Shown here: positions 1 to 59,236 of the stretch, piece by piece
Position numbering within the stretch: the stretch's first letter is position 1
Layout of the letters: every line of letters begins with the position of its first letter
From: an uncultured Christensenella sp.
GTDB lineage: Bacteria > Bacillota > Clostridia > Christensenellales > DTU072
Length of the DNA stretch: 59,236 bases
Assembly: GCA_964368435.1 (NCBI GenBank)
Contig: CAYJBS010000002.1
Span: forward strand, 1-59,236
Reading direction: 5' to 3'
Translations under genes and position numbers: made by a program
The notes under the pieces: model-generated
Databases searched by the model: none
Told to the model about the DNA's origin: nothing
The model's input: the letters and a program-made list of their open reading frames with translations, nothing else

Positions 1-27
1 TCTCTTCACAGGAGAGGCTTTTTACTG
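1..27 (+). terminator. Probable rho-independent terminator of an upstream plus-strand gene, truncated by the window edge
   Basis: CTCTTC-ACA-GGAGAG hairpin (pos 2-16, one G-U pair) followed by GCTTTTT. Confidence 0.3.
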
Positions 28-74
28 TATATAGTAAATTAGTAAATTACTAAATTATGAAGGAGACAAAATTA

Positions 75-560
75 ATGAAAATTCCTACTACTTTAAAACA
101 CAAACCTGTCATCGTTTGTGAAAATTATGAGAATATCGACGGAAAATATGCTTACGATTCCGACGCAAAAGGACTGTCATTGGGACTTGCGCAATGGAAC
201 GATCGAGGCAAACTGGACATTTCCGCAAAGGTTTGGCGGTACACCGGCGAAAAATGGTCGAGACAATCCGAAGAGATGCCCATGCATAGGGTACTCGATT
301 TATCGATACTTGTTTGTCGCGCCTTCCTATACTTCAAAGACGCCTACAGAATACCCGGCTTTTATAATAAGGATAATCCTATTATTGACAGAGTCGGCTT
401 GCAAGGCGACGCCATGACCGTTGAGGTATGCGCCGATAATCCCATGATAGACGAAGACATCGTACTGTTCATGAACGAACTGGCAAAGAACGGTGAGAGT
501 CTCGGCGAGAGGTTCTCGACTTTGGCAAGATTGCTTAAAGATATGGAATATACCAAATAA
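75..560 (+). CDS. Hypothetical cytoplasmic protein (161 aa); no family confidently recognised
   Basis: ORF 57..560. The in-frame ATG at 75 has a GAAGGAGA RBS (59-66) 8 nt upstream, so it is preferred over the ATG at 57. No signal peptide or TM segment. A terminator follows at 645-669. Confidence 0.7.
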   Translation: MKIPTTLKHKPVIVCENYENIDGKYAYDSDAKGLSLGLAQWNDRGKLDISAKVWRYTGEKWSRQSEEMPMHRVLDLSILVCRAFLYFKDAYRIPGFYNKDNPIIDRVGLQGDAMTVEVCADNPMIDEDIVLFMNELAKNGESLGERFSTLARLLKDMEYTK

Positions 561-644
561 TCGGTTTTTTCCTCAAATTACAACAAAACAAATTAAGTTT
601 CATAACGAGCGATAGCCGAGGTATCTCATACTTGTGAAGTCAAC

Positions 645-669
645 AAAAGCTCCTATTACGGGAGCTTTT
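645..669. terminator. Bidirectional rho-independent terminator between convergent genes
   Basis: AAAAGCTCC-TATTACG-GGAGCTTTT. The GC core stem is 649-653/661-665, flanked by an A-tract and a T-tract. It lies 85 nt past the stop codons at 560 (+) and 754 (-). Confidence 0.6.
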
Positions 670-753
670 CGTTTTGTCAAAATAACAAATTATGTGTCAT
701 ACCGAATCAAGTCAGACAAAATTGCGCATAGCAAAATTTTTTGTTTGGCGGAA

Positions 754-3700
754 CTATGGAGCAGGTTTCTCGGGCGTCTTGACTCTTTCTCCTTCCTTGA
801 AGGGATGCTCTCTCGCAGGTTTGTTGCCCTTGGGAATGTTTTGTATTCCCTTCTTGTAAAGCGACTTTTTGTGCGATCTGTTGTAGTTGTTTAGGAAACT
901 TCTTCTCCTGATACCGGTGAATGTGATGACTACGATGAGCACTACAAATACACCTATTGTGGCGAAAGTGATATAGTTGAGCAGCTTTGTGTCTATCGTT
1001 ATGCCGGCAAATGTGCCGTAAACATCGGTTTCAGTCTCTCTGACAGCTATATTGGCTTTGGTGGCAAGCACATAAGTATCAAGGTTGTTGGCGCTGAATA
1101 CTACACTCTTGCCATCGCCCTGAATCTCCACACCGCTTATTTCGGTGATAGTGCCGTCAGGAGACAATCTGTAAACTGCGAAACGGACATAGTTGTAATA
1201 TTCTTCCGGAATGGGCAGTGTAACAAGAATCTCTCCTGTTGAGGTTTGAGAAGCTGCGCCTGTCAAGCTGACTCTGTTTATGCTGACAACCGTTTTGGGT
1301 TTTTCGGCGACGATTGTATTCAAAATTGTAGCCTGAGCATTGTCGTACAACTCGACTGTATTTGGATAAGAAGTAACTTCTATTCTTGCGCCCGGCGCTA
1401 GGTTACCTTCGATTTTGATACCCGAATCGACATCTTGGAGCAACATATTCTCGCATTTGCGTTTCAGCGTCGTCAATTTGTTGTATAGCGTTGTGGCATA
1501 AACTGATTTTTGGTCCGGGGACAGATCAAGATATGCGTCATACACTTGTAACACGTTGTTATAATCCGTCACCTTGACAACATTTATGGCAGGGAGTTTT
1601 TTGGTGTTGTTTTCGACCAAAGTCACCCTTGCCATCTCCTTGGCAAGTATGGCGTGCTCCTCTGTCAACTTCTGAAAATAGGCATAATACTCGCCTTCGA
1701 CTATTGCTTCTTGAATCCATTGATTGCCATAGTACGCATAGTCGCGATACGCCTTCAAATAATCGTCCATCTCCCGATAGTCCGACTTCAACTCATAGCT
1801 GGCTTTTTGGCTGAGTCCGGCAATATAGGATTGGAAGCCCGCAATCTCCTGGCGCAAGGTGTTCTCCCTGTCACGCAGACGTATTATGAGATTTTCGAAA
1901 TACGCTCTTCTGGAGTCGTCAATACCCTTTGCCGCAGCAAGATCTTCTTCATATCTGTCTACGGTGTCAAGGTCTTTTTGGCTCAAGGTCAAGTTGTTTA
2001 TGTCGAGAAGGAAGGGAATCATATAGAATTCGAGTTCTGCTCTGTTGCCTGCCAAATCCTCGATGATGATTTTTACGTAACCCTTCGAATCTTCGCTGTT
2101 ATCAACGGAGTTGGTGGCAATTATGTGCCCTTGCGACAACGGGAAACCTATGGTTTCGTCGCGCCGTACAATGTATTGCGCGGTTTTTAGGTTTTCTTCG
2201 CGGAAGGTTATGGGCTGATCAATATAATAGGTGTTCGGCGTATCTGTGACGCTGGGAACAATGATTCCCGATTCGATTTGCGGCGGCACGGTATCTATGT
2301 TTATTTCGAATATTCTTTGATAAATAAGTCCCGACTCCGTCCTGGCAACAACACGCAACGTTTCGCTTCTTGTGCTGGTTACCATGCCATAGCTTGTGCC
2401 CGTCACAGCGTCCATAGGCCATTGGTTCTCGAGGCTGGAGCCGTCGCGGTAATATACTATTCTGACATTTGATTTGTTGGCTACGGCGTTGGTTCTTTCT
2501 ATGCTTACGCGAACCTCTTCTTGGTTGGTCCATTCTCCGGAATTTATTAGTTTTATTTGGTCCGAATCCTCTGCAATCTTGACCTCGCCGTTGAGCTTGA
2601 ATTCGGGAATAACTTTATCTACTTTTATGCGGATGGCTTGGGTATACTTCTTGCCGTTGGCAGGGCATATAGCTTGTACAACAAGGATAGCATCATTATT
2701 TTTGCCGAAATTGTCCATTCTGTCGGTTGTGAAAGTAATGGCGTCGCCAATGACAATATTCGAAGGAGTCCTCGTATATTGTGTCTCGCCATCTGCTGAT
2801 TTGACGAGATACTGATAGTTTACGGTGCTGGGGTTACGGAGAGCCGGATCTATTCTGATGACAATGGTCACCGAAGAGCTTGCCCACTGTCCGCTGGTAT
2901 CTGCCAAAGTCAAACCGTGAAGACTGCCGCCTACGTCGATAGAGCCGAAGTTGCCGCCGTTGTATATATTGCCGCCAACATAGGTTTCAAGTGTAAAGTC
3001 AGGTCTTCTGGTGTCAATTTGCACAACTGCCGGCTTTTCGTGTACAACTTCCGAACCGGCTTGATTGGTCAATTTGAAAAACATTGTTTTCTTGATGTCT
3101 TGGTTGAAACGGAAGGTCATGTTGTTTTCCGTTGAAGGCTCTTGATTGTACTTTATCCAGGTCTGTCTGTTATCTATAGAATACCAATAATAAACGCCTG
3201 TATGAGAATTCGTGCTGAACTCAATATTTATTTCTTCTGTCCAAGTAAAAGTGAAAATATTATATTCCTCACCGTCAATGGTCGTTTGGGTATTTGAACC
3301 CTCGCCCTCGGGAAAGTTTATTATGAATGACGGCTCAAACGAGTCAACTAAGAAGGTATACTTGTCTCCTGTGTGACTGCTTATGTTATCCAGCGTATTT
3401 CTGGCGAACAAATAGTAAGCAATGCCGACGGCAGCCTCGCCTTCGACGATTTGTACAGGCTCGCCCGATTTCATCAACTGCCACCCGTTCAATTCCGTCG
3501 GAGTGGGCAGATCGCTCGGGATTGAGATCTCTTCCGTCACTTGGAAATAATAATACTGTATCGGCGCTCTGTCGGTAAATTCAGGATTGCGCAGTGTTAT
3601 GGTCTCATTGTTATAGACAAAGAAGTCTTCTATCTCTCCGTTCAACTGGCTTATCATATCCTCAACATCGGGAGTGCTGTTGTCTATTTTGATTTCGTTG

Positions 3701-6700
3701 CTGTAGAACGGCACAGGATTGGAACTGTATTTTGCTGCGTTGAAAGCAATGACAATTATGTTGCCGGTATAGAAGCACTTGTTGGTAGTGCTTGTAGGGT
3801 CGGAAAATCTCGGCGCGCTATTTTCGTCGACGCCCCAGAAGTCGAAAGCGCCGTTGATCAATGATACCGGAATGGCGTATTCGTAAATATCGGATTTTTG
3901 GTTGAGTTCTGTCAAACTGTGCTCGGCATAAAATTCAACAGGTGTCTTGTCGTGAAGGATTATGATGCCATATGTATAGTCGGCATAGGACTCGCCTGCG
4001 GGCAGATTTATGAGTATGCTCAAAGGTCCTTCTATCCAGCCGGTTGAGGTGTCTTTGTTGTAGCCCGGAGCCTGCGGTTGTATGGCGGCGGTTATGTTTA
4101 TGGACGAGCAGTTGAAGGGGATTTTTATGGTGTAAGGACTTGTCGTTTTTTTCTGCCCTTCAAAGCTTATGGCATAACTTTCGAGATAAAATTCTACGAT
4201 TTTTTCGCCAACGGCATTTGCTTCGATTTCCACAAGTAAGTTGTTTCCCGTGCCCTTTGTGTACGCTCCGGCGCTGTCTATTCTGTACCAGAAATTGAAG
4301 TGACCGTCATGATTGCTTTTGAAGGTCAATTCTACATCTTTGCAGACCGGCTGCGTGGTGGCTGTGAACTGCGGGTTCTCGGCATCGTAAACCAGAAGGT
4401 CTTCCTCATTGCGATTGTCACGGACAGCACTCAAAAGAATATCTCTCTTATCTATGCGCGCATCAAAATATACAAAGCTCTGCAAATCCGAACCGCTGGT
4501 CAATCGGAACATAAACGTTCTGGTGAAGATGTTGCCCTGTCCCTCGGGTATTTCTACCAGAAATTTGAATTTTCCAAGCGGAAGACCGTCGCTATCCAGC
4601 AACGACTGCAGCACTCTTTCGGGAATGTTGCTGTCAACCATAAGCTCGCATTCAATGCCCGACAGGCTGATATCTGCCACGGTCTTGGAATCCAGTGTCA
4701 GTTCTATGTTGCCGTTCGCCCAAGCTCCGCTGATTATTGGCACCAACGATTGTTGCACGAAAGCCGTAATATCGACATTGGGTGTAGCCAAGTCAAGTCT
4801 TATTTCCGGGGTGTTGACTTCGTTCTTGCTCTTGACCTGCGCTGCGTTGTAGGCATAAAGTTTGAAGTACCTTCTTTCTACAGAGTCGGAAAGGTAAAGG
4901 CGGAATTTTGCCATTCCCGGAGCCAAATATTTGGGGTCATCCTCATCAAGGTCGGCATAATCGGCGGAGACATCCATGATGATGTCATCTCCGTCGCCAC
5001 TGCCGTCGGCAGCCCAAACGAAAGTCCTTTCGAAATTCTCGTAACCTGTGCCGGAAATGCCGTAAGCAAAGGTATATTTGTCCATAATGGGAGCGTTTAT
5101 GTATACGGGAATAGGCGCATTCGCCCAACCCTTTTCGTTTTCTATTTTTGATACCAAATCGAGGCTTACGGAGAAATCGCTGTAAAGGATGCTGCCTGTA
5201 AACGTCTTTTCGTCATAAAGTCCCGAACGCGACTCCAACCTGAAGGTATATATCCTCTTGTTCACGGGAACAGGAGTGAATATCGCATCGGTAAAAGTAT
5301 AATATTTATAGTTTTGGGCGTCAGTGTTGTCTGCCATATTGGCATATTCCGTTTCGCGCAATACGCCTTCGCTATCGAAATAAGTATACTTGTATGTACA
5401 TGTCAAATCCGATTCGTTGAAAATCAACATGCCCTCGGGCGTTCTGTTGTAGACAACGAAGCCGAGGCTGTCGCTGGCATATCCTACGCGGTAATCCGGA
5501 CCTGCCGCCTCGCCAAAAGAGCGAATGTCGGTGTTTAGTTTGTCTTTTGCGGTGATGGAAACAACAGGCTGTTGCTTGTCGATGAAAGCGTCATATCTTC
5601 CGCTGGATGCCGACTCTTTGTTGGCGTCGCTTATGGCGCGGAAGTTTATGTTCTGGGTGGTCTTATTGAGGGGCAAGGTATAGAATTCCGTTCCGCTGCC
5701 GGCATTCTTTGCCAGCGCAGTCCAATCACTGACTCCTATTATTTTGTATTCGTAACGAACAGGCGATTGACCTTTCTCGGTGGGAGTGATTATGTAGGTG
5801 ATATCGTTGTAGCTCCATTGATAATTTTTGGAGTTATAATCATATATTTCGTTTTCGCCGTTTGCATTTGTTTTGGTAGATTGCGCTCTGATTTCGATTT
5901 CGGGACGCACGATATCCATTCTGGCATGTATGGATTTTCCGGTTATGGGATTGGTGGTGCGATAGCCTTTTTTTACGCCGCTTTGGTCAGTCACCCTGAA
6001 ATGCACGGGACCGTTCAAGTTTTCTATGATAAAGCACATGTTGGGAGAAGTGCCGTTGGCGGGGTGCCATTGTTTTTGCGGGCTGTTCATATCAAGAATG
6101 CCGTCAATGGAATAATCATACTTTTTGTTGGGTGTATCACCTTGACTGACTATGTCGAATCGCAATTGTGTCGATACCCAAATGTTGCCGGCTGCTCCCA
6201 GTTCGGCGACATACGGCTTCCAAGTGGTGCCTGAATAATAATATGAAACGACATCTTGTATTTCGATGTCGGTAGGATCTATTGAGGGATTATAAATTAT
6301 GTTAAAGATACCGGTATTTATGTATTCTTCGGTTATGGGTTGTCCGGTACCGGTGGTCGTTTCGGCAAAAGCGCGAAACTTTATGAAACGATTGTAGGGT
6401 TCGGGTAGCGGAAAAGTCCACAGCATATAGTCCACACCGTCGGACTGAATGATTTGCATCTTGTCAGCCTTCAAGAATTCGTTTTCTTCGCCCTCCCAAT
6501 TCGTGCCGGCAAGAACATCGGAATAGCTGAGTCCCGAAACATAGCTGAATTGAGTAATGCTGGGGTTTTTGTTCGGGCTGGTCAATAAAAATCTAAAAGA
6601 AATAAATTCGTAGGACTCGCCGCCAAGATAAGGCGTCCATGCCCCTGTGTCAATATCGTATACGCCCGCCTCAACGGTGAATGCCAAATCGGCAGTTGCG

Positions 6701-6816
6701 GCTAGCGCCGGATTCTCTTCGTTCCCAACAGACATTGTGACGGACAGCGCAAAAGCTATCAAGCAAAAAATAGCAAGAATCGGTATTATAATAGCCTTTC
6801 TTAGTTTAGAATTCAT
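754..6816 (-). CDS. 2,020-aa type-I membrane-anchored surface protein with multiple Ig-like beta-sandwich repeats and a membrane-proximal helical stalk
   Basis: 6,063-nt ORF with a GAGG RBS 7 nt upstream of the ATG. N-terminal signal sequence MNSKLRKAIIIPILAIFCLIAFALSV. Eight domain-boundary motifs of the form D-x-x-x-P (MDIVRPEI, IDKQQPVV, LDLATPNV, IDNSTPDV, VDSFEPSF, IDTRRPDF, VDKVIPEF, IDTVPPQI), typical of bacterial Ig-like repeats. One C-terminal TM helix followed by a basic 51-aa tail. Confidence 0.93.
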   Translation of the reverse strand: MNSKLRKAIIIPILAIFCLIAFALSVTMSVGNEENPALAATADLAFTVEAGVYDIDTGAWTPYLGGESYEFISFRFLLTSPNKNPSITQFSYVSGLSYSDVLAGTNWEGEENEFLKADKMQIIQSDGVDYMLWTFPLPEPYNRFIKFRAFAETTTGTGQPITEEYINTGIFNIIYNPSIDPTDIEIQDVVSYYYSGTTWKPYVAELGAAGNIWVSTQLRFDIVSQGDTPNKKYDYSIDGILDMNSPQKQWHPANGTSPNMCFIIENLNGPVHFRVTDQSGVKKGYRTTNPITGKSIHARMDIVRPEIEIRAQSTKTNANGENEIYDYNSKNYQWSYNDITYIITPTEKGQSPVRYEYKIIGVSDWTALAKNAGSGTEFYTLPLNKTTQNINFRAISDANKESASSGRYDAFIDKQQPVVSITAKDKLNTDIRSFGEAAGPDYRVGYASDSLGFVVYNRTPEGMLIFNESDLTCTYKYTYFDSEGVLRETEYANMADNTDAQNYKYYTFTDAIFTPVPVNKRIYTFRLESRSGLYDEKTFTGSILYSDFSVSLDLVSKIENEKGWANAPIPVYINAPIMDKYTFAYGISGTGYENFERTFVWAADGSGDGDDIIMDVSADYADLDEDDPKYLAPGMAKFRLYLSDSVERRYFKLYAYNAAQVKSKNEVNTPEIRLDLATPNVDITAFVQQSLVPIISGAWANGNIELTLDSKTVADISLSGIECELMVDSNIPERVLQSLLDSDGLPLGKFKFLVEIPEGQGNIFTRTFMFRLTSGSDLQSFVYFDARIDKRDILLSAVRDNRNEEDLLVYDAENPQFTATTQPVCKDVELTFKSNHDGHFNFWYRIDSAGAYTKGTGNNLLVEIEANAVGEKIVEFYLESYAISFEGQKKTTSPYTIKIPFNCSSINITAAIQPQAPGYNKDTSTGWIEGPLSILINLPAGESYADYTYGIIILHDKTPVEFYAEHSLTELNQKSDIYEYAIPVSLINGAFDFWGVDENSAPRFSDPTSTTNKCFYTGNIIVIAFNAAKYSSNPVPFYSNEIKIDNSTPDVEDMISQLNGEIEDFFVYNNETITLRNPEFTDRAPIQYYYFQVTEEISIPSDLPTPTELNGWQLMKSGEPVQIVEGEAAVGIAYYLFARNTLDNISSHTGDKYTFLVDSFEPSFIINFPEGEGSNTQTTIDGEEYNIFTFTWTEEINIEFSTNSHTGVYYWYSIDNRQTWIKYNQEPSTENNMTFRFNQDIKKTMFFKLTNQAGSEVVHEKPAVVQIDTRRPDFTLETYVGGNIYNGGNFGSIDVGGSLHGLTLADTSGQWASSSVTIVIRIDPALRNPSTVNYQYLVKSADGETQYTRTPSNIVIGDAITFTTDRMDNFGKNNDAILVVQAICPANGKKYTQAIRIKVDKVIPEFKLNGEVKIAEDSDQIKLINSGEWTNQEEVRVSIERTNAVANKSNVRIVYYRDGSSLENQWPMDAVTGTSYGMVTSTRSETLRVVARTESGLIYQRIFEINIDTVPPQIESGIIVPSVTDTPNTYYIDQPITFREENLKTAQYIVRRDETIGFPLSQGHIIATNSVDNSEDSKGYVKIIIEDLAGNRAELEFYMIPFLLDINNLTLSQKDLDTVDRYEEDLAAAKGIDDSRRAYFENLIIRLRDRENTLRQEIAGFQSYIAGLSQKASYELKSDYREMDDYLKAYRDYAYYGNQWIQEAIVEGEYYAYFQKLTEEHAILAKEMARVTLVENNTKKLPAINVVKVTDYNNVLQVYDAYLDLSPDQKSVYATTLYNKLTTLKRKCENMLLQDVDSGIKIEGNLAPGARIEVTSYPNTVELYDNAQATILNTIVAEKPKTVVSINRVSLTGAASQTSTGEILVTLPIPEEYYNYVRFAVYRLSPDGTITEISGVEIQGDGKSVVFSANNLDTYVLATKANIAVRETETDVYGTFAGITIDTKLLNYITFATIGVFVVLIVVITFTGIRRRSFLNNYNRSHKKSLYKKGIQNIPKGNKPAREHPFKEGERVKTPEKPAP
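910..972 (-). other. C-terminal transmembrane anchor of the 2,020-aa protein (residues 1949-1969)
   Basis: ITFATIGVFVVLIVVITFTGI followed by RRRSF and a Lys/Arg-rich 51-aa tail (positive-inside rule). Codons checked in the DNA: RRR = 901-909. Confidence 0.8.
1438..2013 (-). other. ~190-aa helical, coiled-coil-like stalk of the 2,020-aa protein (residues ~1602-1793)
   Basis: Charged and Tyr-rich sequence with few Pro/Gly (DRYEEDLAAAKGIDDSRRAYFENLIIRLRDRENTLRQEIAGFQSYIAGL ... LYNKLTTLKRKCENMLL), lying between the Ig-like region and the last beta domain plus TM anchor. Confidence 0.45.
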
Positions 6817-6997
6817 TCGCTGACCTCACTTTCTATGTGTACAGTTCTAATATACATAAATATAATAACATATATAATATAAATATAAAAGTGTTTTCTT
6901 GAAAATTTACTAAATAGTTGCTCTCCGCCGCAAATGCCAAAAGGTTGCTAAACTGCAAATATCGTCAAAAAATAAACGGGCAGCAAGTGTCATATAG

Positions 6998-7039
6998 AAC
7001 CTAAAACAGGTTCCCATTTTTATGTATTTGGGAACCTGT
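6998..7039 (-). terminator. Terminator downstream of the zinc-ribbon gene
   Basis: Perfect 10-bp inverted repeat ACAGGTTCCC (7006-7015) / GGGAACCTGT (7030-7039), followed on the minus strand by TTTTAGG. An alternative smaller hairpin, GAACC-TAAAACA-GGTTC (6997-7013), shares one arm. Confidence 0.55.
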
Positions 7040-7111
7040 ATGTTGGGTTTATTGAAGTTGTTTTTGTGCGCTCAACCTTATACACAGTCGCACACTTGGG
7101 AACATTTCCTT

Positions 7112-7627
7112 TTATTCGTCGTCGGAATCGTCATCGTCATCGTCTGCGTCATCGTCCTCGTCTGCCGCATCGTCATCATCTTCCGCATCAAGCGCATACT
7201 CGAAATCTTCTACATCTTCGGACAAAGACTCCTCTTCAGCCTCGTTGTAGCTCTCCTCGTCATCCCATTCCTCTGTTTCAGCAAGCTCTTCGAGAGATAT
7301 CGGCACCTCTTCTATTTCTTCATCTTCGATGACCTCTTCGCTGTCGTCGTCTTCATCGATCTTCGACCATTCATCCGGCTCGATATCGTCAATAATCTTC
7401 TTCTTGACCTTTTCCGCTGCTATTTCCATCAAGCAGTTCTCGCAGAACCGCTCTCCGTCTCCAATAAAGTTTATGCGGCATCTGGGACAAATCTCGCTGT
7501 CGTCATCAATATCATCTTCTTCCTCGCGCAGTTTGCCTGCAATCTCAAACTGACAAATCTCACAATATTCCGTATCGTTGAGAATGTAGTTTATTTCACA
7601 TCTGGGACACAGCTTATATTTGGGCAT
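7112..7627 (-). CDS. Double zinc-ribbon protein with an extreme poly-acidic C-terminal tail (171 aa)
   Basis: AGGAGG RBS immediately upstream. Two CPRC-x11-C-x2-C motifs (CPRCEINYILNDTEYCEIC and CPRCRINFIGDGERFCENC). 20 of the last 28 residues are Asp/Glu (…DAEDDDDAADEDDDADDDDDDSDDE). Confidence 0.8.
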   Translation of the reverse strand: MPKYKLCPRCEINYILNDTEYCEICQFEIAGKLREEEDDIDDDSEICPRCRINFIGDGERFCENCLMEIAAEKVKKKIIDDIEPDEWSKIDEDDDSEEVIEDEEIEEVPISLEELAETEEWDDEESYNEAEEESLSEDVEDFEYALDAEDDDDAADEDDDADDDDDDSDDE

Positions 7628-7677
7628 GGTACCTCCTGAATTTTCGAACTCGCGTAAGCTATATTCATTTTGGATAT

Positions 7678-7706
7678 ATTATATTGACTAAACAATATTT
7701 TGTAAA
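7678..7706 (-). promoter_or_regulatory. Sigma-A-type promoter of the zinc-ribbon gene
   Basis: Minus strand TTTACA (7701-7706), 17 nt spacer, TATAAT (7678-7683), about 50 nt upstream of the ATG at 7627. Confidence 0.5.
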
Positions 7707-7823
7707 CTGTTTTTTCATAGTTTTTTGCTTAATATCGTATAAGAATACAAAGCATGGCTTACAATTATCATATGCGGCTTTCTTTGATAATTACAAATAT
7801 ATTTTTATAGGCACCACAAACAC

Positions 7824-7865
7824 AAAAAAGGCTGCTTTGCCTAAGGTAAAACAGCCTTCTTTTTT
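7824..7865. terminator. Rho-independent terminator after the DUF5050-like lipoprotein gene (bidirectional form)
   Basis: Long hairpin AAGGCTG(C)TTTGCC-TAA-GGTAAA(A)CAGCCTT with one mismatch and one G-U pair. Flanked by AAAAAA (7824-7829) and TTTTTT (7860-7865). Confidence 0.6.
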
Positions 7866-7894
7866 CATTAAAAATTCTTTCTTGACGATCTCTA

Positions 7895-9331
7895 TTATAG
7901 CGCGCTTATTCTGTCGGCGTCGGTCATCTTGCCCAGCAGAGTATCCTTCTGGGTTTCTGCGTCTCTTGCCTCGACTGCGTCAAGGTCCAAATAAAAAATG
8001 TTGTTGGTTATGGAGCTTTTGAAGAAATACAGCGTACCGTCAATGATTTCTGCACCTATCCATTGGGAGCTGAAAGCGCCGCTGTAGTACATCTCTGCGT
8101 TGCCCTCTACCTTGACCAAAGCGCCGTCTGTGACATCAAACAGCTTTATGTTATAGAGTTTGTCGCCCGATGTATAGTACATATAGTATGATGTGCCGGC
8201 ATCCTCGCTGACTAAATAAAAATCATAAGGAACCACAGTGGCGGAGAAGGTTATGGCGTTGTATTGGTATTCTCCGGCAAGGGTGTAGACATCGAGCTTC
8301 GAAACCGCCGTATCCGACGCATTGGTAGCCGCGCCAAATGCCAATACTTTGCCTTGCGCAAAATAAAAGTTCTTGTACTCAAAACCCTTCGTCGTCGTCG
8401 GGTTGCTGGTGAAACGAACAAGATTTGCGGTATTGAAGTTCAATCCTGCATCGTAAGTATACGAATACAGTCCTGCAGCAGGCTGATTTGTGCGACTGTC
8501 GGTGATGCTATAAAAAACCGTCAACTTGTCACCGTTATATTTTATTTCGATAATAGTCGGAGTAAGAGCGGCGTTTGAGCCTAGCATATCGGTGCTTATG
8601 ATGGCGGCATTCTTGTCGCCGTTTATTGCCATAGCGTATATGGTCTTCTTCGAGGTCTCTGCATCTGTCTTGGAATAAAAAACATAGTTGTCCATCGCGT
8701 TGGCATCGGCGGTGGGCTTTGTGAAGAAATACGCCGTGTCGACACCCTCGACTATGGTCTCTTCCTTGAACTTCTTGTTCGATAGGTCTATGCGGCATAT
8801 ATTCTGCTCAAATATGTAGACGAGTTTTTGTCCGGATATTTTGTAGGGTACCGAATGGTTCTTGAATTCGGCTACAACCTGAGTGCCGGTGCCGTCAACC
8901 TTTGTGCGCATGATGACCATTTCTGCCGTCTTGGCATTGCCTTCGCTGTCCTTGTCCACGCTTGTTGTGGAATAATAAATATAGTCATCAAAGATATAAA
9001 GTCCGCCAAAATTCTTTTCTGTGGAATAAACTTTTTTTGGCACTATCAAAGCAAAAGTATCTTTCAAGGGCTTGCGGTCGGCATTAAGCTCGACACGCGC
9101 TATGGCGCCTTTCAGGGTTTTGCCGAATTCGTTTTCGGCGGCTTCTTCTGCATAGCCGTTTATGAAGTAGAGATACTTGCCGTATGTGACTGCCAAACCG
9201 CCGTTCGAAGTGACGGTTTTGTCAGCATAATCGACAGCAACAGCGTCTTGCTTGAAATTCTCGACACAACCGGTCAATAAAAAAACACCCAAGCATAGGC
9301 ATATAATAATCAAAACAATCTTTTTGCTCAT
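7895..9331 (-). CDS. DUF5050-like (TolB-like beta-propeller) lipoprotein, 478 aa
   Basis: MSKKIVLIIICLCLGVFLLTGC is a signal peptide with an L-T-G-C lipobox. Recurring blade-like motifs: GKYLYFINGY, DDYIYYSTTS, QKLVYIFEQ, DNYVFYSKTD, YYMYYTSGDKLYNI, DGTLYFFKSS. The start at 9331 (GGAG RBS) is preferred over the ORF-track start at 9367, because the predicted -10 box (9368-9373) abuts 9367. Confidence 0.85.
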   Translation of the reverse strand: MSKKIVLIIICLCLGVFLLTGCVENFKQDAVAVDYADKTVTSNGGLAVTYGKYLYFINGYAEEAAENEFGKTLKGAIARVELNADRKPLKDTFALIVPKKVYSTEKNFGGLYIFDDYIYYSTTSVDKDSEGNAKTAEMVIMRTKVDGTGTQVVAEFKNHSVPYKISGQKLVYIFEQNICRIDLSNKKFKEETIVEGVDTAYFFTKPTADANAMDNYVFYSKTDAETSKKTIYAMAINGDKNAAIISTDMLGSNAALTPTIIEIKYNGDKLTVFYSITDSRTNQPAAGLYSYTYDAGLNFNTANLVRFTSNPTTTKGFEYKNFYFAQGKVLAFGAATNASDTAVSKLDVYTLAGEYQYNAITFSATVVPYDFYLVSEDAGTSYYMYYTSGDKLYNIKLFDVTDGALVKVEGNAEMYYSGAFSSQWIGAEIIDGTLYFFKSSITNNIFYLDLDAVEARDAETQKDTLLGKMTDADRISAL

Positions 9332-9367
9332 TGATAAATTACTCCGCGATAGAATTTGTGTTAACAT

Positions 9368-9396
9368 ATTATATAATATTAAATAGTTTATTGCAA
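9368..9396 (-). promoter_or_regulatory. Sigma-A-type promoter of the DUF5050-like lipoprotein gene
   Basis: Minus strand TTGCAA (9391-9396), 17 nt spacer, TATAAT (9368-9373). Confidence 0.5.
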
Positions 9397-9435
9397 GTTT
9401 TTTCTTTATGCGGATGCGGCAAGTCTTCCGATAAA

Positions 9436-10209
9436 CTAAATCTCGATGTCATTTATGGAATTGAGTACCATATCGGGCTTGATATCCGATGCGTTCAGCA
9501 TTTCGATAGTTGTTTCGCCGGTAAGCACAAGAATACTCGTCATTTTGTTGTTCTTGCCAAAAAGTATGTCGGTATACAGCCTATCGCCCACCATCGCCAC
9601 CTTGCCCGGTTCTACATGACAATGGTCAAAAACAAATTCCGCCATCGGCGCATTGGGCTTGCCGATGACGACAGACGGCGTTCTGCCGTTGGTCTTCTCT
9701 ATAAGAGCCATAATGGCGCCCGTATCGGGCATGTTGCCGTACTCTGACGGACATACGAAGTCGGGATGCGTTGCGATAAACTCCCTGCCTTGCTCAAGCA
9801 GGATACATGCGTGAAAAAGCTTGTCGTAAGTCAATGAGGTGTCAAAACCCAGTACAACGATATCGCCGTCGTCCTTGATTTCTATGCCATAATCCCCCAT
9901 TTCTCTTTTGAGCTGATCGGTACCTAAAACATAAACCGATTTGTATGGACGGTATCTTGAAAGATATTGCGCCGTTGCCATACCCGAGGTGATGATCTGT
10001 TCGATCTTCGCCTTGTACCCCAGTCTATGTATCTTTTCCAGATAGTCATACTTGGATTTTGAGCTGTTGTTGGTGACAAAGCAAACCATTTTGCCTGCCG
10101 CCGTCAATCTGTTTAGGGTATCGATGGCGCCATCAAGAGGGATATCCCCCATATTTACGGTGCCGTCAAGATCGAAAAGAAATAAATCAATATCCTTGGT
10201 TTTCTTCAT
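9436..10209 (-). CDS. HAD-IIA family phosphatase (NagD/AraL/YutF-like)
   Basis: HAD motif I LFDLDGTV, motif II VTNNS, motif IV VGDRLYTDILFG. Length of 257 aa is typical. Overlaps the upstream gene by 23 nt. Confidence 0.9.
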   Translation of the reverse strand: MKKTKDIDLFLFDLDGTVNMGDIPLDGAIDTLNRLTAAGKMVCFVTNNSSKSKYDYLEKIHRLGYKAKIEQIITSGMATAQYLSRYRPYKSVYVLGTDQLKREMGDYGIEIKDDGDIVVLGFDTSLTYDKLFHACILLEQGREFIATHPDFVCPSEYGNMPDTGAIMALIEKTNGRTPSVVIGKPNAPMAEFVFDHCHVEPGKVAMVGDRLYTDILFGKNNKMTSILVLTGETTIEMLNASDIKPDMVLNSINDIEI

Positions 10210-11230
10210 AGTTTATCAGTCTTTCTATTACTCCTGTGTTATTTATTATATTTGTCAGTCCCTGTGCGCGCCTACTTTCTTCTATAATCATCGAAAAATG
10301 TCTTCCGATATCGATATCTTCGAGGCTGACGCCCAACGCTCGAAAGATTAAAGCGACGCTGTTCAACTCTTCTTTTGATAGCATATATGCGCTCATTTTT
10401 GCGCTTTGTTGCTTGAGCGCACGCTGCGCGTCAAGCTCGGCTGCAGTATGAGTCGCCGCTGGTATAAGCATATCATTAAAGTCCCACTTTGTAAAGATTA
10501 TCCCGACACTAAATAATAAATAAGCGATAACAAAACGGCTCGACAACGCTTCCGCCGCGGCGCGCTTGTTCCTAATGCGATAAACAACAGGCAAGCGGTC
10601 TTTGCCACTCAAATATTCAGCTCCCCCCTTCAGAAGATGCAACATTGTCGGCAAGAAAAAATCTTTATCCGCAGGCTTAACGATGAAATTTTTGCATTGT
10701 TTTACCATAGCTTCAAGCGCCGCATCCTTGTACGGCAGCAGTAGTCCGCTGCAAAAATCATCCAGTAAAGAATAATACATAACCAACGCTTCACAAAAGC
10801 CTTTAGCGGCAGTAAGGGTATCCGAAATGTCGATTATGGAACTATCAAAGTAGGCTATTTCTGCAAAACCGCTTTTTTCTCCGCTCAACATCCCATCACA
10901 AAAGCAGTCGGCAAAAATTTCTGTAGGATAGAACGAAAAGCGCATATCCCCGGCGGCTTTTCGGACTGCTCTTATTGCGTCAAGTCCGCCTACCGCTACA
11001 AAATACCTTATATGCTCGCCGAAATTCATTGTTCGCGCAGTGTGCGCTTCACACAGCTTTGTGCGGTTGCCTTTTTTGAACAGAGCGTCGGCTACACGGC
11101 AAGCAAGCTCTTTATGTTCTTGCTCGAAAATAACGGCGACTGCGCCGTTTTTATAAGTTACGGAAACGAGTTCGGCAAAAAGCTCTGTGTCTTTGCCTAT
11201 ATGCAGATTTGTGCGGGTACGGGTATTCAT
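10187..11230 (-). CDS. Hypothetical protein (347 aa); possibly a degenerate dehydroquinate-synthase / glycerol-1-phosphate-dehydrogenase-like (AraM-like) fold
   Basis: ORF with normal codon usage and a 23-nt overlap with the HAD gene. FVAVGGLDAIRAVRKAAG only loosely resembles the GGGSxxDxxK motif of Fe-ADH/DHQS-like enzymes. No obvious RBS. Confidence 0.65.
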   Translation of the reverse strand: MNTRTRTNLHIGKDTELFAELVSVTYKNGAVAVIFEQEHKELACRVADALFKKGNRTKLCEAHTARTMNFGEHIRYFVAVGGLDAIRAVRKAAGDMRFSFYPTEIFADCFCDGMLSGEKSGFAEIAYFDSSIIDISDTLTAAKGFCEALVMYYSLLDDFCSGLLLPYKDAALEAMVKQCKNFIVKPADKDFFLPTMLHLLKGGAEYLSGKDRLPVVYRIRNKRAAAEALSSRFVIAYLLFSVGIIFTKWDFNDMLIPAATHTAAELDAQRALKQQSAKMSAYMLSKEELNSVALIFRALGVSLEDIDIGRHFSMIIEESRRAQGLTNIINNTGVIERLINYEENQGY

Positions 11231-11291
11231 AGCAAAATTATAACCACAAAAAAGCGTAATAATACTGTATAAAATGCTGTTTTTTGGAAGC

Positions 11292-12341
11292 TTATGCCAA
11301 CAAGCTCTTCAACTCTTTCAGCAATACATCTATTTGGCTGTCGGTTCCTATGGTCACACGAATAAAATTGTTGATGCCCGGCTTGTCAAAATACCTGACA
11401 AGAATGCCTCTCTCTTTCAATTTCAAATAAACCTCTTTGGCATTGTCTAGTAGCACCAACAGGAAGTTGGAGCCGGATGCAAGCGTATTTATGCCGACCG
11501 CCTTTAATTCCGCAAAGACTCTTTCACGTGTGTTTATTATTTTCTTTATTATGGCGTCATAGTACGCCGTGTCGCTCAGCGCTGTTGCTGCTATTTCCAT
11601 ACTCAAGCGGTTTACGGTATAGCTGTTTATGCTGTCTTTTATGCGCTCCAGTGCTTTTATGAGTTGCTCATTGGCAAGCGCATAGCCGCACCTAATGCCG
11701 GCAAGTGCATGGCTCTTTGACAGCGTTTCGACAATCACAAGGTTGTCGTATTTCTCTATCAGCGGAGATACATCTTCCGAACAAAAAGCCGCATATGCTT
11801 GGTCAACAATGACTATTTTGTCAAGGTTTTGTTCAACAATTGCCTTGATTTCGTCAACGGACAGCGTAATGCCCGTGGGGGCGTTGGGGTTGGCGATGAC
11901 AATACCCCTGCAATTCAAACCGAAATAATCAGAGGCACAGATGGCATATTCCTTCAGCGGAATTATTTTCGAACGTAAGTTGTAATATGAGGCATAAACT
12001 TGATAAAAGCTGTAGGTTATGTCGGCATAAGCCACCTCGTCACCATTGTTAAAAAAAGCCGCGAAGCACATGGACAGCACCTCGTCACTGCCGTTGCCGG
12101 TAAAAATGTTTTCTTCGGAGGTCTTCTTTTGCTTTGCGATAGCTTGTTTGAGCGACAGCGTCCGAGGATCGGGATAAAGCCGCAAATCGGTAGCGTCAAA
12201 ATTTTTCAGCAGCTCGGCGACCTTAGGACTGGGCGGATAGGGATTCTCGTTGGTGTTGAGTTTTATGTAACGTTTGTCCCTGGGTTGCTCTCCTGCTATA
12301 TACGGTGATATGCTTTTGGCTAAATCCGAATAAAATTTCAT
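11292..12341 (-). CDS. hisC: Histidinol-phosphate aminotransferase
   Basis: N-terminus IAGEQPRDKRYIKLNTNENPYPPSPKV. PLP-Lys context ETLSKSHALAGIRCGYA. The 349-aa class-II aminotransferase length fits. GAGG RBS. Confidence 0.88.
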   Translation of the reverse strand: MKFYSDLAKSISPYIAGEQPRDKRYIKLNTNENPYPPSPKVAELLKNFDATDLRLYPDPRTLSLKQAIAKQKKTSEENIFTGNGSDEVLSMCFAAFFNNGDEVAYADITYSFYQVYASYYNLRSKIIPLKEYAICASDYFGLNCRGIVIANPNAPTGITLSVDEIKAIVEQNLDKIVIVDQAYAAFCSEDVSPLIEKYDNLVIVETLSKSHALAGIRCGYALANEQLIKALERIKDSINSYTVNRLSMEIAATALSDTAYYDAIIKKIINTRERVFAELKAVGINTLASGSNFLLVLLDNAKEVYLKLKERGILVRYFDKPGINNFIRVTIGTDSQIDVLLKELKSLLA

Positions 12342-12358
12342 TGTTATTACCTCGCCTC

Positions 12359-12388
12359 ATTTTAGCATAAACGCGAAAAATATGTCAA
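12359..12388 (-). promoter_or_regulatory. Sigma-A-type promoter of hisC with extended -10
   Basis: Minus strand TTGACA (12383-12388), 18 nt spacer, TGC-TAAAAT (-10 at 12359-12364). Confidence 0.5.
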
Positions 12389-12424
12389 CATAAAGCTGCC
12401 ATATTGCAAAAAAGCCTATTTAAA

Positions 12425-13513
12425 TCAGTTTTTTATATATAAAGAGGTTTTGGGTTTGCGCTTGGCAAGAATACCGCCGATAAAATCCTGCAAAAACGCC
12501 ATAACGGGTACGCTGAGAAAGACTCCGATGAAGCCGAACAGTCCACCACCCACCACCACTGAGGTGAGAATCCAAAAACTTGACAAGCCGACATACCTTC
12601 CGACAATGATGGGATAAGTCGTCACTGACTCTATCTGTTGCAAAATGACAATAAAAATTATGAAAATAAGCGCCTGCTCCGGACTTACGGAGAAAATCAG
12701 CAAGGCGGAGAAGCCGCCGCCGATATATGCGCCCACCATGGGAACGAGATTAACCAGCGCTGTTATGGCGGCAATGAGCGGAGCAAACGGCAAGCCTATT
12801 ATCGACATCACAAGATAACACACCATACCCAACAGCATAGCTTCAAGCAGCTGTCCGCCGATATAGCTTGAAAACTTATCTATGGCAAGTTGCAGCGCAT
12901 CCAGGATGTCCTTAACTTTTTCTTTTTTTGTTAGACTGTATATTAGTTTTTTGAACTGATGCGCCAACTCCTTTTTATTGGAAAGTATCAAAACAGCCAG
13001 GAAAAGTCCTAGAAACAGGTTGATGACGACTTTCAATATATTTTCGGCAAGCTCCAGCATCTTTGGTATATACTCTTGCAGTCGGTCGATAAAATCCGAA
13101 GTCACTTTTTGCAGGTTTTCAAAAACTAATCGGAAAAAAGCATTGTCTGATGAAAGTTTTTCAAAGGCATTGCCCGATTGAAAGGAGGAGGTGACACCGC
13201 CGATGCTTTCAACGAGTTTGGGAAAGACCAAAAACCCAAAACCCGTCAATATGCCTGCAAACAGTATGACGGCGCATGCCAGTGACAGCGGACTTTTGTA
13301 TTTTTTAAGCTTTTTGAAAACTTTCTTCTCGAAGAATTCCATAGGCACATGCAAAATAATTGCAAAAATCGCGCCGATAATGAGCGGCGTAAAGGCATTT
13401 TTTATCGTGCCGAACACATTCAGAAATTTGTCAAAATTCCATATCAATATGCCTGCAAGTGTAATAAGAACAAGCTTGTTTACAAACTCCTTTGAAACGC
13501 CCTTCATAGCCAT
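12425..13513 (-). CDS. AI-2E family transporter (PerM/YtvI-like integral membrane protein)
   Basis: 362 aa with about 8 hydrophobic helices. The C-terminal half (…ALVNLVPMVGAYIGGGFSALLIF…ILQQIESVTTYPIIVGR…) is typical of UPF0118/AI-2E. Confidence 0.88.
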   Translation of the reverse strand: MAMKGVSKEFVNKLVLITLAGILIWNFDKFLNVFGTIKNAFTPLIIGAIFAIILHVPMEFFEKKVFKKLKKYKSPLSLACAVILFAGILTGFGFLVFPKLVESIGGVTSSFQSGNAFEKLSSDNAFFRLVFENLQKVTSDFIDRLQEYIPKMLELAENILKVVINLFLGLFLAVLILSNKKELAHQFKKLIYSLTKKEKVKDILDALQLAIDKFSSYIGGQLLEAMLLGMVCYLVMSIIGLPFAPLIAAITALVNLVPMVGAYIGGGFSALLIFSVSPEQALIFIIFIVILQQIESVTTYPIIVGRYVGLSSFWILTSVVVGGGLFGFIGVFLSVPVMAFLQDFIGGILAKRKPKTSLYIKN

Positions 13514-13570
13514 AGTATATTCAATTCTGTTAAGCTATATCCCGTACTGATTCTATTTATTTTTGCAATG

Positions 13571-13619
13571 AAAAAAGAGGGCTGAACTCATGTCGTTTGA
13601 GTCAAGCCCTGCTTTTTTT
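13571..13619 (-). terminator. Rho-independent terminator of the giant gene
   Basis: AAAAAAG-AGGGCT-GA-ACTCA-TGTCGTT-TGAGT-CA-AGCCCT-GCTTTTTTT. On the minus strand the hairpin starts about 25 nt past the stop at 13644 and is followed by TTTTTT. Confidence 0.6.
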
Positions 13620-13643
13620 GCTTTTATGGAATATGATTATTAT

Positions 13644-16600
13644 TTAGTATTGAGTGATAACATTGACGAGTTTTATTCTTACGACAACAGAGGGCGAACC
13701 CGGCACATTCAGCGTTGTGGCTATGGTGTAGGTGGTGCCTGTCGGAGCATAAGTGTCTACGTCATAGAAGCCATTCAGCTGTCCTCCGTAGTTGCTGAAC
13801 TGCAATCCTTGAGGACTGTGATACCAGCCGCCATCGGTGGGTCCCATCTTCCAGACGCTTGCTTCCTGCCACGGCATGTATGTCACAGTCTTCGACCAAT
13901 GCCAGTTTGTGAAGAGACCCCAATCGTTCATCCATCCATCATCCTCATATCGGTAATGCACCTGAAGCAGCGGCAGATTGTAAAGCTCAAATCTTGTGCC
14001 TCTCTCTACCTCGATTATCGGTACTGCGTTCTGCGTTATTCTGTTTACGGTATTGTAGTAGAAACTGCTGATTGCGCTATCGCCATAACCGCCCTCTTTC
14101 AGCCCTGTCGGATACTTCCAGCCACCGTCTACGCAAAGCGGGGAGTTGGGATACGCTTCGCCATGATCGGGATTTACGATATAAGCCGTTTCGTCACCGG
14201 GGTTGCCGTAGTCGTCGTTAATGACGCCGCCGTTCTCGTTTCGGTTGCAAGAATTGTCAACGGTTCCGTCGAATTCCTTCCAATCGTTCTCCTCGGATGC
14301 CTCGCTGAGGTTATAGATATGCACGGTGTCGTACGCCGCCAAAAGTATTGTACCCTTGATGTTTTCGACAGACTCGGGGTATGCGCAATATTGATCTATG
14401 CCATAATCCACCAGCGCTATTGAATATCCGGGATACATTTGGTTCTCAGCGGTTGTGAACTTGTGCTTCACTACCTTCTTTTCGGGCATTGCGTACCATT
14501 CCTCAAGTTTTGCTTTGGCTTGGGATTGCGACTCGTTCTGCGACCAGCTGTTGTGCGGAAGTACGCCGGGCATATTGTCTTGGTTTATGGCGGAGCCTGC
14601 AGGAGTACGGAAGTTGCGCAAGATCAACGGAGCGCTTATGCCCGATTCAAGCCCTCTGGAGCCAATTCCGTATGAGAAGATTTGTTGGAAGGTCTTGGGG
14701 AAGGTGAAGGTGCCCGATACTGTGACAACCGAAGGTATATTGGTGTTTACCCACTTTCTCAAGCTCAAGTTGGGGAAGCTCCACCTGATTATTTGTCCGC
14801 CTCTGCCACCCAGCGTCATTGTGGCGTATTGTGTTGTGCCACTGCCGAACATCACCTCACCGAAGTACCATTTGTTGTTATTGTTGTAATAGGTGCCTCC
14901 GCCTTGAATATTCAGGAAGTTCTCTTGCTGTCCGGAACCGAAGGTCACTTGGAAGCCGTACTTGCTGTCATAGCCATGCAGCGCCTTGTTGAAGGGGACA
15001 TAGGTTCCGCCTTCATAATACACCACTTGGAAGTACTCTTTGAAGGAACCCAGTGTTTTGTCCGGCAACAGTATGATGTCTTCAGGACCATATTCGGTAT
15101 CGTCATTAAAGGCGTCTATAGTGTACAACTCGTTGGTTTCCGGATTAATCAAGGATTCTTGATCGCTGTAGCCGCCGTATACCCACGGTGTTGAATTGAA
15201 AGTAAAGGTGAAGGGCTGATTGTCAATATCCATCGAAGTCGTCGTAGATATGGTCAAATCATAATAGTTTACGTAGACCCTGCCTCTGCTGCCGCCCGAC
15301 CACAAAGCGTCTGTGAAATAAGGAGTAAGCGTTGTGGATATTCTGGTGGCTCCTTCATAATAGTATGCTTCGCGAGTAGCGTAATCCACAGCGGCTAAGC
15401 CGCTGGCTATTTTTTCTTTCCACTCCTTGGTTGTGACATATATCCAGATATAGTCGGGCATAGGTACGCCGCCTCTCTTGATATAGTAATATGGGTTGGT
15501 GATGGTGTAGGAGTTCAGGTTACCCTGCGTGTAGGTTATGGCTTCGCCTTGTCCTTCCACAGAGAGGTGTGCCGCGCTCGAAATGTTGTAATTGTCTTCA
15601 ATACCTTGTTGGATTGTGGCAATATACTGTTCTTCCATTGTGATGGCAACTGCCGCTTTCTGCTGACCGTCAACGCCCATTGCTAAGCCCGGTATCGTGA
15701 TATAGAAGTTCATGAAGCCGCCTCTATAGGAGAGAGGCTTGCTGGGATCCATTGCAAAACTCATCAGCAGGCTTTCTTGCTCGTCTTCTTGCAGTTCATA
15801 GGTGCCTGTCAGTTGTCGTCCTGCGCCCAGTCCTTTGTAGGTGTGAACGACAATCTTGCCGCCCTCTTCTACTCCGGCATAATTCCCCATGGTGAATGCC
15901 ATGTATTCGTCTTCAAAGCCGTCAAAGTATACCCTGAACTCATTGCCTGCGCCCATAAACAGCGCTTCGCCTATCGCCTTTGTGAGGTTGGGCTGTCCAA
16001 GATAGTCATAGGACTTCAGCACTGTGTTTTCGGCGCCGTCCTTGAAGATGTTTTTGAAGCCTTCTTGATTTCCGAAGATGTCGATGGTGGTCTTGACCTT
16101 TCTGGATTTTACGAAGACAGGATAAGTTATTCTCTGCAACGAATCTCCGTCACCTATTTGGGCATAGACCTTGTAGTTGCCGCCGACAAATCTCAACTTG
16201 ACAGTGGCGTCATCCCAGGTGACTTCAATATTGGCTCTGACTGAGTTGTCTAGCGAGGCAAGGTCAAAGAGTGTGCCGTCGTTAAAGACAATCGTCGTGC
16301 CCTTGCTGCCATGCTTCAGATAGCCTTGCTCTCCGTCAAGCAATGCCGCCGTAGTATTTACGTAAGGTTTGAAGGGGTCAAACACGAAGCTGTAAGTCAT
16401 CAAGCCGTCTTCATCGAGTATCGTTTCATAGTTGGGCGCTATGTCCGGATCTGCGGCAAACATGCTCTTGACGGTACGGTCGACATAATTTATGTCGATT
16501 ATGTGTTTTTGGATCCCGCCGAAAGTGTTGCCGAAAGTGGCATATAGCCGTCCGACGCCTGCTTTGTAACCGATCTTGCCCACAGCCGTATTGTTGACAA

Positions 16601-19600
16601 ATCTTGTGTTGATGTCGGTGCCGTCATAGGTTATTTGGTCGAAGCGGTAGGTCGCTCTGTCTCCAAAGCGCTCATAATCCGCGCCGCTCACAAGTCTATC
16701 GCTGACGATTTCGTCATAGACAACGGAATGGCTGTAAATGTTGCCATCCTTTTCTACTATAGCTCCGTAAACATCAATATAATAGTTGTCGACATCGAGT
16801 CCTGAGTAGTAGGTCATATCCATAATTCTGGCTTCCATGGTATAGCCGTGGTCACCTATCTTTATGGATTTTATGTCGGATGCCGCCGTCGGTTCGTCTA
16901 TGGCGACTTTCAGGTCTACTACAACATCGCGTCCTGTATACAGATTTTTCGAAGAGGTGGCTACGCCTGTTCTCTTGTCAAATATCGTATAGTTCTTTGC
17001 TTCCAGCAAGAAATCGATGGAGCGGGGACCCGTAGCATAATCGTGGCCTTCCTCGTCTCTGTTGTTGAGCAATATCCTTGCGCGTCTGAAGTATGCGAAG
17101 GCGCCATCGGCGAATACCTCGCTGTATTTCTTCTCATAAGGATTTATTGGGATGACATCGTCTATTAACAAATATGACGGATCATATGTCCCGTTCGGCA
17201 TATTGGCTACCTTCACGAAGTCTTCGCCTTCGGTTTCATAGCTGACTTGATATTCGGTAATGGTTCTGTCATAGACCAGCACATCGACCTCTATGGATTG
17301 CAGTCCCGTCTTTATTTGCCGTACGGTCTCTACGCCGTCGATGAGGACGGTTTCGTTTTCATAGATGTAGATGGTGGCTATTGCGGCGTTCTGCTTCTCC
17401 TTGGTGTACGTGCCGCCTTTTACGGACATCGTATTGGAGATATGGCTGAACGACCAGTCCACATAGAGGATAATATCGTTGGCATTGTTTTTGAAGCGCG
17501 CTCTAAGCATCGTCGGCAGTCCCGTGAAGCCCTCGAAAGGCTCTATCAGCAGTCTCTTGATGCCGCCGCTCAAATCCTGCTCGATTCTTTGGAGATTGTA
17601 GTCGGCGTCGTAAGTTGTCACCTCTTGGGGCGTAAGCACTGCCAGACTTTGCAGCTGACTGGGTATGATCTGTACCGGCACATCAAAGGTCTGTTCTAGT
17701 TGGGTGCCCTTGGCTATCGTCGCCTGCACATAATAGATGCCGCCGAGATAATTGTAACGCAAGCGGGAAATGTCCCAATCTATTGCCAACTCTTCTTCAG
17801 CACCTGCGCTGAACAATACTGTCGCCGTATCATAGTCGCCGAAGTCTATCTTCTCATAGACACTGCCGACAATCAACGAATCAATGTTTTGGGCAATCAT
17901 TTCGCGCAGATAAACGCGCACTGTTTTTGTTTGGCGTACATCGAAGTTCTCTACGCCATAAGCCGTATCAAATTCAGTCGTTCTGCCGATACGGAAGCTT
18001 ATGTCATAAGCTTTCTCGAGGAAACCGTTTGCTTTGTAGTCAGCGAAGTTCAGCGGGTCGATTTTTACGTCGACGCCGAGTCCGCTTCTTACATCTGTAT
18101 TTACGATAAGATTGATATACGGAGCAAGCTGTTGTTCAAGAGAGACATACGGGAATATAGCAAGCTCGTCGGGAAGTTGCGCCAGAGGTATGGTGCCAAT
18201 CCTTATGATTTCGGGCAACAGAGAAATAGTAATTGTGTGATAAATATATCCGAAGATGCTGTTGCCTATCTTGGCGGTAGCTTGCGTCGAAGTGCTGAGG
18301 TTTGTGTATGGCTCAACATTTGTCCATACGACATCAAGCGGCAGTACCTCGCTGGCATTGTTCTTGACGAACTTGACTTTTGCGTAGGCAGGAAGCGGTA
18401 TGTTGTCATAAGTCTTGTAGACAAGCTGATCGAAATCAACTTCGTTTGTCAGTTCGCCTGCTTGTTCTGAAGCAAAGAACTTGATGTCCTTTCTGAGCTG
18501 CTCCATATCGTCGATGTAGGTATAAACTATCCTCGGGCTGGTGTTGACAACGTTTATGTCGAATTTCTGCAAATTCTTCAGTCTGTTGCCGACGGTGACA
18601 CCCTGCGGCAACGCAAAGCCTGCGCTGGCATAGAAGGTTTCGGAATACTCTCCCATCTCAAGTCTTGCATCAAGCAGCGCTCTGCCGCCTGCGGTGAAGT
18701 TGACGTACAGTTCTTGTATTTCGGTCATCTTGAAGGCATCATTGATATTCAATACGCCGTTCTGGAAGGTCCAAATGATTCCCAATGCCTCATCTTCCAC
18801 AGTCTTATCGGCAAGCAACTTTACGCCTGCGGATGTGGCAAATTGCGAAGCAAGCGAGCTTATGGTTCTGTTATGGATGTGCGCTTGCGGAACATTGACT
18901 ATGATTTCTTGGCGCCAGATGGCATTGGTTTCGTAGCCTTTGTTGCGGACAGTAAGTATTATGCTGTTCTCTCCGCTGCCATTGTAGCTGATACCGCCCT
19001 CGTTGGAATATCTCCATGCCGGAATGCCTTCATTGAGTTCAAACTCCCAATAATTTATGAAGCCTGCCTGCCTTGATTTGTTCCAAAGCCTTATGCCTCC
19101 CGACAGTAACAATCCAATATTGTCGTAGCCGTATTCGTCTTTGTAGTCGTCAAACTGCGCAAGATAGTCATCGATTGTCGTATCATCATACGGGTCTATC
19201 GTGACACTGTTGTCGGCTATGGCTATTCCCAAAATATCCAACTGTTGTATGGTTATTCTGACGTTTCTTATGATTTGGTTGCCGAATATCGGATCGGACA
19301 ACGCGGCGTCGGTATAGAATACCTTGCCTCTGAAGTTGTTGACAAGTTGCGCTTCGTCTATGTCAAGCCACTCTATCGGTACATTGTTTTGGGTGATACC
19401 GGAGAAGTTTATGACGGGACGGTTGGGAAGAACTATCGTCTCGTTGGGGGCGAACGACAAGTTGGTGGCAATGTTTGTCGCCACTCTTGCCGGCACATTC
19501 AGCGTAACTTCAAGCACCTCGTTATCGGTGGTATAATCGCTGTAATATTTGTCCCAAGACTTAATGGTCAACTGTCTGTTGTTCTCACCGACATTTGCGG

Positions 19601-22600
19601 CGGCGGTACGCTGATAAAGCCTATCCATTTCTGCCTTGTTTTCGGTAGAGTTGTCATAGTAGTCGTCCCATGCTGCAGCTTTCAGGTTTTCGTTGTCGGG
19701 GTCTTGCCTCTCGATGCTGTCGAGAATGCCGTTCATTATGTCTTTCTGATGTGTGTTTGCTGTCTCTCTGATCATGATATCCCACGCAACGGCTTTCAGC
19801 GAAAGTATCGGCGCGCCGGGGTTGTTGTCAAACACTCTCTTTCTCATGGCATCCAATTCTTTGCGGTACGAGTAGGCATAAAGAGTGTTCCAGGACTCAA
19901 CCTTGGCGTCGCTTATGCTCATGGTCGTATAACCCATCTGCTGCTTCATCAATCTGACATCCAAAGTCGATTGAGTTCTGGCATCCTGCTTGCCATACCA
20001 TACTGCCCACGCTTCTATCTTCGCCTGTCTTACGGTCAGGTTGTTCTGTATGCGAAGTTGTTCGACAAGCGTATTCATCGCCGAACGGTCTATTCTCATA
20101 CTATCCGAGTATAAGCCGTCCCAAGCGTTGACAATGCAAGTACCTTCATTGTATAAGGCGTTCATATTCGACAAGCGAATATCTGTCAGTTGCTCCGCCA
20201 ATTTGAACTTGGCAATCTCTCCGCCGACAAGCGCCTTTGCTTTGTAGATGCCGCCGTTGTAGGACATCAGCGGTATCATCCAGCTCAGCGTAGCTCCTTC
20301 AATAAGTGTAAAGCTTTGGATAATGCCTTCGTATTCCAGCGTAATGTTGCGTTGGGTATATTTTTCTGTGCCCGGAGCAAAGACCGACATAGTTCCGCCG
20401 GTGCCGTCACCGTAGTTTATGTTGAAGGTATCGGGCAGACCCAGTCTTTGAAGGATGGTCTTCTGCGCTCCGCCGGAGTAAATGTCATAAGGCACTACTT
20501 CTCTTGCGGTGTTCAGATCGCTGCCGATAATTTCTTTGGAGCGAATCTCGACGAGTATCTTGACGGTTTGAATGAAGCCAATCTTGTCAACCAGTTTGTA
20601 GGTTACGGAATATATCCTGCGGCTCAAATCCGAAGAGTCGTAAGAACTCAGCCTGCCGTCGGCTCCATTGAGGTCAACAAAGCTGCCCGACATGACTCTC
20701 CAATCGTTGATGGGCAAGCCCTCGGAAGTGCTGACGTTCATGTGGGTTATGTTCTTCATCACGGTATAGGGGTCTTTGCAGTCAAACGGACTGAATTGTA
20801 CTACGCCGTCATAGCCGTTGTGGGCGGCATTGCCCGCATCTGCGGCTTCTATGCCGTTCATGGACAGCTCAAGTCCACTATTTACTGTTTCCTCGCCTAA
20901 TGCGTGGGCTGATGCCGTAACGGTAGTTATGCTTCTGTCAATAATGTTGAGCGACACCTTGACTCTTGCTGCCTGCACCGGCGCGCCGGTGTAGGAATAA
21001 GTCAGCCATACATATGGCGTCTCATCTGTGTCGTACATCAGTGACGGATAAGTCTTTATGCCGTCTACTATCTTTTTGTCAAAAGACCAACTCAACTCAT
21101 TGAAGAAATAAGTCTTTTGTTTGTCGCCTTGCTGATATTCATACTTAAACATTTTGGGCAAGGTCGCCAAATATTCGTGTTCGTTAAAGGTGTCTGGGTC
21201 GATGTCTTCCATATCCAGGAATTGAATGTTGTCGGCGCCGGGGATTATGTTGAAGGGCTCGACAACAACTTTTACGTTGCTGTAAGTCAAATTCAGCGCA
21301 TATCCGGGCAATATCACTGCGTCTTGTAAGCTTATGCCTGCCGGATCGATCTTCACGGCGCTAATATCCCAAAGCATGGCTATGCCCTGCGATCCACGGG
21401 AATGTCCGTCTACAAAGCTTGCCATATTTCTGTCGGGCAGAGCGTCAAATATTGTGAAGGTCGGATCATAGTTGCGTCTCGAACCGGAGACTGCGCCCGA
21501 TGAACCCACCCAAGAGCCGCCGAACATTGTGAAGTCTGTAAGGTCGTACGGATCGTGGAAGGTGATCTGGGACGGCGGAACCATTACGGTATGAGTAAAC
21601 TCATTTGTTCCTGTGTCATGCTCAACTTTGACGAATTCCGAACCCATTGTGCTGAGGACTCTGAAGTTCAATCCGGTGTTGTTTATGTCGATTTCTTGAT
21701 AGGTGTCCTCTTTCGGGTTGGTTTCGTCGTCATAAACGTAGGTTTGGTTATAAACATATTCTTTGCCGTCTCCATCGATGGCATAATCCACGATGACCAA
21801 GTAAGAATTGACGTTGTTTCGACGTGTCCATTCGTTCATAGCCGTCTGCGCCGCAGTTTGAGGAACTCCGGCAATGATTGTTTTTCGCTCCTTCATTTCT
21901 CGGCTTCTGATATCATAGTTTACGCCTGCAGGATTCAAGTTGCCATTGCCAAAGTCTGCTACTCTGCCGGTATACTCCCAATAGCCGTCTATCCAGTCGC
22001 CTTGCTTCGTGCGATCGTCCTCTTCCATATAATTGCTATCTTCGGGAAGCTTGACGGTTTCGTTGCGGAATGAAGCGCTGTTCAGGAACAGTGTGATTCT
22101 GTCTGCTAATACATCCGCAGTGGCGTCCAGCGTGATTTTTGCGTATACGGACAAGTCAAAATACTTGACGTCACGCCGCAAGTTTTTGCCGCCATCGACG
22201 CGCTTGCCTTCGGTAAGCACGCCGTTTTTGTAATAGGTATTCAGCGGACTGCCGTTCAAATCCATTGTGTCATACATATTGTATGCCAAATTGAATGGCA
22301 CTGCGTGCGCAAGCAGGTTCGAGGCATCTTGCAATATGTCGTGCAATTGGTTGAATACAAGCACAATAAGCTGCTTCAATCCATTGAGTAGCAAGCTGAT
22401 AAGGCCGCCAACATAAGGTATATAGCTCGACACCGCAGCAAAGGGTCCGATAATCGCGTCGCCGACAAGTCCCGGATTGTTTATGCCGACTGCAATAAGG
22501 TCGATTAAGCCTATTCTTTCGCCTCCCAGTGAGAAACTGGCGTTTCTAAGGTAAGATTGCAGCACAGTTGCAATGGCAAAGTGAATGAAGCCGCCAGGCA

Positions 22601-25600
22601 ACTTGGCTAGCGCGCTGTTCAACGCTTGATAGAAGGCGCCCTTGCTTGCATACATCGGATCATAAATATTGGAGTCGTCCTCGTTGAAGGTGCCAAGGAA
22701 AACATTGTATTTGTCCTCGTCAACAGGGTTGCCGTCGCTATCCTCTTCGCGGTTAAATGAACCTGTTGAGGTATCGATAGGAAGAATTCTCTTGGTTTTG
22801 CTTATGTTGCTCATGTTGATCATATTGAACAACAATCCCTGCACCGTCATGAGCAAGTCATTCAGCATGGCTGAATCGGGCCAAATCTCAATATAGGTAT
22901 AGTCATTGTAGAGATCGCCGCCGCCGCCTTCATAAATAAGGTTGCCCATATCTGCATCATAGTCGCTGTACGGCTCGCCGTCATCGTTCCATGCTTCGTT
23001 GTCGACATTGTCGGCATTGTTGTGTTCGTCTCCGTCCTTGACGTCTGCGCCCAATCTGATGCGTATCTTTTGGAGCAACGAGGGCAGAATAGCCTCTTCG
23101 GTGTCGGGTTGAAGGAATTTCACAACCGGCTCATTGTCGTACCAGTGGAAAGGACGCTTCGAGAGTTCTATGGTGCCGATATCTTTGACATAGTTCGCCG
23201 ACGCCGCTTGTTCCTCTGTTATTGTGAAAGTGAAATTTCTGTTGTTGTAAACAGGGGAGCGCACTTTTATGGTATAGGTGCCGGTGGTAAGCAAAGGCAA
23301 CGATTTTTCAAGGTCTGTGGTGTCGCCATAGCTTTCCAATCTGAAAGAGCCGTCATAGCCTATTTTTCCTGCAGCAAAGTTTATGGGCTGTATGTCATAA
23401 TAAGCCTTTGTGCCAAGAGTAGGACTGCCGTCTATCTTTATCCAAATCTCAATATTAGGTAAGTCGTCTTCGGTGGTTTCTTCAACAATGGGCATGCCGT
23501 TGCCGTCCACAAGGCTACCGATAATTGTCAAATAAACAATTTCGCCGGTGGGTTCCAGTTCAAAGTTGCGGGTATATGTCTGGACAGAATCCGGATTAGT
23601 ATAGATGCTGTCTAACGTCAAAGCACCTTCTTCGTATCCGCCCGCCAAAGCTTTTATGGTGTGGGTCGCCGAGGTATTTCCTGCCGCGCCCAAATCGTAT
23701 ACCTTGAACGTAAGGCTATAATTGCCGTTTGCATCTGCGGTGACGCCTTCGCTGTTGTTGTAGTTTACGTAAGTGTAAGGCAACTTCTTTCCGACTTTGT
23801 TTTTTACGACACCCGAGACGGTAACTGTGGCATATTCGACAGTCGATACCATGAAATCAAGCCTTTGCGCCGAGGAAACTTCTTTCGGCGAAACAATGAT
23901 TTCTTTCTTGACATGAGTGCCATAACTTATCTTTGGATGTTCAGCCTTGATTTCATATCCCATCTCGACATCATAATAAAACGTTCCGCGTAATACATAA
24001 CGCTTGCCGGCATAGGTATAGAATCCCTCTTCATCCGGCGACATCGTATTGAGCACTTCAATTATGGCCTTGTCATTGCCGTCATCGCCGTCATCGTCGT
24101 TTTCTTCATCCAACGCTTCGGGACAAGGTATATTCAGGAAGAAATACCAGCCTTCTTTGTTGGTGTAAGCTGTAAGGATATTCTCGTTGGTTTCGTCCGG
24201 GGTGCCTATCGTGATTTTCATGCCCTCGACACCTTCGTTATCTTCTCCCGGAGCAGTTACACGGCCATAAAGTCTGCCTGTGTTGCCGGCGGGTATAATG
24301 ATTTGTCCGGTCTCTTCATCGATGATATCTTCCTCTTCAGGAGGATCGATCAGCGTTCTGGGATACAGTGCAATCGGCAGAAGTATGCCCTTGTTTTCAA
24401 AACTGTTGGCGCCGGTCAAACCTGAAAGCAAAGAGTTGCCCCACTTCGCCAAAGGAATGGAGATGTTGACAACGGGTATCTTTATGTTAAATTGAGAGCC
24501 GAGTTGTAACAATATTCTGTGCTTTTCAAGATAAACATTCGTCGAACCGGTGTTCCAGGTCAGCGTTTGGATGGCTATTTCGATGGCGTTGCCTACGGTC
24601 TTGGTGAGCCGCAGTTTGCCTCGTTTGTAGCGGTTGCGATAGAATATCGGTTCTTTGGTTTCGGTATCAACGCCGGAAACGATGTCACCGATGGCGTCAC
24701 CGAAGTTGCCTGCTTTTGCAAGCGTGGCAAGCGCTTTCAGCACATTCAAAGTGGCAAGCATAGCTTGCTGTGAATCCGTCAGCACGCCGTTATAGCCCGC
24801 ATCATCGTCGGGATAATACACCGGTCCAGTCGGGGTGTTTGCGTAAGGCTCATCGCCGCCCTTCGAACCCATTTGTCCCGGGGGATAAATCGTATATAAA
24901 TCCTTTCTTTCCCAATAATCAGTTCTCTTGTCAAGGAAAACCTCAAGATTATAGAGCTTTATGCCGTCCAATACGCTGTCAAGCAACGCAATGGTTTCTA
25001 TGTTGAAACCGTTTTGGCTGTTGAACATCAGACCGCTGAGTCCGCCGTATTTTGTCAGCTGGAATGCCGACGGCACTTTTACGGTGTTGGGGTTGAAGGA
25101 AATGGTCAGACCGCCTCTGGGCACCGTAAGGTTGACGCTGTTGCCCAGATTGTCTACTTTCAAGTTCATCGAAAGGTTGTTTATGCCTTCCGCTACATTC
25201 ATCGACATTCTTATGTCGGCAAAGTCCGGCAACATCATTCCAAGTAATGAGTTAAGCACGGCGGTATTAGGATTCAATATAAGCTCTTGATTGCTGAGCA
25301 ACAGAGCAAGCGTCGGCACTTCCTTTGTTACTTCGATTGTCTGCGCCGCTTCTTCTATCCATTTTGCGTAGAGAGTAGTGGCTTTTATGATTGCCAACGG
25401 GAAAGTCTCTTTCAGCGTACTGAAATCGGGGGTGATATACCAGCCTTTGAATACATAATCATCTCTCACCGGAACAGGTTCGGAATCCAAAATAGAAACA
25501 GTAACGCTGTCCATATGTTCTCCGCCGTTTGTGTTGAAGGTGACGGGGAACTTCGGCTGGGTGTCCTCTGCCCACTTCGCATAGAGCGTTGTGGCATATC

Positions 25601-28600
25601 TCACCGTGAACGGGAAAGCAGCTTTCAAACCGTAGAAGTTTTCGCTTTCGTACCAACCTTCAAAGACATAGCCTTCTCTCGTTGTTTCGGGAGATGACGC
25701 TATTTTTGTGGCGGTAAGACTTTCGACAGCCTTGCCCTCGTTTGTTACGAAGGTCACCAAATAACCCTCTTCGTCCTCAATGAACTCTTCTTCTCCGCTG
25801 CCCGTCAAAAGGCTGTTCATCAATTCGATGACATTTATGCCCTCTTCGGGGGTAACAAGCGGCTCCGAGAACAGACCGGACAACAGTCCGAGTATGTCTA
25901 TGCCTGTAAGCGAAACTTTGAAAAGTCCAAGCTTCGATAAGTCGGCATAAATCTTGTTGGTAGCGCCAATGAAATACAGCGACAGCAAGGGATTCTCGTT
26001 GTAGCGTATTACGAAGGCGACATTTGTTTTTGTGGGGTCTGCAAAGCTGATGACTGCGCCTAAGGTTATGCCGAAGGTCATCACGGAGTCTTGCATATCA
26101 AAGACCACTCCGCCCTCTTCCATTCCTACCAGCCCTTCAATGAGTCTTTCGAGGGCAATGATGGCATCGGATTTCGGGAAACCGGGTTTCTCCGAACGAG
26201 TTTTTATGCGTAGTTCCGCTTCGAGATTCAACGCAACAGTATCGATAACATTTATGTCTTCATATTCGTTGTCACGCGCTTCCTGAGCAGGATCTATGAT
26301 GTCCATCTCTTCATAAATGAAGTCGACGTCGCGCATCATGGATTGGCTCTTCTCAAAGCTGTAATTTATTTTGAAGGATTTGTATTCGTCAAGCACCAGC
26401 ATAATGCCTGCCAAATCGTCCTTTTCGGAATATCCTATCTTCAACGAATCGAATACCGGTATATCCAAAATTATATCAGGCACACCGCCTTTGGTGACAT
26501 TGTTGAGGTTCTCTAAAAGTGCTGTCAGCAATCCGCCCGTAATGGCAAGGCTGACTTCTTTTGAGTGTCCGACAAACAACAGCATGTTTGCGCCGAAAGG
26601 CATATCTTTTATATCCGGATACAGTCTTGCCAGAGCTTCCGCCTGCGCAAGGCTGTTGCCTTCGTCACCGTTCATCGGGGCAGACTTCGGCTCTTCGTCA
26701 ACGGCAAACATGCCATTGAGCATATCCTTGACTATTGCGCCGAGGTTCAGCGCCGTTGTCTTAATCGCGGGCAATGCTATACCGTTCAAATCGACATAAA
26801 TATCGCCTTGGATATCCGAACCGACATAAGCTATCATCATCTTGCGTTGTCCGTCTTGTAATATCTCGAGTTGCAGTCTGAGGTCGCTCAAGTTGGCGAA
26901 GGAAACGAATGTGGACAGTTTGAAGTCAAACTTTATGTTGAGTTCTTCCGCCGCTTGCAGCTGCAACTGCATTCCCAATAAAGGCATCGTAAGTTCCGAC
27001 AGGTCGAACAGCGCGCATAGATCGTCATTTACTTTCAGCGAGCTATTGATTTCCGTTGCCCAGGCATAGCTGTTCAGCGTTTCGAAATCCGAGAAGTCGA
27101 CTGCTGCGAAGAAATTCTCGTTCGGACCAAGTCTGGCATTTACTTTGCTGATGCCCATCGAAAGGTTAAGTTTCGAGGGTACAACCGTGTTGCCTTCTTC
27201 GTCTCTTATGCCTGCGTCAATAGGTATGGTCAACTTCAGCGTGTTGTCCAGATTATTGAGTTCAAGTTTTATGTCGCCTACCTCATCAAAAGGCAGGTTG
27301 AACAAGTCGGTAATAATGCTTGCAATAGCCGAAGGCATCGCAACAAGAGCAAAGGTGCCCTTGCCTATAGATAAACTCTCGAACAGATTGCCGATTTTTA
27401 TGCCCAGCACTTCCGGACCTGCTTGTTCTTCGTCGGCTTCGTCAGCGTTTTGGATGGCAGAAGGCATGCCCGTTTCGGTTGCTATTTCGTCGGTCTTAAT
27501 GAGGAAATTCTTCAAGAGTTCTGCATCTATGCCCGAGAAGATAGCTGCCGCCTCGACATCAATCTTGATTTTCGGGATACCTAAAAGCGAAGATTCGATA
27601 TACAATCTCGGGTCTAGCTCGCCGCGGGTGATATAACCGCCTTCGAAATAAACTTTCAAGATTACTTCGCCGTCTTCATTTACCATTTCGCCGATTACGT
27701 CAAGCGCGCCTATGCCGCCCTGCAAGTCTATATCGACCTGAAGGTTCAGCGTAATAAGCCCTTGCACTGCTTCAAGTATTCTGATTTGGAAAATAGTCGG
27801 CAGTTCTTGCACGCTGAACAGCGTGCTCCAGTCAAGAATATGTTTGATGAAATCAGCTTCAAGAGTCAGCGACACGCCTATCGTGAATCTGGTCATTACT
27901 TCATTTATGACGAAGCATTGCGCAAACAAATCGGCGTATTCTTCGGTGGTATATTTGTTGTAGAAGTTGTTGTAGGTGGCGTCATCTATTGCTATGACGG
28001 TGTCGTGGAGCATGGAGAATTCAAGCATATAGCCGACAGTCTCGCTGCCCTCTTCTCTCTTCTTCTCCAGCACAAGCCCTACATTGAAGTCGTCGTCATA
28101 GTTTACTCCCAGTTTGCCTCCCGTAAAGATCTTGTCGACAATGGTGAGCAGTTCGTCGCTTATGTCCGGACCAAGGAAAAGTTTCATGACTTCGGTCATG
28201 AGTTCAGAGGTCAACACAAGTCCTGCCTCTTGAGAATTTATTCTGATGAGCGCTTGCAACAAGCTTGATGCCATCACTTCGTCGGCATTGTTGGCGGAAT
28301 AAAGAGCCTCGAAGGGATTTTGTACGCTTTCGCCTATAGATTCTTTGTACTCTCTATAGCCGGGTATCGAATCATACACTGCATTGGACAGCGGATTCAG
28401 CGTCACTTCCTCGTCGCTCATTCCCATCATATTGAGTAGCAGTCTTGAAATATACATCTCGGGCATATGCAGGTTCAGCGCGCTGTCAAAAATCTCGCCT
28501 TGCAGATATATGTCACTGCCGATCAACCATGCATCGATTATGACTTGCTGGAATTCCTCTGAGGAACCCTCGTTCTCATAGTCGAGGATATAATATTTCA

Positions 28601-31600
28601 GCATAATTTCGGCTCTTATGGCATCGTCTATGTCAGTCAAATCTTCTGAAAGCAATTTCGAGAAATCAATGCCTACAAGCCCCGTCAATTCGACATACAG
28701 GGAATGCTCTTCCAAGAACCTGACTGCGCTCTCAATACCGCCGATTGCGGGGAACAGCGCAAGAATATCGTTTATGCCCAATACGCCTTCTTCCAAAGCT
28801 ATTTCCAAGCTGGCATTGAGTTCGAAATACACCTTAAGTTCGTCATAAGGCTTATATTCTTCTTTCTGCGCCTTTGACAACAGTTCGGGAATGGTGGATG
28901 CCCAGTCACCTGTTATGGGATCGATATATTTTGTTTCGTTGGCAAGTTTCAAATCGATTTCTTCGCCAAGCAAAGCAAGTCCAAGCGAAATGTTTGCAAG
29001 ATGGTTGTTCTTTGTGGCAGCTTCGGCATATAGCGTGTCAAAAGTAGCCACGATGTTCTCGAGACTGCTGAGTCTTGTAAGCATCTCTTGAACGGCGCTA
29101 GAAGATCTGTGCGTAGCAAGATTGCGCCATGCGTCTACTTTTCTTAAGTAAGCATATTGATATACATTTCCGGCAAGCGCGGCATACTCGGCGTTCATTT
29201 CCTGAACTTCCGCGGTATAGCTAAGCGTTTGATAAAGCTGCAACATATAATCCCAAGCCTGAGCCTGAAGGATGCCGTCCATCAAATTTACTCTGTCTAT
29301 TGTAATGGAATAAATTCTCCACCAATCCCATGCCGAGGCTTTTGCTTCGCTGGCCGTGCCCAGTTGCTCGGCTTGCAGCGCATCCATTTCGTCCAGCGTC
29401 ACATTGATGTCTTGAATCTCGACATTAATGTTGTTTATGGTGGCTAAGAGGGTATTCCTTTGGCGCAACAGCTGTGCAAGAAGTGTTTGATCTGTTGTGC
29501 CGCTTATTTGGTTGTTGAGATTTTGAAGGTCAAGGTATAGACCTGTTGCAGGAGCCTGTGTGCCAAGCTGCGTTGCAAGCGCGGCTATTCTCTGTTGTTC
29601 GTAGGTCCTCAAAGCGTCCCACGCATTTGCGCGGACGATGATATCACTGTTGGCTAGCTGAGCCTCGATGAATTGAAGGTCTGTTTCTTCAAAGGTGGCG
29701 GCATGATCGGTCATTATTCTCAACCAGCCCAACGCCTTCTTGTCTTTCTCGGTAAAGAGATTTCCTTTGATTTCCCTTTCGAGAATGTTCTGCATCATAG
29801 TATTGATGACAACATGCGCGGGATTCAGCGCATTCAGCGTTTCGGCATATTGTCTCCAAGCCTCTGTTTTCTGTCTTGCTGCATTCCAAGCAGGGAAGCT
29901 TGCGCCGACTGCCAGCAGAATTGATTCCATCGAAATCTTCTCGGACTCGCTCAACGAAGTCTTCTTATAGAGTATGTCCCACGCTTCGCTGTACTTCGCT
30001 TCATTGCCCAATGCTTCAAAAACACTGTCAAGAGTCTGGACTTGTAAAGAATTGCCCAGTTCCCTCATTCTGTTCCACGCCAACATTCTGGCGGTGACCT
30101 CGTCATCATATAGCAACGCTTCCATGAGTGTCGCTGTGGCGGTTTGGCGAGCGGCAACTAATTTGTCCCAAGCCAATGCCAATTTCTTTGTGTGAGTATA
30201 TAGCGGATGTCTTTCGTTGACCCAATCCAACATCTCGTCCATCTCTGCGATCTCGTCGGGAGATGCCAAGCTCTGCTGATATATGAATCTCCAAGCCTCT
30301 GCTTTCTCGTATTCTCTCAATCTGAGAAGATCTGCGGTGTTCAAATCGTTCTTCCACTCTTCCCAAGCCTCTTGTTTGTTGCCGTCGGCTCTCTCAAGCA
30401 GCATATTGAGATAAATAAGGTCTCCGCTGTCATATTCGGAGGATTCCAGATTTATGTCAATCTTCAGTTCGACATGCTTGTCTACTCCGACCTCTACATT
30501 GGGTTCTATTATGCCGCCGATATATTGGTCGACATCTATGCCCAGCATCTTGAGCACTGATTTTATCATGCCCGAAACCAACCTGATAGTCAGTCCTTTT
30601 TGTTCGTCAAGGGCAATCTTCACCATCGCCATTGTTCTTTCCATCTGTTGATCAAGCGTCAACTCGGTAGGATCGGCATTAAACAGCGATTGATAATGCA
30701 TAAGATTGCTGTAATAATCGGCATTCTCGGTATCGTTCGAATCATCTTCAGCGAGGGTACCGCCGCCCAGCACGGTAAAGATATCCATGACGCCACGCAC
30801 TTCTATCTTTTCCAGTCCGATATTGCTGGCATCGATGAATAAGTCGCCTTTTATGTAGGTCAGCAACATTTCGAAACTTCTGTTGGCGGTATAGATATCC
30901 ACCATAACTTGCAAATCTTCAAGTATGTTGAGCATACCTACGGTGACCTTGACATCAAAGTACAATGTGTCGCCCATGTCCTCTTCAAGCGCCAATATAG
31001 GAGCCAGCGCTCTCGAGAAGGGATTTATGTCGCCGATAAGCAATTCGAGCAATTTTGTAAAATCATAAATACCGCTTTCGTCTGCAAGCGTCAACTTGAA
31101 TTGCGTACTCAACGAAAGACTGTTTATGTTTTGGAGCAAATGATAATTTATTTTTTGCGGGCTGATAAGAGTCACTGTATCCCATTTTTCGAAATTCAGC
31201 CTGATGCCGTTTATGGAAATACCCAGCGCCAGAATTTTGTCCATTTCGGTTTCGCTTATATATCTGTCACCCATGGCGATCTCGACACCGATAGTCATAC
31301 TCTTGTTTTCGGGTATGGCGTATATCTTGGCGTGAAGTTCGTTGAATATTTCGAAGTTGTTTAGGTTAAACATCGAAAGCAGCGCTTCGATAGAGGTTCT
31401 CTTGGCAAGTACGAAAAGTCCCTGCTCTCTCAACAAAGCTTCAATGGTCAGCTTGTTGGCAAATGCGCCGCTGGCGTGGAAGAGGTTTTGTTCGGCGGAT
31501 ACCGCTGCTTGCGGCGCTGCCGTCGCTGCCTCTCCGAAGAGCATATCGGTGACATTCTCGATATAGATTCTGTCGCCGCCGATGTCTCTTATGTCTATAA

Positions 31601-34600
31601 ACAAGTTGCCATCGTTGACGTTTATGCGGGCAAATCTCTTGCCTGTCTTCCAGTTGCTGATGGTCACTTGCAATTCGATATCTTTGAAGCTCATCAAGTT
31701 TATGTTGGCTTTTACGTCGATCTCGAAAACCATATTCTGATCGTTCCAAACAGTCAGAATAATCGATTGAATAACCTCGCTCAAGCCTTGATTGTCAAGC
31801 AAACTCTTCAGCGGCTCTTTTATGAACTGCCTCTCGGTTACCATGCCGGCTTCCAATTCGATAAGAATTTTTGTGCTGACACCTATTATAGGCACTGTAT
31901 TTCTGATTTCTATGAAGGTCTCTGACGGTGGCGCAAACTCATGGCTGGCGCCGTCGACATCTATTTCGAAATCGTCTCTTAGTTTCAAGTGCAGTCTTAT
32001 GCCGTCGCCGGTGGGAATATAGTTCTCATCGACTGCATTAAAGGATATTTCGATGTTCAATAAACCGTCTTTGAAGACGCCGACATCGATGTTCAGTTCG
32101 CCCACCGAATCCATTGCGCCGGTCAAATCAATGCCCAGCAAATTGAGAATGGCAAGCACAGCCGCGCTACCTACATGCGCCGCAAGTCCTGTTTGGTCAA
32201 GCGTCACATCTATCGGCGCTCTGCTGCCTGACGCGTTCAGCGCATAATTGCTATAAGCGTTGAAGAGCCCTGCATCAAGCTGTTTGTTGGCTGATGATGA
32301 AGGAGTTACGGTTGTGCCCAGTGCGGAGAATATCGATTGGAAATAATCCATTGCGTCTACGATATGCGCGCGCTGAATATTGAAGGCTTCCATATCGAGA
32401 AATATGTCGCCGTTTATATACAATATACTAAACACATATTCGTCTGACCTTGTGAGCACCTCATTGCCCAATTCGTCTGTTACGTATTTCATCGTGTACA
32501 GCGAGAGGTTGAGGTCGGACTTCATAATATCGGTTATGTTGATGCTGCCTTCCAGCTCCAAGCGGAAATAGCTGCCTATCTGCTCAAGCACCTTCAATAC
32601 AGGCACTATGCTCATTCCAAGGTCAAGATAAAAATCTTGCGTACCGATAAAGGTCTCGATTAAATTCGAGAAGTCATATTGTGACAATTCGTCGGCCTCC
32701 CAGCCGAAATCCACTGCAAGCTTGACATAGATTGACGCAATATTCTCATCGATAGTTTTGTAGTCTTCTTTTATGAAGTTTTCGGGCAAACTGATGTTGA
32801 GTTCGCTGAAGCCCGGTTTGATACTGTTTATGGACAGGTCAAGTCCAAAATTCGCGACATCAAGTTCCACACCGAGAATCCTGTCGCCGTTAAGCAATGA
32901 TGCTTCGATTTTGGCGTTCTGTCGGGCGGCAGCCATGATAATGTTGTGCATTTCAGAATATGCGTTGACATAGATTTCCGCAAGGCGAAGTTGTTCGTCC
33001 CGCGCGACTTTTATTCTTGTCCATGCGCCGCCTTCGTCAGGACGCAAAATATAAGATACCAATTCGCCGTTTTCGGTAATGCTGTTTAGTACAGCGGCGT
33101 CTATTTCTTCATTATAGAAAGTCCAGCCCGAAGCGGCTCTTCTCGGAGCAGTGTTCAAGAGCAACACGCCGTCGATGAATTGTGACATCCTTTCGCGACC
33201 GGTTTCGTCGGCTCTCAAATAAAGTATTTCCCAAGCCCAAATTCTGTAATAGGCTGTCCAAATTTCGGGCATTCCATACAGAGTTTTGCGGAGTATCGCC
33301 TCGTTGTAGATGAGGTTCAGATTGTTGATATCTGTTTGTTTCTCTACATAGAGTTGTGTCCACGCTTCTTCTCTTATGCCGGCATCGGTGAGTCCGGAAT
33401 TTGTGGCTTTTATGGAATTATAGAGGGTGTCAAGTTTTGTTTTGGTCGTAGGACTGCCGGTATACATTTCGTAATAACCCGTCCAGCTTCTCGATCTTAT
33501 GACCGACAGCGATTCCAAAGGATATCTCTGCTGCATCTCTTCGAAGAGTTTGTCCATTTCTGTCTTGGAATTCAAAGCGTTGTTGTACCATCTTTCCCAG
33601 GCTACCGACTTGAATTGCATATTCAAGACAACGTCAAGTTCTTGCAGACTTCTGTTCTCTATTTCGTTCTTGGAAAGTTTTGCGGTATATGTTGCGATGT
33701 CGTTTTGGAGGTCATTGTAGATATCGTTCCAAACCATAACTTTGGCGCGTTCGTCGGAAATCGAAATGTCCGCCGATCTTATTGCGGCAACCCTGCGGTC
33801 AAGCGCCGTTCTTTGTGCGCCGGAGCTTTGTTGCCACAACTCGTCATATGCCCACAGCTCTGTGTTATCGGCATTCAGCTCCCCGGCTTCTTCGAGATAT
33901 CTGTCCATTCTGGAAAGGTCGAATCTGGCAAGTCCCAGCGCCGTATCTCTTTCTTTTTCCATGTTCAGTTGAACCATGTCGCTCCACGCGCGGTTCATAA
34001 GACTTGTTTCGTCATTGAATATCGATTCAAGCAACAATGTAATAACGCCGGTCGCCGCCGTCATAACAAAGCCTTCGTCCTGACCAAGCAGAGCCATTAT
34101 ATATTCCTTGGCTCCCGTATCGGGCGCGTTTTGGAGAGAAGAGTTCATTGCCTGCGAACGCAGCGCTGCAAGTGCGGTCAATTCGGTGAGGCTGACGTTG
34201 TTGGCTTGACTGATTTCCGCACTGCTCGAGAACAGCTTGCTGATGATGTTTATGGCATTGGGTATTCTTATTTTGCCTGCATTTATGGCGCTGGCATCGA
34301 TATATGCGGTGGTAATGGTCTCTCCGAACAAATCGAGTTCTTGGAGAAGATAAATGCCGAACAGCACTTTTCCTTTGCTGTTGGTCGCTTCAAGCAGAAT
34401 CTGCAAGCCCGAAAGGTCGCCGTTGAGCAACTTCCAGATATTTACGACGGCTTCCAGTTCGAACGTAATGGTCTCTTCGAGATCCGACAGCGTTCTTATG
34501 ATGACATCAAATCCCAGCGAATCGTTGCTCAAAAGGTCCGCCAACAAATCGCCTAAATAAATGCTGTCAGTGCCCGTCGCCGTACCTGCCGCAAGATTCA

Positions 34601-37600
34601 TCTGTCCTTCCAAAGCTATTTTGAAAGTACTCCATTCGTCGTCTATTTCGAAATATTTTGCTTCGTTTATTGTCATAGGCAACGGATTGGTAATATCAAT
34701 AGACGGTATATCTATGGAGAAATTGAAGCCGAGAATCTTTTCGAATTCAAGGTTTAGGTTGAGTAGTTTGTTGTCTCCGAACAGTCCCAATTCTGCCGAC
34801 GGATGGTATCCTCCTTCTGCGAGGAATGCCTCCAAATCAAAGCCCAACGAGGCTATTACACCATAAATGGCTCCGGCTGTAAGCTCGAAGATGATGGGCG
34901 AAGTAGCTATTGTTTCGTCGCTGGCGATGCTGAGCAGAATTCTCGAAGCAAGCAGCGCTGTGCTGTTGTCGGCGGCGCTCAACGGTGAAGAAAGTTCTTT
35001 GCCACTGTTCTGCGGCAAGATGCTTTCAGGGGAACCGGTAAAGCCGGCAATAATATTTTTGACGTCTCTTATTACGATAGGCTCGATTCCCAACACTCTG
35101 AGGTCGAGATAGGCGTCTGCAATGCCGTCGTCGTCTATTACTATATATAAGGATAGAATATCGCCGAGAATGAAATCGCCCGCTTCTCCATATGCCGTTT
35201 CCCAGGAAAGGGCTTTGAGTCTGGCGTCGTCGGGCAGATAATTGTATTCCAAACGCAATCTGTTGAATACTTCTTCTATTCTTTCTCTTTCTGTCAAATT
35301 GTTGCTGGTTGTGATGAAGCTATAGTATGCGTCCCAAGCGTCAGCTGCAAGCGCACCGCTGCCAAGTGAAGCGTATGTGTTTTCCATTCTCGAGCGGTTC
35401 AGTACATTGACTTCACTGTGATAGCTGTCATAAGCTTCTTTGGAAGTCAAATTGAAATACAATTCGAGGTTTCGCAAATCCGCGATGGAAAGCAAGTCAA
35501 TATTTGCCGACAGGTCGAAATATACTTCCAGTCCGTATATGTTCTCGATGATGCTGAAAATAAGACCGATATCGGGATTTCTTTGCAGCCAGAAATTCGT
35601 AAACATATTGACCAAATAGTCGAACTGATAGCCTTCGTCGGGAGTTTCGAGCGAAAGGTCGAGTTTGCCGCTGAAACTTATGCTTATTCTTTCGAAATTG
35701 CTTATGTTGGCATACTGGCTTTCGTCGGGCACGGCTATCTTGTCGGTGAATCCGACGTCAAGACCGCCTAAACGCAAGCCCAAATTGACGTCATAATCGG
35801 TACGGTCGCCGCGTTCATAGATGAGATTGCCGTATTCGTCTCTTTGCTCAAGTATGTTGAAGAACACCTCTGCTTCGACGGCTATGGGATTAAGCGCCAA
35901 CGTAACATTTGCGCCAAAATCCAATTCACTGAAATAAGGAGTGATGTCTACACCAAGGAACCCTATTACGTTCATTATGGCAGCCTTTGCAAGCGCCACT
36001 GTGAAACCGCCGTCGAAGAACATAAAGTCAAGGTAGGTTTTTATGTCTTCTACAGCATAAGACGGGGCGGAGTTTTGGGGTTGGGCTGCATCTTCGGGCA
36101 ACAGCACCGTGAACAAATCCTGCCAATAGGTGATTATGTTTTCGATATTTTCGAGTTTTACTTTGCCTATGTCGAACAATTCTGTGTCAATATAGACATC
36201 TGCGCCGTTATAGACGGCTCTTATGACGAGTTTTTGTTCGCCGCTGCCGTCATCGCTTGTGATTTCTATGCTGAAGTTGCTCTTCAAGAGGTCTGCAAAG
36301 AATATGTAGCCCTCTATTTTGAAGTTCAGCGAGACATTGGATTGACCGTTGAAAACTATTTCGGTGTCTATGCCCATTCTGTCGAGGTTTAGTAATGATG
36401 CGCTTGAAATAAGTTTGTCCCAAGCTCTGGCAAACTTCTCATTGTCGGTGACGTTCTCTTCCTTTTCGGCGATCTCTTCGACAACCAAAGTCAATCTGGT
36501 ATCCATCTCGACTCTCTGTTGAACTGTTAAGGAGCCGGTATACAATCTGTCCCACGCCTCACGCTTCAGCTCTTCGTCTTTCAGTTCCGTCTCATCTTTT
36601 ACGATATCGATAAACTCTCTCAGTTCTTTCTTGTCAAAAGGTGAAACTGCCAAAAACTCTTGCAGCAGCGGAGTAAATGTAAACAGGTTTTTGCCTTCGC
36701 TGTTTATGGGATTATTGATGAAGAACAAACTTCCCTCAACCTTGACATATATGGCTTCGGGAATGCCGTTGGCGGTGCCTTCTGCATAGTCTATTTTTTG
36801 CGGAACTTCAATAACATGCCTGTCTTCTTCAAGCACTCCGAAAGAGAAGTTGCCGATATGCGCTTCAAGTAAAAAGACGTCTGCGCCTGTGCTGAGGTCT
36901 ATACCGAAATTCTCTCCGAGCATAAGGGCAAGATAAGTTTCGCGGATAGTCACCGGCAAATTGAGTTCCAGCATCTGGAGCAGGTTGTTCATAACCTCAG
37001 AAGAGATGTTGATTGAAAGCTTGTCGTTGCCAAACCACATTTGGAGCAGTATTGCCGTCGGGTTGTTGTAGGAGGCATTCAGGATATAATCCTTTGATGC
37101 CTGAAGAATTTTGTTAAAGTCCGCAGCGTTGTCGGGGGCAAGATTGCTGATGTCGCCCTGTTGTTTGTAGAGCGCAAGCGCCAGCATGTCTATGTCATTG
37201 CGGTCAAAATGATTGTAGATCCTTGCTTTTGCTTCGTTCAAATAGGCTTCTTCGACGAGCTGTCGATTGGTGCTCAAGTATGACGCTACACGCGCGTTTA
37301 TTTGTTCGTTGTTTTCGCCGGGATATTGTGCCCTGAATTCAGCTCTCCAGTGGTCTTGAAGCAAGCTGAGCGCATTCTTCCTTGCGACTTCAGGCATAAT
37401 CTCTTTTGTTCTGAGATACAAGCTTTCCAGCAACTCGTCATAAAGGGCGTCGAGTACAACTTTTGTTTGGGGGCTTGCCGAAGCATAAAGACCTCTCCAA
37501 GTCTCGGCATCGACAGACACTTTTTCTTTGTAGATGTTCCAAGACGAATACTTGATTCTGTTGCTAGGATCGGATGTATCGAGCCGCGGATTGCCTGTTT

Positions 37601-40600
37601 TGGTATCAATAATGGTGCGTCCGTTCAGCTTGTTGACAATTTCGTTGAGTTGTAAACGTAGTCTGTCCCACGCTTGAGCTTGTTGTTTGTATTTGGGGAA
37701 AGTGGGATAAAGATTGGTGACATAATTAAGCGCTGCGTTTGCTATGGCAAACTCATCCGTCAAGTCGGAATATTCGTCATTCTTTTGGTTCAGCAGTTGC
37801 TGTGCCGCCAGTATTTCTTCGAAAGCGCCGTCTCCATCGCTGATGTAATCTTCAAGATCGCTTATTTCTTCAATCAATATATCTTTTGCTTGCGTACCCG
37901 CAGAATAATAATTTGTCCAGAAAATAGATTTCTTGCGGTCGGAATCCTTGCAGATGGCGTCCCAAGACATGGACTGCGCCTTGATGATGATGTTTGCCAG
38001 CTGTGTTCCTTCAGGCTCATAGTTTTGGTCTTCTTTCAAATCACGTTGGCGCTGAACAAGCTCGTCTTTGTACTTCTGGAACATATCGTTCAAATAGCTT
38101 TTTTCGGCAGTCTCCGAGGTGTCTGAATTCAGCTTGTTCCAGGCAATGGCTTTCGACTCGTCATCGCTCTGCATGATTGCTTGCACTATGTCGTCCATGG
38201 CGCGGCGCTGAAGTTCCATGCCGGCAAGGTATTTTTTGTCCCATTGCATCGCAAACAACTGGTGAAGCGTGCCTTCCACGTCGGTCAAAGCAATTTTCGG
38301 CAGTCCAAAGTGCGAAAGGTCGACATAAGCCTCGTTGTTGATGAGGTATACGGCAAGGAAAATCCCATAGGTCTTGCCATCAATATCAGAAGTGTGTCCG
38401 TTGGCGCCGACTTCGTTGTCTCTGTCATAAATGACTATGGCAAGTTCACTGTCTAAAATATTTAAGATACTTATATTACCTTTTATTGAGTATCCAATAT
38501 TAATGCTGAGTTCACCCAAAGAGAATCTGACGGCAAGACTCTTGACAAGTTGCCCCATGAAACTCGACGGATCGCCGCCCGAATATAAGCGGTCGAACAG
38601 ACCGTTCAGGAAATTGTTTTCGTAAACCTCGGTGCCATCGGGCTTAAGAGAAATATATCCCTCACTGGCGACAGAAATCTTTAGGCTTTCTGCCCAATAT
38701 TTTATGTTTTTGTATTCTTCTACTTTGTGTCCTGTGACCAGCGTATTTCTGCCAATCTTTACGTATAAATCTCTGATGAAATTCAAATCGAGAGTTATCG
38801 CTTCTATTTGGGCATTTCCGGAATCGAGGATACCCATATGGATTTGAATATAATCACCCGTTGCTTTATAGAGCTGTAATTTTATGTGGGCATTGACTTC
38901 GGGCGCTGTCATATTGGTGCCGAGGAATTGAAGCAGTACCGTAAGCAGCTGCGCGCTGACCAATATTTTTATGGATTCAGTAGGTTCTTCTTCGTTGTCT
39001 CTTCCGATGATGATTTCGGAGATTATGGAACCTATGAGTCCCATCATATCCATAGGATCATCTGCCTCAAGCTCAATCTGATCGCCTGCGGCATTGTAAT
39101 ATTCCGCCATGGCGGCGTTGTTCGCTTCGCCCATACCCGAAAGTAGATTGCGGATGCCGACATTCTCCATTTTTAGTTTCGGCAACTCGGCAATGATGTT
39201 GAGCATCGGCAGTTTGCGTTTCAAAACGCCAAGCTGTGAAAGATCGAGATAGAGCGTGTCTTCGCTTCCGACATAATAAACAGTCAGGAAAGCTTCCCTT
39301 TTATGCAAGTCGTCTGCCGGCAAATAAACCATCAAAGCAAGCTCGATATTGCTGAAAGTAACGATATTCAGGTTGGCTTTTATGTCGTATTCGAGATCAA
39401 GACTGCCCGTCTCGTCTATGCCCAAATTGAGCATAACATTCTCTATGATGCCTCCGACTATGCCCGACAAATCGATGCCGTCGCCTGAGGGGAAGGTAGC
39501 GTTTGTGCCTACCGAAATCTCGCCTGAAATATTTATGTTGTAGACGGCAACGTCGTTTACGTCGGTATAATCGCCGTATTTTCCTTCGATCTCGGACAAA
39601 TCAAATTCGGGGAAGGTGAAATAAGTGATACCTTTGACTTTTACGCCGTCGTAGTTTTCGCCGCCGAGATGCACGCCCAGAGCAATATCCTCGGTCACTT
39701 GTATGTCGAGAGCAATGCTGTCAAAAATATTTGCTAAATCAAGTTTCAGGGAAGCGCCTTCAAATCCAAAATCGGCGCCTTCGAGGAACAATCCCAGCAC
39801 TTCGTTGAGTCCTGCTTTGTCGAAAGCAAGCGTCAGCTTCTTTGTGCCCGGCTCTGCCGTCAAGTTCTTAGTGAGGATGTCAAGGATTTTGGCAAAATCC
39901 AATCCGCCCTCCTCCTCATCGCCATCGGCGTTTTGGGGTTCGATCGGTTCGACATAAGCAGGATTGACGTAGGGCATAATGCTGCCTAAAATATCTTCAA
40001 ACAGCACGCCTTGCAGGTCTATGCCGCCTATACTTATATTGGGGATTATGACATCTTTTTTGCCGTCGCTTCTTATTCCTTTGAGGGCAGACAAATCCAA
40101 ATAAAGCACATTGTTTACGACGGCAGCGCCTATCGCAATGGCATTGGGGTCAGGCAATAAATAGCCTCTGATGAATTGTTCACCATTGAAGGTCATCAAA
40201 ATTTCGGCTTTTGTGTTGCGGTTGTCGAACATATCGAGAGCCGCCTTGACATTTATGTCAAAACGATATTCGCTCTGTTCTTTGAACTTCAGAGGAATGT
40301 CGCCTACGGCGCCGAGGTCAACGAAGTCACCCAGCACCGTTCTCAACGTCAATTCCGAATTGGCTTCGTTTTTGATGAATAGAGCGGCGTTTAGTTCGAC
40401 ATTGCCCAAACTGCCTCTCGTATAAGTGGTGTCCTGACCGCCTGCGCCCAACGATAAGTTGGCGAAGGATATGGCAACGGTCTTTTCGTTTGAGGCTTTT
40501 ATGGAAATAGGTGTTATGCGGATATCAAGGTCATACCCGTCTTCAATCTCGGGACAAGTGACACGCATGCCCATACCTGAGAATACATAGTCGTCTTTCT

Positions 40601-41534
40601 TGGTGCCGTCAGCAAGCACAATTTCTTGCAGAGTATTTATGGCAGAAAGCTGCGCCGACATGACGGGCCAGTCTTTGTTTTTTATGGTGTCGAGGTCAAA
40701 ACCAAACAGCATCTTGAGCAACGGATCGAGGTTGGGCAAGCCGAAAGCCTCCCACTCAATAGTAAGATCAAGAAGACTGCCTATCTTCAAACCTGTTTTG
40801 AGAATCTTCAACAGGTCATTGGCTTTCAGTGTATGACTGACAAACTGAGTCTTTTTTGATTCGTCAAAAGAAACGGTGGAAACACTGGAGTCGTATAAAA
40901 TGTTCATAGAAATGGCAAGACCGACATATTCGGCTATTTGCTTCGCCGATTCCGAACTGCCAAAGTTCGGCGCGCCGGCAAGGAACATTCCTAGCATATA
41001 TGAAATATCAAGATTGCTTTCGATGAGCGCCTTGGATATCATTTTGCCTACTTGTGTGAGATTGAGCTCTCTCATGTAGTATTTTTGGCCGTTAATTTCA
41101 AGATACGCATTTGCTTCGACATAGTAGAAACCCAATACTACGTTGCCGTTGTAGACGTTCTTGACGACGAAATACATTTCGCTCTTCATGTTATCGAGAA
41201 GATTTATGTTGGCTTTTACGGTTACGAGGTAGTCAACATTATAAACGGGCGCCACGCCGTAATCGGTGAATTTGTAGGCAACTTGGAAATCAAGGTTCAG
41301 CCATTCGGGATCTGCGACCGTCTTGCGGTCCATATTGTTGACGGCGTTCCTTATGTATGTGTTGGCTTCCTTCTGCGACATTACGATGACTTGCTGATTG
41401 GAGTCAACATTGTCTTTTATGCCGCTTGTTGGAGCTTCATATTCGCCCTCGCCTCTCGCAGAGCAAGATATCAATGCGAATGCCATAATTATGCATAAGA
41501 GCAATAATATCAGTTTTGTTAATTTGGGTTTCAT
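13644..41534 (-). CDS. Giant 9,296-aa surface lipoprotein of unknown function
   Basis: Single ORF of 27,891 nt with no in-frame stop. GGGGAGG RBS (41542-41548) 7 nt upstream of the ATG. Lipoprotein signal peptide at the N-terminus and a terminator after the stop. My hand count of 9,296 residues matches the track. Residue-to-nt mapping was verified in the DNA: YVFEGWY at 25650-25670, LYLDL at 39240-39254, W7289 = CCA at 19668-19670, Y6371 = ATA at 22422-22424. Confidence 0.95.
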   Translation of the reverse strand: MKPKLTKLILLLLCIIMAFALISCSARGEGEYEAPTSGIKDNVDSNQQVIVMSQKEANTYIRNAVNNMDRKTVADPEWLNLDFQVAYKFTDYGVAPVYNVDYLVTVKANINLLDNMKSEMYFVVKNVYNGNVVLGFYYVEANAYLEINGQKYYMRELNLTQVGKMISKALIESNLDISYMLGMFLAGAPNFGSSESAKQIAEYVGLAISMNILYDSSVSTVSFDESKKTQFVSHTLKANDLLKILKTGLKIGSLLDLTIEWEAFGLPNLDPLLKMLFGFDLDTIKNKDWPVMSAQLSAINTLQEIVLADGTKKDDYVFSGMGMRVTCPEIEDGYDLDIRITPISIKASNEKTVAISFANLSLGAGGQDTTYTRGSLGNVELNAALFIKNEANSELTLRTVLGDFVDLGAVGDIPLKFKEQSEYRFDINVKAALDMFDNRNTKAEILMTFNGEQFIRGYLLPDPNAIAIGAAVVNNVLYLDLSALKGIRSDGKKDVIIPNISIGGIDLQGVLFEDILGSIMPYVNPAYVEPIEPQNADGDEEEGGLDFAKILDILTKNLTAEPGTKKLTLAFDKAGLNEVLGLFLEGADFGFEGASLKLDLANIFDSIALDIQVTEDIALGVHLGGENYDGVKVKGITYFTFPEFDLSEIEGKYGDYTDVNDVAVYNINISGEISVGTNATFPSGDGIDLSGIVGGIIENVMLNLGIDETGSLDLEYDIKANLNIVTFSNIELALMVYLPADDLHKREAFLTVYYVGSEDTLYLDLSQLGVLKRKLPMLNIIAELPKLKMENVGIRNLLSGMGEANNAAMAEYYNAAGDQIELEADDPMDMMGLIGSIISEIIIGRDNEEEPTESIKILVSAQLLTVLLQFLGTNMTAPEVNAHIKLQLYKATGDYIQIHMGILDSGNAQIEAITLDLNFIRDLYVKIGRNTLVTGHKVEEYKNIKYWAESLKISVASEGYISLKPDGTEVYENNFLNGLFDRLYSGGDPSSFMGQLVKSLAVRFSLGELSINIGYSIKGNISILNILDSELAIVIYDRDNEVGANGHTSDIDGKTYGIFLAVYLINNEAYVDLSHFGLPKIALTDVEGTLHQLFAMQWDKKYLAGMELQRRAMDDIVQAIMQSDDESKAIAWNKLNSDTSETAEKSYLNDMFQKYKDELVQRQRDLKEDQNYEPEGTQLANIIIKAQSMSWDAICKDSDRKKSIFWTNYYSAGTQAKDILIEEISDLEDYISDGDGAFEEILAAQQLLNQKNDEYSDLTDEFAIANAALNYVTNLYPTFPKYKQQAQAWDRLRLQLNEIVNKLNGRTIIDTKTGNPRLDTSDPSNRIKYSSWNIYKEKVSVDAETWRGLYASASPQTKVVLDALYDELLESLYLRTKEIMPEVARKNALSLLQDHWRAEFRAQYPGENNEQINARVASYLSTNRQLVEEAYLNEAKARIYNHFDRNDIDMLALALYKQQGDISNLAPDNAADFNKILQASKDYILNASYNNPTAILLQMWFGNDKLSINISSEVMNNLLQMLELNLPVTIRETYLALMLGENFGIDLSTGADVFLLEAHIGNFSFGVLEEDRHVIEVPQKIDYAEGTANGIPEAIYVKVEGSLFFINNPINSEGKNLFTFTPLLQEFLAVSPFDKKELREFIDIVKDETELKDEELKREAWDRLYTGSLTVQQRVEMDTRLTLVVEEIAEKEENVTDNEKFARAWDKLISSASLLNLDRMGIDTEIVFNGQSNVSLNFKIEGYIFFADLLKSNFSIEITSDDGSGEQKLVIRAVYNGADVYIDTELFDIGKVKLENIENIITYWQDLFTVLLPEDAAQPQNSAPSYAVEDIKTYLDFMFFDGGFTVALAKAAIMNVIGFLGVDITPYFSELDFGANVTLALNPIAVEAEVFFNILEQRDEYGNLIYERGDRTDYDVNLGLRLGGLDVGFTDKIAVPDESQYANISNFERISISFSGKLDLSLETPDEGYQFDYLVNMFTNFWLQRNPDIGLIFSIIENIYGLEVYFDLSANIDLLSIADLRNLELYFNLTSKEAYDSYHSEVNVLNRSRMENTYASLGSGALAADAWDAYYSFITTSNNLTERERIEEVFNRLRLEYNYLPDDARLKALSWETAYGEAGDFILGDILSLYIVIDDDGIADAYLDLRVLGIEPIVIRDVKNIIAGFTGSPESILPQNSGKELSSPLSAADNSTALLASRILLSIASDETIATSPIIFELTAGAIYGVIASLGFDLEAFLAEGGYHPSAELGLFGDNKLLNLNLEFEKILGFNFSIDIPSIDITNPLPMTINEAKYFEIDDEWSTFKIALEGQMNLAAGTATGTDSIYLGDLLADLLSNDSLGFDVIIRTLSDLEETITFELEAVVNIWKLLNGDLSGLQILLEATNSKGKVLFGIYLLQELDLFGETITTAYIDASAINAGKIRIPNAINIISKLFSSSAEISQANNVSLTELTALAALRSQAMNSSLQNAPDTGAKEYIMALLGQDEGFVMTAATGVITLLLESIFNDETSLMNRAWSDMVQLNMEKERDTALGLARFDLSRMDRYLEEAGELNADNTELWAYDELWQQSSGAQRTALDRRVAAIRSADISISDERAKVMVWNDIYNDLQNDIATYTAKLSKNEIENRSLQELDVVLNMQFKSVAWERWYNNALNSKTEMDKLFEEMQQRYPLESLSVIRSRSWTGYYEMYTGSPTTKTKLDTLYNSIKATNSGLTDAGIREEAWTQLYVEKQTDINNLNLIYNEAILRKTLYGMPEIWTAYYRIWAWEILYLRADETGRERMSQFIDGVLLLNTAPRRAASGWTFYNEEIDAAVLNSITENGELVSYILRPDEGGAWTRIKVARDEQLRLAEIYVNAYSEMHNIIMAAARQNAKIEASLLNGDRILGVELDVANFGLDLSINSIKPGFSELNISLPENFIKEDYKTIDENIASIYVKLAVDFGWEADELSQYDFSNLIETFIGTQDFYLDLGMSIVPVLKVLEQIGSYFRLELEGSINITDIMKSDLNLSLYTMKYVTDELGNEVLTRSDEYVFSILYINGDIFLDMEAFNIQRAHIVDAMDYFQSIFSALGTTVTPSSSANKQLDAGLFNAYSNYALNASGSRAPIDVTLDQTGLAAHVGSAAVLAILNLLGIDLTGAMDSVGELNIDVGVFKDGLLNIEISFNAVDENYIPTGDGIRLHLKLRDDFEIDVDGASHEFAPPSETFIEIRNTVPIIGVSTKILIELEAGMVTERQFIKEPLKSLLDNQGLSEVIQSIILTVWNDQNMVFEIDVKANINLMSFKDIELQVTISNWKTGKRFARINVNDGNLFIDIRDIGGDRIYIENVTDMLFGEAATAAPQAAVSAEQNLFHASGAFANKLTIEALLREQGLFVLAKRTSIEALLSMFNLNNFEIFNELHAKIYAIPENKSMTIGVEIAMGDRYISETEMDKILALGISINGIRLNFEKWDTVTLISPQKINYHLLQNINSLSLSTQFKLTLADESGIYDFTKLLELLIGDINPFSRALAPILALEEDMGDTLYFDVKVTVGMLNILEDLQVMVDIYTANRSFEMLLTYIKGDLFIDASNIGLEKIEVRGVMDIFTVLGGGTLAEDDSNDTENADYYSNLMHYQSLFNADPTELTLDQQMERTMAMVKIALDEQKGLTIRLVSGMIKSVLKMLGIDVDQYIGGIIEPNVEVGVDKHVELKIDINLESSEYDSGDLIYLNMLLERADGNKQEAWEEWKNDLNTADLLRLREYEKAEAWRFIYQQSLASPDEIAEMDEMLDWVNERHPLYTHTKKLALAWDKLVAARQTATATLMEALLYDDEVTARMLAWNRMRELGNSLQVQTLDSVFEALGNEAKYSEAWDILYKKTSLSESEKISMESILLAVGASFPAWNAARQKTEAWRQYAETLNALNPAHVVINTMMQNILEREIKGNLFTEKDKKALGWLRIMTDHAATFEETDLQFIEAQLANSDIIVRANAWDALRTYEQQRIAALATQLGTQAPATGLYLDLQNLNNQISGTTDQTLLAQLLRQRNTLLATINNINVEIQDINVTLDEMDALQAEQLGTASEAKASAWDWWRIYSITIDRVNLMDGILQAQAWDYMLQLYQTLSYTAEVQEMNAEYAALAGNVYQYAYLRKVDAWRNLATHRSSSAVQEMLTRLSSLENIVATFDTLYAEAATKNNHLANISLGLALLGEEIDLKLANETKYIDPITGDWASTIPELLSKAQKEEYKPYDELKVYFELNASLEIALEEGVLGINDILALFPAIGGIESAVRFLEEHSLYVELTGLVGIDFSKLLSEDLTDIDDAIRAEIMLKYYILDYENEGSSEEFQQVIIDAWLIGSDIYLQGEIFDSALNLHMPEMYISRLLLNMMGMSDEEVTLNPLSNAVYDSIPGYREYKESIGESVQNPFEALYSANNADEVMASSLLQALIRINSQEAGLVLTSELMTEVMKLFLGPDISDELLTIVDKIFTGGKLGVNYDDDFNVGLVLEKKREEGSETVGYMLEFSMLHDTVIAIDDATYNNFYNKYTTEEYADLFAQCFVINEVMTRFTIGVSLTLEADFIKHILDWSTLFSVQELPTIFQIRILEAVQGLITLNLQVDIDLQGGIGALDVIGEMVNEDGEVILKVYFEGGYITRGELDPRLYIESSLLGIPKIKIDVEAAAIFSGIDAELLKNFLIKTDEIATETGMPSAIQNADEADEEQAGPEVLGIKIGNLFESLSIGKGTFALVAMPSAIASIITDLFNLPFDEVGDIKLELNNLDNTLKLTIPIDAGIRDEEGNTVVPSKLNLSMGISKVNARLGPNENFFAAVDFSDFETLNSYAWATEINSSLKVNDDLCALFDLSELTMPLLGMQLQLQAAEELNIKFDFKLSTFVSFANLSDLRLQLEILQDGQRKMMIAYVGSDIQGDIYVDLNGIALPAIKTTALNLGAIVKDMLNGMFAVDEEPKSAPMNGDEGNSLAQAEALARLYPDIKDMPFGANMLLFVGHSKEVSLAITGGLLTALLENLNNVTKGGVPDIILDIPVFDSLKIGYSEKDDLAGIMLVLDEYKSFKINYSFEKSQSMMRDVDFIYEEMDIIDPAQEARDNEYEDINVIDTVALNLEAELRIKTRSEKPGFPKSDAIIALERLIEGLVGMEEGGVVFDMQDSVMTFGITLGAVISFADPTKTNVAFVIRYNENPLLSLYFIGATNKIYADLSKLGLFKVSLTGIDILGLLSGLFSEPLVTPEEGINVIELMNSLLTGSGEEEFIEDEEGYLVTFVTNEGKAVESLTATKIASSPETTREGYVFEGWYESENFYGLKAAFPFTVRYATTLYAKWAEDTQPKFPVTFNTNGGEHMDSVTVSILDSEPVPVRDDYVFKGWYITPDFSTLKETFPLAIIKATTLYAKWIEEAAQTIEVTKEVPTLALLLSNQELILNPNTAVLNSLLGMMLPDFADIRMSMNVAEGINNLSMNLKVDNLGNSVNLTVPRGGLTISFNPNTVKVPSAFQLTKYGGLSGLMFNSQNGFNIETIALLDSVLDGIKLYNLEVFLDKRTDYWERKDLYTIYPPGQMGSKGGDEPYANTPTGPVYYPDDDAGYNGVLTDSQQAMLATLNVLKALATLAKAGNFGDAIGDIVSGVDTETKEPIFYRNRYKRGKLRLTKTVGNAIEIAIQTLTWNTGSTNVYLEKHRILLQLGSQFNIKIPVVNISIPLAKWGNSLLSGLTGANSFENKGILLPIALYPRTLIDPPEEEDIIDEETGQIIIPAGNTGRLYGRVTAPGEDNEGVEGMKITIGTPDETNENILTAYTNKEGWYFFLNIPCPEALDEENDDDGDDGNDKAIIEVLNTMSPDEEGFYTYAGKRYVLRGTFYYDVEMGYEIKAEHPKISYGTHVKKEIIVSPKEVSSAQRLDFMVSTVEYATVTVSGVVKNKVGKKLPYTYVNYNNSEGVTADANGNYSLTFKVYDLGAAGNTSATHTIKALAGGYEEGALTLDSIYTNPDSVQTYTRNFELEPTGEIVYLTIIGSLVDGNGMPIVEETTEDDLPNIEIWIKIDGSPTLGTKAYYDIQPINFAAGKIGYDGSFRLESYGDTTDLEKSLPLLTTGTYTIKVRSPVYNNRNFTFTITEEQAASANYVKDIGTIELSKRPFHWYDNEPVVKFLQPDTEEAILPSLLQKIRIRLGADVKDGDEHNNADNVDNEAWNDDGEPYSDYDADMGNLIYEGGGGDLYNDYTYIEIWPDSAMLNDLLMTVQGLLFNMINMSNISKTKRILPIDTSTGSFNREEDSDGNPVDEDKYNVFLGTFNEDDSNIYDPMYASKGAFYQALNSALAKLPGGFIHFAIATVLQSYLRNASFSLGGERIGLIDLIAVGINNPGLVGDAIIGPFAAVSSYIPYVGGLISLLLNGLKQLIVLVFNQLHDILQDASNLLAHAVPFNLAYNMYDTMDLNGSPLNTYYKNGVLTEGKRVDGGKNLRRDVKYFDLSVYAKITLDATADVLADRITLFLNSASFRNETVKLPEDSNYMEEDDRTKQGDWIDGYWEYTGRVADFGNGNLNPAGVNYDIRSREMKERKTIIAGVPQTAAQTAMNEWTRRNNVNSYLVIVDYAIDGDGKEYVYNQTYVYDDETNPKEDTYQEIDINNTGLNFRVLSTMGSEFVKVEHDTGTNEFTHTVMVPPSQITFHDPYDLTDFTMFGGSWVGSSGAVSGSRRNYDPTFTIFDALPDRNMASFVDGHSRGSQGIAMLWDISAVKIDPAGISLQDAVILPGYALNLTYSNVKVVVEPFNIIPGADNIQFLDMEDIDPDTFNEHEYLATLPKMFKYEYQQGDKQKTYFFNELSWSFDKKIVDGIKTYPSLMYDTDETPYVWLTYSYTGAPVQAARVKVSLNIIDRSITTVTASAHALGEETVNSGLELSMNGIEAADAGNAAHNGYDGVVQFSPFDCKDPYTVMKNITHMNVSTSEGLPINDWRVMSGSFVDLNGADGRLSSYDSSDLSRRIYSVTYKLVDKIGFIQTVKILVEIRSKEIIGSDLNTAREVVPYDIYSGGAQKTILQRLGLPDTFNINYGDGTGGTMSVFAPGTEKYTQRNITLEYEGIIQSFTLIEGATLSWMIPLMSYNGGIYKAKALVGGEIAKFKLAEQLTDIRLSNMNALYNEGTCIVNAWDGLYSDSMRIDRSAMNTLVEQLRIQNNLTVRQAKIEAWAVWYGKQDARTQSTLDVRLMKQQMGYTTMSISDAKVESWNTLYAYSYRKELDAMRKRVFDNNPGAPILSLKAVAWDIMIRETANTHQKDIMNGILDSIERQDPDNENLKAAAWDDYYDNSTENKAEMDRLYQRTAAANVGENNRQLTIKSWDKYYSDYTTDNEVLEVTLNVPARVATNIATNLSFAPNETIVLPNRPVINFSGITQNNVPIEWLDIDEAQLVNNFRGKVFYTDAALSDPIFGNQIIRNVRITIQQLDILGIAIADNSVTIDPYDDTTIDDYLAQFDDYKDEYGYDNIGLLLSGGIRLWNKSRQAGFINYWEFELNEGIPAWRYSNEGGISYNGSGENSIILTVRNKGYETNAIWRQEIIVNVPQAHIHNRTISSLASQFATSAGVKLLADKTVEDEALGIIWTFQNGVLNINDAFKMTEIQELYVNFTAGGRALLDARLEMGEYSETFYASAGFALPQGVTVGNRLKNLQKFDINVVNTSPRIVYTYIDDMEQLRKDIKFFASEQAGELTNEVDFDQLVYKTYDNIPLPAYAKVKFVKNNASEVLPLDVVWTNVEPYTNLSTSTQATAKIGNSIFGYIYHTITISLLPEIIRIGTIPLAQLPDELAIFPYVSLEQQLAPYINLIVNTDVRSGLGVDVKIDPLNFADYKANGFLEKAYDISFRIGRTTEFDTAYGVENFDVRQTKTVRVYLREMIAQNIDSLIVGSVYEKIDFGDYDTATVLFSAGAEEELAIDWDISRLRYNYLGGIYYVQATIAKGTQLEQTFDVPVQIIPSQLQSLAVLTPQEVTTYDADYNLQRIEQDLSGGIKRLLIEPFEGFTGLPTMLRARFKNNANDIILYVDWSFSHISNTMSVKGGTYTKEKQNAAIATIYIYENETVLIDGVETVRQIKTGLQSIEVDVLVYDRTITEYQVSYETEGEDFVKVANMPNGTYDPSYLLIDDVIPINPYEKKYSEVFADGAFAYFRRARILLNNRDEEGHDYATGPRSIDFLLEAKNYTIFDKRTGVATSSKNLYTGRDVVVDLKVAIDEPTAASDIKSIKIGDHGYTMEARIMDMTYYSGLDVDNYYIDVYGAIVEKDGNIYSHSVVYDEIVSDRLVSGADYERFGDRATYRFDQITYDGTDINTRFVNNTAVGKIGYKAGVGRLYATFGNTFGGIQKHIIDINYVDRTVKSMFAADPDIAPNYETILDEDGLMTYSFVFDPFKPYVNTTAALLDGEQGYLKHGSKGTTIVFNDGTLFDLASLDNSVRANIEVTWDDATVKLRFVGGNYKVYAQIGDGDSLQRITYPVFVKSRKVKTTIDIFGNQEGFKNIFKDGAENTVLKSYDYLGQPNLTKAIGEALFMGAGNEFRVYFDGFEDEYMAFTMGNYAGVEEGGKIVVHTYKGLGAGRQLTGTYELQEDEQESLLMSFAMDPSKPLSYRGGFMNFYITIPGLAMGVDGQQKAAVAITMEEQYIATIQQGIEDNYNISSAAHLSVEGQGEAITYTQGNLNSYTITNPYYYIKRGGVPMPDYIWIYVTTKEWKEKIASGLAAVDYATREAYYYEGATRISTTLTPYFTDALWSGGSRGRVYVNYYDLTISTTTSMDIDNQPFTFTFNSTPWVYGGYSDQESLINPETNELYTIDAFNDDTEYGPEDIILLPDKTLGSFKEYFQVVYYEGGTYVPFNKALHGYDSKYGFQVTFGSGQQENFLNIQGGGTYYNNNNKWYFGEVMFGSGTTQYATMTLGGRGGQIIRWSFPNLSLRKWVNTNIPSVVTVSGTFTFPKTFQQIFSYGIGSRGLESGISAPLILRNFRTPAGSAINQDNMPGVLPHNSWSQNESQSQAKAKLEEWYAMPEKKVVKHKFTTAENQMYPGYSIALVDYGIDQYCAYPESVENIKGTILLAAYDTVHIYNLSEASEENDWKEFDGTVDNSCNRNENGGVINDDYGNPGDETAYIVNPDHGEAYPNSPLCVDGGWKYPTGLKEGGYGDSAISSFYYNTVNRITQNAVPIIEVERGTRFELYNLPLLQVHYRYEDDGWMNDWGLFTNWHWSKTVTYMPWQEASVWKMGPTDGGWYHSPQGLQFSNYGGQLNGFYDVDTYAPTGTTYTIATTLNVPGSPSVVVRIKLVNVITQY
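13647..14297 (-). other. Trp/Tyr/Gly/Asn-rich C-terminal domain of the giant protein (residues ~9080-9296)
   Basis: Seven Trp in 37 residues (W9201, 9205, 9211, 9213, 9222, 9228, 9237; nt 13824-13934): DDGWMNDWGLFTNWHWSKTVTYMPWQEASVWKMGPTDGGWYHS. No LPXTG motif, no C-terminal TM helix, no SLH or choline-binding pattern. Confidence 0.5.
16086..21383 (-). repeat. Ig-like (Big_4-type pattern) beta-sandwich repeats in the C-terminal third (residues ~6718-8483), interrupted by W-repeat cluster 6
   Basis: Recurring pattern [IVL]-x-W-[DSTL]…G-G/x-Y-x-[VA]-x-A…[VI]-x-[VI]-x-[VI]. Examples: IAMLWDISAV…VKVVVEP (6718-), LSWSFDKK…ARVKVSLNII (6814-), IEWLDIDE…VRITIQQ (7386-), VVWTNVEP…HTITISL (7735-), AIDWDISRLRYNYLGGIYYVQATI…VPVQII (7917-), YVDWSFSH…GGTYTKEK…IEVDVLVY (8024-), EVTWDDATVKLRFVGGNYKVYAQI…YPVFVKS (8437-). 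Confidence 0.4.
19530..20147 (-). repeat. [AS]-W-[DN] helical repeat cluster 6 (residues ~7130-7335, 6 very regular copies)
   Basis: Trp at 7138, 7176, 7215, 7251, 7289, 7327 (spacings 38, 39, 36, 38, 38). Copies: NAWDGLY, EAWAVWY, ESWNTLY, VAWDIMI, AAWDDYY, KSWDKYY. Each is followed by a ~30-aa helix-prone segment ending in a K-[IAV]-x triplet (KIE, KVE, KAV, KAA, IKS) just before the next Trp. Confidence 0.7.
22335..22607 (-). other. Internal hydrophobic, Gly/Pro-rich segment of the giant protein (residues ~6310-6400)
   Basis: KLPGGFIHFAIATVLQSYL…IGLIDLIAVGINNPGLVGDAIIGPFAAVSSYIPYVGGLISLLLNGLKQLIVLVFNQL. This is the most apolar stretch outside the signal peptide. Confidence 0.5.
23160..24287 (-). 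other. Three CarboxypepD_reg-like beta-sandwich domains with an inserted poly-acidic loop (residues ~5750-6125)
   Basis: GRLYGRVTAPGEDNEGVEGMKITIG…TNKEGWYFFLNIP; VTVSGVVKNKVGKKLPYTYVNY…ADANGNYSLTFKV; IIGSLVDGNGMPI…GSFRLES…GTYTIKVRSPVY. The acidic run DEENDDDGDDGND is at 24072-24110 (checked in the DNA). Confidence 0.55.
25350..25763 (-). repeat. Two tandem Listeria-Bacteroides repeats (Flg_new / InlB B-repeat type), residues 5258-5395
   Basis: YLVTFVTNEGKAVES…REGYVFEGWYESENF…TTLYAKWAE and FPVTFNTNGGEHMDS…RDDYVFKGWYITPDF…TTLYAKWIEE. This is the canonical V-x-F-x-x-N-G-G … Y-x-F-x-G-W-Y … L-Y-A-K-W signature. Confidence 0.85.
29100..30383 (-). repeat. [AS]-W-[DN] helical repeat cluster 5 (residues ~3718-4145, ~11-12 copies)
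   Basis: EAWEEW (3724), EAWRFIY (3748), LAWDKL (3788), LAWNRM (3820), EAWDILY (3852), PAWNAA (3883), EAWRQY (3893), NAWDAL (3972), SAWDWW (4069), AQAWDYM (4094), VDAWRNL (4136). Confidence 0.6.
33000..34007 (-). repeat. [AS]-W-[DN] helical repeat cluster 4 (residues ~2510-2845, ~9 copies)
   Basis: Trp at 2517, 2561, 2602, 2646, 2684, 2725, 2768, 2804, 2838, with spacings of 34-44 residues. Examples: RAWSDM, VWNDIY, VAWERWY, SWTGYY, EAWTQLY, WAWEILY, GWTFY, GAWTRI. Confidence 0.6.
35181..35357 (-). repeat. [AS]-W-[DN] helical repeat cluster 3 (residues ~2060-2118, 2 copies)
   Basis: ADAWDAYY (W2067) and ALSWETAY (W2111), 44 residues apart. Confidence 0.5.
36390..36572 (-). repeat. [AS]-W-[DN] helical repeat cluster 2 (residues ~1655-1715, 2 copies)
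   Basis: REAWDRLY (W1661) and ARAWDKLI (W1705), 44 residues apart. Confidence 0.5.
37035..38267 (-). repeat. [AS]-W-[DN] helical repeat cluster 1 (residues ~1090-1500)
   Basis: Helix-prone, charged sequence containing QWDKKY (W1098), AWNKL (W1132), SWDAI (W1191), AWDRL (W1289), SWNIY (W1332), TWRGLY (W1346), HWRAEF (W1396). Confidence 0.55.
41463..41534 (-). other. Lipoprotein signal peptide of the giant protein (residues 1-24, Cys24)
   Basis: MKPKLTKLILLLLCIIMAFALIS-C: basic n-region, hydrophobic core, and an L-I-S-C lipobox matching [LVI][ASTVI][GAS]C. Confidence 0.8.
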
Positions 41535-41583
41535 TTTTATACCTCCCCTAATTGCTTAGGTAACCGTTTCGTGTTAAGACCCG

Positions 41584-41608
41584 AAAAAGGGCATAGTACG
41601 CCCTTTTC
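41584..41608 (-). terminator. Terminator-like hairpin in the 5' leader of the giant gene; it could also terminate the upstream PIG-L operon
   Basis: Minus strand GAAAAGGGC-GTACTAT-GCCCTTTTTC. It has the same A-tract / short GC stem / T-tract design as the terminators at 645-669 and 59206-59231. It lies downstream of the predicted promoter (41627-41655) and 50 nt upstream of the ATG. Confidence 0.5.
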
Positions 41609-41626
41609 ATATAAGCCACTACAATA

Positions 41627-41655
41627 ATTATACTCACGAGCTTTTTTAATGTCAA
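41627..41655 (-). promoter_or_regulatory. Perfect-consensus sigma-A promoter upstream of the giant gene
   Basis: Minus strand TTGACA (41650-41655), exactly 17 nt (TTAAAAAAGCTCGTGAG), TATAAT (41627-41632). Predicted TSS near 41620. Confidence 0.6.
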
Positions 41656-41793
41656 TAGAAATGGCATTTTTCCTCTTATATATATAAATATAGCGGCTTT
41701 CGTAAAATTAAAGAAAAAGTATAGTCAATTTTTACTAAATTTTTGCTTAAAATAGTCTTAAATTCCTCATGCAAATTTACTTATTTTTGAAAA

Positions 41794-42594
41794 TCACAGC
41801 AACAATTGGTTCTTGAAACCTTCTATTTTGTCCTCAACGAACTGTCGAAGTGTGGTGTTTTTGTCGGACAAAAGCGGTAATAAATCGATACCGAAGCTGA
41901 CCAGCTCCGCAGTATTGACTGCATGAGAACGGCTGAAAGTGGCATTGGCAAGCCGTCTTCCTTGAATCGCCAAATCGTATCTCTTGCCGCCTTTTACTTG
42001 CGACTTATGGACGGCTATCAAACGGCGCAACAGTCGTTTGTATCCCGAAAGGTCAAACAGCGCCTTGTCCTCGTCGTTCAGCCAGTCGAGATCTCGCCAA
42101 CATTCGCAACCGAAAAAGCTGCGCGGCTTATAATCCGGAAGCGCGCGCAAAGCGTTCAAGACGCTTTTGGCTACATTGACATGGGTGTTGTGTTTGTCGG
42201 CGGGGTTGTGGGTATATATCGTGTCGGGACAAAACTCCTTGGCGATCTCTTGTATGTCGGCAATCAAACCTTTGTTTTCATCGTTTATTTCGGCGCTGGG
42301 ATAATTTAGAAATATCAGAGTAGCATACCGCCCTATTTTTGCGGCGCTTATCTGCTCCTTTCTTCGTTGCTCTACCATCTGTTCGTCGGTGAAATCGGCA
42401 TATTTGCCGTTGCGCGGACTGCCCGAGCCGTTGCTGACAATAACAGCTACAAGCCCTTTTTTTTCGTCGTCATAACATTGCACAATGCCGTCTCCGCACA
42501 TAATCTCGGCATCGTCCTGATGCGCGGCGAAAACCAAATGGGTATAAATGTTTTTTTTGCCTCGAATGACTTCGGCTCTTTTGTTTAGTTGCAT
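41794..42594 (-). CDS. PIG-L family deacetylase (LmbE-like N-acetylglucosaminyl deacetylase)
   Basis: LVFAAHQDDAEI (AHPDDE-type zinc-binding motif) and THNPADKHNTHV (HPDH-type motif). The ATG at 42594 has an AAGAGGA RBS 5 nt upstream. The ORF-track start at 42621 is a GTG that overlaps the upstream gene by 16 nt. No signal peptide. Confidence 0.85.
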   Translation of the reverse strand: MQLNKRAEVIRGKKNIYTHLVFAAHQDDAEIMCGDGIVQCYDDEKKGLVAVIVSNGSGSPRNGKYADFTDEQMVEQRRKEQISAAKIGRYATLIFLNYPSAEINDENKGLIADIQEIAKEFCPDTIYTHNPADKHNTHVNVAKSVLNALRALPDYKPRSFFGCECWRDLDWLNDEDKALFDLSGYKRLLRRLIAVHKSQVKGGKRYDLAIQGRRLANATFSRSHAVNTAELVSFGIDLLPLLSDKNTTLRQFVEDKIEGFKNQLLL

Positions 42595-42605
42595 TTTTCC
42601 TCTTA

Positions 42606-43448
42606 TTATTCCAGTTTCCACATTTCCGTCATTTCTATGCTACCGCCGCGCGCAACGGTACGAATAGGCGACAGACTTTCTATTTCGTGTATGCGATCGG
42701 AAACATAGCTTTCAAAGTTGCAATGAAAGTCGGGATACTCGCCGTCCTTGTCTCCAAAAAATTGCTTTGTGAACATTTGGGAGCCTATGGTGTAGACTGC
42801 TCTTATTTCCTCTTTATAGAGTCCCACTTTCAGCGGTTTGGAAACCTTTTCTGTGCTTTTAAGGACAAGCTTGTTGTTGAACAATTCCAGTCTTTCGTCT
42901 TTGATATCGGAATAATGCCAAAGCGCAAGATTGCGGTTTGCAAGGTATCCGGTGTCTTTTTCTTCAAGATAAAGTTCCATCTTTCCGCCGGACTTCAGCA
43001 CCGTCAAGCCCCAAAGACACAGCCTTTTTTCTTCGCCGTTGTTGACAAATTTATGTGTAACTTCAAGAGTTTTTTCACCTGTAAAAACTATTTTTATAGA
43101 AGGAACAAGATGGCTTTCTTTGCGTTCTTCGGTCGACAATATGACTCCGCCATCTATCTTTTCGACGGTTATTTCGTCATTGTCGGGATAATAAGTGCTT
43201 TCGTCTTCGGGCGACAGCCAAAGGCGGTGACCGCCGAAGATATGCCACTTTTTGCCCTCTCCGTATACGGCGGAAACGTCTTTCGAAACGGCGTCTTCAA
43301 TGTCATTATAAAAAATATTGGCGCCGCCTACCTTGTTCAGCGCGATTATTCTCGGTCCGACTTTCAACGGTATGGTGAACTCGATAAAGCCGTTGCTTAC
43401 CTTCAAAGCGTCGCCAAGAAAGCATTGTGTGTTGCTATATTCAATCAT
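42606..43448 (-). CDS. DUF4380-like / aldose-1-epimerase-like beta-sandwich protein (cytoplasmic)
   Basis: 280-aa all-beta-looking protein with FGGHRLWLSPE, which I recall as characteristic of DUF4380 (from memory, not searched). Its ATG overlaps the stop of the upstream gene as ATGA (43445-43448). Confidence 0.7.
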   Translation of the reverse strand: MIEYSNTQCFLGDALKVSNGFIEFTIPLKVGPRIIALNKVGGANIFYNDIEDAVSKDVSAVYGEGKKWHIFGGHRLWLSPEDESTYYPDNDEITVEKIDGGVILSTEERKESHLVPSIKIVFTGEKTLEVTHKFVNNGEEKRLCLWGLTVLKSGGKMELYLEEKDTGYLANRNLALWHYSDIKDERLELFNNKLVLKSTEKVSKPLKVGLYKEEIRAVYTIGSQMFTKQFFGDKDGEYPDFHCNFESYVSDRIHEIESLSPIRTVARGGSIEMTEMWKLE

Positions 43449-46400
43449 AAAGTCCCTCTTATTATTATATATTGTACTATATCGCCCTTGACAATAACAT
43501 TGCTCCCATGACGTTTCGTTTCCACATGTTCTTTTAGTGTGCCGGAGTAGTCATAATAAGCAATGACAAACTCCTCATAAACATGACCACTCGACGGAAT
43601 TTGATCAATGAATGTGTCGAATTCCGCTTCCGTTTCAAAATACAAATCTATCGTTTCGTCATCGTCATCGTTATCGTAGTCAAAGAAATAATATGAGCGT
43701 TCCGACGCAACTACCGGCGCCTCGCCGTCAAAAGTATGGGACGACTGCATATCTTCGTCTGCCGCCAAAAAGTAATAATGGTTTGAGGCTATGATAATAT
43801 CTTGAGTTCCGGTGACTTTTGAATGCAATCTGCCCCAAGTGGCGTCCACATAGTACCAGGCGCCCTCAAGCATGATTGCGTTCCAGGCGTGGTTGACATC
43901 TCCTTTGCCGTTGTTGTTGTTTCCCGCGCCGCTAAGACGAATGACTGTCAGATCCTCTATGGCGCAAAGCAGCGTAAACGCCTTGCTGATGCCGTCACAA
44001 ACGGCTATCTTATTAAGTATTGCGCCTTCGAGATGGAAACTTTGTTTTCGGCTCATATCAAGGTTTATGGTGTCTATCTGCTCTTTTGTAGTTGCTTCAG
44101 CCATCCGTTGCATATAACTGTTATAAACCTCCTCGTCATATGCGACGTTTATGCAAAGCCAGTCGTATATCGCCAGCGCTTTTTCGGAATCGCTCATTTC
44201 AGGCAATATGATTTCGTTCAAAATGGCTCTTGCTGCTTCATAAATCTCTTCTGCTACGCTGCCGACAACGGGATCAGGCCGGTATCCCCAAAGCGCGGCA
44301 AGATACAGCTGCGCGCTGGTAGAAACAGCAAGCGTTCTGTCGTTTTCTAAAATTGGTTCCTTGCCCGGCACTCTGTCGGTATCCGACAGTGAGTCGGAAT
44401 ATCTCGGCTCATAAAGTCTGCTATCGTTCTCGCCGTTATAAGTCGAGCCTTGATCTATTGCCACTGCCTCATCGGGTTTCAAATTAATTGTGACATCGCC
44501 ACCGGTATGCTCAGAAAAAACCATGCTTGTTCCGGGGCCCTCACCATAAGCATTGTTGGCGGCGGTAATAAGCTTGTGAGCGTTTATCAGAACTTCTTCA
44601 GTTTGACTGCCTTGTGTAATGTTGCCGGTTCTTTCATAAAGTGACTGTTCAATATCAGTCTCGTAGTCGATGGCAAAATATAAATCTATATCATATCCTT
44701 CTTCGTCGTCACCAAGCTCTGTCGGGCGAAAGACTTTTATGTAGTTCAATATCTTGCCCAGTTGATAAACGCTGTTTATGTAACGATTCATGCTTGTTCC
44801 GGGTATTTCTTCGAGGTAAGGATATTGCTCCGGATTTATCTTTTTATTTTTTTCACTTCCATAGGAACGGAAGCCGGTATACAAGTCGGAAATATCGGTT
44901 TTTATGCGGTAGTCAAAATTATCGTTCAGCGTGACATCCGAATGCGGCACACGAAAACGATCTGCCGAAAAATCGGCTGAATGGTCTGTGCTATTATAAG
45001 CAAGCGTTTGGGTACCCTTTTTGATTTCTACGGTGTACGAAACACCTTCTTTCAACTTATGCCAAGTGATGAGCGGCGCGTAATTCGTTCCATCGTAGTA
45101 GCCGTTTACCTTGATATCATAAAGCTCGTGGGTGACATTGTCTTTTATGCTGATGATATGCGACTGCTGCCGTTCGACAGGATCGCCGTTATAGCTCAAA
45201 GTACCGACAATCCTGTAGTCGCCGGCAGCGATAAAGGTGTAAGTATCGCCTGTGTGGAACAGATCTTCTCCGACGGGATGCACCGCCCATATCACTTGCG
45301 TGTTTTGAAGCTGTGTATCATAAGCAAGCTGTACCTCGGCGTTCACCTCGTATTCTTTTTTAAGTCCGACTATATCAAAACAGCTTTGCAGCGTCACCGT
45401 CTTTTTTATTATGATTGGCGTTCCGCTGAGTGTAACCTCGGCTTTTACGGTGTACGCTCCTGCGGTCTGGGGAGGGAGCATTTCAAAAGTGTACTCTGTT
45501 GTTTGACCAACTAATGCATTGTCCTTGTACCACTTGATTGAGTCTACATCTTCCAATTCTGTATCGAGACTGAAAAGTATGTCCTCTGCAGTCTGAATGG
45601 GTTGCGTCAGTGGTTTTGAGTGTGTTATCACCTCTTGTATCATCAAAGGCAAAACGCTTATTTCGATGTCGGCAGAAACCTCGGGATTGCTTTTTGAGCG
45701 CACCGTGACAATCACGGGGGATGTCGTTGCCGCAACAGGCGTCACCAAGCCGTTGTTGCCTATCGTGATAAAAGCCTCTCCGCCTTCTGCGATTTCGTAA
45801 GTGACGCTCTTGTCGGCGGTATTCGTCGGCGCAATGGCGTGCGTAATAACATAATAGTCAGTTTGGTCAAGCAGTAGCGTCACCGCATCGTCGCCCAACG
45901 TCATCGCTACCGCTTGTATCGGCGGAGCCTCAACCTCTACTCTTACGGTCTTGGTAACCGATGAGAGCGCTCCGTCTATTTTGGCGTTAAAACGATACTC
46001 TATATTACCCGACTGCTCCGGCATCTTTATTTTATAAAAAGTTATGCCCTGCTCTAGTTCGATTTTGAAATCATCTTCGCCCAATGCTACATAGCCTTCA
46101 CCGACTTTTATTGCCGCTTCGTAGCTGTCCGCCTTTTGCATGCCGGCGTATTCTATGCATTGAAAGCTTACCCAGTCGCCATATGTATAAGCTCTTTTGC
46201 TCCATATGCCTTCATCGTTTATTCTGTCGACATACCCGACATAAAAATCTGTTAGTGCGTACTTCGGACGGCTGTTATTTATGCGTACATACAAGTTAGC
46301 CACTACTTCGCCGTTGTCGTCGCTGCTGATGTGAATGACATAAGGCTCATGACCGGGGATATAGTTCTTTGCTATAATTACTTTTGTTTCATCTATTTCT

Positions 46401-46933
46401 ATACTAGGATCATTTATCCCCTGATAGCTCAGCCCTTTTTCGGTGGCATTTGCCGGGAAATAAACTATTTCGAGGTCATTCAATGCAAAACTGTTGGCGG
46501 AGGCATCGCCATAATATAAATCTATGACATTGTTCTTTATCAGAATATTTTCTACAGGTATCGGATCGGACACCAAAAAATCAACATTGACGGCATTCGC
46601 CGATTGTTCCATGTTGTCGGTGACTGCTACAACTTTTATGGTGTATGTACCGAATTGCGGAAAGTCCAGCGTAAAGGAATCCTCGGCAGAAATCTCCTTC
46701 TTCCAACGCTCAAAATCGCTATCGTCTGTTTTTTTATAGACATTATAGCCTTGCGGACTGCCCAAGGTCTCAATAATTTGTATAATTACGCTTTCGTTTT
46801 GGTCATAACGCTCTTTCAATGTGTTAATTTGTAATTTGAAGCCTTCAAACCTGTCTCCGTTGCTGCAGGCACTCATAGCTATTGCAAGCAATAAAATAAC
46901 AGATAGAGCTAAAAAAAGTCTGGTTTTCTTCAT
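43445..46933 (-). CDS. Big_2 + transglutaminase-like (Cys-His-Asp) lipoprotein, ~1,162 aa
   Basis: MKKTRLFLALSVILLLAIAMSAC signal peptide with lipobox. The start at 46933 has a GGAG RBS 6 nt upstream; the ORF-track alternative is 46945. Big_2-like segments are present (…VYFPANATEKGLSYQ…). The C-terminal TGase core is AVC983DGISKAFTLLC…NH1019AWNAIMLEGAWYYVD1034ATW. The Cys codon is TGT at 43997-43999. Confidence 0.88.
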   Translation of the reverse strand: MKKTRLFLALSVILLLAIAMSACSNGDRFEGFKLQINTLKERYDQNESVIIQIIETLGSPQGYNVYKKTDDSDFERWKKEISAEDSFTLDFPQFGTYTIKVVAVTDNMEQSANAVNVDFLVSDPIPVENILIKNNVIDLYYGDASANSFALNDLEIVYFPANATEKGLSYQGINDPSIEIDETKVIIAKNYIPGHEPYVIHISSDDNGEVVANLYVRINNSRPKYALTDFYVGYVDRINDEGIWSKRAYTYGDWVSFQCIEYAGMQKADSYEAAIKVGEGYVALGEDDFKIELEQGITFYKIKMPEQSGNIEYRFNAKIDGALSSVTKTVRVEVEAPPIQAVAMTLGDDAVTLLLDQTDYYVITHAIAPTNTADKSVTYEIAEGGEAFITIGNNGLVTPVAATTSPVIVTVRSKSNPEVSADIEISVLPLMIQEVITHSKPLTQPIQTAEDILFSLDTELEDVDSIKWYKDNALVGQTTEYTFEMLPPQTAGAYTVKAEVTLSGTPIIIKKTVTLQSCFDIVGLKKEYEVNAEVQLAYDTQLQNTQVIWAVHPVGEDLFHTGDTYTFIAAGDYRIVGTLSYNGDPVERQQSHIISIKDNVTHELYDIKVNGYYDGTNYAPLITWHKLKEGVSYTVEIKKGTQTLAYNSTDHSADFSADRFRVPHSDVTLNDNFDYRIKTDISDLYTGFRSYGSEKNKKINPEQYPYLEEIPGTSMNRYINSVYQLGKILNYIKVFRPTELGDDEEGYDIDLYFAIDYETDIEQSLYERTGNITQGSQTEEVLINAHKLITAANNAYGEGPGTSMVFSEHTGGDVTINLKPDEAVAIDQGSTYNGENDSRLYEPRYSDSLSDTDRVPGKEPILENDRTLAVSTSAQLYLAALWGYRPDPVVGSVAEEIYEAARAILNEIILPEMSDSEKALAIYDWLCINVAYDEEVYNSYMQRMAEATTKEQIDTINLDMSRKQSFHLEGAILNKIAVCDGISKAFTLLCAIEDLTVIRLSGAGNNNNGKGDVNHAWNAIMLEGAWYYVDATWGRLHSKVTGTQDIIIASNHYYFLAADEDMQSSHTFDGEAPVVASERSYYFFDYDNDDDDETIDLYFETEAEFDTFIDQIPSSGHVYEEFVIAYYDYSGTLKEHVETKRHGSNVIVKGDIVQYIIIRGTL

Positions 46934-46946
46934 AATATTCTCCATG

Positions 46947-49900
46947 TTAACGGGGAGACGACAGTATTACAACAAAATATCTGTCGGTTATTTGTAACAA
47001 CTCTTTGACGGTTGTCCCACTGTCACTCAAGGCGTTTTGCAGCTGATCGATAACAACATCTTTTAGTTCTGCTTGCGTGTCGAACTCTTGCGAAAATTCC
47101 AACCCAAAGGAATAAACCGTCTGCGTCATGCTGTATAGATAAGAACGTGCGGCAAGCTCTATTGCCGCCTCATTTTCGACAAGCGAGGAGCCTTCGATCT
47201 CGAACGTTCCATCGGTTGTTGCGGCAGGATGAATGCCGAAGAACTTATAACCGCAAGCTATCATATATTCGTCGTCGCGGAGGAAATATGCATGATTTAT
47301 GGCGACGCCGTCTATTCTCTCGACTCTGGCAAGAAAACTGTCGACATTGTACCAACTTTCTCCGATAAGAACCTTGTTCCAACTGTGTTCAACATTGTTG
47401 CGTTGTCCCAAAACAGTGTTTACGGTGATGCCTTCCATCCAGCATAACAGACTGAAAGCCTTGCTGACGCCTTGGCTGACTGCGTTTTTGGTCAGTAGCG
47501 CGCCCTCAAGATGATAACCTTCGAAAAGATATAGGTCAGCGGGTTTTGGCGTGGTTTTGCCGTATTGTATCAGCGCCTTGTCACTGCTGATGTGGCTTGC
47601 CAAATAATCGTTTATGGCAAGCACTTTTTCGAAATCAGTCATACCGTCGATTATTATGTCTTTCAAAATAACTGTCGCTTCGTTATAGACTGCCTCGGCA
47701 GGACTGCCTTTGATAGGGACGGCTCTCTTGCCCATGCTAACGGCATGGAAAAGCTGATCGGTGGTCTCGGCATTTATGGTGTTTTTCGTGTTTATGGCGA
47801 AGTCGTCGAATGTTTCGATTCTGCCATTGGCGGCATAGTTCTGTTTAAATTCGTACGGCTGTTTGTTGGTTGGGGGCTGACTGATATAGCCCTCTTCTCT
47901 TATGGTCAGCGTAATGCCGAAGCTGCCGTCTATTTGGGAATAGGAGAAATCCAAAGCAGTAATCTCTGTAAAGCAATAGGCGTTTATGGCGGCAGTAACC
48001 AAATTATAGATATTCAACAAATATTCGTTGTCGTACGGGTTTTCTCCGATGATGGGGAACAAATCTTTGTTTATGTTGCGGTATGCCTGTTTGGTGAAAA
48101 TATCTATCTTGAATGTTGCGTTGCCGTTCTCGGCGCTCTGCAACAAATCTGCCGGCTTGTATGAAGTGATATAGTTCAGCAGTTCGCCCATTTCGTACAT
48201 ATCATTTATGTAGCGATTTATGCTGAAATTCAGATATGGAAGGAAGGCATACTGATTTTGGGTAATTGTCCTTGCGGTGTATGAAACCTTGTCACAATAT
48301 ACTCCGCCTTTTTGTTTTATTCGGACAGAGAAATTCTGTTCAAGCGTAGCCATACTAAGCGGCAGAATGATGCTGTAATCACTAAAGACTATTCCTCTGA
48401 TGTCATACCGCGCCTCTTGGGTGTCAATGATATATATCTGATTTTCGTTGACAACCTCGATGACAAAGCTGTTGACGCCCCCCAGTTGGTTCCATTTTAT
48501 GACAGGTCTATATTCGGTATCTACTTTTGCTCCGTCGATAATAAGATATTCTATGTTGGAATCGCCGACCTTGTCCCAAACGCGGAAAGGAGTGGTATAG
48601 CGCACCATCTCTCTCTTTTCGCCGCTGACCGTTTCATATACGGGCAAGCCTTCCAGCGTAGGCGAACCGCTTATGATATACCAACCCTCGACAGTCGCCT
48701 CATAGTTGAAGGTGTTGTTGTTCGTTGAAGTAAATAAGAAGTTCTCGTCCGTACGGATTTTGTTTATGATGCCGTCCTCAAAATTGTCGGCGCCTGCGAC
48801 AGGATCGTACCTGTGGAGATACCAGTCATAGCTGTCGGGAACCTTCTCTTCTATGCCCGTTTGTGGATAGACCTGCACCCTGTCTCCTATGACATATTTT
48901 ATGACAGAGAACTCAAACTCAATCGATGCGGCTATGGTATCTTGGGTTTTGCCTTTTGCCGTCAAAACAAATGAGCCGTAATCCAAAGGAGTAAATTTTA
49001 GTTTGCCATTATGGACGGCATGAAGCGTATTGGCAACAAAATTGCCGTCGCCGCTCTCTCCCTTCCTTTTCAGATACCAGTCATAGCTGTCGGCGCTGTT
49101 CGCCATCAGCGGCTCAAAAGTCAACTCCTCTCCGAAGATATAGATATTGCCTTCCGGCTCGTTCTTGTGCAGTTCAAAGCCTGTGAACGGCATATATAGC
49201 GATATCGAGGGAGAAGTCAAATAAATAGTATCTTCATTTTTCGGGGTGATTTGTACCGTAATGGTATATGTAGAACGTGTGCTGTCGACGCTGGGCAGAT
49301 ACTCGAATTCCCATTCGCCGTCCTGCTCCTGTACTCTTTTGCCGGCGACAAGCCATTTTATGTCGGGATTGGGGTCACTCAACTTGTCAAGTTGCTGAAT
49401 ACTAAAAGTAATCTTCTCCGGGTTTCCGACAACTTGATCGAACTTCGGCGAAGCGTCGAGAACATCAAGACGATAGTTGCCCTCGGCATAGCCGATTCTC
49501 ACTTGCACTCTGCCTTCAAGTGTTTTGCCGGCAAGCGTGCTGCTCTTTGCGATGATGGTGACAATGCCCGGTTTCAAAACAGACAAAAGCCCCGAAGAGT
49601 TTACGGTGGCTATTTCGAGGTTTTGGGAGGTGTATGTGACATCCCTGCCGTCCTGTCCGTGATATGGTTTGAACACTAAATCCAATTGTACCGGCTCGCT
49701 GGGAAAAGACACTCTCATTTCCGGAGAAGAAAAGTTTATTTCTTCGACTTCGGTATTCTCTATGATTACTGAAATGATGGTGTATGCCTCGGGATTCGTT
49801 GAGCTGAAGATTTTTATTGGGACACTGTCGATATCATCCATAACCTTCTTTGCGACGATAAATCCGCTCTGGTCTACAGAAAAATAATCCAATGCGTCAG

Positions 49901-50141
49901 GAGTGGCATAATATACAAGTTTTTTGTTGGTGGCATTTGCGGGAACCAGCGTCGGAGTAAGTTGATAGGTGCCGGTTGTGCCGTGAGAAGACAAATATAC
50001 TATTGAGTTGGGTACGCGCACGCCGGTGGCTTCGACATAGTTTTCATCGCTGCGAGGGTCGCTTTCAGGTATGCATGAATAAAAAACCGCCATAAGCAGC
50101 AGTGTTACAATGATAATCAACGCCCTTCTTGTGTTTTTCAT
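46947..50141 (-). CDS. Big_2 + transglutaminase-like paralog with Ser replacing the nucleophile Cys, ~1,064 aa
   Basis: MKNTRRALIIIVTLLLMAVFYSC is a signal peptide with a possible, atypical lipobox. The start at 50141 is preferred over 50189. Two clear Big_2 segments (LVPANATNKKLVYYATPD…; DVTYTSQNLEIATVNSSGLLSVLKPGIVTIIA). The core is AVS905QGVSKAFSLLC…EHSWNKVLIGESWYNVDSF. The Ser codon is AGC at 47475-47477. The stop is 1 nt from the ORF-track start of the next gene. Confidence 0.88.
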   Translation of the reverse strand: MKNTRRALIIIVTLLLMAVFYSCIPESDPRSDENYVEATGVRVPNSIVYLSSHGTTGTYQLTPTLVPANATNKKLVYYATPDALDYFSVDQSGFIVAKKVMDDIDSVPIKIFSSTNPEAYTIISVIIENTEVEEINFSSPEMRVSFPSEPVQLDLVFKPYHGQDGRDVTYTSQNLEIATVNSSGLLSVLKPGIVTIIAKSSTLAGKTLEGRVQVRIGYAEGNYRLDVLDASPKFDQVVGNPEKITFSIQQLDKLSDPNPDIKWLVAGKRVQEQDGEWEFEYLPSVDSTRSTYTITVQITPKNEDTIYLTSPSISLYMPFTGFELHKNEPEGNIYIFGEELTFEPLMANSADSYDWYLKRKGESGDGNFVANTLHAVHNGKLKFTPLDYGSFVLTAKGKTQDTIAASIEFEFSVIKYVIGDRVQVYPQTGIEEKVPDSYDWYLHRYDPVAGADNFEDGIINKIRTDENFLFTSTNNNTFNYEATVEGWYIISGSPTLEGLPVYETVSGEKREMVRYTTPFRVWDKVGDSNIEYLIIDGAKVDTEYRPVIKWNQLGGVNSFVIEVVNENQIYIIDTQEARYDIRGIVFSDYSIILPLSMATLEQNFSVRIKQKGGVYCDKVSYTARTITQNQYAFLPYLNFSINRYINDMYEMGELLNYITSYKPADLLQSAENGNATFKIDIFTKQAYRNINKDLFPIIGENPYDNEYLLNIYNLVTAAINAYCFTEITALDFSYSQIDGSFGITLTIREEGYISQPPTNKQPYEFKQNYAANGRIETFDDFAINTKNTINAETTDQLFHAVSMGKRAVPIKGSPAEAVYNEATVILKDIIIDGMTDFEKVLAINDYLASHISSDKALIQYGKTTPKPADLYLFEGYHLEGALLTKNAVSQGVSKAFSLLCWMEGITVNTVLGQRNNVEHSWNKVLIGESWYNVDSFLARVERIDGVAINHAYFLRDDEYMIACGYKFFGIHPAATTDGTFEIEGSSLVENEAAIELAARSYLYSMTQTVYSFGLEFSQEFDTQAELKDVVIDQLQNALSDSGTTVKELLQITDRYFVVILSSPR

Positions 50142-50170
50142 GTCGCTCCAATAAAAATTATCGTATATAT

Positions 50171-50199
50171 ATAATAAAACTTTTAACAACTCTTGTCAA
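50171..50199 (-). promoter_or_regulatory. Sigma-A-type promoter of the transglutaminase-like / PIG-L operon
   Basis: Minus strand TTGACA (50194-50199), 17 nt spacer, TATTAT (50171-50176), about 30 nt upstream of the ATG at 50141. Confidence 0.5.
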
Positions 50200-50233
50200 T
50201 ACTTATAATAAACATAAAAATGTAATTAAACAA

Positions 50234-50262
50234 TTGAAAAATAGTAATTATTATTGTATACT
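50234..50262 (+). promoter_or_regulatory. Sigma-A-type promoter of mrnC (possibly producing a leaderless mRNA)
   Basis: TTGAAA (50234-50239), 17 nt spacer, TATACT (50257-50262). Only 7 nt separate the -10 from the ATG at 50270, and there is no Shine-Dalgarno sequence. Confidence 0.45.
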
Positions 50263-50269
50263 TGCAGAT

Positions 50270-50686
50270 ATGTATAAGAACTATGTACCCGTTTTCGGAG
50301 AAAAAATTGACAAAAAGGATTTGATACAACTCAATCCGCTTGTGTTGTCCTTTGTCGGCGACAGCGTGCAGACGCTTTATGTCCGCACAAAGTTGGGGCT
50401 CAACCGACTGCAAAAGACAGGCGCGCTGCATTTATTGACCAGTAAAGAAATAAATGCCGTCAGTCAATCCGAAGCAATGAAAAAAATAATGGATGTTTTG
50501 ACCGAGGAAGAAACGGACATTTTCAAAAGAGCGCGCAACGCAAAGACGCCCAACACCGCAAAACACGCCAGTCCGATAGATTATCATATAGCCAGCGGCT
50601 TTGAAGCCTTGCTGGGATATCTGTATCTATTACAAAGAAGTGACAGAATCGCCGAACTTATCGAAATTGCTTACGACGAACAGTAA
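50270..50686 (+). CDS. mrnC: Mini-ribonuclease III
   Basis: LNPLVLSFVGDSVQTLYVR and RARNAKTPNTAKHASPIDYHIASGFEALLGYLYL match the MrnC signature (compare B. subtilis LAYIGDA… / RGRNAKS…STAFEALLGYL). The true start is Met48 of the ORF-track ORF. Confidence 0.9.
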   Translation: MYKNYVPVFGEKIDKKDLIQLNPLVLSFVGDSVQTLYVRTKLGLNRLQKTGALHLLTSKEINAVSQSEAMKKIMDVLTEEETDIFKRARNAKTPNTAKHASPIDYHIASGFEALLGYLYLLQRSDRIAELIEIAYDEQ

Positions 50687-50701
50687 CCTATATCCAAAAC
50701 T

Positions 50702-51457
50702 ATGGATACCCAAACCACAACAATAGGAGATTTGATTATTATGATATTGGAAGGAAGAAACGCTCTTAACGAAGCGCTGAAAGGCAACATTACTCTCGAG
50801 AAGGTGCTGGTACAATCGGACCACAACCCAAGCCTGGGAAGAATAATTGCCGAAATAAAAGAACGCAAAATAAAGCTGTCCTATGTCGAAAAAAGCGTAC
50901 TCGACAAATACAGCGACACAAAAAGCCATCAAGGCATAGTGGCGTTTGCCACTGATTTTCAGTATTCAGAATTGGAAGATGTTCTCAATGCCAACGAAGG
51001 CAACAAACTTATCATCATACTTGACGGCATAGAAGATCCGCACAACCTCGGTTCCATCGTAAGAATTGCCGACTCCGTAAATGCCAACGGCATAATAATT
51101 CCCCGCCACCGCTCCTGCGGTGTCACCGACACCGTCGTAAAAGTAAGTTCCGGCGCCACTGCGTATGTCAAGATAGCCAAGGTTGCCAACATAAACGACA
51201 CAATACGGCAACTGAAAGATATGGGCATATGGGTATTCGCCGCCGACATGGACGGCGAAAGCCTCTACAAAAGTGACTTGACCGGCAACGTAGCTTTAGT
51301 CATCGGCGGAGAGGGCAGCGGAGTACATTCGCTGACAAGCAAACTTGCCGACAGCATAATTTCACTGCCTCAGCTGGGAAAAATAAATTCGCTCAACGCT
51401 GCCGTAGCCACCGGCGCAATATTATATGAAGCCATAAGACAGAGAACACAAAAATGA
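50702..51457 (+). CDS. rlmB: 23S rRNA (guanosine-2'-O-)-methyltransferase, TrmH/SpoU family (RlmB)
   Basis: N-terminal EGRNALNEAL substrate-binding domain and SpoU motifs (LDGIEDPHNLGSIVRIAD, ALVIGGEGSG, LNAAVATGAILYE). Conserved position after mrnC. Alternative start ATG at 50741, with AGGAG 11 nt upstream. Confidence 0.9.
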   Translation: MDTQTTTIGDLIIMILEGRNALNEALKGNITLEKVLVQSDHNPSLGRIIAEIKERKIKLSYVEKSVLDKYSDTKSHQGIVAFATDFQYSELEDVLNANEGNKLIIILDGIEDPHNLGSIVRIADSVNANGIIIPRHRSCGVTDTVVKVSSGATAYVKIAKVANINDTIRQLKDMGIWVFAADMDGESLYKSDLTGNVALVIGGEGSGVHSLTSKLADSIISLPQLGKINSLNAAVATGAILYEAIRQRTQK

Positions 51458-52017
51458 GAGATTTCGACGACGCCGAACTAATAAAACGCATAAAAGACGG
51501 CGATACCGACGCAATGGATACGCTTATCCGCCGTTATATGGGTTTGGTGCGCAGTCTTGTACGGCGCAGCTTTCTTATAGGCGGAGAAGAAGAGGACCTT
51601 TTTCAGGAAGGGCTTATTGCCATCATCAACGCCGTAAAACAATATGACGCCGAAAAAAAATGCAACTTTTCAACCTATGTGACAACGTGCATCCGCGCAA
51701 GAATAATCGACGCAATCCGCACCGCGACAAGACAAAAGCACCGCGCGCTCAACGATTCTCTGCCGCTCTCCGACGCAGACATCTCCCAAAGTCATATCGA
51801 CCCTGTCGACAATTACATAAAACGCGAAAGGCTCGACACATTTTATAACAAACTCGAAAACATACTTTCCCCACTCCAAAACCAAATTCTGAAATTATAT
51901 TTCGACGGATATTCATATGGAGAGATTGCCGACAAAATGAAATTGCCGATCAAAAAGATCGACAATTCTTTGGTTACAATAAAAAATAAGATAAGAAAAC
52001 AAGAGAAAGTTTTATAG
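51454..52017 (+). CDS. sigH: RNA polymerase sporulation sigma factor SigH
   Basis: FLIGGEEEDLFQEGLIAI, AIRTATRQKHRALN and LYFDGYSYGEIA…KKIDNSL align with B. subtilis SigH (FLIGADREDIVQEGMIGL, AIKTATRQKHIPLN, LYLDGRSYQEIS…KSIDNAL). ATGA overlap with the rlmB stop. Confidence 0.88.
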   Translation: MRDFDDAELIKRIKDGDTDAMDTLIRRYMGLVRSLVRRSFLIGGEEEDLFQEGLIAIINAVKQYDAEKKCNFSTYVTTCIRARIIDAIRTATRQKHRALNDSLPLSDADISQSHIDPVDNYIKRERLDTFYNKLENILSPLQNQILKLYFDGYSYGEIADKMKLPIKKIDNSLVTIKNKIRKQEKVL

Positions 52018-52827
52018 TTTTTCCAATCCCTCTGTCATGGTGTCCAGCCAGTCACCTTCATAAAGTTCCAAAAGTCCCTTATCTGTTGCCGCGGCAAGCT
52101 TGGGATTTATCGGAAGTTTCGCAAACATAGGAATCTTATGCTCGGAAGCAAGTTTTGCCACGTCGCTTTCGCCAAACAACTTGTATTGCTTTTTGCAATC
52201 GGGACATTCAAAATAACTCAAATTCTCGACAATACCCAACACAGGAATATTCATCATTGCCGCCATATTTATGGCTTTTGTGACAATCATAGATACCAAC
52301 TCTTGCGGTGAAGTGACTATTACGACGCCGTCAATCGGCAGCGACTGAAACACCGTAAGCGGTACGTCTCCCGTTCCCGGAGGCATATCGATAAACATAT
52401 AGTCGACATCGTCCCAAAGCACGTCCTTCCAAAACTGTTTCACCGTACCCGACAGCACCGGTCCGCGCCAAATGACGGGGTCTGTGTCCTTCTCCAACAA
52501 AAGGTTTATGCTCATAATTTTTATGCCGGTCTTGGTCAATGCAGGGAATATACCCAGCTCGCAAGCGTCGGCTTTTCTTTTTATGCCGAATACCGTCGGT
52601 ATCGACGGTCCGGTTATATCTGCATCAAGAATGGCAGTTTGGTAACCTTTTCTTGCCATATTGATAGCCAATAGGGAAGTTACAAGCGATTTTCCTACGC
52701 CGCCCTTGCCGCTTATGACGGCTATGACTTTGCGGATGTTGCTTTTGGTGTTCTTTTCTTTCGATGGAGCTTTGCGGCTGTCACAATCTTGTACGCAAGA
52801 TGCGCAGTCGTGATTACATTCGGACAT
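52012..52827 (-). CDS. mrp: Mrp/NBP35 family Fe-S cluster carrier ATPase (ApbC-like)
   Basis: Deviant Walker A SGKGGVGKS, a CPxC-like motif (FECPDC), and an N-terminal Cys-rich leader CNHDCASCVQDC. Confidence 0.9.
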   Translation of the reverse strand: MSECNHDCASCVQDCDSRKAPSKEKNTKSNIRKVIAVISGKGGVGKSLVTSLLAINMARKGYQTAILDADITGPSIPTVFGIKRKADACELGIFPALTKTGIKIMSINLLLEKDTDPVIWRGPVLSGTVKQFWKDVLWDDVDYMFIDMPPGTGDVPLTVFQSLPIDGVVIVTSPQELVSMIVTKAINMAAMMNIPVLGIVENLSYFECPDCKKQYKLFGESDVAKLASEHKIPMFAKLPINPKLAAATDKGLLELYEGDWLDTMTEGLEKL

Positions 52828-52888
52828 TTCAATCTTCCTTGTTTTTTTTCATTAGTTTAACACCATGGAATGCCGATGTCAACGAAAC

Positions 52889-54871
52889 TTAAAGGCTGTT
52901 GCTGACATTGCAGGTTTTGTTTTTGCAAATATAATACGTCGTATCGTTGTTTTGCATATTGTATCCTGCAAACAAATCTCCGTATGCGGAGGCGTCGACT
53001 TTTGTAAACTTCGCGCCCACAACGGTATTGGGACAAAACTGCCGTTTCTTTTCTTTCAGTTCTTTAAGGTTTTCTCTATCCTCGGCTACGGCAATTATTT
53101 CCGTAGAGGGATAATATTTCAGCAACAGTGAAATGATGCCGTAAGACAAGTTGCGATCGGCAATTTTTGCCACAAAATTTGTTTGACGGCTCGCCATCTC
53201 TGCTATTTCCTTTTTGCGCGTTAGTTTTTCAAGTGTCACCAACGCAAGCGCCAGTACCGAATTGCCGCAGGGTATTGCGCCGTCATATCTGTCTTTCGGT
53301 CGCAAAATAAGGCTTTCGGCTCTCTTGTCGGTCATAAAACAACCGCCATGCAAAGTATCTTCAAAGTTCGCCATTACCTTTTCGGCGATAAAAATGGCTT
53401 TCTTCAGATATTTCGGCTCAAAAGTCGCTTGGTACATATCTATAAGCGCCTGGCAATAATATGCATAATCATCAAGAGTGCCCAAAACATTGCTTCTGCC
53501 CTCTCGATTGACCGAATACAGATTGCCGTCCTCATCGGTAAGTTCATTTTCAATAAAGTCCATTGCTTTTTTTGCCAAAATGAGATATGCGTCCTTGTCC
53601 ATAACGGTATAAGCCTTTATGAAAGCGCTTGCCATAAGGGCGTTCAGCGAAGTGATAATCTTATCGTCGGTATACAGCGTATAACGCTTTTTTCGATAAT
53701 GGTATACCGCCTGAATACGCTCCTTCAGCTCTTCACTTCTGACGGGATTTTTGTTTTCCAGCAAGTTCGGCACGTTTTTTCCGTCAAAATTTCCCGATTT
53801 TGTCATACCGAAAAATTTATTAAATTCCGAACCTTCATTTTCGCCCAATAAGTTTATTATTTCGTCATAATCAAAGGAATAAAAAAGTCCTTCCTCTCCG
53901 CCGATATCGGCATCAAGCGCCGTCCAAAAGCCTCCGCTTGTCGAGGTCAACTCCCTAATAACGAATTCTAGAGTGCCCTCGGCAACTTCTCTGTATAATT
54001 GCTTGCCGGTAATCTGAAATGCCTCCATATACGCAATGACCAACAGCGCATTGTCATATAGCATTTTTTCAAAATGCGGCACCAGCCAATATTTATCTGT
54101 GGAATATCGGCAAAAGCCGCTGCCGATATGATCGTATATGCCGCCCTGATACATTTTTTCAAGAGTTCTTTCCACCATATCCATAGCTTTTTCATTCTTT
54201 TCGAAATGACCGTAACGCATCAAAAACATCAAATTATGCGCAGAAGGGAATTTCGGAGCGTTGCCAAATCCGCCGTTGATTTTGTCAAAACTTTTCTCAT
54301 ATTCAGAAAAGACCTTTGCAAAAAGTTTTGCTCCCGACTCTTCGGATATGGCTTGCGGCTGCAAACTGTCTTTCAAAAAATTTGTAAAATCCTCACCGTA
54401 TGCTTTGAACTTCTTTGCCTCTTGTTGCCATCTGAGAACGATGTTGCTCAGCACTTCCACCAGTCCCGTACGCCCGGCAGTCGTTCTCGGCGGCAGATAT
54501 GTTGCGGCAAAAAAAGGCTTTTGCGTCGGAGAAGCGATTATTGTAAGAGGCCAGCCGCCTTGTCCGTTCATCGTTATGCAGGCGTTCATATATATGTTGT
54601 CTATGTCGGGTCTTTCTTCTCTGTCGACCTTTATGGCAATAAAATGCTTGTTGAGCAGTTCCGCCACCTCGGCGTCCTCAAAACTTTCCTCCGCCATGAC
54701 GTGGCACCAATGACAGGTGCTGTATCCTATACTGATAAACAGCGGCTTATCCTCGTTCTCCGCTCTTTCCAACGCGTCATTGCCCCACGGATACCAGTCA
54801 ACAGGGTTGTAAGCATGTTGTAAAAGATAGGGTGATTTTTCATTTTTCAGTTGATTGGGTTTTGTTTTCAT
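52889..54871 (-). CDS. Thioredoxin-domain (DUF255) protein with N-acylglucosamine-2-epimerase-like alpha-toroid (YyaL-like)
   Basis: [18 protein letters not shown]…[12 protein letters not shown] is the canonical DUF255 N-terminus. The 660-aa length fits. GGGGGAG RBS. Confidence 0.9.
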
Positions 54872-54957
54872 AAGAGCTCCCCCTTTTTGCGTATAATAAA
54901 TTATTCCACATATACCTGTAATTAACCGTAATTTGTCGGGTTTTTTGCTTGGTTTAT

Positions 54958-54986
54958 TGACATAGTGAAAAATTAGTGATATTTTT
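54958..54986 (+). promoter_or_regulatory. Sigma-A-type promoter of the esterase gene
   Basis: TTGACA (54958-54963), 17 nt spacer, TATTTT (54981-54986). AGGGGGAGG RBS before the ATG at 55023. Confidence 0.4.
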
Positions 54987-55022
54987 ATATTATTGTTTCT
55001 TTTTGTTTAGGGGGAGGCGCCA

Positions 55023-55934
55023 ATGAATAAATCCAGAATGTTTTTTAAGGTCAGCGATCTGATGTTTCACTATCCGAGGAACTACAAACGCTATCCCGAT
55101 GTCGTTCGTGAGAACAATTTGGTTTTTGACGACCGATACGGCAATTTCACCAAAGCAGACATATATTATAATCCGAAAAAGAAGCAAGGCAAATATCCTG
55201 TGTTCATAAATGTTCACGGCGGAGGTTTTGTCAGAGGCGACAAACGTCACCGCTCGACATTGTCATCCTTTTTTGCCGACAACGGTTGGTTCGTATATAA
55301 CATAAACTACCGTCTTGCGCCGCAGTATCCTCTGCCTGCCGCCATTGAAGACACCTTGAACGCCATGAACTATTTGCTTACCATTGCCGACAAATACGAT
55401 CTCGACACCGACAAAATCGTACTTTCCGGAGATTCCGCAGGCGGTTATTATGCTGCCGCCGCCGCTTTGGCAAGCGTTGATGAGGATTATCGCAAAAAAC
55501 TAAACCTTCCTGTCTACAACGGCAAAGTAGCCGCCATCGTGCCCTTTTGCGCGCCTTTTGATCTGATAAAAATCATGTGTCGCTCCACCCCGATGGATAT
55601 TTCGAAAAATGTTGCCGAATGTCTGGTCGGCTTCAAAATAAACGACGATTGCAGCAATCTTTCGGACTGCGGCTTTCTTGAAAATATCAACCTGCTGAAT
55701 TATGCCCACAGCAAGTGGCCCAAGATATTCTTTGTCACTGCATTGAAAGACTCTTTCTGCGGCGGACAGGGCGAGGAGATGGAACAAAAACTTAAGGAAG
55801 TCGGCGCCGACGTATCGTCATACCAAGCAAAGGATGAGGGACATTGTTTTCACCTTTTGCCATTCTTGAAAGGAACAAGGCTTTGCCGACAAAAGGTCCT
55901 AGAGTTCCTCGAAACCATAAAAAATCCGCAATAA
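55023..55934 (+). CDS. Alpha/beta hydrolase (hormone-sensitive-lipase-type esterase)
   Basis: HGGGF oxyanion motif (NVHGGGFVRG), GDSAGG nucleophile elbow, and C-terminal D…H (KDEGHCFH). Confidence 0.9.
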   Translation: MNKSRMFFKVSDLMFHYPRNYKRYPDVVRENNLVFDDRYGNFTKADIYYNPKKKQGKYPVFINVHGGGFVRGDKRHRSTLSSFFADNGWFVYNINYRLAPQYPLPAAIEDTLNAMNYLLTIADKYDLDTDKIVLSGDSAGGYYAAAAALASVDEDYRKKLNLPVYNGKVAAIVPFCAPFDLIKIMCRSTPMDISKNVAECLVGFKINDDCSNLSDCGFLENINLLNYAHSKWPKIFFVTALKDSFCGGQGEEMEQKLKEVGADVSSYQAKDEGHCFHLLPFLKGTRLCRQKVLEFLETIKNPQ

Positions 55935-55940
55935 CATCTA

Positions 55941-56624
55941 TTAAATATGAAAAATCCGCTTAAATTCCTTCCATAGCATCTTGTGGGCTATTATTATGGT
56001 GGTCAAAATTATGCTTCCAGATGTGGCGGCTACGACTATTGACGGCCAAATTATGGGGCGCTGCGTAATAACGACTATCATAATCGGCAACAGTCCAAGT
56101 ATTGCGACAAGGAACAGGCTGAAAATATACTGACGGGCGTTTTCGATATTTATCAAAATATATGCCCCTATCATTACCGTCGACACGAAGACAATGGCCG
56201 GCAAAATATATTCGTATATCCAAAGATTTTTTCCCATTACCTGCTGAATAGTTATCAAAATAACCGTCAAAGCTACTGCTTGAGTAAAAATTTTGGTGTT
56301 GAAATGGCGGTAACTCATAATTGTGTACCGAATAAAGAAGTACAAATAAAACAAAAATGCCAGTACAATCAGCGTCCAATAAACCTTCGGCGTAACGATA
56401 GCGTTGGTCGTGATGGATATGACCATTATGTTAAAGAATATTATAAAATAAAGTTTATTAAACGGAGTTGTGGCTTTCGGACGGTTCTTTGAACGCTCGG
56501 GAAAGGCTCTTTCGGTCTTTTGAATGTCTATCTTTGCTTGCTCCGAGGTGTCCAGTCTGTCATGGCAGAGAGGGCATACCGAGGTTTTTCCGCTTATTTC
56601 AATATCGCATTTTTCGCAGCGCAT
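55941..56624 (-). CDS. Zinc-ribbon membrane protein (DUF6320-like)
   Basis: N-terminal CEKCDIEISGKTSVCPLCH zinc ribbon followed by about 5-6 hydrophobic helices. The start is 1 nt after the stop of the upstream acyltransferase gene. Confidence 0.78.
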   Translation of the reverse strand: MRCEKCDIEISGKTSVCPLCHDRLDTSEQAKIDIQKTERAFPERSKNRPKATTPFNKLYFIIFFNIMVISITTNAIVTPKVYWTLIVLAFLFYLYFFIRYTIMSYRHFNTKIFTQAVALTVILITIQQVMGKNLWIYEYILPAIVFVSTVMIGAYILINIENARQYIFSLFLVAILGLLPIMIVVITQRPIIWPSIVVAATSGSIILTTIIIAHKMLWKEFKRIFHI

Positions 56625-56625
56625 G

Positions 56626-57918
56626 TTATACCTCCCTCATATTGCTTGCAACAGCCACTTTCAAACCCATTGCGCTCAGCATTGTAAAAAAGTGCCGCTC
56701 CAGTTCTGTGCTGACTATTTGTCGGGTGAAAGTAATCACCGTTTTGTTGTTGTAGGATACTACGCCCATATTGTTGGGAGTCGTGCGGCTGCAATTCAAC
56801 ATAAACGAGAAATTGTCAATATATTCGGCGCCCGGAATGACGACATTGCCTAAATTGGAAATAAACATCGTCTGCTTCGAACTGCTTGTCAACCGCTTGA
56901 CGAACTTTGCAAAAAAAGACTTAATAAAAAGTGGCATATATTTCAACAAAGGTTTCTTGTCCATAAGCGAGGTGAAACTGACCTTCAAATCAAGTTCCTG
57001 CTTCTCAAGTTGCGAATTAAGCTGCTCCTTCATGACTGCGACATAGCTTTCGATGTCGTGCGGTGTTGTGTTGGGGTCGATCTTGCATTTTGCAAAACTT
57101 GTGAAATTATAAATCGATTGCGAAGGATAATACTTGCGCAGGTTTATCGGAATAAAAACGGTAAGAGGGTGTTTTGAGTAACCTTTGTAGTGCGCTTTGG
57201 TTACCGAAAGCATAGCTAATGCGGCAATCAGCACTGTCAAGCTGCAACCGAATCTTTTTGATGCCGACAGAAATTCTTTGGTGTTCAGCGTGCCCTCTAT
57301 GAGTCCAAAACCCTCTCTTTTGAAGAATGCGTCCTTGATTTGGAACGCGCCGCCGCCCGCCATTTTGTTCAAGCCTTTTTTGAAGTTGAATTTTTGGTAA
57401 TTCTCCTTGAAGCCGTCCTTGAATTCTTCAAGGTTCAACGGTTGGTCAACGGTCTTTATGCCATCAGGAACAATCTGTTCGCCCCTTTCGGCAAGATAAT
57501 AATATACAAGTGTTTTCAGAAATTCCAGCGCGGAACTGCCATCGCATAATCCGTGAAAATAATCAATAAATATCTTCTTCTTGTAATAAGTAATGCGCAA
57601 CAAATATCCTTTATTTTTGCGGAAATCAATCTTTTTTAATAATGAACCGTCATCAACGCGAATAAGCGGTTGACGTCTGTTGGAAACAAAATAATGGCGG
57701 AAAAAACCTTGCGAAAGCTCAACTTCAAAAGACGGATACCGCTTGAAAGTGGTTTTCAGCGCCTTTTCGAGGTCGTCACGGTCGATATAGCTTTTCAGCT
57801 CGACACCCAAACGGAACAAACTTTGCGTCTTCAACGTGATAAGCATAGGATAGACGGCGGCGGAGTTATCCAGCCTGAACCAAGAGCCGTATTTTTCCGA
57901 TATTTCAAAATCTTTCAT
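56626..57918 (-). CDS. Condensation-domain-like acyltransferase (alcohol acetyltransferase / PapA5-WS-DGAT type)
   Basis: 430 aa with FHGLCDGSS, a variant of the HHxxxDG catalytic motif of condensation/CAT-like acyltransferases. No signal peptide. Confidence 0.78.
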   Translation of the reverse strand: MKDFEISEKYGSWFRLDNSAAVYPMLITLKTQSLFRLGVELKSYIDRDDLEKALKTTFKRYPSFEVELSQGFFRHYFVSNRRQPLIRVDDGSLLKKIDFRKNKGYLLRITYYKKKIFIDYFHGLCDGSSALEFLKTLVYYYLAERGEQIVPDGIKTVDQPLNLEEFKDGFKENYQKFNFKKGLNKMAGGGAFQIKDAFFKREGFGLIEGTLNTKEFLSASKRFGCSLTVLIAALAMLSVTKAHYKGYSKHPLTVFIPINLRKYYPSQSIYNFTSFAKCKIDPNTTPHDIESYVAVMKEQLNSQLEKQELDLKVSFTSLMDKKPLLKYMPLFIKSFFAKFVKRLTSSSKQTMFISNLGNVVIPGAEYIDNFSFMLNCSRTTPNNMGVVSYNNKTVITFTRQIVSTELERHFFTMLSAMGLKVAVASNMREV

Positions 57919-57933
57919 AATTCGATTATATTT

Positions 57934-57961
57934 GTATTATCGGCAATAGTCAAGCATACAT
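57934..57961 (+). promoter_or_regulatory. Possible sigma-E-type (mother-cell) promoter of yabP-yabQ
   Basis: GTATTAT (57934-57940), ~14-16 nt spacer, CATACAT (57955-57961). This resembles the Bacillus sigma-E consensus (-35 xATATT, -10 CATACA-T). yabPQ are sigma-E dependent in B. subtilis. Confidence 0.3.
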
Positions 57962-57996
57962 ACCTTTTGTGCGTAATAATCTATAAGGGAGGCATT

Positions 57997-58260
57997 ATGG
58001 AGCAACTCATAAAAGAACACAGTCTGCATCTTGAAAAAGGCAGTTTAACAATCACAGGCGTGACAAATGTCGACAGTTTTGATGCAAAAACCGTCGTTGC
58101 CGCGCTTATTAGCGACGCTATCACAATAAAAGGCGAAGGGCTTACGGTGCTTGACCTTGACATCAAAGGGCAAAACCTCGTGATAAAAGGTCAGGTATTG
58201 GCTATCATTTACGGCAAAAAACAAGAAAAGCTGTCATTGGTCAAACGGATATTCAAATAA
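57997..58260 (+). CDS. yabP: Sporulation protein YabP
   Basis: 87 aa. HSLHLEKGSLTITGVTNVDSFDAKTV…LTVLDLDIKGQNLVIKGQVLAIIY fits the YabP family pattern. AAGGGAGG RBS at 57985-57992. The ORF-track N-terminal extension is antisense to the acyltransferase gene. Confidence 0.88.
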   Translation: MEQLIKEHSLHLEKGSLTITGVTNVDSFDAKTVVAALISDAITIKGEGLTVLDLDIKGQNLVIKGQVLAIIYGKKQEKLSLVKRIFK

Positions 58261-58887
58261 GTGGACACCTTAGTTCAGCCGTATTTTTCCGTACTTTATT
58301 TTGCAGCAGGCTGCGCCGCCTATGTTTGTTATGAATTTTTGCGAAGTTTTTCGTCAAAAAAGTTTTTCGCGCCCATAGCCGATTTGTTGTCGGCAATGTT
58401 TGCTTGCGGGCTTTTTGTTGCGGTCTCGCATGTTTTTTATGACGGTCAAATAAAGTGGTACGCGCTGCTCTGCTTTTTTTGCGGCGCAGGTATATTGCGA
58501 ACGTTGTTGAAAGACCGGTTGCGCCAAGCGGCGCAAAAACTTAATGATAAACTACTGCTTTTGTTTAAAAAAGCCGTAAAAGCTGCGCATAAAAAGCTGA
58601 CAGCTATACAAGCTAAAATAAAAGGAGTAATTAAACATGGCAGAGGTACAGCAAAAGAAACAAAGTCAAAACGAAGAAGAAGTCGTACAACAAACAAGAT
58701 TAAAGAAGGTATTAGACGAAGAGGTGACTCAGGAAGAAATGGAGGCAGGACAGCTCGATCAACTCGAATTGTTGCAGGAAATTTACAAAACAGCAACGCA
58801 AGGCATGCAAAGCGTCGAAATAATCCGCCCCATAATAAAAGAAAAGGCGCTGAAAAGCATATTGTTCCGTCAATACAACACCTATAA
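58261..58887 (+). CDS. yabQ: Spore cortex biosynthesis protein YabQ-like membrane protein. The 3' end is uncertain.
   Basis: GTG start directly after the yabP stop. About 3-4 hydrophobic helices in the first ~85 aa. The distal ~85 aa are extremely basic and overlap the next, well-supported ORF out of frame. Confidence 0.55.
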   Translation: MDTLVQPYFSVLYFAAGCAAYVCYEFLRSFSSKKFFAPIADLLSAMFACGLFVAVSHVFYDGQIKWYALLCFFCGAGILRTLLKDRLRQAAQKLNDKLLLLFKKAVKAAHKKLTAIQAKIKGVIKHGRGTAKETKSKRRRSRTTNKIKEGIRRRGDSGRNGGRTARSTRIVAGNLQNSNARHAKRRNNPPHNKRKGAEKHIVPSIQHL

Positions 58888-59179
58888 GGCATTGACAAAA
58901 GAACTTGAACTGCAGGCGGCAACCGAAGGCTTTGATTTGCGTTCATCGAGTTTTTTCAACAAGGCTATGATGTACGGCAGTTTGCTTATGAATACCGTAA
59001 GCGACCGTTCGTCAAGTAAACTTGCCGAGGTGATGATTCAAGGCTTAAATATGGGCATAATCAGTTTGGTAAAAGTAAAAAACAATCTCGATCCGGAAGC
59101 CAAAGTCGATTTGACCTTCGCAGATAAACTTATGGACATTCTTCACAACAATATCGAAACATTAAAACCATATCTATAA
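58637..59179 (+). CDS. Hypothetical helical protein (180 aa), acidic N-terminus
   Basis: AAAGGAG RBS 8 nt upstream of the ATG at 58637. Helix-prone sequence with no TM segment. Followed by a strong terminator. Confidence 0.75.
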   Translation: MAEVQQKKQSQNEEEVVQQTRLKKVLDEEVTQEEMEAGQLDQLELLQEIYKTATQGMQSVEIIRPIIKEKALKSILFRQYNTYKALTKELELQAATEGFDLRSSSFFNKAMMYGSLLMNTVSDRSSSKLAEVMIQGLNMGIISLVKVKNNLDPEAKVDLTFADKLMDILHNNIETLKPYL

Positions 59180-59205
59180 GAGGCTTTTTGCCTCTTCCGA
59201 CCAAA

Positions 59206-59231
59206 TAAAAACTCCCGAAAGGGAGTTTTTG
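59206..59231. terminator. Rho-independent terminator (bidirectional form)
   Basis: AAAAACTCCC-GAAA-GGGAGTTTTTG. A second hairpin, AAGAGGC-TTTTT-GCCTCTT (59178-59196), overlaps the stop codon. Confidence 0.75.
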
Positions 59232-59236
59232 TCGTA

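Follow-up and report, generated by a model that had tools for sequence, protein, structure and literature searches.

The co-directional genes between positions 754 and 50,141 of the window (the whole 59,236-nucleotide stretch that was analysed) are probably a genus-level juxtaposition of two old, family-specific surface-gene modules on a conserved chromosomal backbone, and not one assembly locus. Module A comprises a transglutaminase-like (TG-like) lipoprotein, the mutarotase-like unk280, a PIG-L deacetylase and a giant lipoprotein, and it adjoins mrnC-rlmB-sigH. Module B comprises an AI-2E family protein, unk347, a HAD-IIA phosphatase, the lipoprotein lp478, the acidic zinc-ribbon protein zr171 and the membrane protein p2020. 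The single-structure idea put forward in the preliminary description was not borne out: the modules lie apart in most genera, module B is kept without module A, and the two are predicted to be separate transcription units.

Layout and origin of the block

Every ORF of at least 100 aa that fits a gene model between 754 and 50189 lies on the minus strand. The preliminary description was right on this point but counted thirteen genes; there are 12, and inspection of the gaps between them revealed no further credible ORFs. They are listed here with the promoters and terminator of module A.

754..6816, minus: p2020, 2,020-aa type-I membrane protein, main gene of module B (ORF)
7112..7627, minus: zr171, cytoplasmic double zinc-ribbon (two CPRC...CxxC units) with a hyper-acidic tail (PF12773, E=0.001, below its cut-off)
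7895..9331, minus: lp478 lipoprotein, lipobox LTGC (ORF)
9436..10209, minus: HAD-IIA (NagD-type) phosphatase (PF13344, PF13242; TIGR01460, 168 bits)
10187..11230, minus: unk347, fast-evolving cytoplasmic protein (positional orthologues of 329-347 aa)
11292..12341, minus: hisC, histidinol-phosphate aminotransferase (TIGR01141, 305 bits, above cut-off)
12425..13513, minus: AI-2E family membrane protein, first gene of module B (PF01594, 162 bits)
13565..13621, minus: intrinsic terminator 3′ of the giant (hairpin of -24.7 kcal/mol, z = -6.05, then UUUUUU)
13644..41534, minus: giant 9,296-aa lipoprotein (ORF, conserved lipobox)
41627..41655, minus: giant promoter (TTGACA-17-TATAAT, 12/12, a perfect sigma-70/sigma-A consensus)
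41794..42621, minus: PIG-L/LmbE-family de-N-acetylase, cytoplasmic (PF02585, 77.7 bits)
42606..43448, minus: unk280, cytoplasmic, mutarotase-like (TTE1925-family-like; NF052227, 197 bits)
43445..46945, minus: tg1166 lipoprotein, Big_2-like domains and a transglutaminase-like core (PF01841, 28.3 bits)
46947..50141, minus: tg1080 lipoprotein (PF01841, 28.9 bits; Big_2, 32 bits)
50171..50199, minus: TG operon promoter (TTGACA-17-TATTAT, 11/12 match, sigma-A-type)

The five exported products recognized earlier do add up to ~14,020 aa and ~42 kb. With promoter-compatible internal starts (tg1080 at 50141, lp478 at 9331), their sizes are 9,296, 2,020, 1,162 (of 1,166), 1,064 (of 1,080) and 478 (of 490) aa; the lp478 start is likely 9331 because a promoter-like site ends at 9368. 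The four lipobox-type signals attributed to them were likewise recovered (LISC in the giant, MSAC in tg1166, FYSC in tg1080 and LTGC in lp478), and orthologues of both the giant and the TG-like proteins keep the lipobox. Lgt was found in the genome and a search for Omp85 in the same genome found none, so the cell probably has a single membrane.

The earlier view of a resident locus rather than a recent island also holds. No tRNA, Rfam element or bordering repeat was found at the block, and none of the usual marks of a genomic island (tRNA or repeats at its flanks, genes for mobility, unusual composition, a patchy distribution) was seen; composition shows a mild GC rise inside the giant and nothing more, and the identical chromosomal site is occupied across genera. 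The large genes, whose pseudogenization in relatives had been raised as an objection, are intact and conserved over ~16 genera.

Conservation and separability of the modules

Of 36 genomes from the same GTDB family (uncultured Christensenellales), 35 carry the giant, 35 carry p2020 and 35 carry a TG-like gene; neither the giant nor p2020 turned up in the order's 24 other families that were searched. According to MAG titles, these uncultured Christensenellales occur in gut, rumen and digester samples. The order mrnC-rlmB-sigH followed by TG, unk280, (PIG-L) and giant is kept in genera g1, g5, g8, g9 and g15 and at loci L048, L049, L055 and L057, and the gene order of module B is kept in g1, g5, g11, g14, g15 and g16. 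The two modules adjoin only in g1 and g8; in most genera separate contigs carry them or, as in genome G024, 82 kb come between them. Gene order is well kept outside the modules too; the same 255-aa and 418-aa genes, for instance, come after p2020 in several genera. Since order is generally well kept in this family, its conservation alone is no proof of function.

The modules also part by loss and relocation. Genomes G027 (97% complete) and G028 are without the giant, TG and unk280, and other genes occupy the ancestral site; both keep p2020 and lp478 intact. The joint absence of TG, unk280 and giant could be one deletion of neighbours. A TAA inside p2020 of G027 was considered as a premature stop and rejected, as it is the gene's own stop and the reading frame runs unbroken for 2,105 aa. 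In G018, G032 and G035 the giant is located away from TG-unk280 with both still present, and TG-unk280 remains beside mrnC where the giant has moved. Genome G003, of the same genus and without giant, p2020 and TG, was rejected as a case of co-loss because its rlmB orthologue is also absent; the whole region is probably unassembled there.

Clustering of large genes is no surprise in this genome. ORFs of at least 1,000 aa, mostly exported, occupy ~19% of it, and its 1.8 Mb contain ~35-40 large exported proteins at scattered positions. For any one 49-kb stretch, the Poisson probability of holding 3-4 such proteins is ~0.03-0.09, and given a genome so rich in giant exported proteins this number is near chance expectation.

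Promoters and terminator

The promoter of the giant has counterparts (TTGACA-17/18-TATAAT or TAAAAT) at the equivalent site in 11 of 11 orthologous giant loci, a relocated giant included. A hairpin in the giant's 5′-UTR, after the promoter, showed almost no covariation. Judged from these signals, transcription of the giant is monocistronic: it has a conserved promoter of its own and a strong terminator, the latter predicted to insulate module A from module B. Of nine orthologous loci, seven have equivalent promoter boxes ahead of the TG gene. Module B contains an 11/12 promoter match by zr171 (7706-7678) and an 11/12 match that includes a TG dinucleotide by hisC (12388-12359).

The giant lipoprotein

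The giant is laid out as ~13 divergent beta-rich modules alternating with helical arrays to aa ~5,250, followed by two Flg_new repeats at aa ~5,255-5,395 and then ~3,900 aa of beta-rich sequence. Flg_new is the sole family that a Pfam scan of the protein matched. The ~13 copies of the module were recovered, weakly, by a profile HMM; self-BLAST found no internal repeats. Orthologues occur family-wide at 6,400-11,640 aa, with both ends conserved. There are 75 relatives among 1.84 billion cluster representatives; a word-based homologue search with the giant returned 2 and no more. A model of the N-terminal part reached pLDDT 60 and pTM 0.37, and its best local Foldseek matches were LprG (probability 0.94-0.97), S. 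aureus SAOUHSC_02783 and LolA-like proteins, at a TM-score of ~0.3 (0.31) and an rmsd of ~12 Å.

The TG operon

Both TG-like proteins exceed the PF01841 gathering cut-off of 23 bits. On positional grounds tg1080 is the orthologue of the family's single TG-like lipoprotein, and in a tree it groups with the L048/L049 orthologues (support 100/99). It has AVSQG where others align AVCDG, a change of Cys to Ser, and the G005 orthologue additionally has His changed to Gln. With its catalytic Cys replaced, tg1080 is probably a pseudo-enzyme. The Cys-His-Asp triad (AVCDG / HAWN / VDATW) is kept in tg1166 and in every single-copy orthologue, but not in tg1080 and its orthologues. The second protein, tg1166, which matches PDB entry 9crn at 1e-8, is a fast-evolving duplicate specific to the window's genus; its derivation from a ~900-aa TG paralogue near p2020 in g14 was considered and is not supported by the tree.

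The unk280 gene always comes after the TG-like gene and here overlaps tg1166 by 4 nt; the start of PIG-L overlaps the end of unk280. As these ORFs overlap or abut, translation of TG is probably coupled to that of the cytoplasmic sugar enzymes. The NF052227 score of unk280 (197 bits) falls short of the equivalog cut-off (550), PDB sequence and profile searches with it gave no match, and a literature search on TTE1925 and on Christensenellales giant lipoproteins found nothing relevant. PIG-L sits between unk280 and the giant in most genera and is absent in L048/L049, and a ROK-family gene is inserted 3′ of unk280 in some relatives.

p2020 and the other module B genes

From its N-terminus, p2020 consists of a signal-like segment, a tandem Ig-like beta-sandwich rod, a helical bundle (aa ~1613-1792), a beta domain, a TM helix (aa ~1943-1989) and a basic tail of net charge +8 to +15. 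No match was found in Pfam or NCBIfam, nor in PDB sequence and profile searches, and all 41 homologues (~2,000 aa) are annotated "hypothetical". An AF2 model of aa 1000-2020 has pLDDT 82; aa 1000-1600 model as ~six beta-sandwich domains, for which Foldseek matches tandem Ig/MG arrays. The C-terminal half is thus well modelled as a membrane-anchored rod of Ig-like domains in tandem, with a basic cytosolic tail that is conserved. In g14 an additional TG-like lipoprotein lies directly downstream of p2020.

The tail of zr171 is 47-65% D/E, with a net charge of -45 to -80. The gene adjoins p2020 in 12 of 15 loci, in an orientation that varies among genomes, and lp478 does so in 10 of 15. lp478 is probably a beta-propeller of the DUF5050-like kind: the earlier DUF5050-like label fails for the window's own protein, in which DUF5050 was not found, and finds some ground in a match to one of 12 orthologues (2.6e-7). 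PDB sequence and profile searches with lp478 gave no match. The HAD-IIA gene adjoins lp478 in g1, g5, g11, g14, g15 and g16, and its start overlaps the end of unk347, which suggests translational coupling; unk347 matched nothing in Pfam, NCBIfam or PDB profiles. Earlier namings of hisC, the HAD phosphatase and the AI-2E protein stand, but the qualifier "YtvI-like" is loose for the last of these, which scores 50 bits against the YtvI model (cut-off 198). The AI-2E gene is on the opposite strand in some relatives. hisC, a housekeeping gene, is a genus-specific insertion: it lies within module B only in the window's genus and is absent from the module in other genera.

Alternative readings

That the block is one co-functional locus, its five exported proteins assembling a single surface mega-structure (an appendage, sheath or attachment organ), is unlikely. 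All its parts are confined to one family and near-universal there, modules A and B adjoin in g1 and in g8, which are not each other's closest relatives, and the lipoprotein next to p2020 in g14 means that TG-like enzymes accompany both large proteins. These points are outweighed by the distance between the modules in most genera, the retention of B without A in G027 and G028, the terminator between separate transcription units and the Poisson value for large exported proteins. The series TG, mutarotase-like, (ROK) and PIG-L could instead be a glycan or amino-sugar foraging pathway, with the TG-like enzyme as an amidase or PNGase-like hydrolase and the giant a mere neighbour. Eukaryotic peptide:N-glycanase shares the transglutaminase-like core, which favours such a pathway, as do the overlapping or abutting ORFs of TG and the cytoplasmic sugar enzymes, the inserted ROK-family gene and the persistence of TG-unk280 by mrnC where the giant relocates. 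However, the operon has no transporter or glycoside hydrolase, TG, unk280 and giant are jointly absent from G027 and G028, and adjacency to the giant is retained in most genera, so that foraging, too, is rather unlikely.

The organism had been called a spore-former, and SpoIVA is indeed present. Together with the adjoining sigH and the weak match of the AI-2E protein to the YtvI sporulation model, it would suit a structure of the spore surface, an exosporium or an appendage, that the mother cell makes. This idea is weakened by the predicted sigma-A-type promoters, conserved on the giant, TG and p2020 genes, which argue against an exosporium role. Moreover, mrnC-rlmB-sigH is an ordinary housekeeping cluster, the lipoprotein and TM anchors would bind the products to the cell's own membrane, and the five exported proteins match only Big_2, Transglut_core and Flg_new in Pfam and NCBIfam, none of them a spore-surface family; we consider a spore role very improbable. 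The remaining alternative concerns the giant, which might be an array of LolA/LprG-like open half-barrels that bind or move lipids or glycolipids along the envelope, a lipid-handling scaffold and not an adhesin or fibre. The Foldseek matches and the ~13 module repeats recovered by HMM point in this direction, but the low-confidence model, TM-scores of ~0.3 at ~12 Å rmsd and the missing sequence-level match to LolA/LprG-type families make it quite improbable.

Proposed mechanism

Under the preferred two-module reading, the operon of module A would provide a membrane-tethered TG-like Cys-His-Asp enzyme along with cytoplasmic amino-sugar enzymes (mutarotase-like, PIG-L and, in some relatives, ROK), beside a lipid-anchored giant that would be expressed from a separate, strongly promoted monocistronic gene. 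On the surface of vegetative cells the giant may be a very long component of a fibre or sheath, and the TG-like lipoprotein might act on it at the membrane face, by cleavage and release or by cross-linking, in a manner analogous to that of LapG on LapA. In module B, p2020 is modelled as an Ig-like tandem rod that would be held in the membrane by its C-terminal helix. Its conserved basic cytosolic tail may contact the adjacent acidic zr171, as charge complementarity suggests, and the beta-propeller-like lipoprotein and the HAD phosphatase/unknown pair travel with p2020.

About a fifth of this 1.8-Mb genome encodes proteins of at least 1,000 aa; the majority are exported, and hardly any can be assigned to a family. 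Genes that travel together can guide joint expression or deletion: the TG-like enzyme goes with the giant, and both the zinc-ribbon protein and the lipoprotein go with the Ig-rod. Modules A and B are not such companions, which shows what should not be assumed, and in such genomes co-directional clusters of giant genes should not be taken as single machines.

Comparison with known systems

A class of fibrillar adhesins of Gram-positive bacteria has reportedly been defined by Monzon et al. Such proteins (e.g. Ebh, SasG) are very long surface proteins with tandem beta-sandwich stalks, and the modelled half of p2020 resembles such a stalk. In contrast to them, the present proteins have no LPXTG/sortase anchor: p2020 ends in a TM helix and a 50-aa tail without LPXTG, and the giant is lipid-anchored. 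Nor is the giant a regular array of one known domain, the conservation of both its ends implies that it has no variable tip, and the block's proteins have no recognisable match to adhesive-domain (tip) families.

Gut Clostridia proteins of at least ~10,000 aa with Listeria-Bacteroides (Flg_new) repeats have been described and read as binding proteins, in a preprint that mentions neither Christensenellales nor lipoproteins (West-Roberts et al., bioRxiv 10.1101/2023.11.21.568195). Known repeat domains (RCC1, Flg_new, YG, dockerin) make up most of those giants, whereas the window's giant has two Flg_new units in 9,296 aa. The open half-barrel lipid binders LolA, LolB, LprG and LppX share weak local fold matches with the giant's beta-rich module; they are single-domain proteins of ~200 aa, whereas the giant would have ~13 tandem copies with no sequence similarity, in a low-confidence model.

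The Lap system of Pseudomonas fluorescens (LapA/LapG) likewise has the gene of a giant tethered surface protein beside that of a papain/transglutaminase-fold Cys-His-Asp enzyme located at the same membrane face. There is a slender chance that module A is the single-membrane counterpart of such protease-controlled giant-adhesin systems and that the giant, with helical rods between ~13 LolA/LprG-like lipid-binding half-barrels, makes up a sheath that handles lipids or glycolipids and extends for hundreds of nanometres, trimmed or cross-linked by the membrane-tethered TG-like enzyme. The block's proteins have no GGDEF, EAL or HAMP match, and the window holds no LapD-like c-di-GMP receptor. The TG-like proteins match Transglut_core (PF01841) and not the LapG/BTLCP family; Transglut_core and Big_2 are all that a Pfam scan found in them. 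The giant, with its conserved lipobox, gave no RTX match and is a lipoprotein of what is probably a single-membrane Firmicute, whereas LapA is an RTX protein that leaves the cell by type I secretion and stays plugged in a pore of the outer membrane.

Results

Gene content of the block

All credible ORFs between 754 and 50189 are on the minus strand, as stated in the preliminary description, although they number 12 rather than thirteen, and ORF inspection of the gaps between block genes (754-50189) revealed no convincing additional gene. The reported five exported proteins, ~14,000 aa (42 kb) in all, were confirmed by summing product sizes based on start codons compatible with promoter-like sites. 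Features referred to below are:

754..6816 (-), p2020, membrane protein, 2,020 aa, signal-like N-terminus, C-terminal TM helix
7112..7627 (-), zr171, zinc-ribbon protein
7895..9331 (-), lp478, lipoprotein, 478 aa, lipobox LTGC
10187..11230 (-), unk347
13644..41534 (-), the giant, lipoprotein, 9,296 aa, lipobox LISC
41655-41627 (-), giant promoter, 12/12 match to the sigma-70/sigma-A consensus
42606..43448 (-), unk280
43445..46945 (-), tg1166, transglutaminase (TG)-like lipoprotein, 1,162 aa, lipobox MSAC
46947..50141 (-), tg1080, TG-like lipoprotein, 1,064 aa, lipobox FYSC

The window is the entire contig C2 (59,236 bp) of a 1.8-Mb MAG (G000; 147 contigs, 92.7% complete). This genome encodes Lgt, and Omp85 was not found in it, so the block lipoproteins would face outward on a single membrane. 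It also encodes SpoIVA, which makes the designation of the organism as a spore-former reasonable.

Pfam or NCBIfam profiles assigned hisC (above the equivalog cut-off), a HAD-IIA phosphatase, a PIG-L de-N-acetylase and an AI-2E membrane protein, whose proposed YtvI likeness is weak, the match to that model being far under cut-off. Unk280 is mutarotase-like and TTE1925-family-like, with a score under cut-off. Tg1166 and tg1080 each contain Big_2 and Transglut_core, the sole matches in the giant are two Flg_new repeats, and zr171 has a double CPRC...CxxC zinc ribbon and a tail that is ~56% Asp/Glu. P2020, lp478 and unk347 gave no family match even at E = 10; lp478 had been called DUF5050-like, a label to which one of 12 orthologues does match.

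Aa 1000-2020 of p2020 were modelled from a 41-sequence alignment (pLDDT 82): some six beta-sandwich domains are followed by a helical bundle and then another beta domain, and the chain ends in a TM helix and tail. Foldseek matches to this model were proteins with Ig/MG domains in tandem (alpha-2-macroglobulin of E. coli, contactins, the GhpA grappling hook, SiiE and Sap). A conserved cytosolic tail of 55 aa has a net charge of +8 to +15; the adjoining gene encodes zr171, in which the tail has a net charge of -45 to -80. For aa 1-1100 of the giant, modelled from 12 sequences, the low-confidence model (pLDDT 60, pTM 0.37) had LprG and LolA-like proteins as best local Foldseek matches (TM ~0.3), and an LprG/LolA-like fold is a lead only. 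With profile HMMs, a core unit was recognised weakly ~13 times from aa 100 to 5,250. A membrane-proximal N-terminal domain (aa ~75-250, window ~40785-41310) is common to other, otherwise unrelated giant lipoproteins; carriers include ORFs of 3,340-7,544 aa (cluster representatives), ORFs of ~3,630 aa in G001 and G003, and an ORF on contig 71 of the same genome (G000:C71:6749-7042).

Conservation across the family

Of 36 genomes in the window's GTDB family, 35 contain an orthologue of p2020 and 35 one of the giant, as matched by its first 3,000 aa; neither was found in any of 24 other families of the order. The TG-like lipoprotein was likewise present in 35/36, with weaker relatives outside the family. 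Giant orthologues are open frames of 6,400-11,640 aa, and their last 3,000 aa show comparable conservation (30-37% identity) throughout the family. The giant N-terminal profile had only 75 matches, mostly fragments, among 1.84 billion cluster representatives. The MAGs of the relatives compared are, by record title, uncultured Christensenellales and Clostridia from digesters, rumen and human gut. The genes are thus real, intact, old and narrowly distributed, and the large ones are not pseudogenised in relatives. As the block is also not marked by tRNA genes, Rfam elements, repeats at its borders or a pronounced shift in composition, its description as a resident locus rather than a recent island stands.

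Beside the block, a DUF6530 protein (57-560, +; E = 1.7e-82), convergent to p2020, is 93% identical in G001, far above its neighbours. At 55941-57918 (-), a 227-aa DUF6320 membrane protein abuts a 430-aa acyltransferase-like (AATase/PapA_C-like) protein; the DUF6320 gene remains near sigH in several genera.

The Cys-His-Asp triad is retained in tg1166 and in every single-copy TG-like orthologue. In tg1080 and its G001 and G005 orthologues Ser replaces Cys, and in the G005 protein Gln additionally replaces His. In a tree, the tg1080 clade groups with positional orthologues (100/99 support), and tg1166 is a long-branched duplicate restricted to the window's genus. There, the ancestral copy (tg1080) thus looks like a pseudo-enzyme, with the new copy (tg1166) carrying the chemistry.

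Transcription signals

In each of 11 loci compared, ATTGACA-17/18-TATAAT (or TAAAAT) lies 90-145 nt ahead of the giant start codon; TTGACA-17-TATTAT precedes the TG gene in 7 of 9, and an extended -10 (TGnTATTAT) is conserved ahead of p2020. The giant stop is followed by a terminator hairpin and U-run (-24.7 kcal/mol, z = -6.05). Tg1080 and tg1166 are 1 nt apart, and overlaps of 4 nt (tg1166/unk280) and 16 nt (unk280/PIG-L) follow. At the level of consensus signals, these promoters, terminator and spacings argue for five or more transcription units, among them a monocistronic one for the giant, and promoters of this type suggest vegetative expression.

Just downstream of the giant promoter, a 5′ UTR hairpin (41584-41606, -; AAAGGG-loop-CCCTTT, then a T-run) is present in most orthologous loci, with different stem sequences at the same position in L055 and L057 and weak covariation support (3 pairs). 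It could act as a 5′ stabiliser or attenuator for the 28-kb mRNA.

Two separable modules

Flanking regions were compared in more than 20 relatives. Module A (mrnC-rlmB-sigH, divergent; TG-like lipoprotein, unk280, PIG-L, giant) keeps its order in genera g1, g5, g8, g9 and g15 and at loci L048, L049, L055 and L057; some genomes have a ROK-family gene after unk280 and some lack PIG-L. Module B (AI-2E, unk347, HAD-IIA, lp478, zr171, p2020) is kept in g1, g5, g11, g14, g15 and g16, with in-place flips of zr171 between genomes, AI-2E on the opposite strand in some relatives, and hisC inserted in the window's genus only. The modules are contiguous only in g1 and g8, where the g8 order is giant-lp478-zr171-p2020 with no intervening gene. 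Elsewhere they occupy separate contigs or, in G024, a single contig on which 82 kb separates them. The giant has relocated in G018, G032 and G035, leaving TG-unk280 beside mrnC, and in G032 it keeps an ATTGACA-type promoter.

Downstream of p2020, the same ~255-aa gene (MS.RTKAFVNFYAAIGTL...) occurs in L034, L037, L038, L043 and L014, across several genera, followed by a 418-aa gene in four of the five (the L014 sequence ends earlier). Gene order in the family is thus generally well kept, which cautions against over-reading synteny. Genus g14 has a second TG-like lipoprotein gene immediately after p2020 (L035, G018:C6, 3108-5750, 880 aa, triad intact; also G032:C30:316-1080). TG-like ORFs of ~810-940 aa occur in most other genera and were not found in G000.

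Two genomes have lost module A. In G027 (97% complete, 20 contigs), a 103-kb contig carries rlmB-sigH, and the site expected for module A is occupied by glycogen genes; neither the giant nor unk280 was found anywhere in this genome, which retains intact p2020 (2,105 aa) and lp478. In G028 (79% complete), a transporter and other genes follow mrnC, the giant and unk280 were not found, and p2020 and lp478 are retained. Sister genomes of both possess module A, which is therefore dispensable, and module B is independent of it. Because the module A genes are adjacent and may have been removed by a single deletion, their joint loss is only modest evidence that they function together. The same-genus genome G003 (97% complete) lacks the giant, p2020, TG and unk280, which is uninformative since its rlmB orthologue is absent as well; all ~60 kb of this region are either unassembled/unbinned or deleted.

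Discussion

The block had been proposed to be one surface mega-structure locus, perhaps building an exosporium. The single-locus reading is probably wrong: the modules are apart in most genera, B persists without A in G027 and G028, transcription units are separate, and the clustering is barely unusual. ORFs of at least 1,000 aa cover 19.4% of the 1.8-Mb genome (others include 6,378, 4,430, 4,021, 3,957, 3,812 and 3,373 aa), and ~35-40, most of the set, have signal or lipobox N-termini as judged by eye, or about one large exported ORF per 49 kb. Four in the block, or three with the tandem TG pair taken as a single instance, give a Poisson probability of ~0.03-0.09 per stretch, in a genome holding ~36 stretches of 49 kb, and the high exported share is owed mostly to one 28-kb gene. 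An exosporium is disfavoured by the vegetative-type promoters.

The block is best read as two independent surface systems of vegetative cells. One would combine a membrane-anchored Ig-like rod (p2020) with a cytosolic acidic zinc-ribbon partner (zr171) and a propeller-like lipoprotein (lp478). The present analysis adds module B, the finding that it is separable from A, two natural losses of module A, the conserved promoters and terminator, and the Cys-to-Ser paralogue tg1080. In the other system, the giant would form a lipid-anchored fibre and have a transglutaminase-like protein as its partner; this pair does not belong to the LapA/LapG system but, by analogy, perhaps works in a similar mode.

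Follow-up and report, generated by a model that had tools for sequence, protein, structure and literature searches.

A 27.9-kb gene of an uncultured Christensenellales bacterium predicted to encode a giant lipoprotein of a very rare, previously undescribed family

Why does a bacterium of the Christensenellales carry one uninterrupted reading frame of 9,296 codons, and what kind of protein does it specify? The Christensenellales are prominent, health-associated and poorly understood gut anaerobes, and some 28 kb of coding sequence under strong constraint in the window (the whole 59,236-nucleotide stretch of DNA analysed here) appears to be devoted to one surface lipoprotein. A preliminary description of this DNA had reported an intact gene for an almost wholly unassignable, lipid-anchored protein of a spore-former, and had proposed a fibre, sheath or bridge rather than an enzyme.

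The reading frame is open over its full length, and the consensus promoter, the strong ribosome-binding site (RBS) and the gene's own terminator that had been described were all located (Table 1). A simple terminator scan missed the 3' terminator. The mature lipoprotein would have a mass of about 1,035 kDa and a pI of 4.4; it is very acidic and contains only 12 cysteines. No DNA tandem repeats were found in the 27.9-kb gene. Both promoter hexamers are kept in the orthologous locus L001, and the hairpin in the 5' leader is largely kept there. The 5' leader and the upstream region are 90% identical between the two loci, despite a dS of about 2.

When 1.84 billion (1.84e9) protein representatives were scanned exhaustively, 22 relatives emerged, eight of them giants of 3.6-7.8 kaa. 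All relatives with a named source come from MAGs of Clostridia/Bacillota, and the closest genome to the giant locus is a Christensenellales MAG. The giant protein itself is not in the protein collections searched, and even among Clostridia its family occurs very rarely and patchily. A word-indexed protein search returned one match for the N-terminal 1,200 aa, none for the module profile and only P0010 for the family profile; this database evidently does not return giants. A metagenome scan with the query A3 gave matches located mid-gene, which added nothing on synteny. There were no phage or plasmid matches, and an origin from a mobile element was rejected on that ground.

Orthologues had been proposed earlier as a check on the gene, and the relatives found have open frames in independent assemblies. 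The frame of L001 is open over 4,534 codons (80% identity to the giant) and those of L004 and L005 over 7,741 and 7,745 codons, respectively. One cluster of relatives comprises 19 separately assembled copies, nearly identical to each other and 7,264-7,268 aa long. Family members are colinear from the N to the C terminus, including at least six independently assembled full-length relatives. Comparison with the L001 orthologue gives an overall dN/dS of 0.06, with values of 0.065-0.10 for the AWD helical-repeat blocks. Because the frames of the relatives are open and dN/dS is 0.06, the gene can be taken as contiguous and coding, and these signatures indicate that it is genuine, intact and truly coding. 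One relative, L003, contains four in-frame TAA stops, which may mean that the gene is dispensable in some lineages or may be errors from approximately 5x coverage. Whole-length colinearity, the lipobox, the modules, the CarboxypepD_reg block and the C-terminal third mark out a new giant Clostridia lipoprotein family. Judged from its sequence, the giant founds this previously undescribed and very rare family in uncultured Clostridia (Christensenellales and relatives).

Table 1. Positions of the giant gene, its parts and its upstream neighbours in the window (aa numbers refer to the giant protein).
Feature	Position	Strand	Remark
Transglutaminase-related lipoprotein, 1,080 aa, with Big_2 domain, upstream	46947..50189	-	syntenic in L001 (71% id) and in the distant L002 (32% id)
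Paralogous transglutaminase-related lipoprotein, 1,166 aa, upstream	43445..46945	-	in L001, not in L002
TTE1925-family mutarotase-like protein, 280 aa, no signal peptide, upstream	42606..43448	-	E 4e-58, below equivalog cut-off
PIG-L family deacetylase, upstream	41794..42621	-	in L001 and L006, absent from L002
Sigma-70-type promoter, TTGACA-17 nt-TATAAT	41627..41655	-	12/12 consensus match
Small hairpin GAAAAGGGCGTACTATGCCCTTTTT in the 5' leader, downstream of the promoter and upstream of the RBS, resembling a terminator or stabiliser	41584..41608	-	predicted
RBS GGGGAGG, 7 nt before ATG	41542..41548	-	identical in L001
Complete CDS, 9,296 codons and stop	13644..41534	-	ATG start, no internal stop, no N
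Lipoprotein signal peptide, aa 1-24, lipobox L-I-S-C24	41463..41534	-	sequence
N-terminal module region, aa 25-5257, interrupted by AWD blocks	25764..41462	-	at least 13 beta-rich modules, ~250-320 aa each
AWD helical-repeat block 1, aa 1100-1487, lineage-specific insert	37074..38237	-	dN/dS 0.065
AWD block 2, aa 1645-1715	36390..36602	-	
AWD block 3, aa 2043-2123, splits one beta-module	35166..35408	-	
AWD block 4, aa 2505-2860	32955..34022	-	dN/dS 0.10
AWD block 5, aa 3703-4180	28995..30428	-	dN/dS 0.08
Two Flg_new (Listeria-Bacteroides) repeats, aa 5258-5395	25350..25763	-	Pfam and NCBIfam
Most conserved family stretch, aa 5396-5740, no known family	24315..25349	-	family alignment
About three CarboxypepD_reg-like beta-sandwich domains, aa ~5741-6130	23145..24314	-	PF13620, E 5e-9, partial
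Conserved middle region, aa 6131-7092, no family match; hydrophobic segment aa 6365-6395	20259..23144	-	
AWD block 6, aa 7093-7360, six clean tandem ~38-aa units	19455..20258	-	
Beta-rich C-terminal region, aa 7361-9000, colinear in all family members	14535..19454	-	no PDB match
W/Y/G-rich C-terminal ~300 aa, aa 9001-9296	13647..14534	-	no LPXTG, no TM segment
Intrinsic terminator, hairpin then U6	13571..13618	-	dG -22.1 kcal/mol, z -6.0

The protein consists of a family core of about 7,200 aa with at least 13 divergent modules, followed by a beta-rich C-terminal third. The core is broken up by lineage-specific inserts, namely the two Flg_new repeats and AWD helical repeats that total 1,642 aa. 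Each N-terminal module contains a turn of the form 'Y.D.S..G..KI' and a single amphipathic segment of the form 'G(L/F)...LG(I/V)D', and the module region is hydrophobic (L+I+V+F about 33%). The AlphaFold2 secondary structure of the modules, taken from two independent low-confidence runs, shows meanders of 13-16-residue strands with one amphipathic helix per module. The preliminary description had spoken of N-terminal repeat types, which does not hold in the usual sense of the term: no tandem repeats exist at the DNA level and the modules are mutually only 17-25% identical.

The two Flg_new repeats match PF09479 with an E value of 2e-21 (76 bits against a gathering cut-off of 27) and TIGR02543 with an E value of 2e-12. 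The insert is absent from the relatives examined across this region (P0003/5/6/8/15, L003, L004 and L005). By this comparison the pair, the sole confident Pfam match, is a recent lineage-specific insertion outside the family core, and it therefore does not define the giant protein. Within the most conserved stretch, residues ~5404-5546 are 41-44% identical to distant family members. The CarboxypepD_reg match reaches 36.9 bits (cut-off 32.3) in one tiling and 27.9-30.6 bits in two others; all matches are partial (HMM positions 1-43) and cover less than 4% of the giant protein. A CarboxypepD_reg-like domain is present in all four closer relatives considered (best E 3.5e-10). The NCBI names of relatives derive from this domain. 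In the C-terminal third, two mutually recognisable Big_4-like units lie at aa 7888-7963 and 8413-8481. Their scores in the giant (PF07532, 13-18 bits, E 0.003-0.06) are below the 22.1-bit cut-off, and relatives reach 9e-10. A regular Big_4 array was rejected as a description of the C-terminal third, since only these two units are mutually recognisable. Thus, the two Flg_new repeats and the roughly three CarboxypepD_reg-like sandwiches named at the outset stand, whereas the 'Big_4-like repeats' shrink to two units. In several relatives, conservation of the W/Y/G-rich C-terminus extends to the final residues, and this end may form the distal tip.

Approximately 4.8% of residues fall within described domains (the Flg_new pair, about three CarboxypepD_reg-like domains and two Big_4-like units), and about 95% of the protein is without a match in the domain or structure libraries tried, which bears out the statement that it is almost wholly unassignable. 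The preliminary description had allowed that tile searches might place most of the length in a described adhesin or S-layer family; searches against Pfam and the PDB placed it in none. NCBIfam, PHROGs and PADLOC returned nothing on tiles except the List_Bact repeat. The PDB gave no match to either half of the protein with phmmer, nor to profiles of the module, of the N-terminal family region and of the middle and C-terminal parts. No catalytic family was detected with Pfam, NCBIfam, PHROGs, PADLOC or the PDB, by sequence or by family profile. The reported lack of NRPS/PKS, RTX, Rhs/YD, LPXTG, SLH, cadherin-like and collagen-like signatures was reproduced: a motif search of the giant protein found no RTX, YD, collagen-like or LPXTG motif, and SLH, cadherin, NRPS/PKS and Rhs had no Pfam match in it even at E<=1. 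LXG, SRRP-like beta-solenoid, FIVAR/GA, YSIRK and SecA/DEAD likewise had no match in the giant protein. Structure prediction, another check suggested beforehand, gave no confident model from the shallow alignments to be had. AlphaFold2 models were obtained for one module (10-paralogue MSA, pLDDT 46.7) and for residues 4182-5260 (5-member family MSA, pLDDT 39.0), both too poor for fold assignment. Foldseek against the PDB with the module model gave noise (TM <=0.16).

The N-terminus of the giant, MKPKLTK-LILLLLCIIMAFA-LISC24, fits the pattern of bacterial lipoproteins, the signal peptide being MKPKLTKLILLLLCIIMAFALIS-C24. As a lipobox we accepted [LVI][ASTVI][GAS]C after a positively charged n-region and a hydrophobic h-region. 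It is found in all seven aligned N-termini of the family, and the cysteine is invariant among them (7/7). The lipid anchor of the preliminary description is thereby upheld, and as a predicted modification it is a conserved family trait. LPXTG does not occur anywhere in the giant protein and there is no C-terminal TM segment; wall-binding modules (SLH, LysM, CWB/CWB2) have no Pfam match in it. Besides the signal peptide, only short, moderately hydrophobic segments occur, none of which equals the level of the signal peptide. If lipidated as predicted, the protein would be unusually large for a lipoprotein, and its size would raise questions of export and wall crossing.

The description of the host as a spore-former is unsupported. 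No sporulation gene was seen within the window, the closest genome is the Christensenellales MAG mentioned above, and cultured Christensenellaceae are described in the literature as non-spore-forming and Gram-stain-negative (PMC7937921, PMC8289216). Christensenella forms flocs with methanogen partners (PMC7002349).

The two transglutaminase-related lipoproteins encoded upstream match the transglutaminase core of NCBIfam NF045980, and the locus thus encodes several large lipoproteins. The mutarotase-like neighbour is syntenic in L001 (76% identity) and L002 (46% identity). As to conservation of the neighbourhood, a point raised by the preliminary description, the 1,080-aa lipoprotein and the mutarotase-like protein are kept in both loci, and the 1,166-aa lipoprotein and the PIG-L deacetylase are missing from L002. 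A neighbouring 2,020-aa protein was considered as a paralogue of the giant and rejected, as it shows no BLAST or module-HMM similarity.

We propose, with a probability of roughly 0.6, that the giant is a lipid-anchored, non-enzymatic surface protein of about 1.03 MDa from a new family, and that its closest likeness is to surface fibrils or giant adhesins. The coding status of the gene, the conserved anchor, the failure to find an enzymatic domain and the almost wholly unassignable sequence together favour a structural or adhesive role at the surface over an enzyme. The original preference for a non-enzymatic role agrees with the libraries searched, none of which contains an enzymatic domain matching the giant, and 'non-enzymatic' holds as far as profile libraries can tell. 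Transcription would start at the gene's own consensus promoter and end at its own terminator, both of which are present as sequence features. As the conserved lipobox suggests, the product would be exported by Sec and lipidated at Cys24 by Lgt/Lsp. The N-terminal ~5,700 aa, with at least 13 hydrophobic-core beta-rich modules, would form a long membrane-rooted stalk or scaffold. The AWD blocks, which the family comparison shows to be insertions into module loops and linkers in this lineage and which are under purifying selection, may lengthen or decorate this stalk. The C-terminal third (CarboxypepD_reg-like and Big_4-like beta-sandwiches, unassigned beta-rich domains and the W/Y/G-rich end) would be presented distally and could bind glycans, other cells or matrix.

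The recognisable domains (Flg_new, CarboxypepD_reg and Big_4) are of types typical of bacterial surface proteins and speak for a surface, adhesin-like character, as do the very acidic, cysteine-poor composition and the large lipoprotein neighbours kept in synteny. Counting against an exposed fibre is the unusual hydrophobicity of the module region, which could instead point to another function, for instance as a hydrophobic groove or in association with the membrane. Near-identical tandem repeats make up typical giant adhesins, but not this protein. Moreover, it has no wall-binding module (SLH, LysM, CWB or LPXTG) to hold it in the envelope.

Four other readings were weighed against this one. 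An artefact, either a chimeric assembly or a decaying pseudogene still open by chance, would account for the absence of the giant from the protein collections searched and for the stops of L003; it is effectively refuted by the end-to-end colinearity with six or more full-length relatives from independent assemblies, the open 7.7k-codon frames of L004 and L005, dN/dS values of about 0.06-0.10 in the regions tested, the lack of repeats able to mislead an assembler and the conserved expression signals. The perfect-consensus promoter, the strong RBS and the 5' leader, so well conserved at dS ~2 and with its hairpin, would suit a highly expressed subunit that tiles or coats the cell, as sheaths and S-layers do, better than a sparsely present adhesin. 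The 5' hairpin recalls the leaders that stabilise the mRNAs of S-layer genes. The giant also resembles S-layer proteins in being acidic and very low in cysteine, and the transglutaminase-like neighbour lipoproteins could cross-link or process it. Nevertheless, a 1-MDa monomer is far outside known S-layer protein sizes, SLH, CWB2 and other domains that anchor S-layers were not found, and the family is very rare and patchy with in-frame stops in one relative (L003), so we regard such an envelope layer as unlikely. Equally to be weighed is an enzyme, secreted or at the surface, or a protein that delivers a toxin, whose catalytic or toxic domain would lie hidden in unmatched sequence; it would be comparable to the wall-degrading giants of predatory Omnitrophota or to polymorphic toxins. 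The ~95% of unannotated sequence leaves room for a divergent catalytic domain, the mutarotase-like and PIG-L neighbours are sugar-active, and there is precedent in giant proteins elsewhere, whose carbohydrate-degrading domains were found only by structure prediction (10.1101/2023.11.21.568195). This reading is doubtful at best, given the lack of any catalytic family in Pfam, NCBIfam, PADLOC, PHROGs or the PDB and of Rhs/YD, RTX or LXG signatures, and the merely short, moderately hydrophobic segments outside the signal peptide, unlike those of Omnitrophota giants. Polymorphic toxins in particular were rejected, since family members share a conserved C-terminus in colinear order.

The last of the four is a bridge-like conduit, in which the hydrophobic N-terminal modules stack into a continuous beta-sheet groove and lipids or other hydrophobic molecules move from the anchor outward, for example to the wall surface or a partner cell, in the manner of AsmA/TamB/YhdP or eukaryotic VPS13-type lipid-transfer proteins. 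The 33% content of L+I+V+F, the amphipathic strands and helix-bearing meanders of both AlphaFold2 runs, the N-terminal membrane anchor (as in AsmA-like proteins) and a modular unit repeated across about 5,000 aa are what such a protein would display. However, alternating hydrophobicity fits ordinary beta-sandwiches equally well, and no groove appears in any confident model (pLDDT 39-47). Neither the giant nor four distant relatives have a Pfam match to AsmA, AsmA_2, TamB (DUF490) or DUF748 at E<=1, and when the family and module profiles were compared with E. coli TamB by hhalign, the probabilities were 0.1-0.3%. Known bacterial examples cross the periplasm of diderms, whereas no second membrane is known for the host lineage. 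Altogether, a conduit is improbable. A long shot is the bolder proposal that the ~5,700-aa N-terminal region represents a new fold class and forms a lipid-rooted extracellular conduit or tether from the monoderm to a partner cell (e.g., a methanogen) or substrate, perhaps passing hydrophobic molecules; if true, it would be a monoderm, extracellular and independently evolved counterpart of bridge-like lipid-transfer proteins.

The locus represents a sizeable portion of protein 'dark matter', with at least one new module type of ~250-320 aa and one new helical repeat of ~38 aa. It also illustrates a route by which giants can grow, through insertion of repeat blocks into loops of an older 7,200-aa core.

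Several known systems invite comparison. As in AsmA-like proteins, TamB and YhdP, the membrane anchor of the giant lies at its N-terminus and precedes a hydrophobic and beta-rich region of great length, with predicted long amphipathic strands. It differs from them in being four to seven times longer, in its C-terminal Ig-like domains, in the lack of profile similarity (no Pfam AsmA, TamB or DUF490 match; hhalign probability <=0.3%) and in coming from a lineage without a known outer membrane. With the giants of Omnitrophota and other phyla (West-Roberts et al., 10.1101/2023.11.21.568195) it shares rarity, largely unannotated sequence, metagenome-only occurrence and attachment-type domains. In contrast to the Omnitrophota giants, it lacks their many transmembrane regions and any detected SecA/DEAD domain, is a predicted lipoprotein from Clostridia rather than from ultra-small predatory bacteria, and is much smaller than their examples of >30,000 aa. 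The lipobox anchor recalls the Mollicutes-type surface lipoproteins of the MAG6410 family (NF045980), to which the giant itself shows no similarity and which it exceeds roughly tenfold in size. Ebh of S. aureus and Embp of S. epidermidis are surface proteins of about 1 MDa. Giant1-5 of A. kunkeei are elongated Gram-positive surface proteins of 3,000-8,000 aa (PMC12863079). No sequence similarity to Giant1-5 or Ebh/Embp was found, and the giant departs from these proteins in its N-terminal lipid anchor, in place of a sortase-dependent or C-terminal TM anchor, and in units of 17-25% identity, in place of near-identical tandem copies. What it has in common with them is its MDa scale, predicted Sec export, non-enzymatic character and place at the Bacillota surface, together with a mix of beta-rich and helical-repeat parts, transcription as a unit of its own and a presumed function in aggregation or adhesion.

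The giant gene is a single open reading frame of 9,296 codons with an ATG start, no internal stops and no N, and it occupies 47% of the window. Its closest genome match, locus L001 in the Christensenellales MAG JBNRMV010000008.1, keeps the frame open over all 4,534 codons that it contains, with 79.8% amino acid identity and only 20 gap positions. The metagenomic relatives L004 and L005 (53-60% identity) each contain one open frame across the whole 23.2-kb locus (7,741 and 7,745 codons, respectively), colinear with giant residues 834-8700. Relative to L001, dN/dS is 0.06 overall (Nei-Gojobori), with dS saturated at ~2.1, and it stays at 0.03-0.10 in every sub-region, helical insert blocks included. 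Moreover, in one distant relative cluster, separate assemblies yielded 19 copies that are nearly identical and 7,264-7,268 aa long. The contiguous frame read in the preliminary description is borne out by the open frames and the dN/dS value, and together with the 19-copy cluster they effectively exclude a pseudogene or an artefact, the latter being extremely improbable. Both the gene and the family it belongs to stand on firm ground. A further relative, L003 (ENA ERZ18242344 NODE_876, coverage ~5x; 52-58% identity), has four in-frame stops, all TAA (nt 16, 3172, 4696, and 4729), one of which aligns with a Glu (GAA) of the giant; gene callers divide it into products of 1,050, 498, and 4,162 aa. 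These stops could reflect low-coverage errors, pseudogenisation, or recoding.

The ORF, promoter, RBS, signal, and terminator described from the sequence earlier were all found in the window. Folding analysis of the 3' flank revealed a hairpin with an energy of -22.1 kcal/mol (z = -6.0) and U6 after it, which a simple terminator scan did not pick up. The gene contains no DNA tandem repeats and resembles its flanks in GC content. The 280 nt upstream are 90% identical between the window and L001, where coding dS is ~2, and the conserved part takes in the promoter, leader hairpin, and RBS. Such identity despite saturated synonymous sites points to regulation that is conserved and to expression that is probably strong. 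A ~60-nt block 5' of the promoter, GGAATTTAAGACTATTTTAAGCAAAAATTTAGTAAAAATTGACTATACTTTTTC, is 100% conserved between the window and L001; this block and the leader hairpin could represent a regulator site plus an attenuator or mRNA stabiliser.

Features of the giant, its gene and the surrounding region (window positions unless stated otherwise)
Feature	Position	Strand	Basis or remark
Giant gene	13644..41534	-	
Sigma-70 promoter	41655..41627	-	TTGACA-17-TATAAT, 12/12 match
GGGGAGG	7 nt 5' of ATG	-	sequence
Terminator-like hairpin in 5' leader	41584-41608	-	upstream-region analysis
Conserved 280-nt upstream region	41535-41800; L001 9730-10010	-	
Lipoprotein signal	N-terminus MKPKLTKLILLLLCIIMAFALIS-C24	-	canonical by sequence
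Flg_new x2	aa 5258-5395; 25350-25763	-	Pfam; directly after module region
Best-conserved family stretch	aa 5396-5740	-	family comparison
About three CarboxypepD_reg-like sandwiches	aa ~5741-6130	-	partial Pfam matches
Conserved region without family assignment	aa 6131-7092	-	family comparison
Last AWD block	aa 7093-7360	-	AWD units
Beta-rich sequence, ~1,640 aa	after last AWD block	-	two mutually recognisable Big_4-like units
W/Y/G-rich end	C-terminal ~300 aa	-	no wall-sorting signal found
Conserved upstream gene set	41794-50189; L001 1417-9739; L002 5665-9800	-	
Two paralogous ~1,100-aa transglutaminase-related lipoproteins	upstream of giant	-	same strand; MAG6410-like core, one with Big_2
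280-aa TTE1925-family mutarotase-like protein	upstream, after transglutaminase-related pair	-	same strand
PIG-L deacetylase	upstream, last of four neighbours	-	same strand
2,020-aa orphan	754-6816	-	
490-aa protein	7895-9367	-	
347-aa protein	10187-11230	-	
SpoU-type rRNA methylase, then ECF sigma factor	50702-52017	+	

Pfam was searched with two staggered sets of 930-aa tiles, which yielded Flg_new twice (E 2e-21), a partial CarboxypepD_reg (E 5e-9), sub-threshold Big_4, and nothing more. NCBIfam added nothing except the same Listeria-Bacteroides repeat, PHROGs and PADLOC gave 0 matches, and neither half had a phmmer match at E<=0.1 among all PDB sequences. Comparison of PDB with family profiles for the module, N-terminal region, middle, and C-terminus produced none below E = 0.3, which is chance level. 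A motif search found no LPXTG, collagen-like, RTX, or YD motifs. Recognisable domains make up ~4.8% of residues after the Pfam, NCBIfam, PHROGs, PADLOC, and PDB searches, and the protein is indeed almost wholly unassignable, as first proposed.

Self-comparison revealed no ordinary repeats in the giant. Sensitive tiling and an iterated HMM resolved at least 13 beta-rich module copies of ~250-320 aa in residues ~100-5250, only 17-25% identical to one another, with a common 'Y.D.S..G..KI' turn and one amphipathic 'G(L/F)...LG(I/V)D' segment. The module HMM, trained on the giant alone, also finds modules in the distant relative P0001. L, I, V, and F account for 33% of the module region, and the protein as a whole is very acidic (D+E 1,339 versus K+R 734; pI 4.4), with a mature mass of 1,035 kDa. 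Six helical AWD blocks, 1,642 aa in all, are placed between modules or within them; they comprise about 30 units, ~38-44 aa long, that share a conserved 'AWD..Y' motif (consensus ...LKAEAWDKLYDDST...DKAEMDKIL); six clean tandem units occupy residues 7124-7346. AlphaFold2 modelling of one module with ten paralogues gave a mean pLDDT of 46.7; only a ~70-residue core reached 62-84, with 13-16-residue strands arranged as a meander. For residues 4182-5260, modelled with an alignment of five family members, pLDDT was 39.0. These two low-confidence runs agree on secondary structure only, namely repeated long strands and 1-2 short helices per module, and Foldseek of the first model against PDB returned nothing meaningful (TM <=0.16).

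A word-indexed search covering 5.8 billion proteins recovered one partial homologue, P0001. When 1.84 billion cluster representatives were scanned exhaustively by HMMER with residues 2281-3480, only 22 proteins came back at E<=1e-3, eight of them giants of 3,629-7,826 aa (27-31% identity) that are colinear with the window giant from first to last residues. All full-length members start with a lipobox whose Cys is invariant. Every source-named relative comes from an uncultured Clostridia/Bacillota MAG, NCBI names being 'hypothetical' or 'carboxypeptidase-like regulatory domain-containing protein', and no phage or plasmid matches were found. Compared with the 7-7.8-kaa members, the window giant is left with unmatched stretches that correspond exactly to the six AWD blocks plus the Flg_new pair. 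AWD units were detected only in the window lineage and the closer relatives L001, L004, L005, and P0010; no relative examined at the site of the Flg_new pair has it, not even those at 52-60% identity. On this distribution, the 9,296-aa giant is a ~7,200-aa ancestral core enlarged by insertion, to which the Flg_new pair, its sole confident Pfam domain, is the most recent addition. P0009 (HKL74311.1) and P0018 (MBR1624947.1) contain even larger W-containing helical insertions between beta-modules (>2,000 aa in P0009), which the short AWD HMM does not detect. The family thus seems to grow repeatedly by taking up helical repeats.

All four upstream neighbours are found in L001. In the distant locus L002, where the giant is 34-36% identical, the first transglutaminase-related lipoprotein and the mutarotase-like gene are kept directly before it; the PIG-L gene belongs to the set in closer genomes only. 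Orphan envelope proteins are generally abundant in the window. The 2,020-aa orphan, which carries a signal-like hydrophobic segment at its N-terminus, matches nothing in Pfam or NCBIfam, and neither BLAST nor the module HMM relates it to the giant. The 490-aa protein (lipobox-like N-terminus, …LLTGC) and the 347-aa protein likewise lack Pfam and NCBIfam matches. Divergent from the lipoprotein/giant cluster are the SpoU methylase gene, which adjoins the cluster in L002 too, and the ECF sigma factor gene. Despite its name, SpoU is not a sporulation gene; the name may have prompted the spore-former idea of the preliminary description.

The best-supported reading, with a confidence of about 0.6, is a lipid-anchored, non-enzymatic giant surface protein, whose export route, lipidation, shape, and ligand we infer. 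A stalk or scaffold rooted in the membrane would be built from the N-terminal modules and lengthened or decorated by the AWD inserts; the C-terminal sandwich-type domains and aromatic-rich end would serve as the distal binding part. An abundant envelope layer or sheath appears unlikely, and a hidden enzyme or toxin within the giant is improbable. Because a bridge had been proposed and the hydrophobicity recalls AsmA/TamB-type proteins, this relationship was tested directly. The giant and four distant relatives gave no AsmA/TamB-type Pfam match at E<=1, and hhalign against E. coli TamB, run with the family and module profiles, gave probabilities of 0.1-0.3%; membership of that family is not supported, and we regard a hydrophobic bridge-like conduit as improbable.

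The premise of a monoderm spore-former is not supported, since the literature describes cultured members of the lineage, Christensenellales, as non-spore-forming and Gram-stain-negative (PMC7937921, PMC8289216). Christensenella forms flocs harbouring Methanobrevibacter (PMC7002349), which makes an aggregation or adhesion role for the giant surface protein attractive but unproven.

Giant surface proteins as such are already a known kind. They include Giant1-5 of A. kunkeei (PMC12863079), and giant genes have been surveyed (bioRxiv 10.1101/2023.11.21.568195). The window giant shares scale and probable role with all of these. Ebh/Embp are likewise giant surface proteins, and the same likeness extends to them. 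Unlike these known proteins, the window giant has a predicted N-terminal lipid anchor, lacks near-identical repeats, shows no homology to described families over ~95% of its length, and belongs to an extremely rare family.

Follow-up and report, generated by a model that had tools for sequence, protein, structure and literature searches.

The question raised by this locus is what kind of repeat recurs, with a conserved tryptophan about every 38 residues, along a giant protein encoded by an uncultured Christensenella sp. Within the 59,236-nucleotide stretch of DNA that was analyzed (hereafter, the window), the ORF list and its translation place every copy of this repeat, here called the AW repeat, inside an open reading frame of 9,296 amino acids (13644..41534, on the minus strand, as are all features described below). 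The protein carries approximately 30 occurrences, arranged in six clusters, and the units have a modal length of 38 residues (range 31-44, or 36-39 in cluster 6).

The first-pass annotation described the repeat chiefly from cluster 6 (residues 7130-7343; 19506..20147), and the interval it delimited, 19530-20147, is in frame with the giant ORF. Translation of the minus strand bears out the tryptophans reported at residues 7138, 7176, 7215, 7251, 7289, and 7327, with spacings of 38, 39, 36, 38, and 38, and yields each of the reported unit starts (NAWDGLY, EAWAVWY, ESWNTLY, VAWDIMI, AAWDDYY, and KSWDKYY). The lysine said to lie ahead of each tryptophan is located at W-4, where K or R occurs in 17 of 30 units. 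The claim of six consecutive units is correct for the tryptophans, but the sixth (W7327; 19506..19571) is merely a half unit, in which a canonical helix A is followed by entry into the next beta-rich domain. The five full units are those of W7138 (CIVNAWDGLYSDSMRIDRSAMNTLVEQLRIQNNLTVRQ; 20025..20138), W7176 (19908..20024), W7215 (19800..19907), W7251 (19686..19799), and W7289 (19572..19685). The last of these is the most canonical, and MAFFT places the majority of paralogs on it. An additional tryptophan is present in cluster 6 at residue 7179.

Five further clusters, with about 30 more occurrences, had also been proposed, and these clusters are located where stated. We count approximately 33 further tryptophan-anchored starts, about 20-24 of which are full units with both conserved elements described below. 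Cluster 1 (residues 1090-1510; 37005..38267) has about eight such starts with uneven spacing, cluster 2 (1655-1750; 36285..36572) and cluster 3 (2060-2125; 35160..35357) have two units each, cluster 4 (2510-2850; 32985..34007) has about nine, and cluster 5 (3715-4150; 29085..30392) has about 12. Cluster 4 is the nearest paralog of cluster 6.

Units from the different clusters share a start of the form K-A-x-A-W-[DN]-x-[LM]-Y, and a 30-unit alignment (A1) reveals another conserved element about 15 residues C-terminal of the tryptophan, [ML]-[DN]-x-[LI]-[YF]. The residue preceding tryptophan is A or S in 39 of 114 cases, compared to an expectation of 13.7% (binomial p = 2.4e-8). An HMM built from the N-terminal clusters alone recovers five of the six cluster 6 units, whereas all 20 shuffles stayed below 3 bits. 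Detection is mutual between the N-terminal and C-terminal clusters, in that the profile of one set recovers the other, and phmmer aligns residues 2636-2693 with 7279-7336 (E = 1.7e-7). Cross-cluster HMM scores are low (1.4-5.5 bits), and identity per column averages 17% in A1. Across the 30 units, N-cap residues account for 63% at W-9, hydrophobic residues occupy 93% of W+3 and 73% of W+4 positions, and Pro/Gly frequency peaks past helix B. The AW repeat is a genuine tandem repeat with two conserved elements.

The protein that houses these units begins with a signal peptide and lipobox (MKPKLTKLILLLLCIIMAFALISC; 41463..41534) that includes Cys24. Bacterial lipoproteins follow the lipobox rule [LVI][ASTVI][GAS]C, and by this rule alone the sequence MKPKLTKLILLLLCIIMAFALIS-C24 qualifies; because of this signal peptide, the giant protein is predicted to be a membrane-anchored lipoprotein with an N-terminal lipid anchor. 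Its only confidently assigned Pfam family, which lies outside the AW repeat, is represented by two Listeria-Bacteroides (Flg_new / List_Bact_rpt) domains at residues ~5258-5394 (25353..25751; Pfam E = 1.1e-18; NCBIfam TIGR02543). The Pfam search also indicates CarboxypepD_reg-like and Big_4-like domains, and domains of all three types are characteristic of surface proteins. The helical arrays alternate with about 12 larger beta-rich modules, and more than 90% of the protein has no relative in Pfam, NCBIfam, or PDB. The protein looks adhesin-like. Genes adjoining the giant ORF also code for secreted proteins or lipoproteins.

The repeat had been suggested to be helical, and structure prediction agrees. 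AlphaFold, when supplied with a paralog alignment (A2), modeled a 113-residue fragment with a mean pLDDT of 82.1 and a pTM of 0.66, and gave a helix-loop-helix for the W7251 and W7289 units (pLDDT 92-97). In the former, helix A spans residues 7242-7257 and helix B 7261-7277 (pLDDT 93-97); in the latter, the helices span 7284-7295 and 7300-7316 (pLDDT 92-95, and 79 at the end). Helix A, which bears the tryptophan, is 12-16 residues long in these two units, and helix B is 17. A2 is 11-13 rows deep for these two units only, the rows are all paralogs or close orthologs, and a consensus helix pattern may account for part of the confidence of the model. The W7215 unit was modeled as a single long helix (pLDDT 64-71), but this part is unreliable because one alignment row covers it, and a prediction from the single sequence was useless (pLDDT 41). 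The modeled helix boundaries agree with the independent N-cap, Pro/Gly, and hydrophobic-stripe positions from the 30 units. Together, alignment and model describe two-helix units in tandem, each with its conserved core positions at equivalent places, as in class III of Kajava's classification, which comprises solenoid-type repeats. Foldseek searches of PDB and BFVD returned no solenoid-like neighbor (best TM 0.42, best E>1); the method has low sensitivity for short all-helical models, and we take this outcome as no evidence, or at most slight evidence, against a canonical solenoid.

One alternative to a solenoid of equivalent hairpins is that each cluster folds as an antiparallel helical bundle, compact or rod-like, of the spectrin, FIVAR, GA, or death-domain-like kind. 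The pTM obtained for the fragment suggests that its packing is defined and perhaps compact, and Foldseek ranks coiled coils, RbcX, plectin spectrin repeats, Protein A repeat modules, and a death domain highest, although none is a significant match. However, all of those matches have E>1 and TM<=0.36. The sequence period corresponds to two helices, whereas three-helix bundles would show a three-helix period, and the conserved core positions shared by all units imply equivalent environments, as in class III repeats. Furthermore, Pfam models for FIVAR, GA, and DUF1542, helical modules known from giant adhesins of staphylococci and streptococci, match nowhere in the 9,296 residues at E<=0.01 or in the clusters at E<=10, and the spectrin models produce no significant match in the protein or its arrays. 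We therefore regard a bundle as unlikely.

The first-pass annotation could not assign the repeat to a known family, and our searches with Pfam, NCBIfam, PDB, hhalign, and Foldseek likewise ended without a match. Relaxing the thresholds to E<=10 and E<=1 brought no Pfam or NCBIfam model for the clusters, and sequence and profile searches of PDB were empty for the AW repeat. For HEAT and ARM, whose units have 37-47 residues, there is neither an HMM match nor a Foldseek structure.

The units might nevertheless be proposed to belong to the TPR/Sel1-like (SLR) superfamily (Pfam clan CL0020) as strongly diverged members, which form the canonical right-handed alpha-alpha superhelix while evading profile detection. 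TPR and SLR units are tandem helix-turn-helix elements of 34 and 36-44 residues, with a tryptophan early in helix A between small residues, a leucine at +3, and a proline past helix B; AW units, with two helices in 31-44 residues, share all of these traits, including the common proline (compare TPR position 32). In addition, the start A-E/x-A-W-x-x-L resembles the AEAWYNLG of the designed TPR consensus. Against this proposal, no TPR-clan, Sel1, HEAT, or HAT model detects four clusters, two more arrays, or an idealized 6x consensus array at E<=10, even though the unit length is compatible with Sel1. An hhalign comparison of the unit profile with the designed consensus CTPR3 aligned only "EAW" (3 columns, probability 0.5%). 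When the unit is set against the 34-residue TPR consensus (W4-L7-G8-Y11-A20-F24-A27-P32), W and L(+3) fit, but the helix-packing position at which TPR and SLR have Gly or Ala is Tyr in 16 of 30 units (profile probability 0.45), and the [ML]-[DN]-x-[LI]-[YF] pattern of helix B is unlike A20/F24/A27. The modal length of 38 and the giant, predicted extracellular lipoprotein context also differ, and among 350,542 PDB chains Foldseek found no TPR, Sel1, HEAT, or ARM structure. With no profile, profile-profile, or fold match, such membership appears rather improbable.

Paired helices are also predicted for the units of the octotricopeptide repeat (OPR), which, with related 38-residue repeats, occurs in RNA-binding proteins of organelles. 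A weak profile match, the repeat protein P0004, has "AIWNALYGL" in its units of 38 residues (hhalign against the AW profile, 6.8%); a Pfam search assigned it no family, and we suspect that it is OPR-like. OPR is a degenerate 38-residue repeat with a tryptophan motif, LWALAR or PPPEW (PMC5541062), and in length, degeneracy, and possession of a conserved tryptophan motif the AW repeat is similar. However, the AW motif is A-W-D-x-L-Y, LWALAR and PPPEW are absent, and a lipobox and surface domains are at odds with OPR proteins, which bind RNA inside the cells of algae and plants and are rich in Ala, Gly, and Pro. We conclude that the AW repeat represents a previously undescribed sequence family of an ordinary structural kind, the helical hairpin.

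This family is lineage-restricted and has a narrow taxonomic distribution; when 1.84 billion proteins were scanned with the profile, just two ortholog fragments emerged. A syntenic ortholog in a Christensenellales MAG (L005) is 82% identical and retains all six tryptophans of cluster 6 along with the preceding Ala or Ser; identity at A(-1) is 93%. A partial ortholog (P0005) shows 81% identity. Over the compared part of the giant ORF, dN/dS is 0.075. The tryptophans of cluster 5 are all kept in P0005, and in the fragment P0003 as far as it extends, and another fragment (P0002) is the ortholog of two cluster 4 units. The ortholog comparison shows no unit-scale indels, and dN/dS values of ~0.12 (cluster 6) and 0.06 (cluster 5) place the AW repeats under purifying selection. 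There is no DNA-level tandem repeat at the unit period (~114 nt), which indicates that the units are old and have been maintained. At the protein level, the helical clusters evolve about twice as fast as the beta modules (dN 0.20 versus 0.09-0.13), a difference more in keeping with a scaffold or spacer than with a specific binding site.

The interpretation that we favor, with modest confidence, is that the AW arrays are helix-loop-helix spacers or rod segments within a giant surface lipoprotein of a gut-type bacterium of the Christensenellales (Clostridia). Each unit would be a hairpin, and cluster 6 is one of six arrays. Helix A is expected to start with an N-cap S, T, or D at W-9 and to continue through L(-5), K(-4), A(-3), A(-1), W(0), D/N(+1), L/M/Y(+3), and Y(+4). 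A short S/T/N-rich loop would then lead to a helix B of ~17 residues, [ML]-[DN]-x-[LI]-[YF]-x-x-[LIV], in which the hydrophobic positions i, i+3, i+4, and i+7 form a stripe and which terminates close to a Pro/Gly-rich turn. The tryptophan, the adjacent small Ala, and the Leu and Tyr one turn further along helix A probably pack on the stripe of helix B. These residues would form the core of the hairpin as well as the contact between adjoining hairpins, which we infer to stack on one another, perhaps in the alpha-solenoid that the first-pass annotation suggested. Located between the beta-rich modules of a ~1 MDa protein that would be displayed on the cell surface by its N-terminal lipid anchor, the arrays of 2 to ~12 units most likely serve as semi-rigid helical spacers or rods, and would fix the spacing and reach of the adhesin-like beta-rich domains.

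Helical solenoids commonly bind ligands, and the arrays could instead be binding surfaces for protein, glycan, or cell wall, with exposed Trp, Tyr, and Asp as repeated sites comparable to those of choline-binding or aromatic-rich repeats. The invariance, or near invariance, of Trp, Tyr (i+4), and Asp/Asn (i+1) is consistent with this idea, as is the resemblance of the protein to an adhesin. However, the tryptophan belongs to a hydrophobic stripe (-5, -1, 0, +3, +4) and lies beside small Ala residues, as is characteristic of helices that pack against each other in a buried interface. Moreover, the clusters evolve faster than the remainder of the protein and have no similarity to known binding repeats, and we consider a binding role to be very unlikely. 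Ligand binding would be compatible with a structural role. Finally, that the pattern is due to chance or is a compositional artifact of a long ORF is scarcely credible: conservation is weak beyond the A-W-D-x-L-Y start, yet the pre-tryptophan statistics, shuffles, self-alignment, ortholog conservation under purifying selection, and confident hairpin model refute it.

The spacer interpretation also has precedents. In Giant1-3 of Apilactobacillus kunkeei, stiff arrays of alpha-helical repeats make rods of surface proteins (PMC12863079), and Embp is likewise reported to be a giant extracellular protein with imperfect helical repeats in stiff, elongated segments (PMC9302970). Giant1-3 and the FIVAR-GA proteins Ebh and Embp are giant Gram-positive surface proteins that share with the AW protein imperfect helical repeats in extracellular proteins of 3,000-10,000 residues. 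By contrast, we detected no sequence relationship between their repeats and the AW repeat. Their repeats have 62-366 residues and constitute most of each protein, whereas the 38-residue AW units occur in arrays of 2-12 amid beta-rich modules, and their cell-wall anchor is C-terminal whereas the AW protein has an N-terminal lipobox. The AW arrays most likely act as stiff spacers.

A bolder reading, which we offer as speculation that will probably not hold in full, is that the AW repeat is a structurally new helical tandem repeat, with a hairpin geometry and tryptophan ladder unlike those of TPR, SLR, or HEAT. It would then mark an unrecognized group of ~1 MDa "dark" Christensenellales lipoproteins, in which the arrays function as rulers, whether elastic or rigid, that set the positions of the adhesive beta modules. 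If this is true, the arrays may serve cell-cell aggregation of these gut bacteria.

The region at 19530-20147 (-) can be translated without encountering a stop codon and lies in frame inside a 27.9-kb open reading frame (13644..41534 (-)) encoding a giant protein of 9,296 amino acids. Translation also confirmed all six reported Trp residues (positions 7138, 7176, 7215, 7251, 7289, and 7327 of the giant protein) and the unit starts NAWDGLY, EAWAVWY, ESWNTLY, VAWDIMI, AAWDDYY, and KSWDKYY, and an additional Trp is present at residue 7179. However, the description of this cluster as six consecutive units merits a modest correction: five units are full, whereas the sixth is a half unit in which helix A is followed by the next beta-rich domain. 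Five further clusters of this ~38-residue, Trp-anchored unit, here called the AW repeat, are present where they had been placed, at residues 1090-1510, 1655-1750, 2060-2125, 2510-2850, and 3715-4150 (clusters 1-5).

Ala or Ser precedes 39 of the 114 Trp residues of the giant protein, compared to an expectation of 13.7% (p = 2.4e-8). A profile built from the N-terminal clusters alone detects all but one of the six units in cluster 6 (residues 7130-7343; 19506-20147), whereas 20 shuffles of the C-terminal half give nothing at ≥3 bits with the same profile. The reverse profile, built from the six units of cluster 6, picks up units in clusters 1-5, and phmmer aligns residues 2636-2693 to 7279-7336 (E = 1.7e-7). 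The AW repeat is more than chance, and all clusters represent one family. No AW repeat was found in other open reading frames of the window, and no DNA-level tandem repeat with the unit period (~114 nt) was found, which indicates that the units are old and diverged.

Two elements are conserved in an alignment of 30 units. One of them (element 1), L-K-A-x-A-W-[DN]-x-[LMY]-Y, had already been noticed, and its profile probabilities are 0.93 for the Trp, 0.71 for the Ala at -1, 0.44 for Leu at +3, and 0.45 for Tyr at +4. The other, newly found element (element 2), [ML]-[DN]-x-[LI]-[YFLV]-x-x-[LIV], begins 14-17 residues past the Trp and is marked by a stripe of hydrophobic residues (i, i+3, i+4, and i+7). 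Position statistics identify the residue nine positions before the Trp as an N-cap position (S, T, D, or N in 63%), and the hydrophobic positions of the unit fall at -5, -1, 0, +3, and +4 relative to the Trp. Element 1 is followed by a polar loop and then by an S/T-rich cap ahead of element 2, and Pro and Gly are enriched ~12 residues beyond element 2. As judged from sequence, this pattern is the signature of two predicted amphipathic helices with short connecting loops. An origin of helices A and B by internal duplication of one ~19-residue motif was rejected, with a PSSM z score of 1.3 against within-unit shuffles and scattered offsets.

Single-sequence AlphaFold modeling of residues 7115-7355 was unusable (pLDDT 41). 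Because no homologs were usable for alignment, we assembled a paralog alignment of non-overlapping multi-unit segments taken from different clusters and from an ortholog in a metagenome-assembled genome (MAG). MAFFT places most paralog rows on the most canonical unit, and uniform coverage of 3-6 units was not obtained. With this alignment, residues 7207-7319 were modeled with a mean pLDDT of 82.1 and a pTM of 0.66. The earlier suggestion of a helical unit is borne out in the two deeply covered units (11-13 alignment rows; pLDDT 92-97), each of which is predicted to form a helix-loop-helix. For the unit containing W7251, helix A spans residues 7242-7257 and helix B residues 7261-7277; for the W7289 unit, the corresponding helices span 7284-7295 and 7300-7316. 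These limits match the sequence-only prediction. The first modeled unit, covered by a single alignment row, appears as one long helix (pLDDT ~70) and was disregarded.

With low probability, the AW repeat may be a very divergent TPR or SLR. At its start ('AEAW..L') the unit is similar to the designed TPR consensus, but the AW repeat carries Tyr where TPRs have Gly8, and an hhalign comparison of the unit profile with CTPR3 aligned only three columns with a probability of 0.5%. Moreover, no TPR, Sel1, HEAT, HAT, or ARM model matched an idealized array of six consensus copies. This array did match other models (TSP9, DUF5805, eRF1_2, and others), but only by chance, with scores multiplied by the six identical copies, and no repeat family is among them. 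OPR repeats are likewise 38 residues long and likewise contain a Trp motif, in their case LWALAR or PPPEW (PMC5541062), but they differ from the AW repeat in motif, composition, and biology. The clusters themselves matched nothing in Pfam at E ≤ 10 or in NCBIfam at E ≤ 1, and PDB searches by sequence and by profile were empty. Foldseek comparison of the model with PDB and BFVD gave no match at E ≤ 0.001 (best E = 1.4, TM ≤ 0.42) and listed no solenoid protein. Thus, the repeat is real and was correctly described, and the first-pass statement that it could not be assigned to a known family holds in every one of these comparisons.

An exhaustive hmmsearch of 1.84 billion representative proteins with the unit profile returned four matches at E ≤ 1e-3. 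The top match, P0001, is spurious: this eukaryotic protein with Ig-like repeats matches only via a short 'KTVAWSRLN' string present 12 times. P0002 and P0003 are both short fragments, from orthologs of clusters 4 and 5, respectively. The remaining match, P0004, is 508 aa long and contains a 38-residue repeat in five near-identical copies (QAIWNALYGLQNLDSSVVTKELIHALTTKINQSNAxLNG). We suspected this protein to be OPR-like, with a C-terminal segment presumably resembling a RAP or Vsr-like nuclease motif, and it has no match in Pfam. P0004 was rejected as a distant relative, given an hhalign probability of 6.8% against the unit profile and nothing shared in Pfam.

Two longer relatives were recovered by other routes. 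Residues 2500-4150, used as the query of a word-indexed search, led to P0005, a 2,832-aa partial protein that is 81% identical and takes up the whole of an 8.5-kb contig in a 'Clostridia bacterium' MAG. Among GTDB genomes, a scan identified L005, a syntenic ortholog whose 228-kb contig belongs to a Christensenellales MAG, with 82% identity over residues 3687-9296 and no unit-scale indels. L005 keeps all six Trp residues of cluster 6 together with the preceding Ala or Ser. The Trp residues of cluster 5 are all kept in P0005, and also in P0003 to the end of that fragment, such that three species agree in this cluster.

Residues 7029-7395 found no homolog in the word-indexed database of 5.8 billion proteins. 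The paralog alignment likewise returned nothing from this database, missing P0005 even though segments of P0005 are included in the alignment, and negatives from the word index are therefore weak. The 1.84-billion-protein library also did not return P0005, which carries ~10 units, and is thus incomplete for this family. Because both searches missed P0005, the distribution they yield is a lower bound. No relative was found in JGI metagenome contigs scanned with a further alignment, and a neighboring housekeeping gene was seen on short read-archive contigs only. A blastn search of a phage collection gave no match, indicating that the region is not phage DNA. Together, the searches show an AW repeat apparently restricted to a single family of giant proteins in Christensenellales-like Clostridia, as sampled by a library incomplete for that family.

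The giant protein begins with a predicted lipoprotein signal peptide (...FALIS-C24). At least 12 copies of a beta-rich module, each about 270-450 aa, occupy residues about 640-5250 (window 25800-39600 (-)), and AW arrays are interleaved among them. The modules share the motif Y-[LIV]-D-[LATM]-[SE]..[LF][GN], at residues 761, 1069, 1780, 2141, 2410, 3044, 3311, 3565, 4342, 4644, about 4914, and 5195. They match one another with phmmer E values down to 1e-11, and no relatives were found in Pfam, NCBIfam, or PDB. Two Listeria-Bacteroides (Flg_new) domains, detected by Pfam and NCBIfam and representing the sole above-threshold Pfam family, follow the module region. In the last ~3,900 residues, where cluster 6 is located, the sole signals are weak ones of CarboxypepD_reg-like and Big_4-like type. 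More than 90% of the 9,296 residues lack a relative in Pfam, NCBIfam, or PDB, and phmmer against all PDB sequences was empty for either half.

Further large proteins, secreted or of the lipoprotein type, are predicted from the neighbors of the giant gene. A 2,020-aa open reading frame (754-6816 (-)) has an N-terminal signal or TM segment and no Pfam family, lacks AW repeats, and is not detectably similar to the giant protein. A 490-aa open reading frame (7895-9367 (-)), also without a Pfam family, has a lipobox-like N-terminus (LLTGC). On the other side lie two adjacent paralogs of ~1,100 aa each (43445-46945 (-) and 46947-50189 (-); E = 9e-49) with a transglutaminase-core domain, which with the giant gene would constitute a surface-protein island. 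Both paralogs have lipoprotein-like N-termini, and one also has a Big_2 domain. Four genes downstream of the giant gene (9436-13513), encoding an AI-2E transporter, a class I/II aminotransferase, a 347-aa protein of unknown function, and a HAD hydrolase, are syntenic with L005:16904-20982 and 66-93% identical, which places the window within the Christensenellales.

Comparison with L005 gives dN/dS ratios of 0.12 (cluster 6) and 0.06 (cluster 5), compared to 0.05-0.08 in the beta-rich parts, although dS is saturated and the ratios are rough. The giant protein is conserved and under purifying selection. In the same comparison, dN is ~0.20 in the helical clusters (19506-20147 and 29085-30392) versus 0.09-0.13 in the beta-rich modules, a roughly twofold difference. 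The faster-changing helical clusters still keep every Trp and lack unit-scale indels.

The best-supported reading is that the AW repeat is a lineage-restricted helical-hairpin repeat. The analysis shows that the repeat exists, is helical and conserved, and lacks a match among known families. The hairpin core is probably made up of the Trp, Ala, Leu, and Tyr of helix A and the Met/Leu-Asp-x-Leu-Tyr stretch of helix B. Tandem units whose conserved core positions are equivalent take up equivalent structures. Given this rule, the hydrophobic pattern of the unit, the faster rate at which the arrays evolve, and the precedent of Apilactobacillus Giant1-3, we infer a core role for the Trp, stacking of units into a solenoid, surface exposure, and a spacer function. 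The Apilactobacillus proteins contain helical-repeat rods (PMC12863079). A bundle of a non-solenoid kind is a less well supported arrangement of the same predicted helices; the equivalence of core positions from unit to unit argues for stacking, and Foldseek listed no solenoid protein. A ligand-binding surface, in which the conserved aromatic residues would be exposed, is less favored than a spacer, to which the faster array evolution points. Accepting the hairpin reading, AW arrays are probably semi-rigid spacers between the beta-rich modules of an adhesin-like, surface-anchored giant lipoprotein.

As a sequence family the AW repeat is new, but its structural kind is familiar. Should the arrays turn out to form a solenoid of new geometry, they would enlarge the set of natural helical repeat scaffolds; otherwise, they are an ordinary, lineage-specific helical linker. 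The family is covered by no curated library, and the 30-unit alignment could serve as the basis of a Pfam-style model. Such a model would improve the annotation of the MAG proteins of this family, whose present label is only 'InlB B-repeat-containing protein, partial'. The larger point, and one more interesting than the repeat, is the existence of an uncharacterized lipoprotein of 9,296 residues (1 MDa) that is nearly devoid of recognizable domains.

Follow-up and report, generated by a model that had tools for sequence, protein, structure and literature searches.

The window analysed here, a 59,236-nt stretch of DNA from an uncultured Christensenella sp., contains an intact ORF of 9,296 aa (stop codon included) on the minus strand (13644..41534), and the repeat region lies wholly inside it. 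The ORF has an ATG start codon, and a GGGGAGG Shine-Dalgarno sequence is located 7 nt upstream of it. Residues 1-24 (41463..41534, minus strand; MKPKLTKLILLLLCIIMAFALISC) form a lipoprotein signal peptide with the lipobox L-I-S-C, and its ending, ...FALISC at aa 19-24, fits the lipobox pattern [LVI][ASTVI][GAS]C. Cys24 is nearly invariant (>=90%) across an alignment of 21 homologous giants. The product, referred to below as the giant, is predicted from its sequence to be a surface lipoprotein with a putative acylated Cys24.

The neighbouring genes discussed here also lie on the minus strand. They encode a PIG-L/LmbE-family deacetylase (41794..42621; Pfam PF02585, E=1.5e-21), a TTE1925-like mutarotase homologue of 280 aa (42606..43448; NCBIfam NF052227, E=4e-58, with a score short of the equivalog cutoff) and two lipoprotein-like proteins of 1,166 and 1,080 aa in which profile matches identify Big_2 domains and a transglutaminase core (43445..50189). 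Together with the giant, these genes form a cluster that recurs in metagenomic relatives: of 12 metagenomic loci, 10 have the deacetylase gene upstream of the giant, nine carry transglutaminase-related lipoprotein genes and seven the mutarotase-like gene. An rlmB-type SpoU methylase and a sigma factor adjoin the cluster in the window and in three other loci (L015, L016 and L024). AI-2E-transporter genes are also among the neighbours. The mutarotase-like and PIG-L proteins have no obvious signal peptides and, on this basis, may be cytoplasmic. Kinship of the giant with a neighbouring unannotated protein of 2,020 aa was considered and rejected, as no relationship was found.

Fourteen modules in tandem

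An earlier note on this DNA described the N-terminal part of the giant as 14 diverged, beta-rich modules of ~250-340 aa, and this description holds. For leave-one-out testing, each copy was scored by an HMM of the other 13, with 200 shuffles of that copy as the control, and all 14 copies were recovered. Scores ranged from 9.2 to 63.1 bits and shuffle maxima from 2.4 to 10.1 bits; each copy scored above its own shuffles, including the two weakest, at residue 4342 (9.2 vs 4.2 bits) and residue 477 (12.6 vs 6.2 bits). The score of the module HMM on local shuffles of the whole protein (n=50) was never above 9.3 bits. Self-BLAST of the whole protein returned the identity match alone and no internal repeat. 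Self-BLAST of fragments matched aa 2901-3167 to aa 3440-3698 (E=1e-13), aa 603-790 to aa 5027-5224 (E=8e-7) and further pairs. Internal periodicity is significant by both fragment self-BLAST and the leave-one-out HMM, and no established Pfam family matches the module over its full length (see below); neither of the two findings that the earlier note had named as fatal to its array, missing periodicity and such a match, was therefore made.

Each of the 14 residues to which a junction motif had been assigned does show one, and the insert-free spacings are 254-334 aa, the same figures as reported. The consensus proposed for the junction is loose, since it stands as an approximate pattern and, written as a strict regular expression, matches only two of the 14 (residues 1069 and 3565). 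No repeats were detected in a DNA-level search, in agreement with the earlier claim; paralogous copies are 17-24% identical, and none was found in other ORFs of the window. The array is N-terminal, as described, but it extends beyond the end of ~5,200 residues assigned to it. It begins at ~aa 28, directly after the lipobox Cys24, and runs to about aa 5515 instead of 5215. Two Flg_new repeats are inserted in the linker of module 14, beyond which its second half continues at ~aa 5401-5515, and the last domain that the family HMM finds in the window giant also stops at aa 5515.

With its inserts, the array spans aa 28-5515 (24990..41453, minus strand), as delimited by the module HMM, the leave-one-out test and the family HMM. 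Module boundaries given here are HMM envelopes unless stated otherwise, bit scores are from the leave-one-out test, and all features are on the minus strand. Module 1 covers aa 28-302 (40629..41453; junction 143; 21.4 bits) and is followed by module 2 at aa 329-632 (39639..40550; junction 477; 12.6 bits) and module 3 at aa 626-927 (38754..39659; junction 761; 38.5 bits). Module 4 is split by an insert into aa 923-1100 (38235..38768; junction 1069; 47.9 bits) and aa 1496-1600 (36735..37049), the latter part being placed by a family occupancy of 0.81 and a weak HMM match at 1470-1526. Module 5 lies at aa 1716-1905 (35820..36389; junction 1780; 48.8 bits), module 6 at aa 1921-2270 (34725..35774; junction 2141; 28.0 bits), with a helical insert within it, and module 7 at aa 2268-2500 (34035..34733; junction 2410; 35.4 bits). 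After a further insert, modules 8, 9 and 10 occupy aa 2881-3176 (32007..32894; junction 3044; 63.1 bits), aa 3170-3446 (31197..32027; junction 3311; 50.5 bits) and aa 3425-3707 (30414..31262; junction 3565; 44.4 bits). The weakest copy, module 11, is found at aa 4191-4500 (28035..28964; junction 4342; 9.2 bits), followed by module 12 at aa 4501-4805 (27120..28034; junction 4644; 21.0 bits) and module 13 at aa 4777-5059 (26358..27206; junction 4912; 39.7 bits). The first part of module 14, aa 5054-5257 (25764..26375; junction 5195; 31.2 bits), carries the best-conserved junction of the giant family, and the second part, aa 5401-5515 (24990..25334), is placed by an occupancy of 0.92 and weak HMM matches.

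Inserts and the C-terminal half

The long stretches treated in the earlier note as inserts turn out to be arrays of another repeat, which is helical, 38 aa long and restricted to the clade, and which that note had overlooked. The extra ~1,500 aa of the window giant are clade-specific insertions into module loops, namely 38-aa helical arrays and two Flg_new repeats. Insert 1 (aa 1101-1495; 37050..38234) is helical, contains 38-aa 'AWD..Y' repeats identified by helical-repeat matches and has an occupancy of 0-0.17 in the other 20 giants. Insert 2 (aa 1601-1715; 36390..36734), insert 4 (aa 2501-2880; 32895..34034) and insert 5 (aa 3708-4190; 28965..30413) are likewise helical and were assigned by occupancy and helical-repeat matches; insert 3 (aa 2035-2110, inside module 6) is also helical and was assigned by family occupancy. 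All five are on the minus strand, as are the two Flg_new (Listeria-Bacteroides) repeats in the module 14 linker (aa 5258-5400; 25335..25763; Pfam PF09479, E=9e-19; TIGR02543), the occupancy of which is 0.04 in other giants. Across the giant alignment, occupancy is 0.75-0.95 for the scaffold vs about 0-0.2 for the inserts. The inserts are present in an 81%-identical relative (L002) and are weak or absent elsewhere.

The C-terminal ~3,800 aa (13647..24989, minus strand) are mostly unannotated, with weak matches to CarboxypepD_reg-like and Big_4-like beta-sandwich domains. Profile searches of this half identified no adhesive or catalytic domain. Six tandem helical repeats occur at aa 7126-7351, and BLAST matches aa 2502-2735 of insert 4 to aa 7124-7337 (E=1e-5). 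Flg_new, Big_4 and CarboxypepD_reg-like domains are all of a type characteristic of surface proteins.

The family across genomes

An exhaustive search with a profile of the 14 copies against 1.84 billion protein cluster representatives matched 147 of them, 36 with E<=1e-30. Many of these are giants of 5,600-7,900 aa with 11-15 matched stretches, from MAGs of Christensenellales and other Clostridia. One candidate member (P0093) was rejected as a false positive because it is a SpaA_2 repeat protein that sums weak matches at the junction region. A word-indexed protein search with three modules gave no match, the giants being evidently beyond the reach of that index, and with the clean family alignment it returned a fragment (P0023) alone.

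Full-length giants (n=21) align along their whole length at 17-32% identity, and in 20 of them the module count by the family-wide HMM is 13-15 (mode 14). In all, ~270 module instances were found. That so diverged a set of proteins has a layout of ~14 modules in common upholds the earlier view of an old, selectively maintained array. Module order is collinear one-to-one for 13 of 13 modules with P0002, in which the best score of each pairing is 1.4-4.6 times that of the runner-up, and for 12 of 13 with P0007. P0002 is free of inserts, its 14 modules following one another without a break within aa ~70-3770. Pairwise scores show this positional correspondence in closer orthologues and no longer show it in the remotest ones. 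Recent amplification or recombination of the repeat was rejected since there are no DNA repeats and the modules are positionally orthologous.

Thirteen genome loci, all from Clostridia MAGs and mostly from Christensenellales, each contain an unbroken giant ORF with module arrays. These correspond to 13 of 185,579 GTDB species, a minimum count from a survey with a single motif pattern. In the Christensenellales MAG locus L002, the unbroken ORF shares 81% identity with the window giant across 6,863 aligned positions. The window giant is a member of this family by its full-length collinear homology, its approximately 14 modules and its lipobox.

Module identity and fold

A module spans ~230-280 aa, with about 12 strands, and is made up of amphipathic antiparallel beta-hairpins together with 2-3 amphipathic helices. 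It can be recognised by a hairpin that closes with G-x-Y-[YL]...[LV]-Y-x-D-L-S-G-L-G-L-P-K-[IV], followed by a flexible low-complexity linker. Pfam and NCBIfam gave no match in aa 1-5000 at E<=0.1. When the 14 modules of the window giant and 17 two-module segments from orthologues were compared to profiles at E<=10, the result was singleton chance matches only, and no curated family was matched by more than one of these 31 sequences; PDB sequences gave no match to the module. By these sequence comparisons, the module is a new, previously undescribed domain family without a Pfam, NCBIfam or PDB-sequence relative.

AlphaFold models were obtained for module 8 (model 1; 14 paralogous alignment rows; pLDDT 56.8) and module 13 (model 2; 17 orthologous rows, two units; pLDDT 62.4), both of low confidence (pTM 0.40-0.43). 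At this pLDDT of 57-62, the models display long (8-16-residue) antiparallel hairpins, interleaved with helices of 8-17 residues. The linkers between module parts have low pLDDT, and one of them hosts the Flg_new insertion. Foldseek with these low-confidence models gave no match at E<=0.001. The sole high-probability match, also from a low-confidence model, was LolA (2w7q_A; prob 0.94, E=0.024, target-normalised TM 0.34), and with the equally low-confidence model of the other module RseB ranked first and LprF fourth (E 0.2-0.4). RseB and LprF are lipid-binding folds of the LolA type. Comparison of profile halves and thirds by hhalign revealed no internal duplication (probability <=0.6%), and a module composed of two RBG-like halves in tandem was rejected because the halves do not match.

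Discussion

The best explanation for this locus, which we give about an even chance of being correct, is that the array serves as a lipid-anchored surface scaffold of fixed length, in which an undescribed mixed beta/alpha domain is present in 14 copies that are not interchangeable. Tethered to the cytoplasmic membrane via acylated Cys24, the array would form the membrane-proximal half of the giant and serve as a long, probably rod-like and surface-exposed scaffold or stalk that holds the beta-sandwich-rich C-terminal ~3,800 residues away from the cell. Surface loops and linkers of the modules appear to tolerate added domains, which are helical 38-aa arrays and Flg_new here and others elsewhere. 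The giant probably cooperates with the transglutaminase-related lipoproteins, the mutarotase-like protein and the PIG-L deacetylase on an extracellular, probably glycan-containing substrate; this functional link is one of guilt by association only. A fixed number and order of modules is the opposite of the homogenised repeats seen in variable-length adhesin stalks, and the fixed number together with positional conservation fits a conduit or a molecular ruler equally well.

It is rather unlikely that the giant is part of an S-layer-like or wall-spanning lattice of these Gram-negative-staining, outer-membrane-less Clostridia, with the 14 modules acting as spacer or ruler. A module number fixed family-wide, the lipid anchor predicted from the lipobox, a conserved chromosomal position beside housekeeping genes and the atypical envelope staining of Christensenella would all suit such a role, and the transglutaminase-type partners might serve to cross-link or process proteins of the envelope. 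However, profile searches of the giant found no wall-binding domain, whether SLH, CWB2 or another, and there is no indication of self-assembly. The family is also rare by the one-pattern survey, itself a lower bound, and its clade-specific decoration with Flg_new and helical repeats suits an interaction surface better than a lattice.

A broader proposal, which also seems rather unlikely, is that the array is a new fold and a new fixed-length extracellular machine in outer-membrane-less Clostridia, possibly working with the transglutaminase-like lipoproteins, for example as a lipid-anchored hydrophobic-groove conduit or molecular ruler. If true, it would be tens of nm long, would carry or position material from the membrane to a distal binding or processing head, and would represent an independently evolved monoderm analogue of bridge-like transfer proteins. 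Quite unlikely is a conduit for hydrophobic cargo in which LolA-like or AsmA/TamB-like barrels or grooves are aligned into a membrane-anchored channel carrying lipids or lipoproteins, the form here of the repeating beta-groove rod suggested in the earlier note. The strictly alternating amphipathic strands throughout the module profile and the membrane-anchored N-terminus agree with it, as do the LolA match and the RseB and LprF ranks from an independent model, and bridge-like lipid transfer proteins likewise show a fixed module number and positional conservation. These structural matches, however, are non-significant and come from low-confidence models. The 31 module sequences show no relationship to LolA, LppX/LprG, AsmA, TamB or Chorein in Pfam, NCBIfam or the PDB at E<=10, and none of these very large families appears among the 147 matches from 1.84 billion proteins. 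The module, at ~280 aa, does not consist of duplicated ~140-aa units, and long disordered linkers and domain insertions break the array. Furthermore, Christensenella is listed among the Bacillota without LpxABCD, LptA, OmpH and BamA (PMC11448272), and with these outer-membrane markers missing there would be no second membrane to bridge.

The beta-solenoid rod guessed at in the earlier note, with modules as stacked short coils of an elongated beta-helix, is highly improbable. Its appeal lies in the beta-rich composition and alternating hydrophobic pattern, but the family-wide module profile contains period-2 amphipathic strands only (best autocorrelation lags 2, 10 and 4, all <=0.18), with no periodicity of 18-30 residues and no sub-repeat in profile-profile comparison; the models show long antiparallel hairpins and helices, and the Foldseek matches include no beta-helix. 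The notion that no real protein is encoded, the ORF being long by chance, produced by misassembly or a pseudogene in decay, could draw on a close relative, L001, annotated as three genes of 1,050, 498 and 4,162 aa, and on the absence of the exact window proteins from the protein collection searched, but is effectively refuted by the unbroken 27.9-kb ORF with its Shine-Dalgarno sequence and signal peptide, by unbroken homologous ORFs that fill 10-20-kb loci in 13 genomes at 30-89% identity, and by position-specific amino-acid conservation in the giants.

The Christensenellales, most of them uncultured, are widespread gut bacteria associated with health, and to our knowledge their cell-surface biology is essentially unknown. 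The giant is a candidate surface structure for contact with hosts, particles or other microbes. It is encoded by a conserved gene of 17-28 kb, the product of which is almost entirely 'dark', and it has an unusual evolutionary signature of fixed module number, positionally orthologous copies and loops that accept whole inserted domains; the neighbouring conserved genes point to extracellular protein or glycan processing. The module definition can be used to annotate about 150 protein clusters now lacking any description, and two or three modules make a tractable target for structure determination. Should the weak resemblance to LolA be borne out, lipid-binding barrels would be shown to occur in long tandem arrays beyond diderm envelopes.

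Comparison with known systems

The neighbouring 1,080- and 1,166-aa proteins, which have lipoprotein-like N-termini, match the transglutaminase-core part of MAG6410-family lipoproteins (NCBIfam NF045980) with scores of 37-72 bits vs an equivalog cutoff of 450. Beyond that family, they add Big_2 domains and about 600 residues. We know of no link between MAG6410-family lipoproteins and a giant partner.

The LolA-like unclosed barrels (LolA, LolB, the RseB large domain and mycobacterial LppX/LprG/LprF) resemble the low-confidence module models in combining long, curved antiparallel strands with helices in ~200 aa, and they are the only recurring, weak Foldseek resemblance of the two independently modelled modules. 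Several of these proteins are lipoproteins, as is predicted for the giant. The matches are non-significant (E 0.02-0.4, TM <=0.34), with no sequence similarity to the modules, and LolA-like domains are not known to us as 14-fold tandem arrays.

RBG and AsmA-like bridge proteins (TamB, YhdP, VPS13-type) are, like the giant, long proteins with an N-terminal membrane anchor and ancient, highly diverged repeats in which a set of amphipathic antiparallel strands leads into an often disordered loop; repeat number and order are conserved within the family in both cases. The modules of the giant do not belong to Chorein_N, AsmA or TamB/DUF490-type profiles by sequence. An RBG unit consists of five strands and a loop (~150 aa) and is repeated head to tail, whereas the module has about double that length, includes helices and shows no internal duplication, which sets it apart from that unit. 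The anchor of the giant is a predicted lipid-modified Cys and not a TM helix, its host group is without outer-membrane markers, and large inserted domains break up its array.

Fibrillar adhesins and giant repeat-stalk surface proteins (e.g. Ebh, SiiE, Bap/Lap-type), a class surveyed in PMC9210967, share with the giant a very large, secreted and anchored product, of which the tandem beta-rich array makes up half the length. The giant also has surface-type domains (Flg_new, Big_4-like, CarboxypepD_reg-like) and a distal part that is presumably functional; the adhesive domain carried by fibrillar adhesins is not recognised in it. In place of their C-terminal sortase, T1SS or wall anchor it has an N-terminal lipobox, and its repeat unit is ~280 aa from no known stalk-domain family, compared to ~100 aa. 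Its copies, fixed in number at about 14, are ~20% identical and positionally orthologous, whereas those of fibrillar adhesins are homogenised and variable in number; the giant therefore falls outside stalks defined by known, usually near-identical domains of variable number. The novelty lies in the domain family, which by sequence is new, and the type of giant surface protein is a familiar one.

The giant ORF and its repeat

The array of interest lies inside a single ORF (13644..41534, minus strand) encoding a 9,296-aa protein. A GGGGAGG Shine-Dalgarno sequence is located 7 nt 5' of the ATG, and a lipoprotein-type signal peptide, MKPKLTKLILLLLCIIMAFALISC, forms the start of the predicted product. 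An artefactual giant ORF is excluded by conservation. The window looks like an ordinary Bacillota chromosome, with genes for an rlmB-type SpoU methylase adjoining a sigma factor, a ParA/Mrp-type ATPase, an aminotransferase, an AI-2E-family transporter, and DUF6530 and DUF6320 proteins. It also encodes an unannotated 2,020-aa protein (754-6816, minus strand) that matches no Pfam or NCBIfam family and is not similar to the giant; this protein carries a signal/TM segment at its N-terminus and a TM anchor plus a basic tail at its C-terminus. A 490-aa ORF (7895-9367, minus strand), also unmatched in Pfam, starts like a lipoprotein (...FLLTGC).

An earlier note had described 14 diverged copies of a beta-rich module in the N-terminal part of the giant. 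Fragment-against-fragment BLAST gave many off-diagonal matches, including aa 2901-3167 against 3440-3698 (E=1e-13) and aa 603-790 against 5027-5224 (E=8e-7). In leave-one-out assays, an HMM from 13 copies scored the 14th at 9.2-63.1 bits, compared to maxima of 2.4-10.1 over 200 shuffles per copy. All 14 copies beat their own shuffles, and when the giant was locally shuffled 50 times, the HMM of the module copies reached at most 9.3 bits; the repeat is statistically real. Module spacings without inserts are 254-334 aa, as previously noted, and direct and tandem repeats are absent at the DNA level, in agreement with the view that the copies cannot be seen there. The junction motif is visible at all 14 residues named, although the consensus written for it was loose and its strict pattern fits only two copies. 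The N-terminal placement of the array was confirmed with altered limits, from approximately aa 28, right behind the lipobox, to approximately aa 5515. Module 14 is split by a Flg_new pair in its linker and picks up again at approximately aa 5401-5515.

Giants of a rare family in uncultured Clostridia

The 14 copies were condensed into a 265-position profile, and an exhaustive search with it of 1.84 billion cluster representatives yielded only 147 proteins at E<=1e-3; 87 of these passed E<=1e-10 and 36 passed E<=1e-30. Many are proteins of 5,600-7,900 aa with 11-15 matched stretches, and the other matches look like fragments. One match, P0093, was rejected as a SpaA_2 false positive; nine other weak matches were scanned and none contained a Pfam domain. 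Twenty giants align full-length with the window protein at 17-32% identity, and the lipobox cysteine and most junction tyrosines are nearly invariant among the 21 proteins.

When one genome per GTDB species was scanned with a single motif pattern, 13 loci were identified, all in uncultured Clostridia: Christensenellales/Christensenellaceae, Ca. Stercoripulliclostridium, unclassified Clostridia and Clostridiales MAGs, one 'bacterium'-labelled MAG, a Faecalibacterium-labelled MAG and Ca. Faecicola. Each locus carries a module array and a giant ORF that is unbroken from the locus start; the ORF reaches the locus end in 11, and in the Faecalibacterium-labelled MAG and Ca. Faecicola (L013 and L014) it runs approximately 6 kb beyond the match. 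The closest locus, from a Christensenellales bacterium (L002), shows 81% identity to window aa 1733-8581, and a Christensenellales genome is therefore the most probable origin of the window. In a further locus (L001; ENA ERZ18242344 NODE_876, 22-14698), gene calling splits the giant homologue into three consecutive genes (1,050, 498 and 4,162 aa), probably through frameshifts or assembly errors. A fragment from this homologue (P0023) is 71% identical to the window protein, and the case illustrates how such giants are fragmented in databases.

Module number and order are constrained

A family HMM iterated over all giants recovered 267 module instances. Twenty of 21 proteins contain 13-15 modules, most commonly 14. 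The exception, P0010, has eight; its alignment starts only around the eighth module, so that it appears to lack its N-terminus. When window modules were compared with those of P0002, the best partner was at the equivalent position in 13 of 13 cases, with a best score 1.4-4.6 times the second best; for P0007, this was so in 12 of 13. Among members of approximately 17% identity, positional correspondence is no longer demonstrable by pairwise scores, and the count of 14 is still kept. Module count and positional correspondence, as sequence comparisons, thus indicate that the array is ancient and has escaped homogenisation, with constraint on both the number and the order of its modules. This bears out the proposal of an old, selectively maintained array without recent duplication.

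Inserted domains and a second repeat

In the 21-protein alignment, occupancy is 0.75-0.95 over the modules and approximately 0-0.2 over aa 1101-1500, 1601-1700, 2001-2100, 2501-2880, 3701-4190 and 5260-5400, and likewise 7101-7340. In P0001 and P0002, 13-14 modules are contiguous within approximately 3,900 aa. The two Flg_new (Listeria-Bacteroides) repeats in the module 14 linker (25335-25763, minus strand; aa 5258-5400) have an occupancy of 0.04 and are absent from the other 20 giants. The remaining clade-specific inserts hold a second repeat, a helical unit of approximately 38 aa with A-W-D-x-[LW]-Y at its centre and no Pfam match. These inserts lie within 28965-38234 (minus strand; aa 1101-1495, 1601-1715, 2035-2110, 2501-2880 and 3708-4190). 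The unit has 13 copies that exceed the highest shuffle score, and six of these follow one another in perfect tandem within the C-terminal half (19482-20165, minus strand; aa 7126-7351). The helical repeat is present in L002, leaves weak traces in two metagenomic loci (L015 and L016), and was found in no other family member.

From module to module, the inserts occupy different loops, and further inserts are found there in other members, such that the same two units span 520-1,035 aa. The loops and the post-junction linker therefore tolerate insertion of whole domains. P0001, P0003, P0006, P0010 and others have their own unannotated inserts of 150-480 aa in the loops or linkers of modules 12-14 (orthologous to aa 4700-5257), which suggests a scaffold that serves generally to host inserted domains.

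A conserved gene cluster precedes the giant

A metagenome scan with the N-terminal module gave 12 loci (L015-L026) with up to 10 kb of upstream DNA, in which neighbours were located by tblastn with the window proteins. A same-strand cluster (41794-50189, minus strand) is conserved upstream of the giant: one or two Big_2 and transglutaminase-core lipoprotein-like proteins, then a 280-aa protein, then a PIG-L/LmbE deacetylase. PIG-L was detected in 10 of 12 loci, transglutaminase-type proteins in nine and the 280-aa protein in seven. Some absences reflect short upstream sequence (L019, L023); in L017 and L025, PIG-L was not detected by tblastn in 4 kb. Loci in which the giant's N-terminus has no more than 29-36% identity also keep this order. 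Pfam gave no match for the 280-aa protein, a full-length homologue of the TTE1925-type mutarotase (NCBIfam E=4e-58); the transglutaminase proteins resemble a transglutaminase-related lipoprotein family. Beyond the cluster, the SpoU methylase and sigma factor are syntenic in L015, L016 and L024. Directly downstream of the giant is the AI-2E-family transporter (12425-13513); the two most distant genome loci also have an AI-2E-type transporter downstream (L013, 19075-19965; L014, 19333-20133).

Module fold and relationship to known families

The family-wide module consensus has 230 match columns, in which period-2 hydrophobicity runs (amphipathic strands) are interleaved with i/i+3/i+4 patterns (amphipathic helices). 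The signature ...L-g-v-Y-l..g.t-L-Y-x-D-l-s-g-l-G-l-p-k-x-k-i... precedes a variable linker. When the profile was cut into halves or thirds, hhalign found no resemblance among the pieces (probability <=0.6%), so the approximately 280-aa module is the basic unit.

No Pfam or NCBIfam match was found within aa 1-5000. Nor did a match to an established Pfam family, which the earlier note had named as a refutation, emerge at E<=10, where the 14 paralogous modules and 17 orthologous segments of two modules each gave unrelated singleton matches only. Module profiles matched no PDB sequence even at E<=10. The very large lipid-handling and adhesin families were missing from the exhaustive profile matches, and the module is therefore isolated in sequence space.

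AlphaFold2 models were built for module 8 from 14 paralogous rows (pLDDT 56.8) and for aa 4700-5257 from 17 orthologous rows (pLDDT 62.4, pTM 0.43). In both, antiparallel hairpins of 8-16 residues are present, each unit from linker to linker has approximately 12 strands and 2-3 helices, and the linkers fall below pLDDT 50. A Foldseek search of the PDB returned nothing at E<=0.001. The only high-probability match was LolA (prob 0.94, E=0.024, TM 0.34), and the other model ranked RseB first and LprF fourth (E 0.2-0.4); with low-confidence models such as these, matches may be meaningless. LolA, RseB and LprF share the LolA-type unclosed barrel, and this recurring, non-significant resemblance of the models is a hint.

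The main rival to a surface scaffold is a LolA/AsmA-like hydrophobic conduit, to which the weak fold hints and the fixed architecture of the array would both be suited. However, no sequence link to the LolA/AsmA families was found, the array is interrupted, and Christensenella is reported to lack LpxABCD, LptA, OmpH and BamA (PMC11448272). A beta-solenoid, part of the earlier guess, is disfavoured by the lack of 18-30-residue periodicity in the family-wide profile, the lack of a sub-repeat, and the long antiparallel hairpins and helices in the models.

A proposed fixed-length surface scaffold

The best-supported reading of the giant is a lipid-anchored, fixed-length surface scaffold. Its 14 non-interchangeable domains would support a large distal region rich in beta-sandwiches and present the inserted domains specific to each lineage. 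The C-terminal half has only CarboxypepD_reg-like and Big_4-like matches and no PDB relative. The probable partners of the giant would be the extracellular, transglutaminase-like lipoproteins and the sugar-processing enzymes that are conserved alongside it.

No description of the family was found in the searchable literature, and there is no evidence so far for a new mechanism. The giant belongs to the protein dark matter of an important gut lineage; it is a solid and well-delimited case, for which the route to structure and function is clear. The module is a new domain family, in an unusual architecture within the familiar class of giant repeat-containing surface proteins. Typical adhesin stalks are the opposite of this array, with its antiquity, unhomogenised copies, and fixed number and order.
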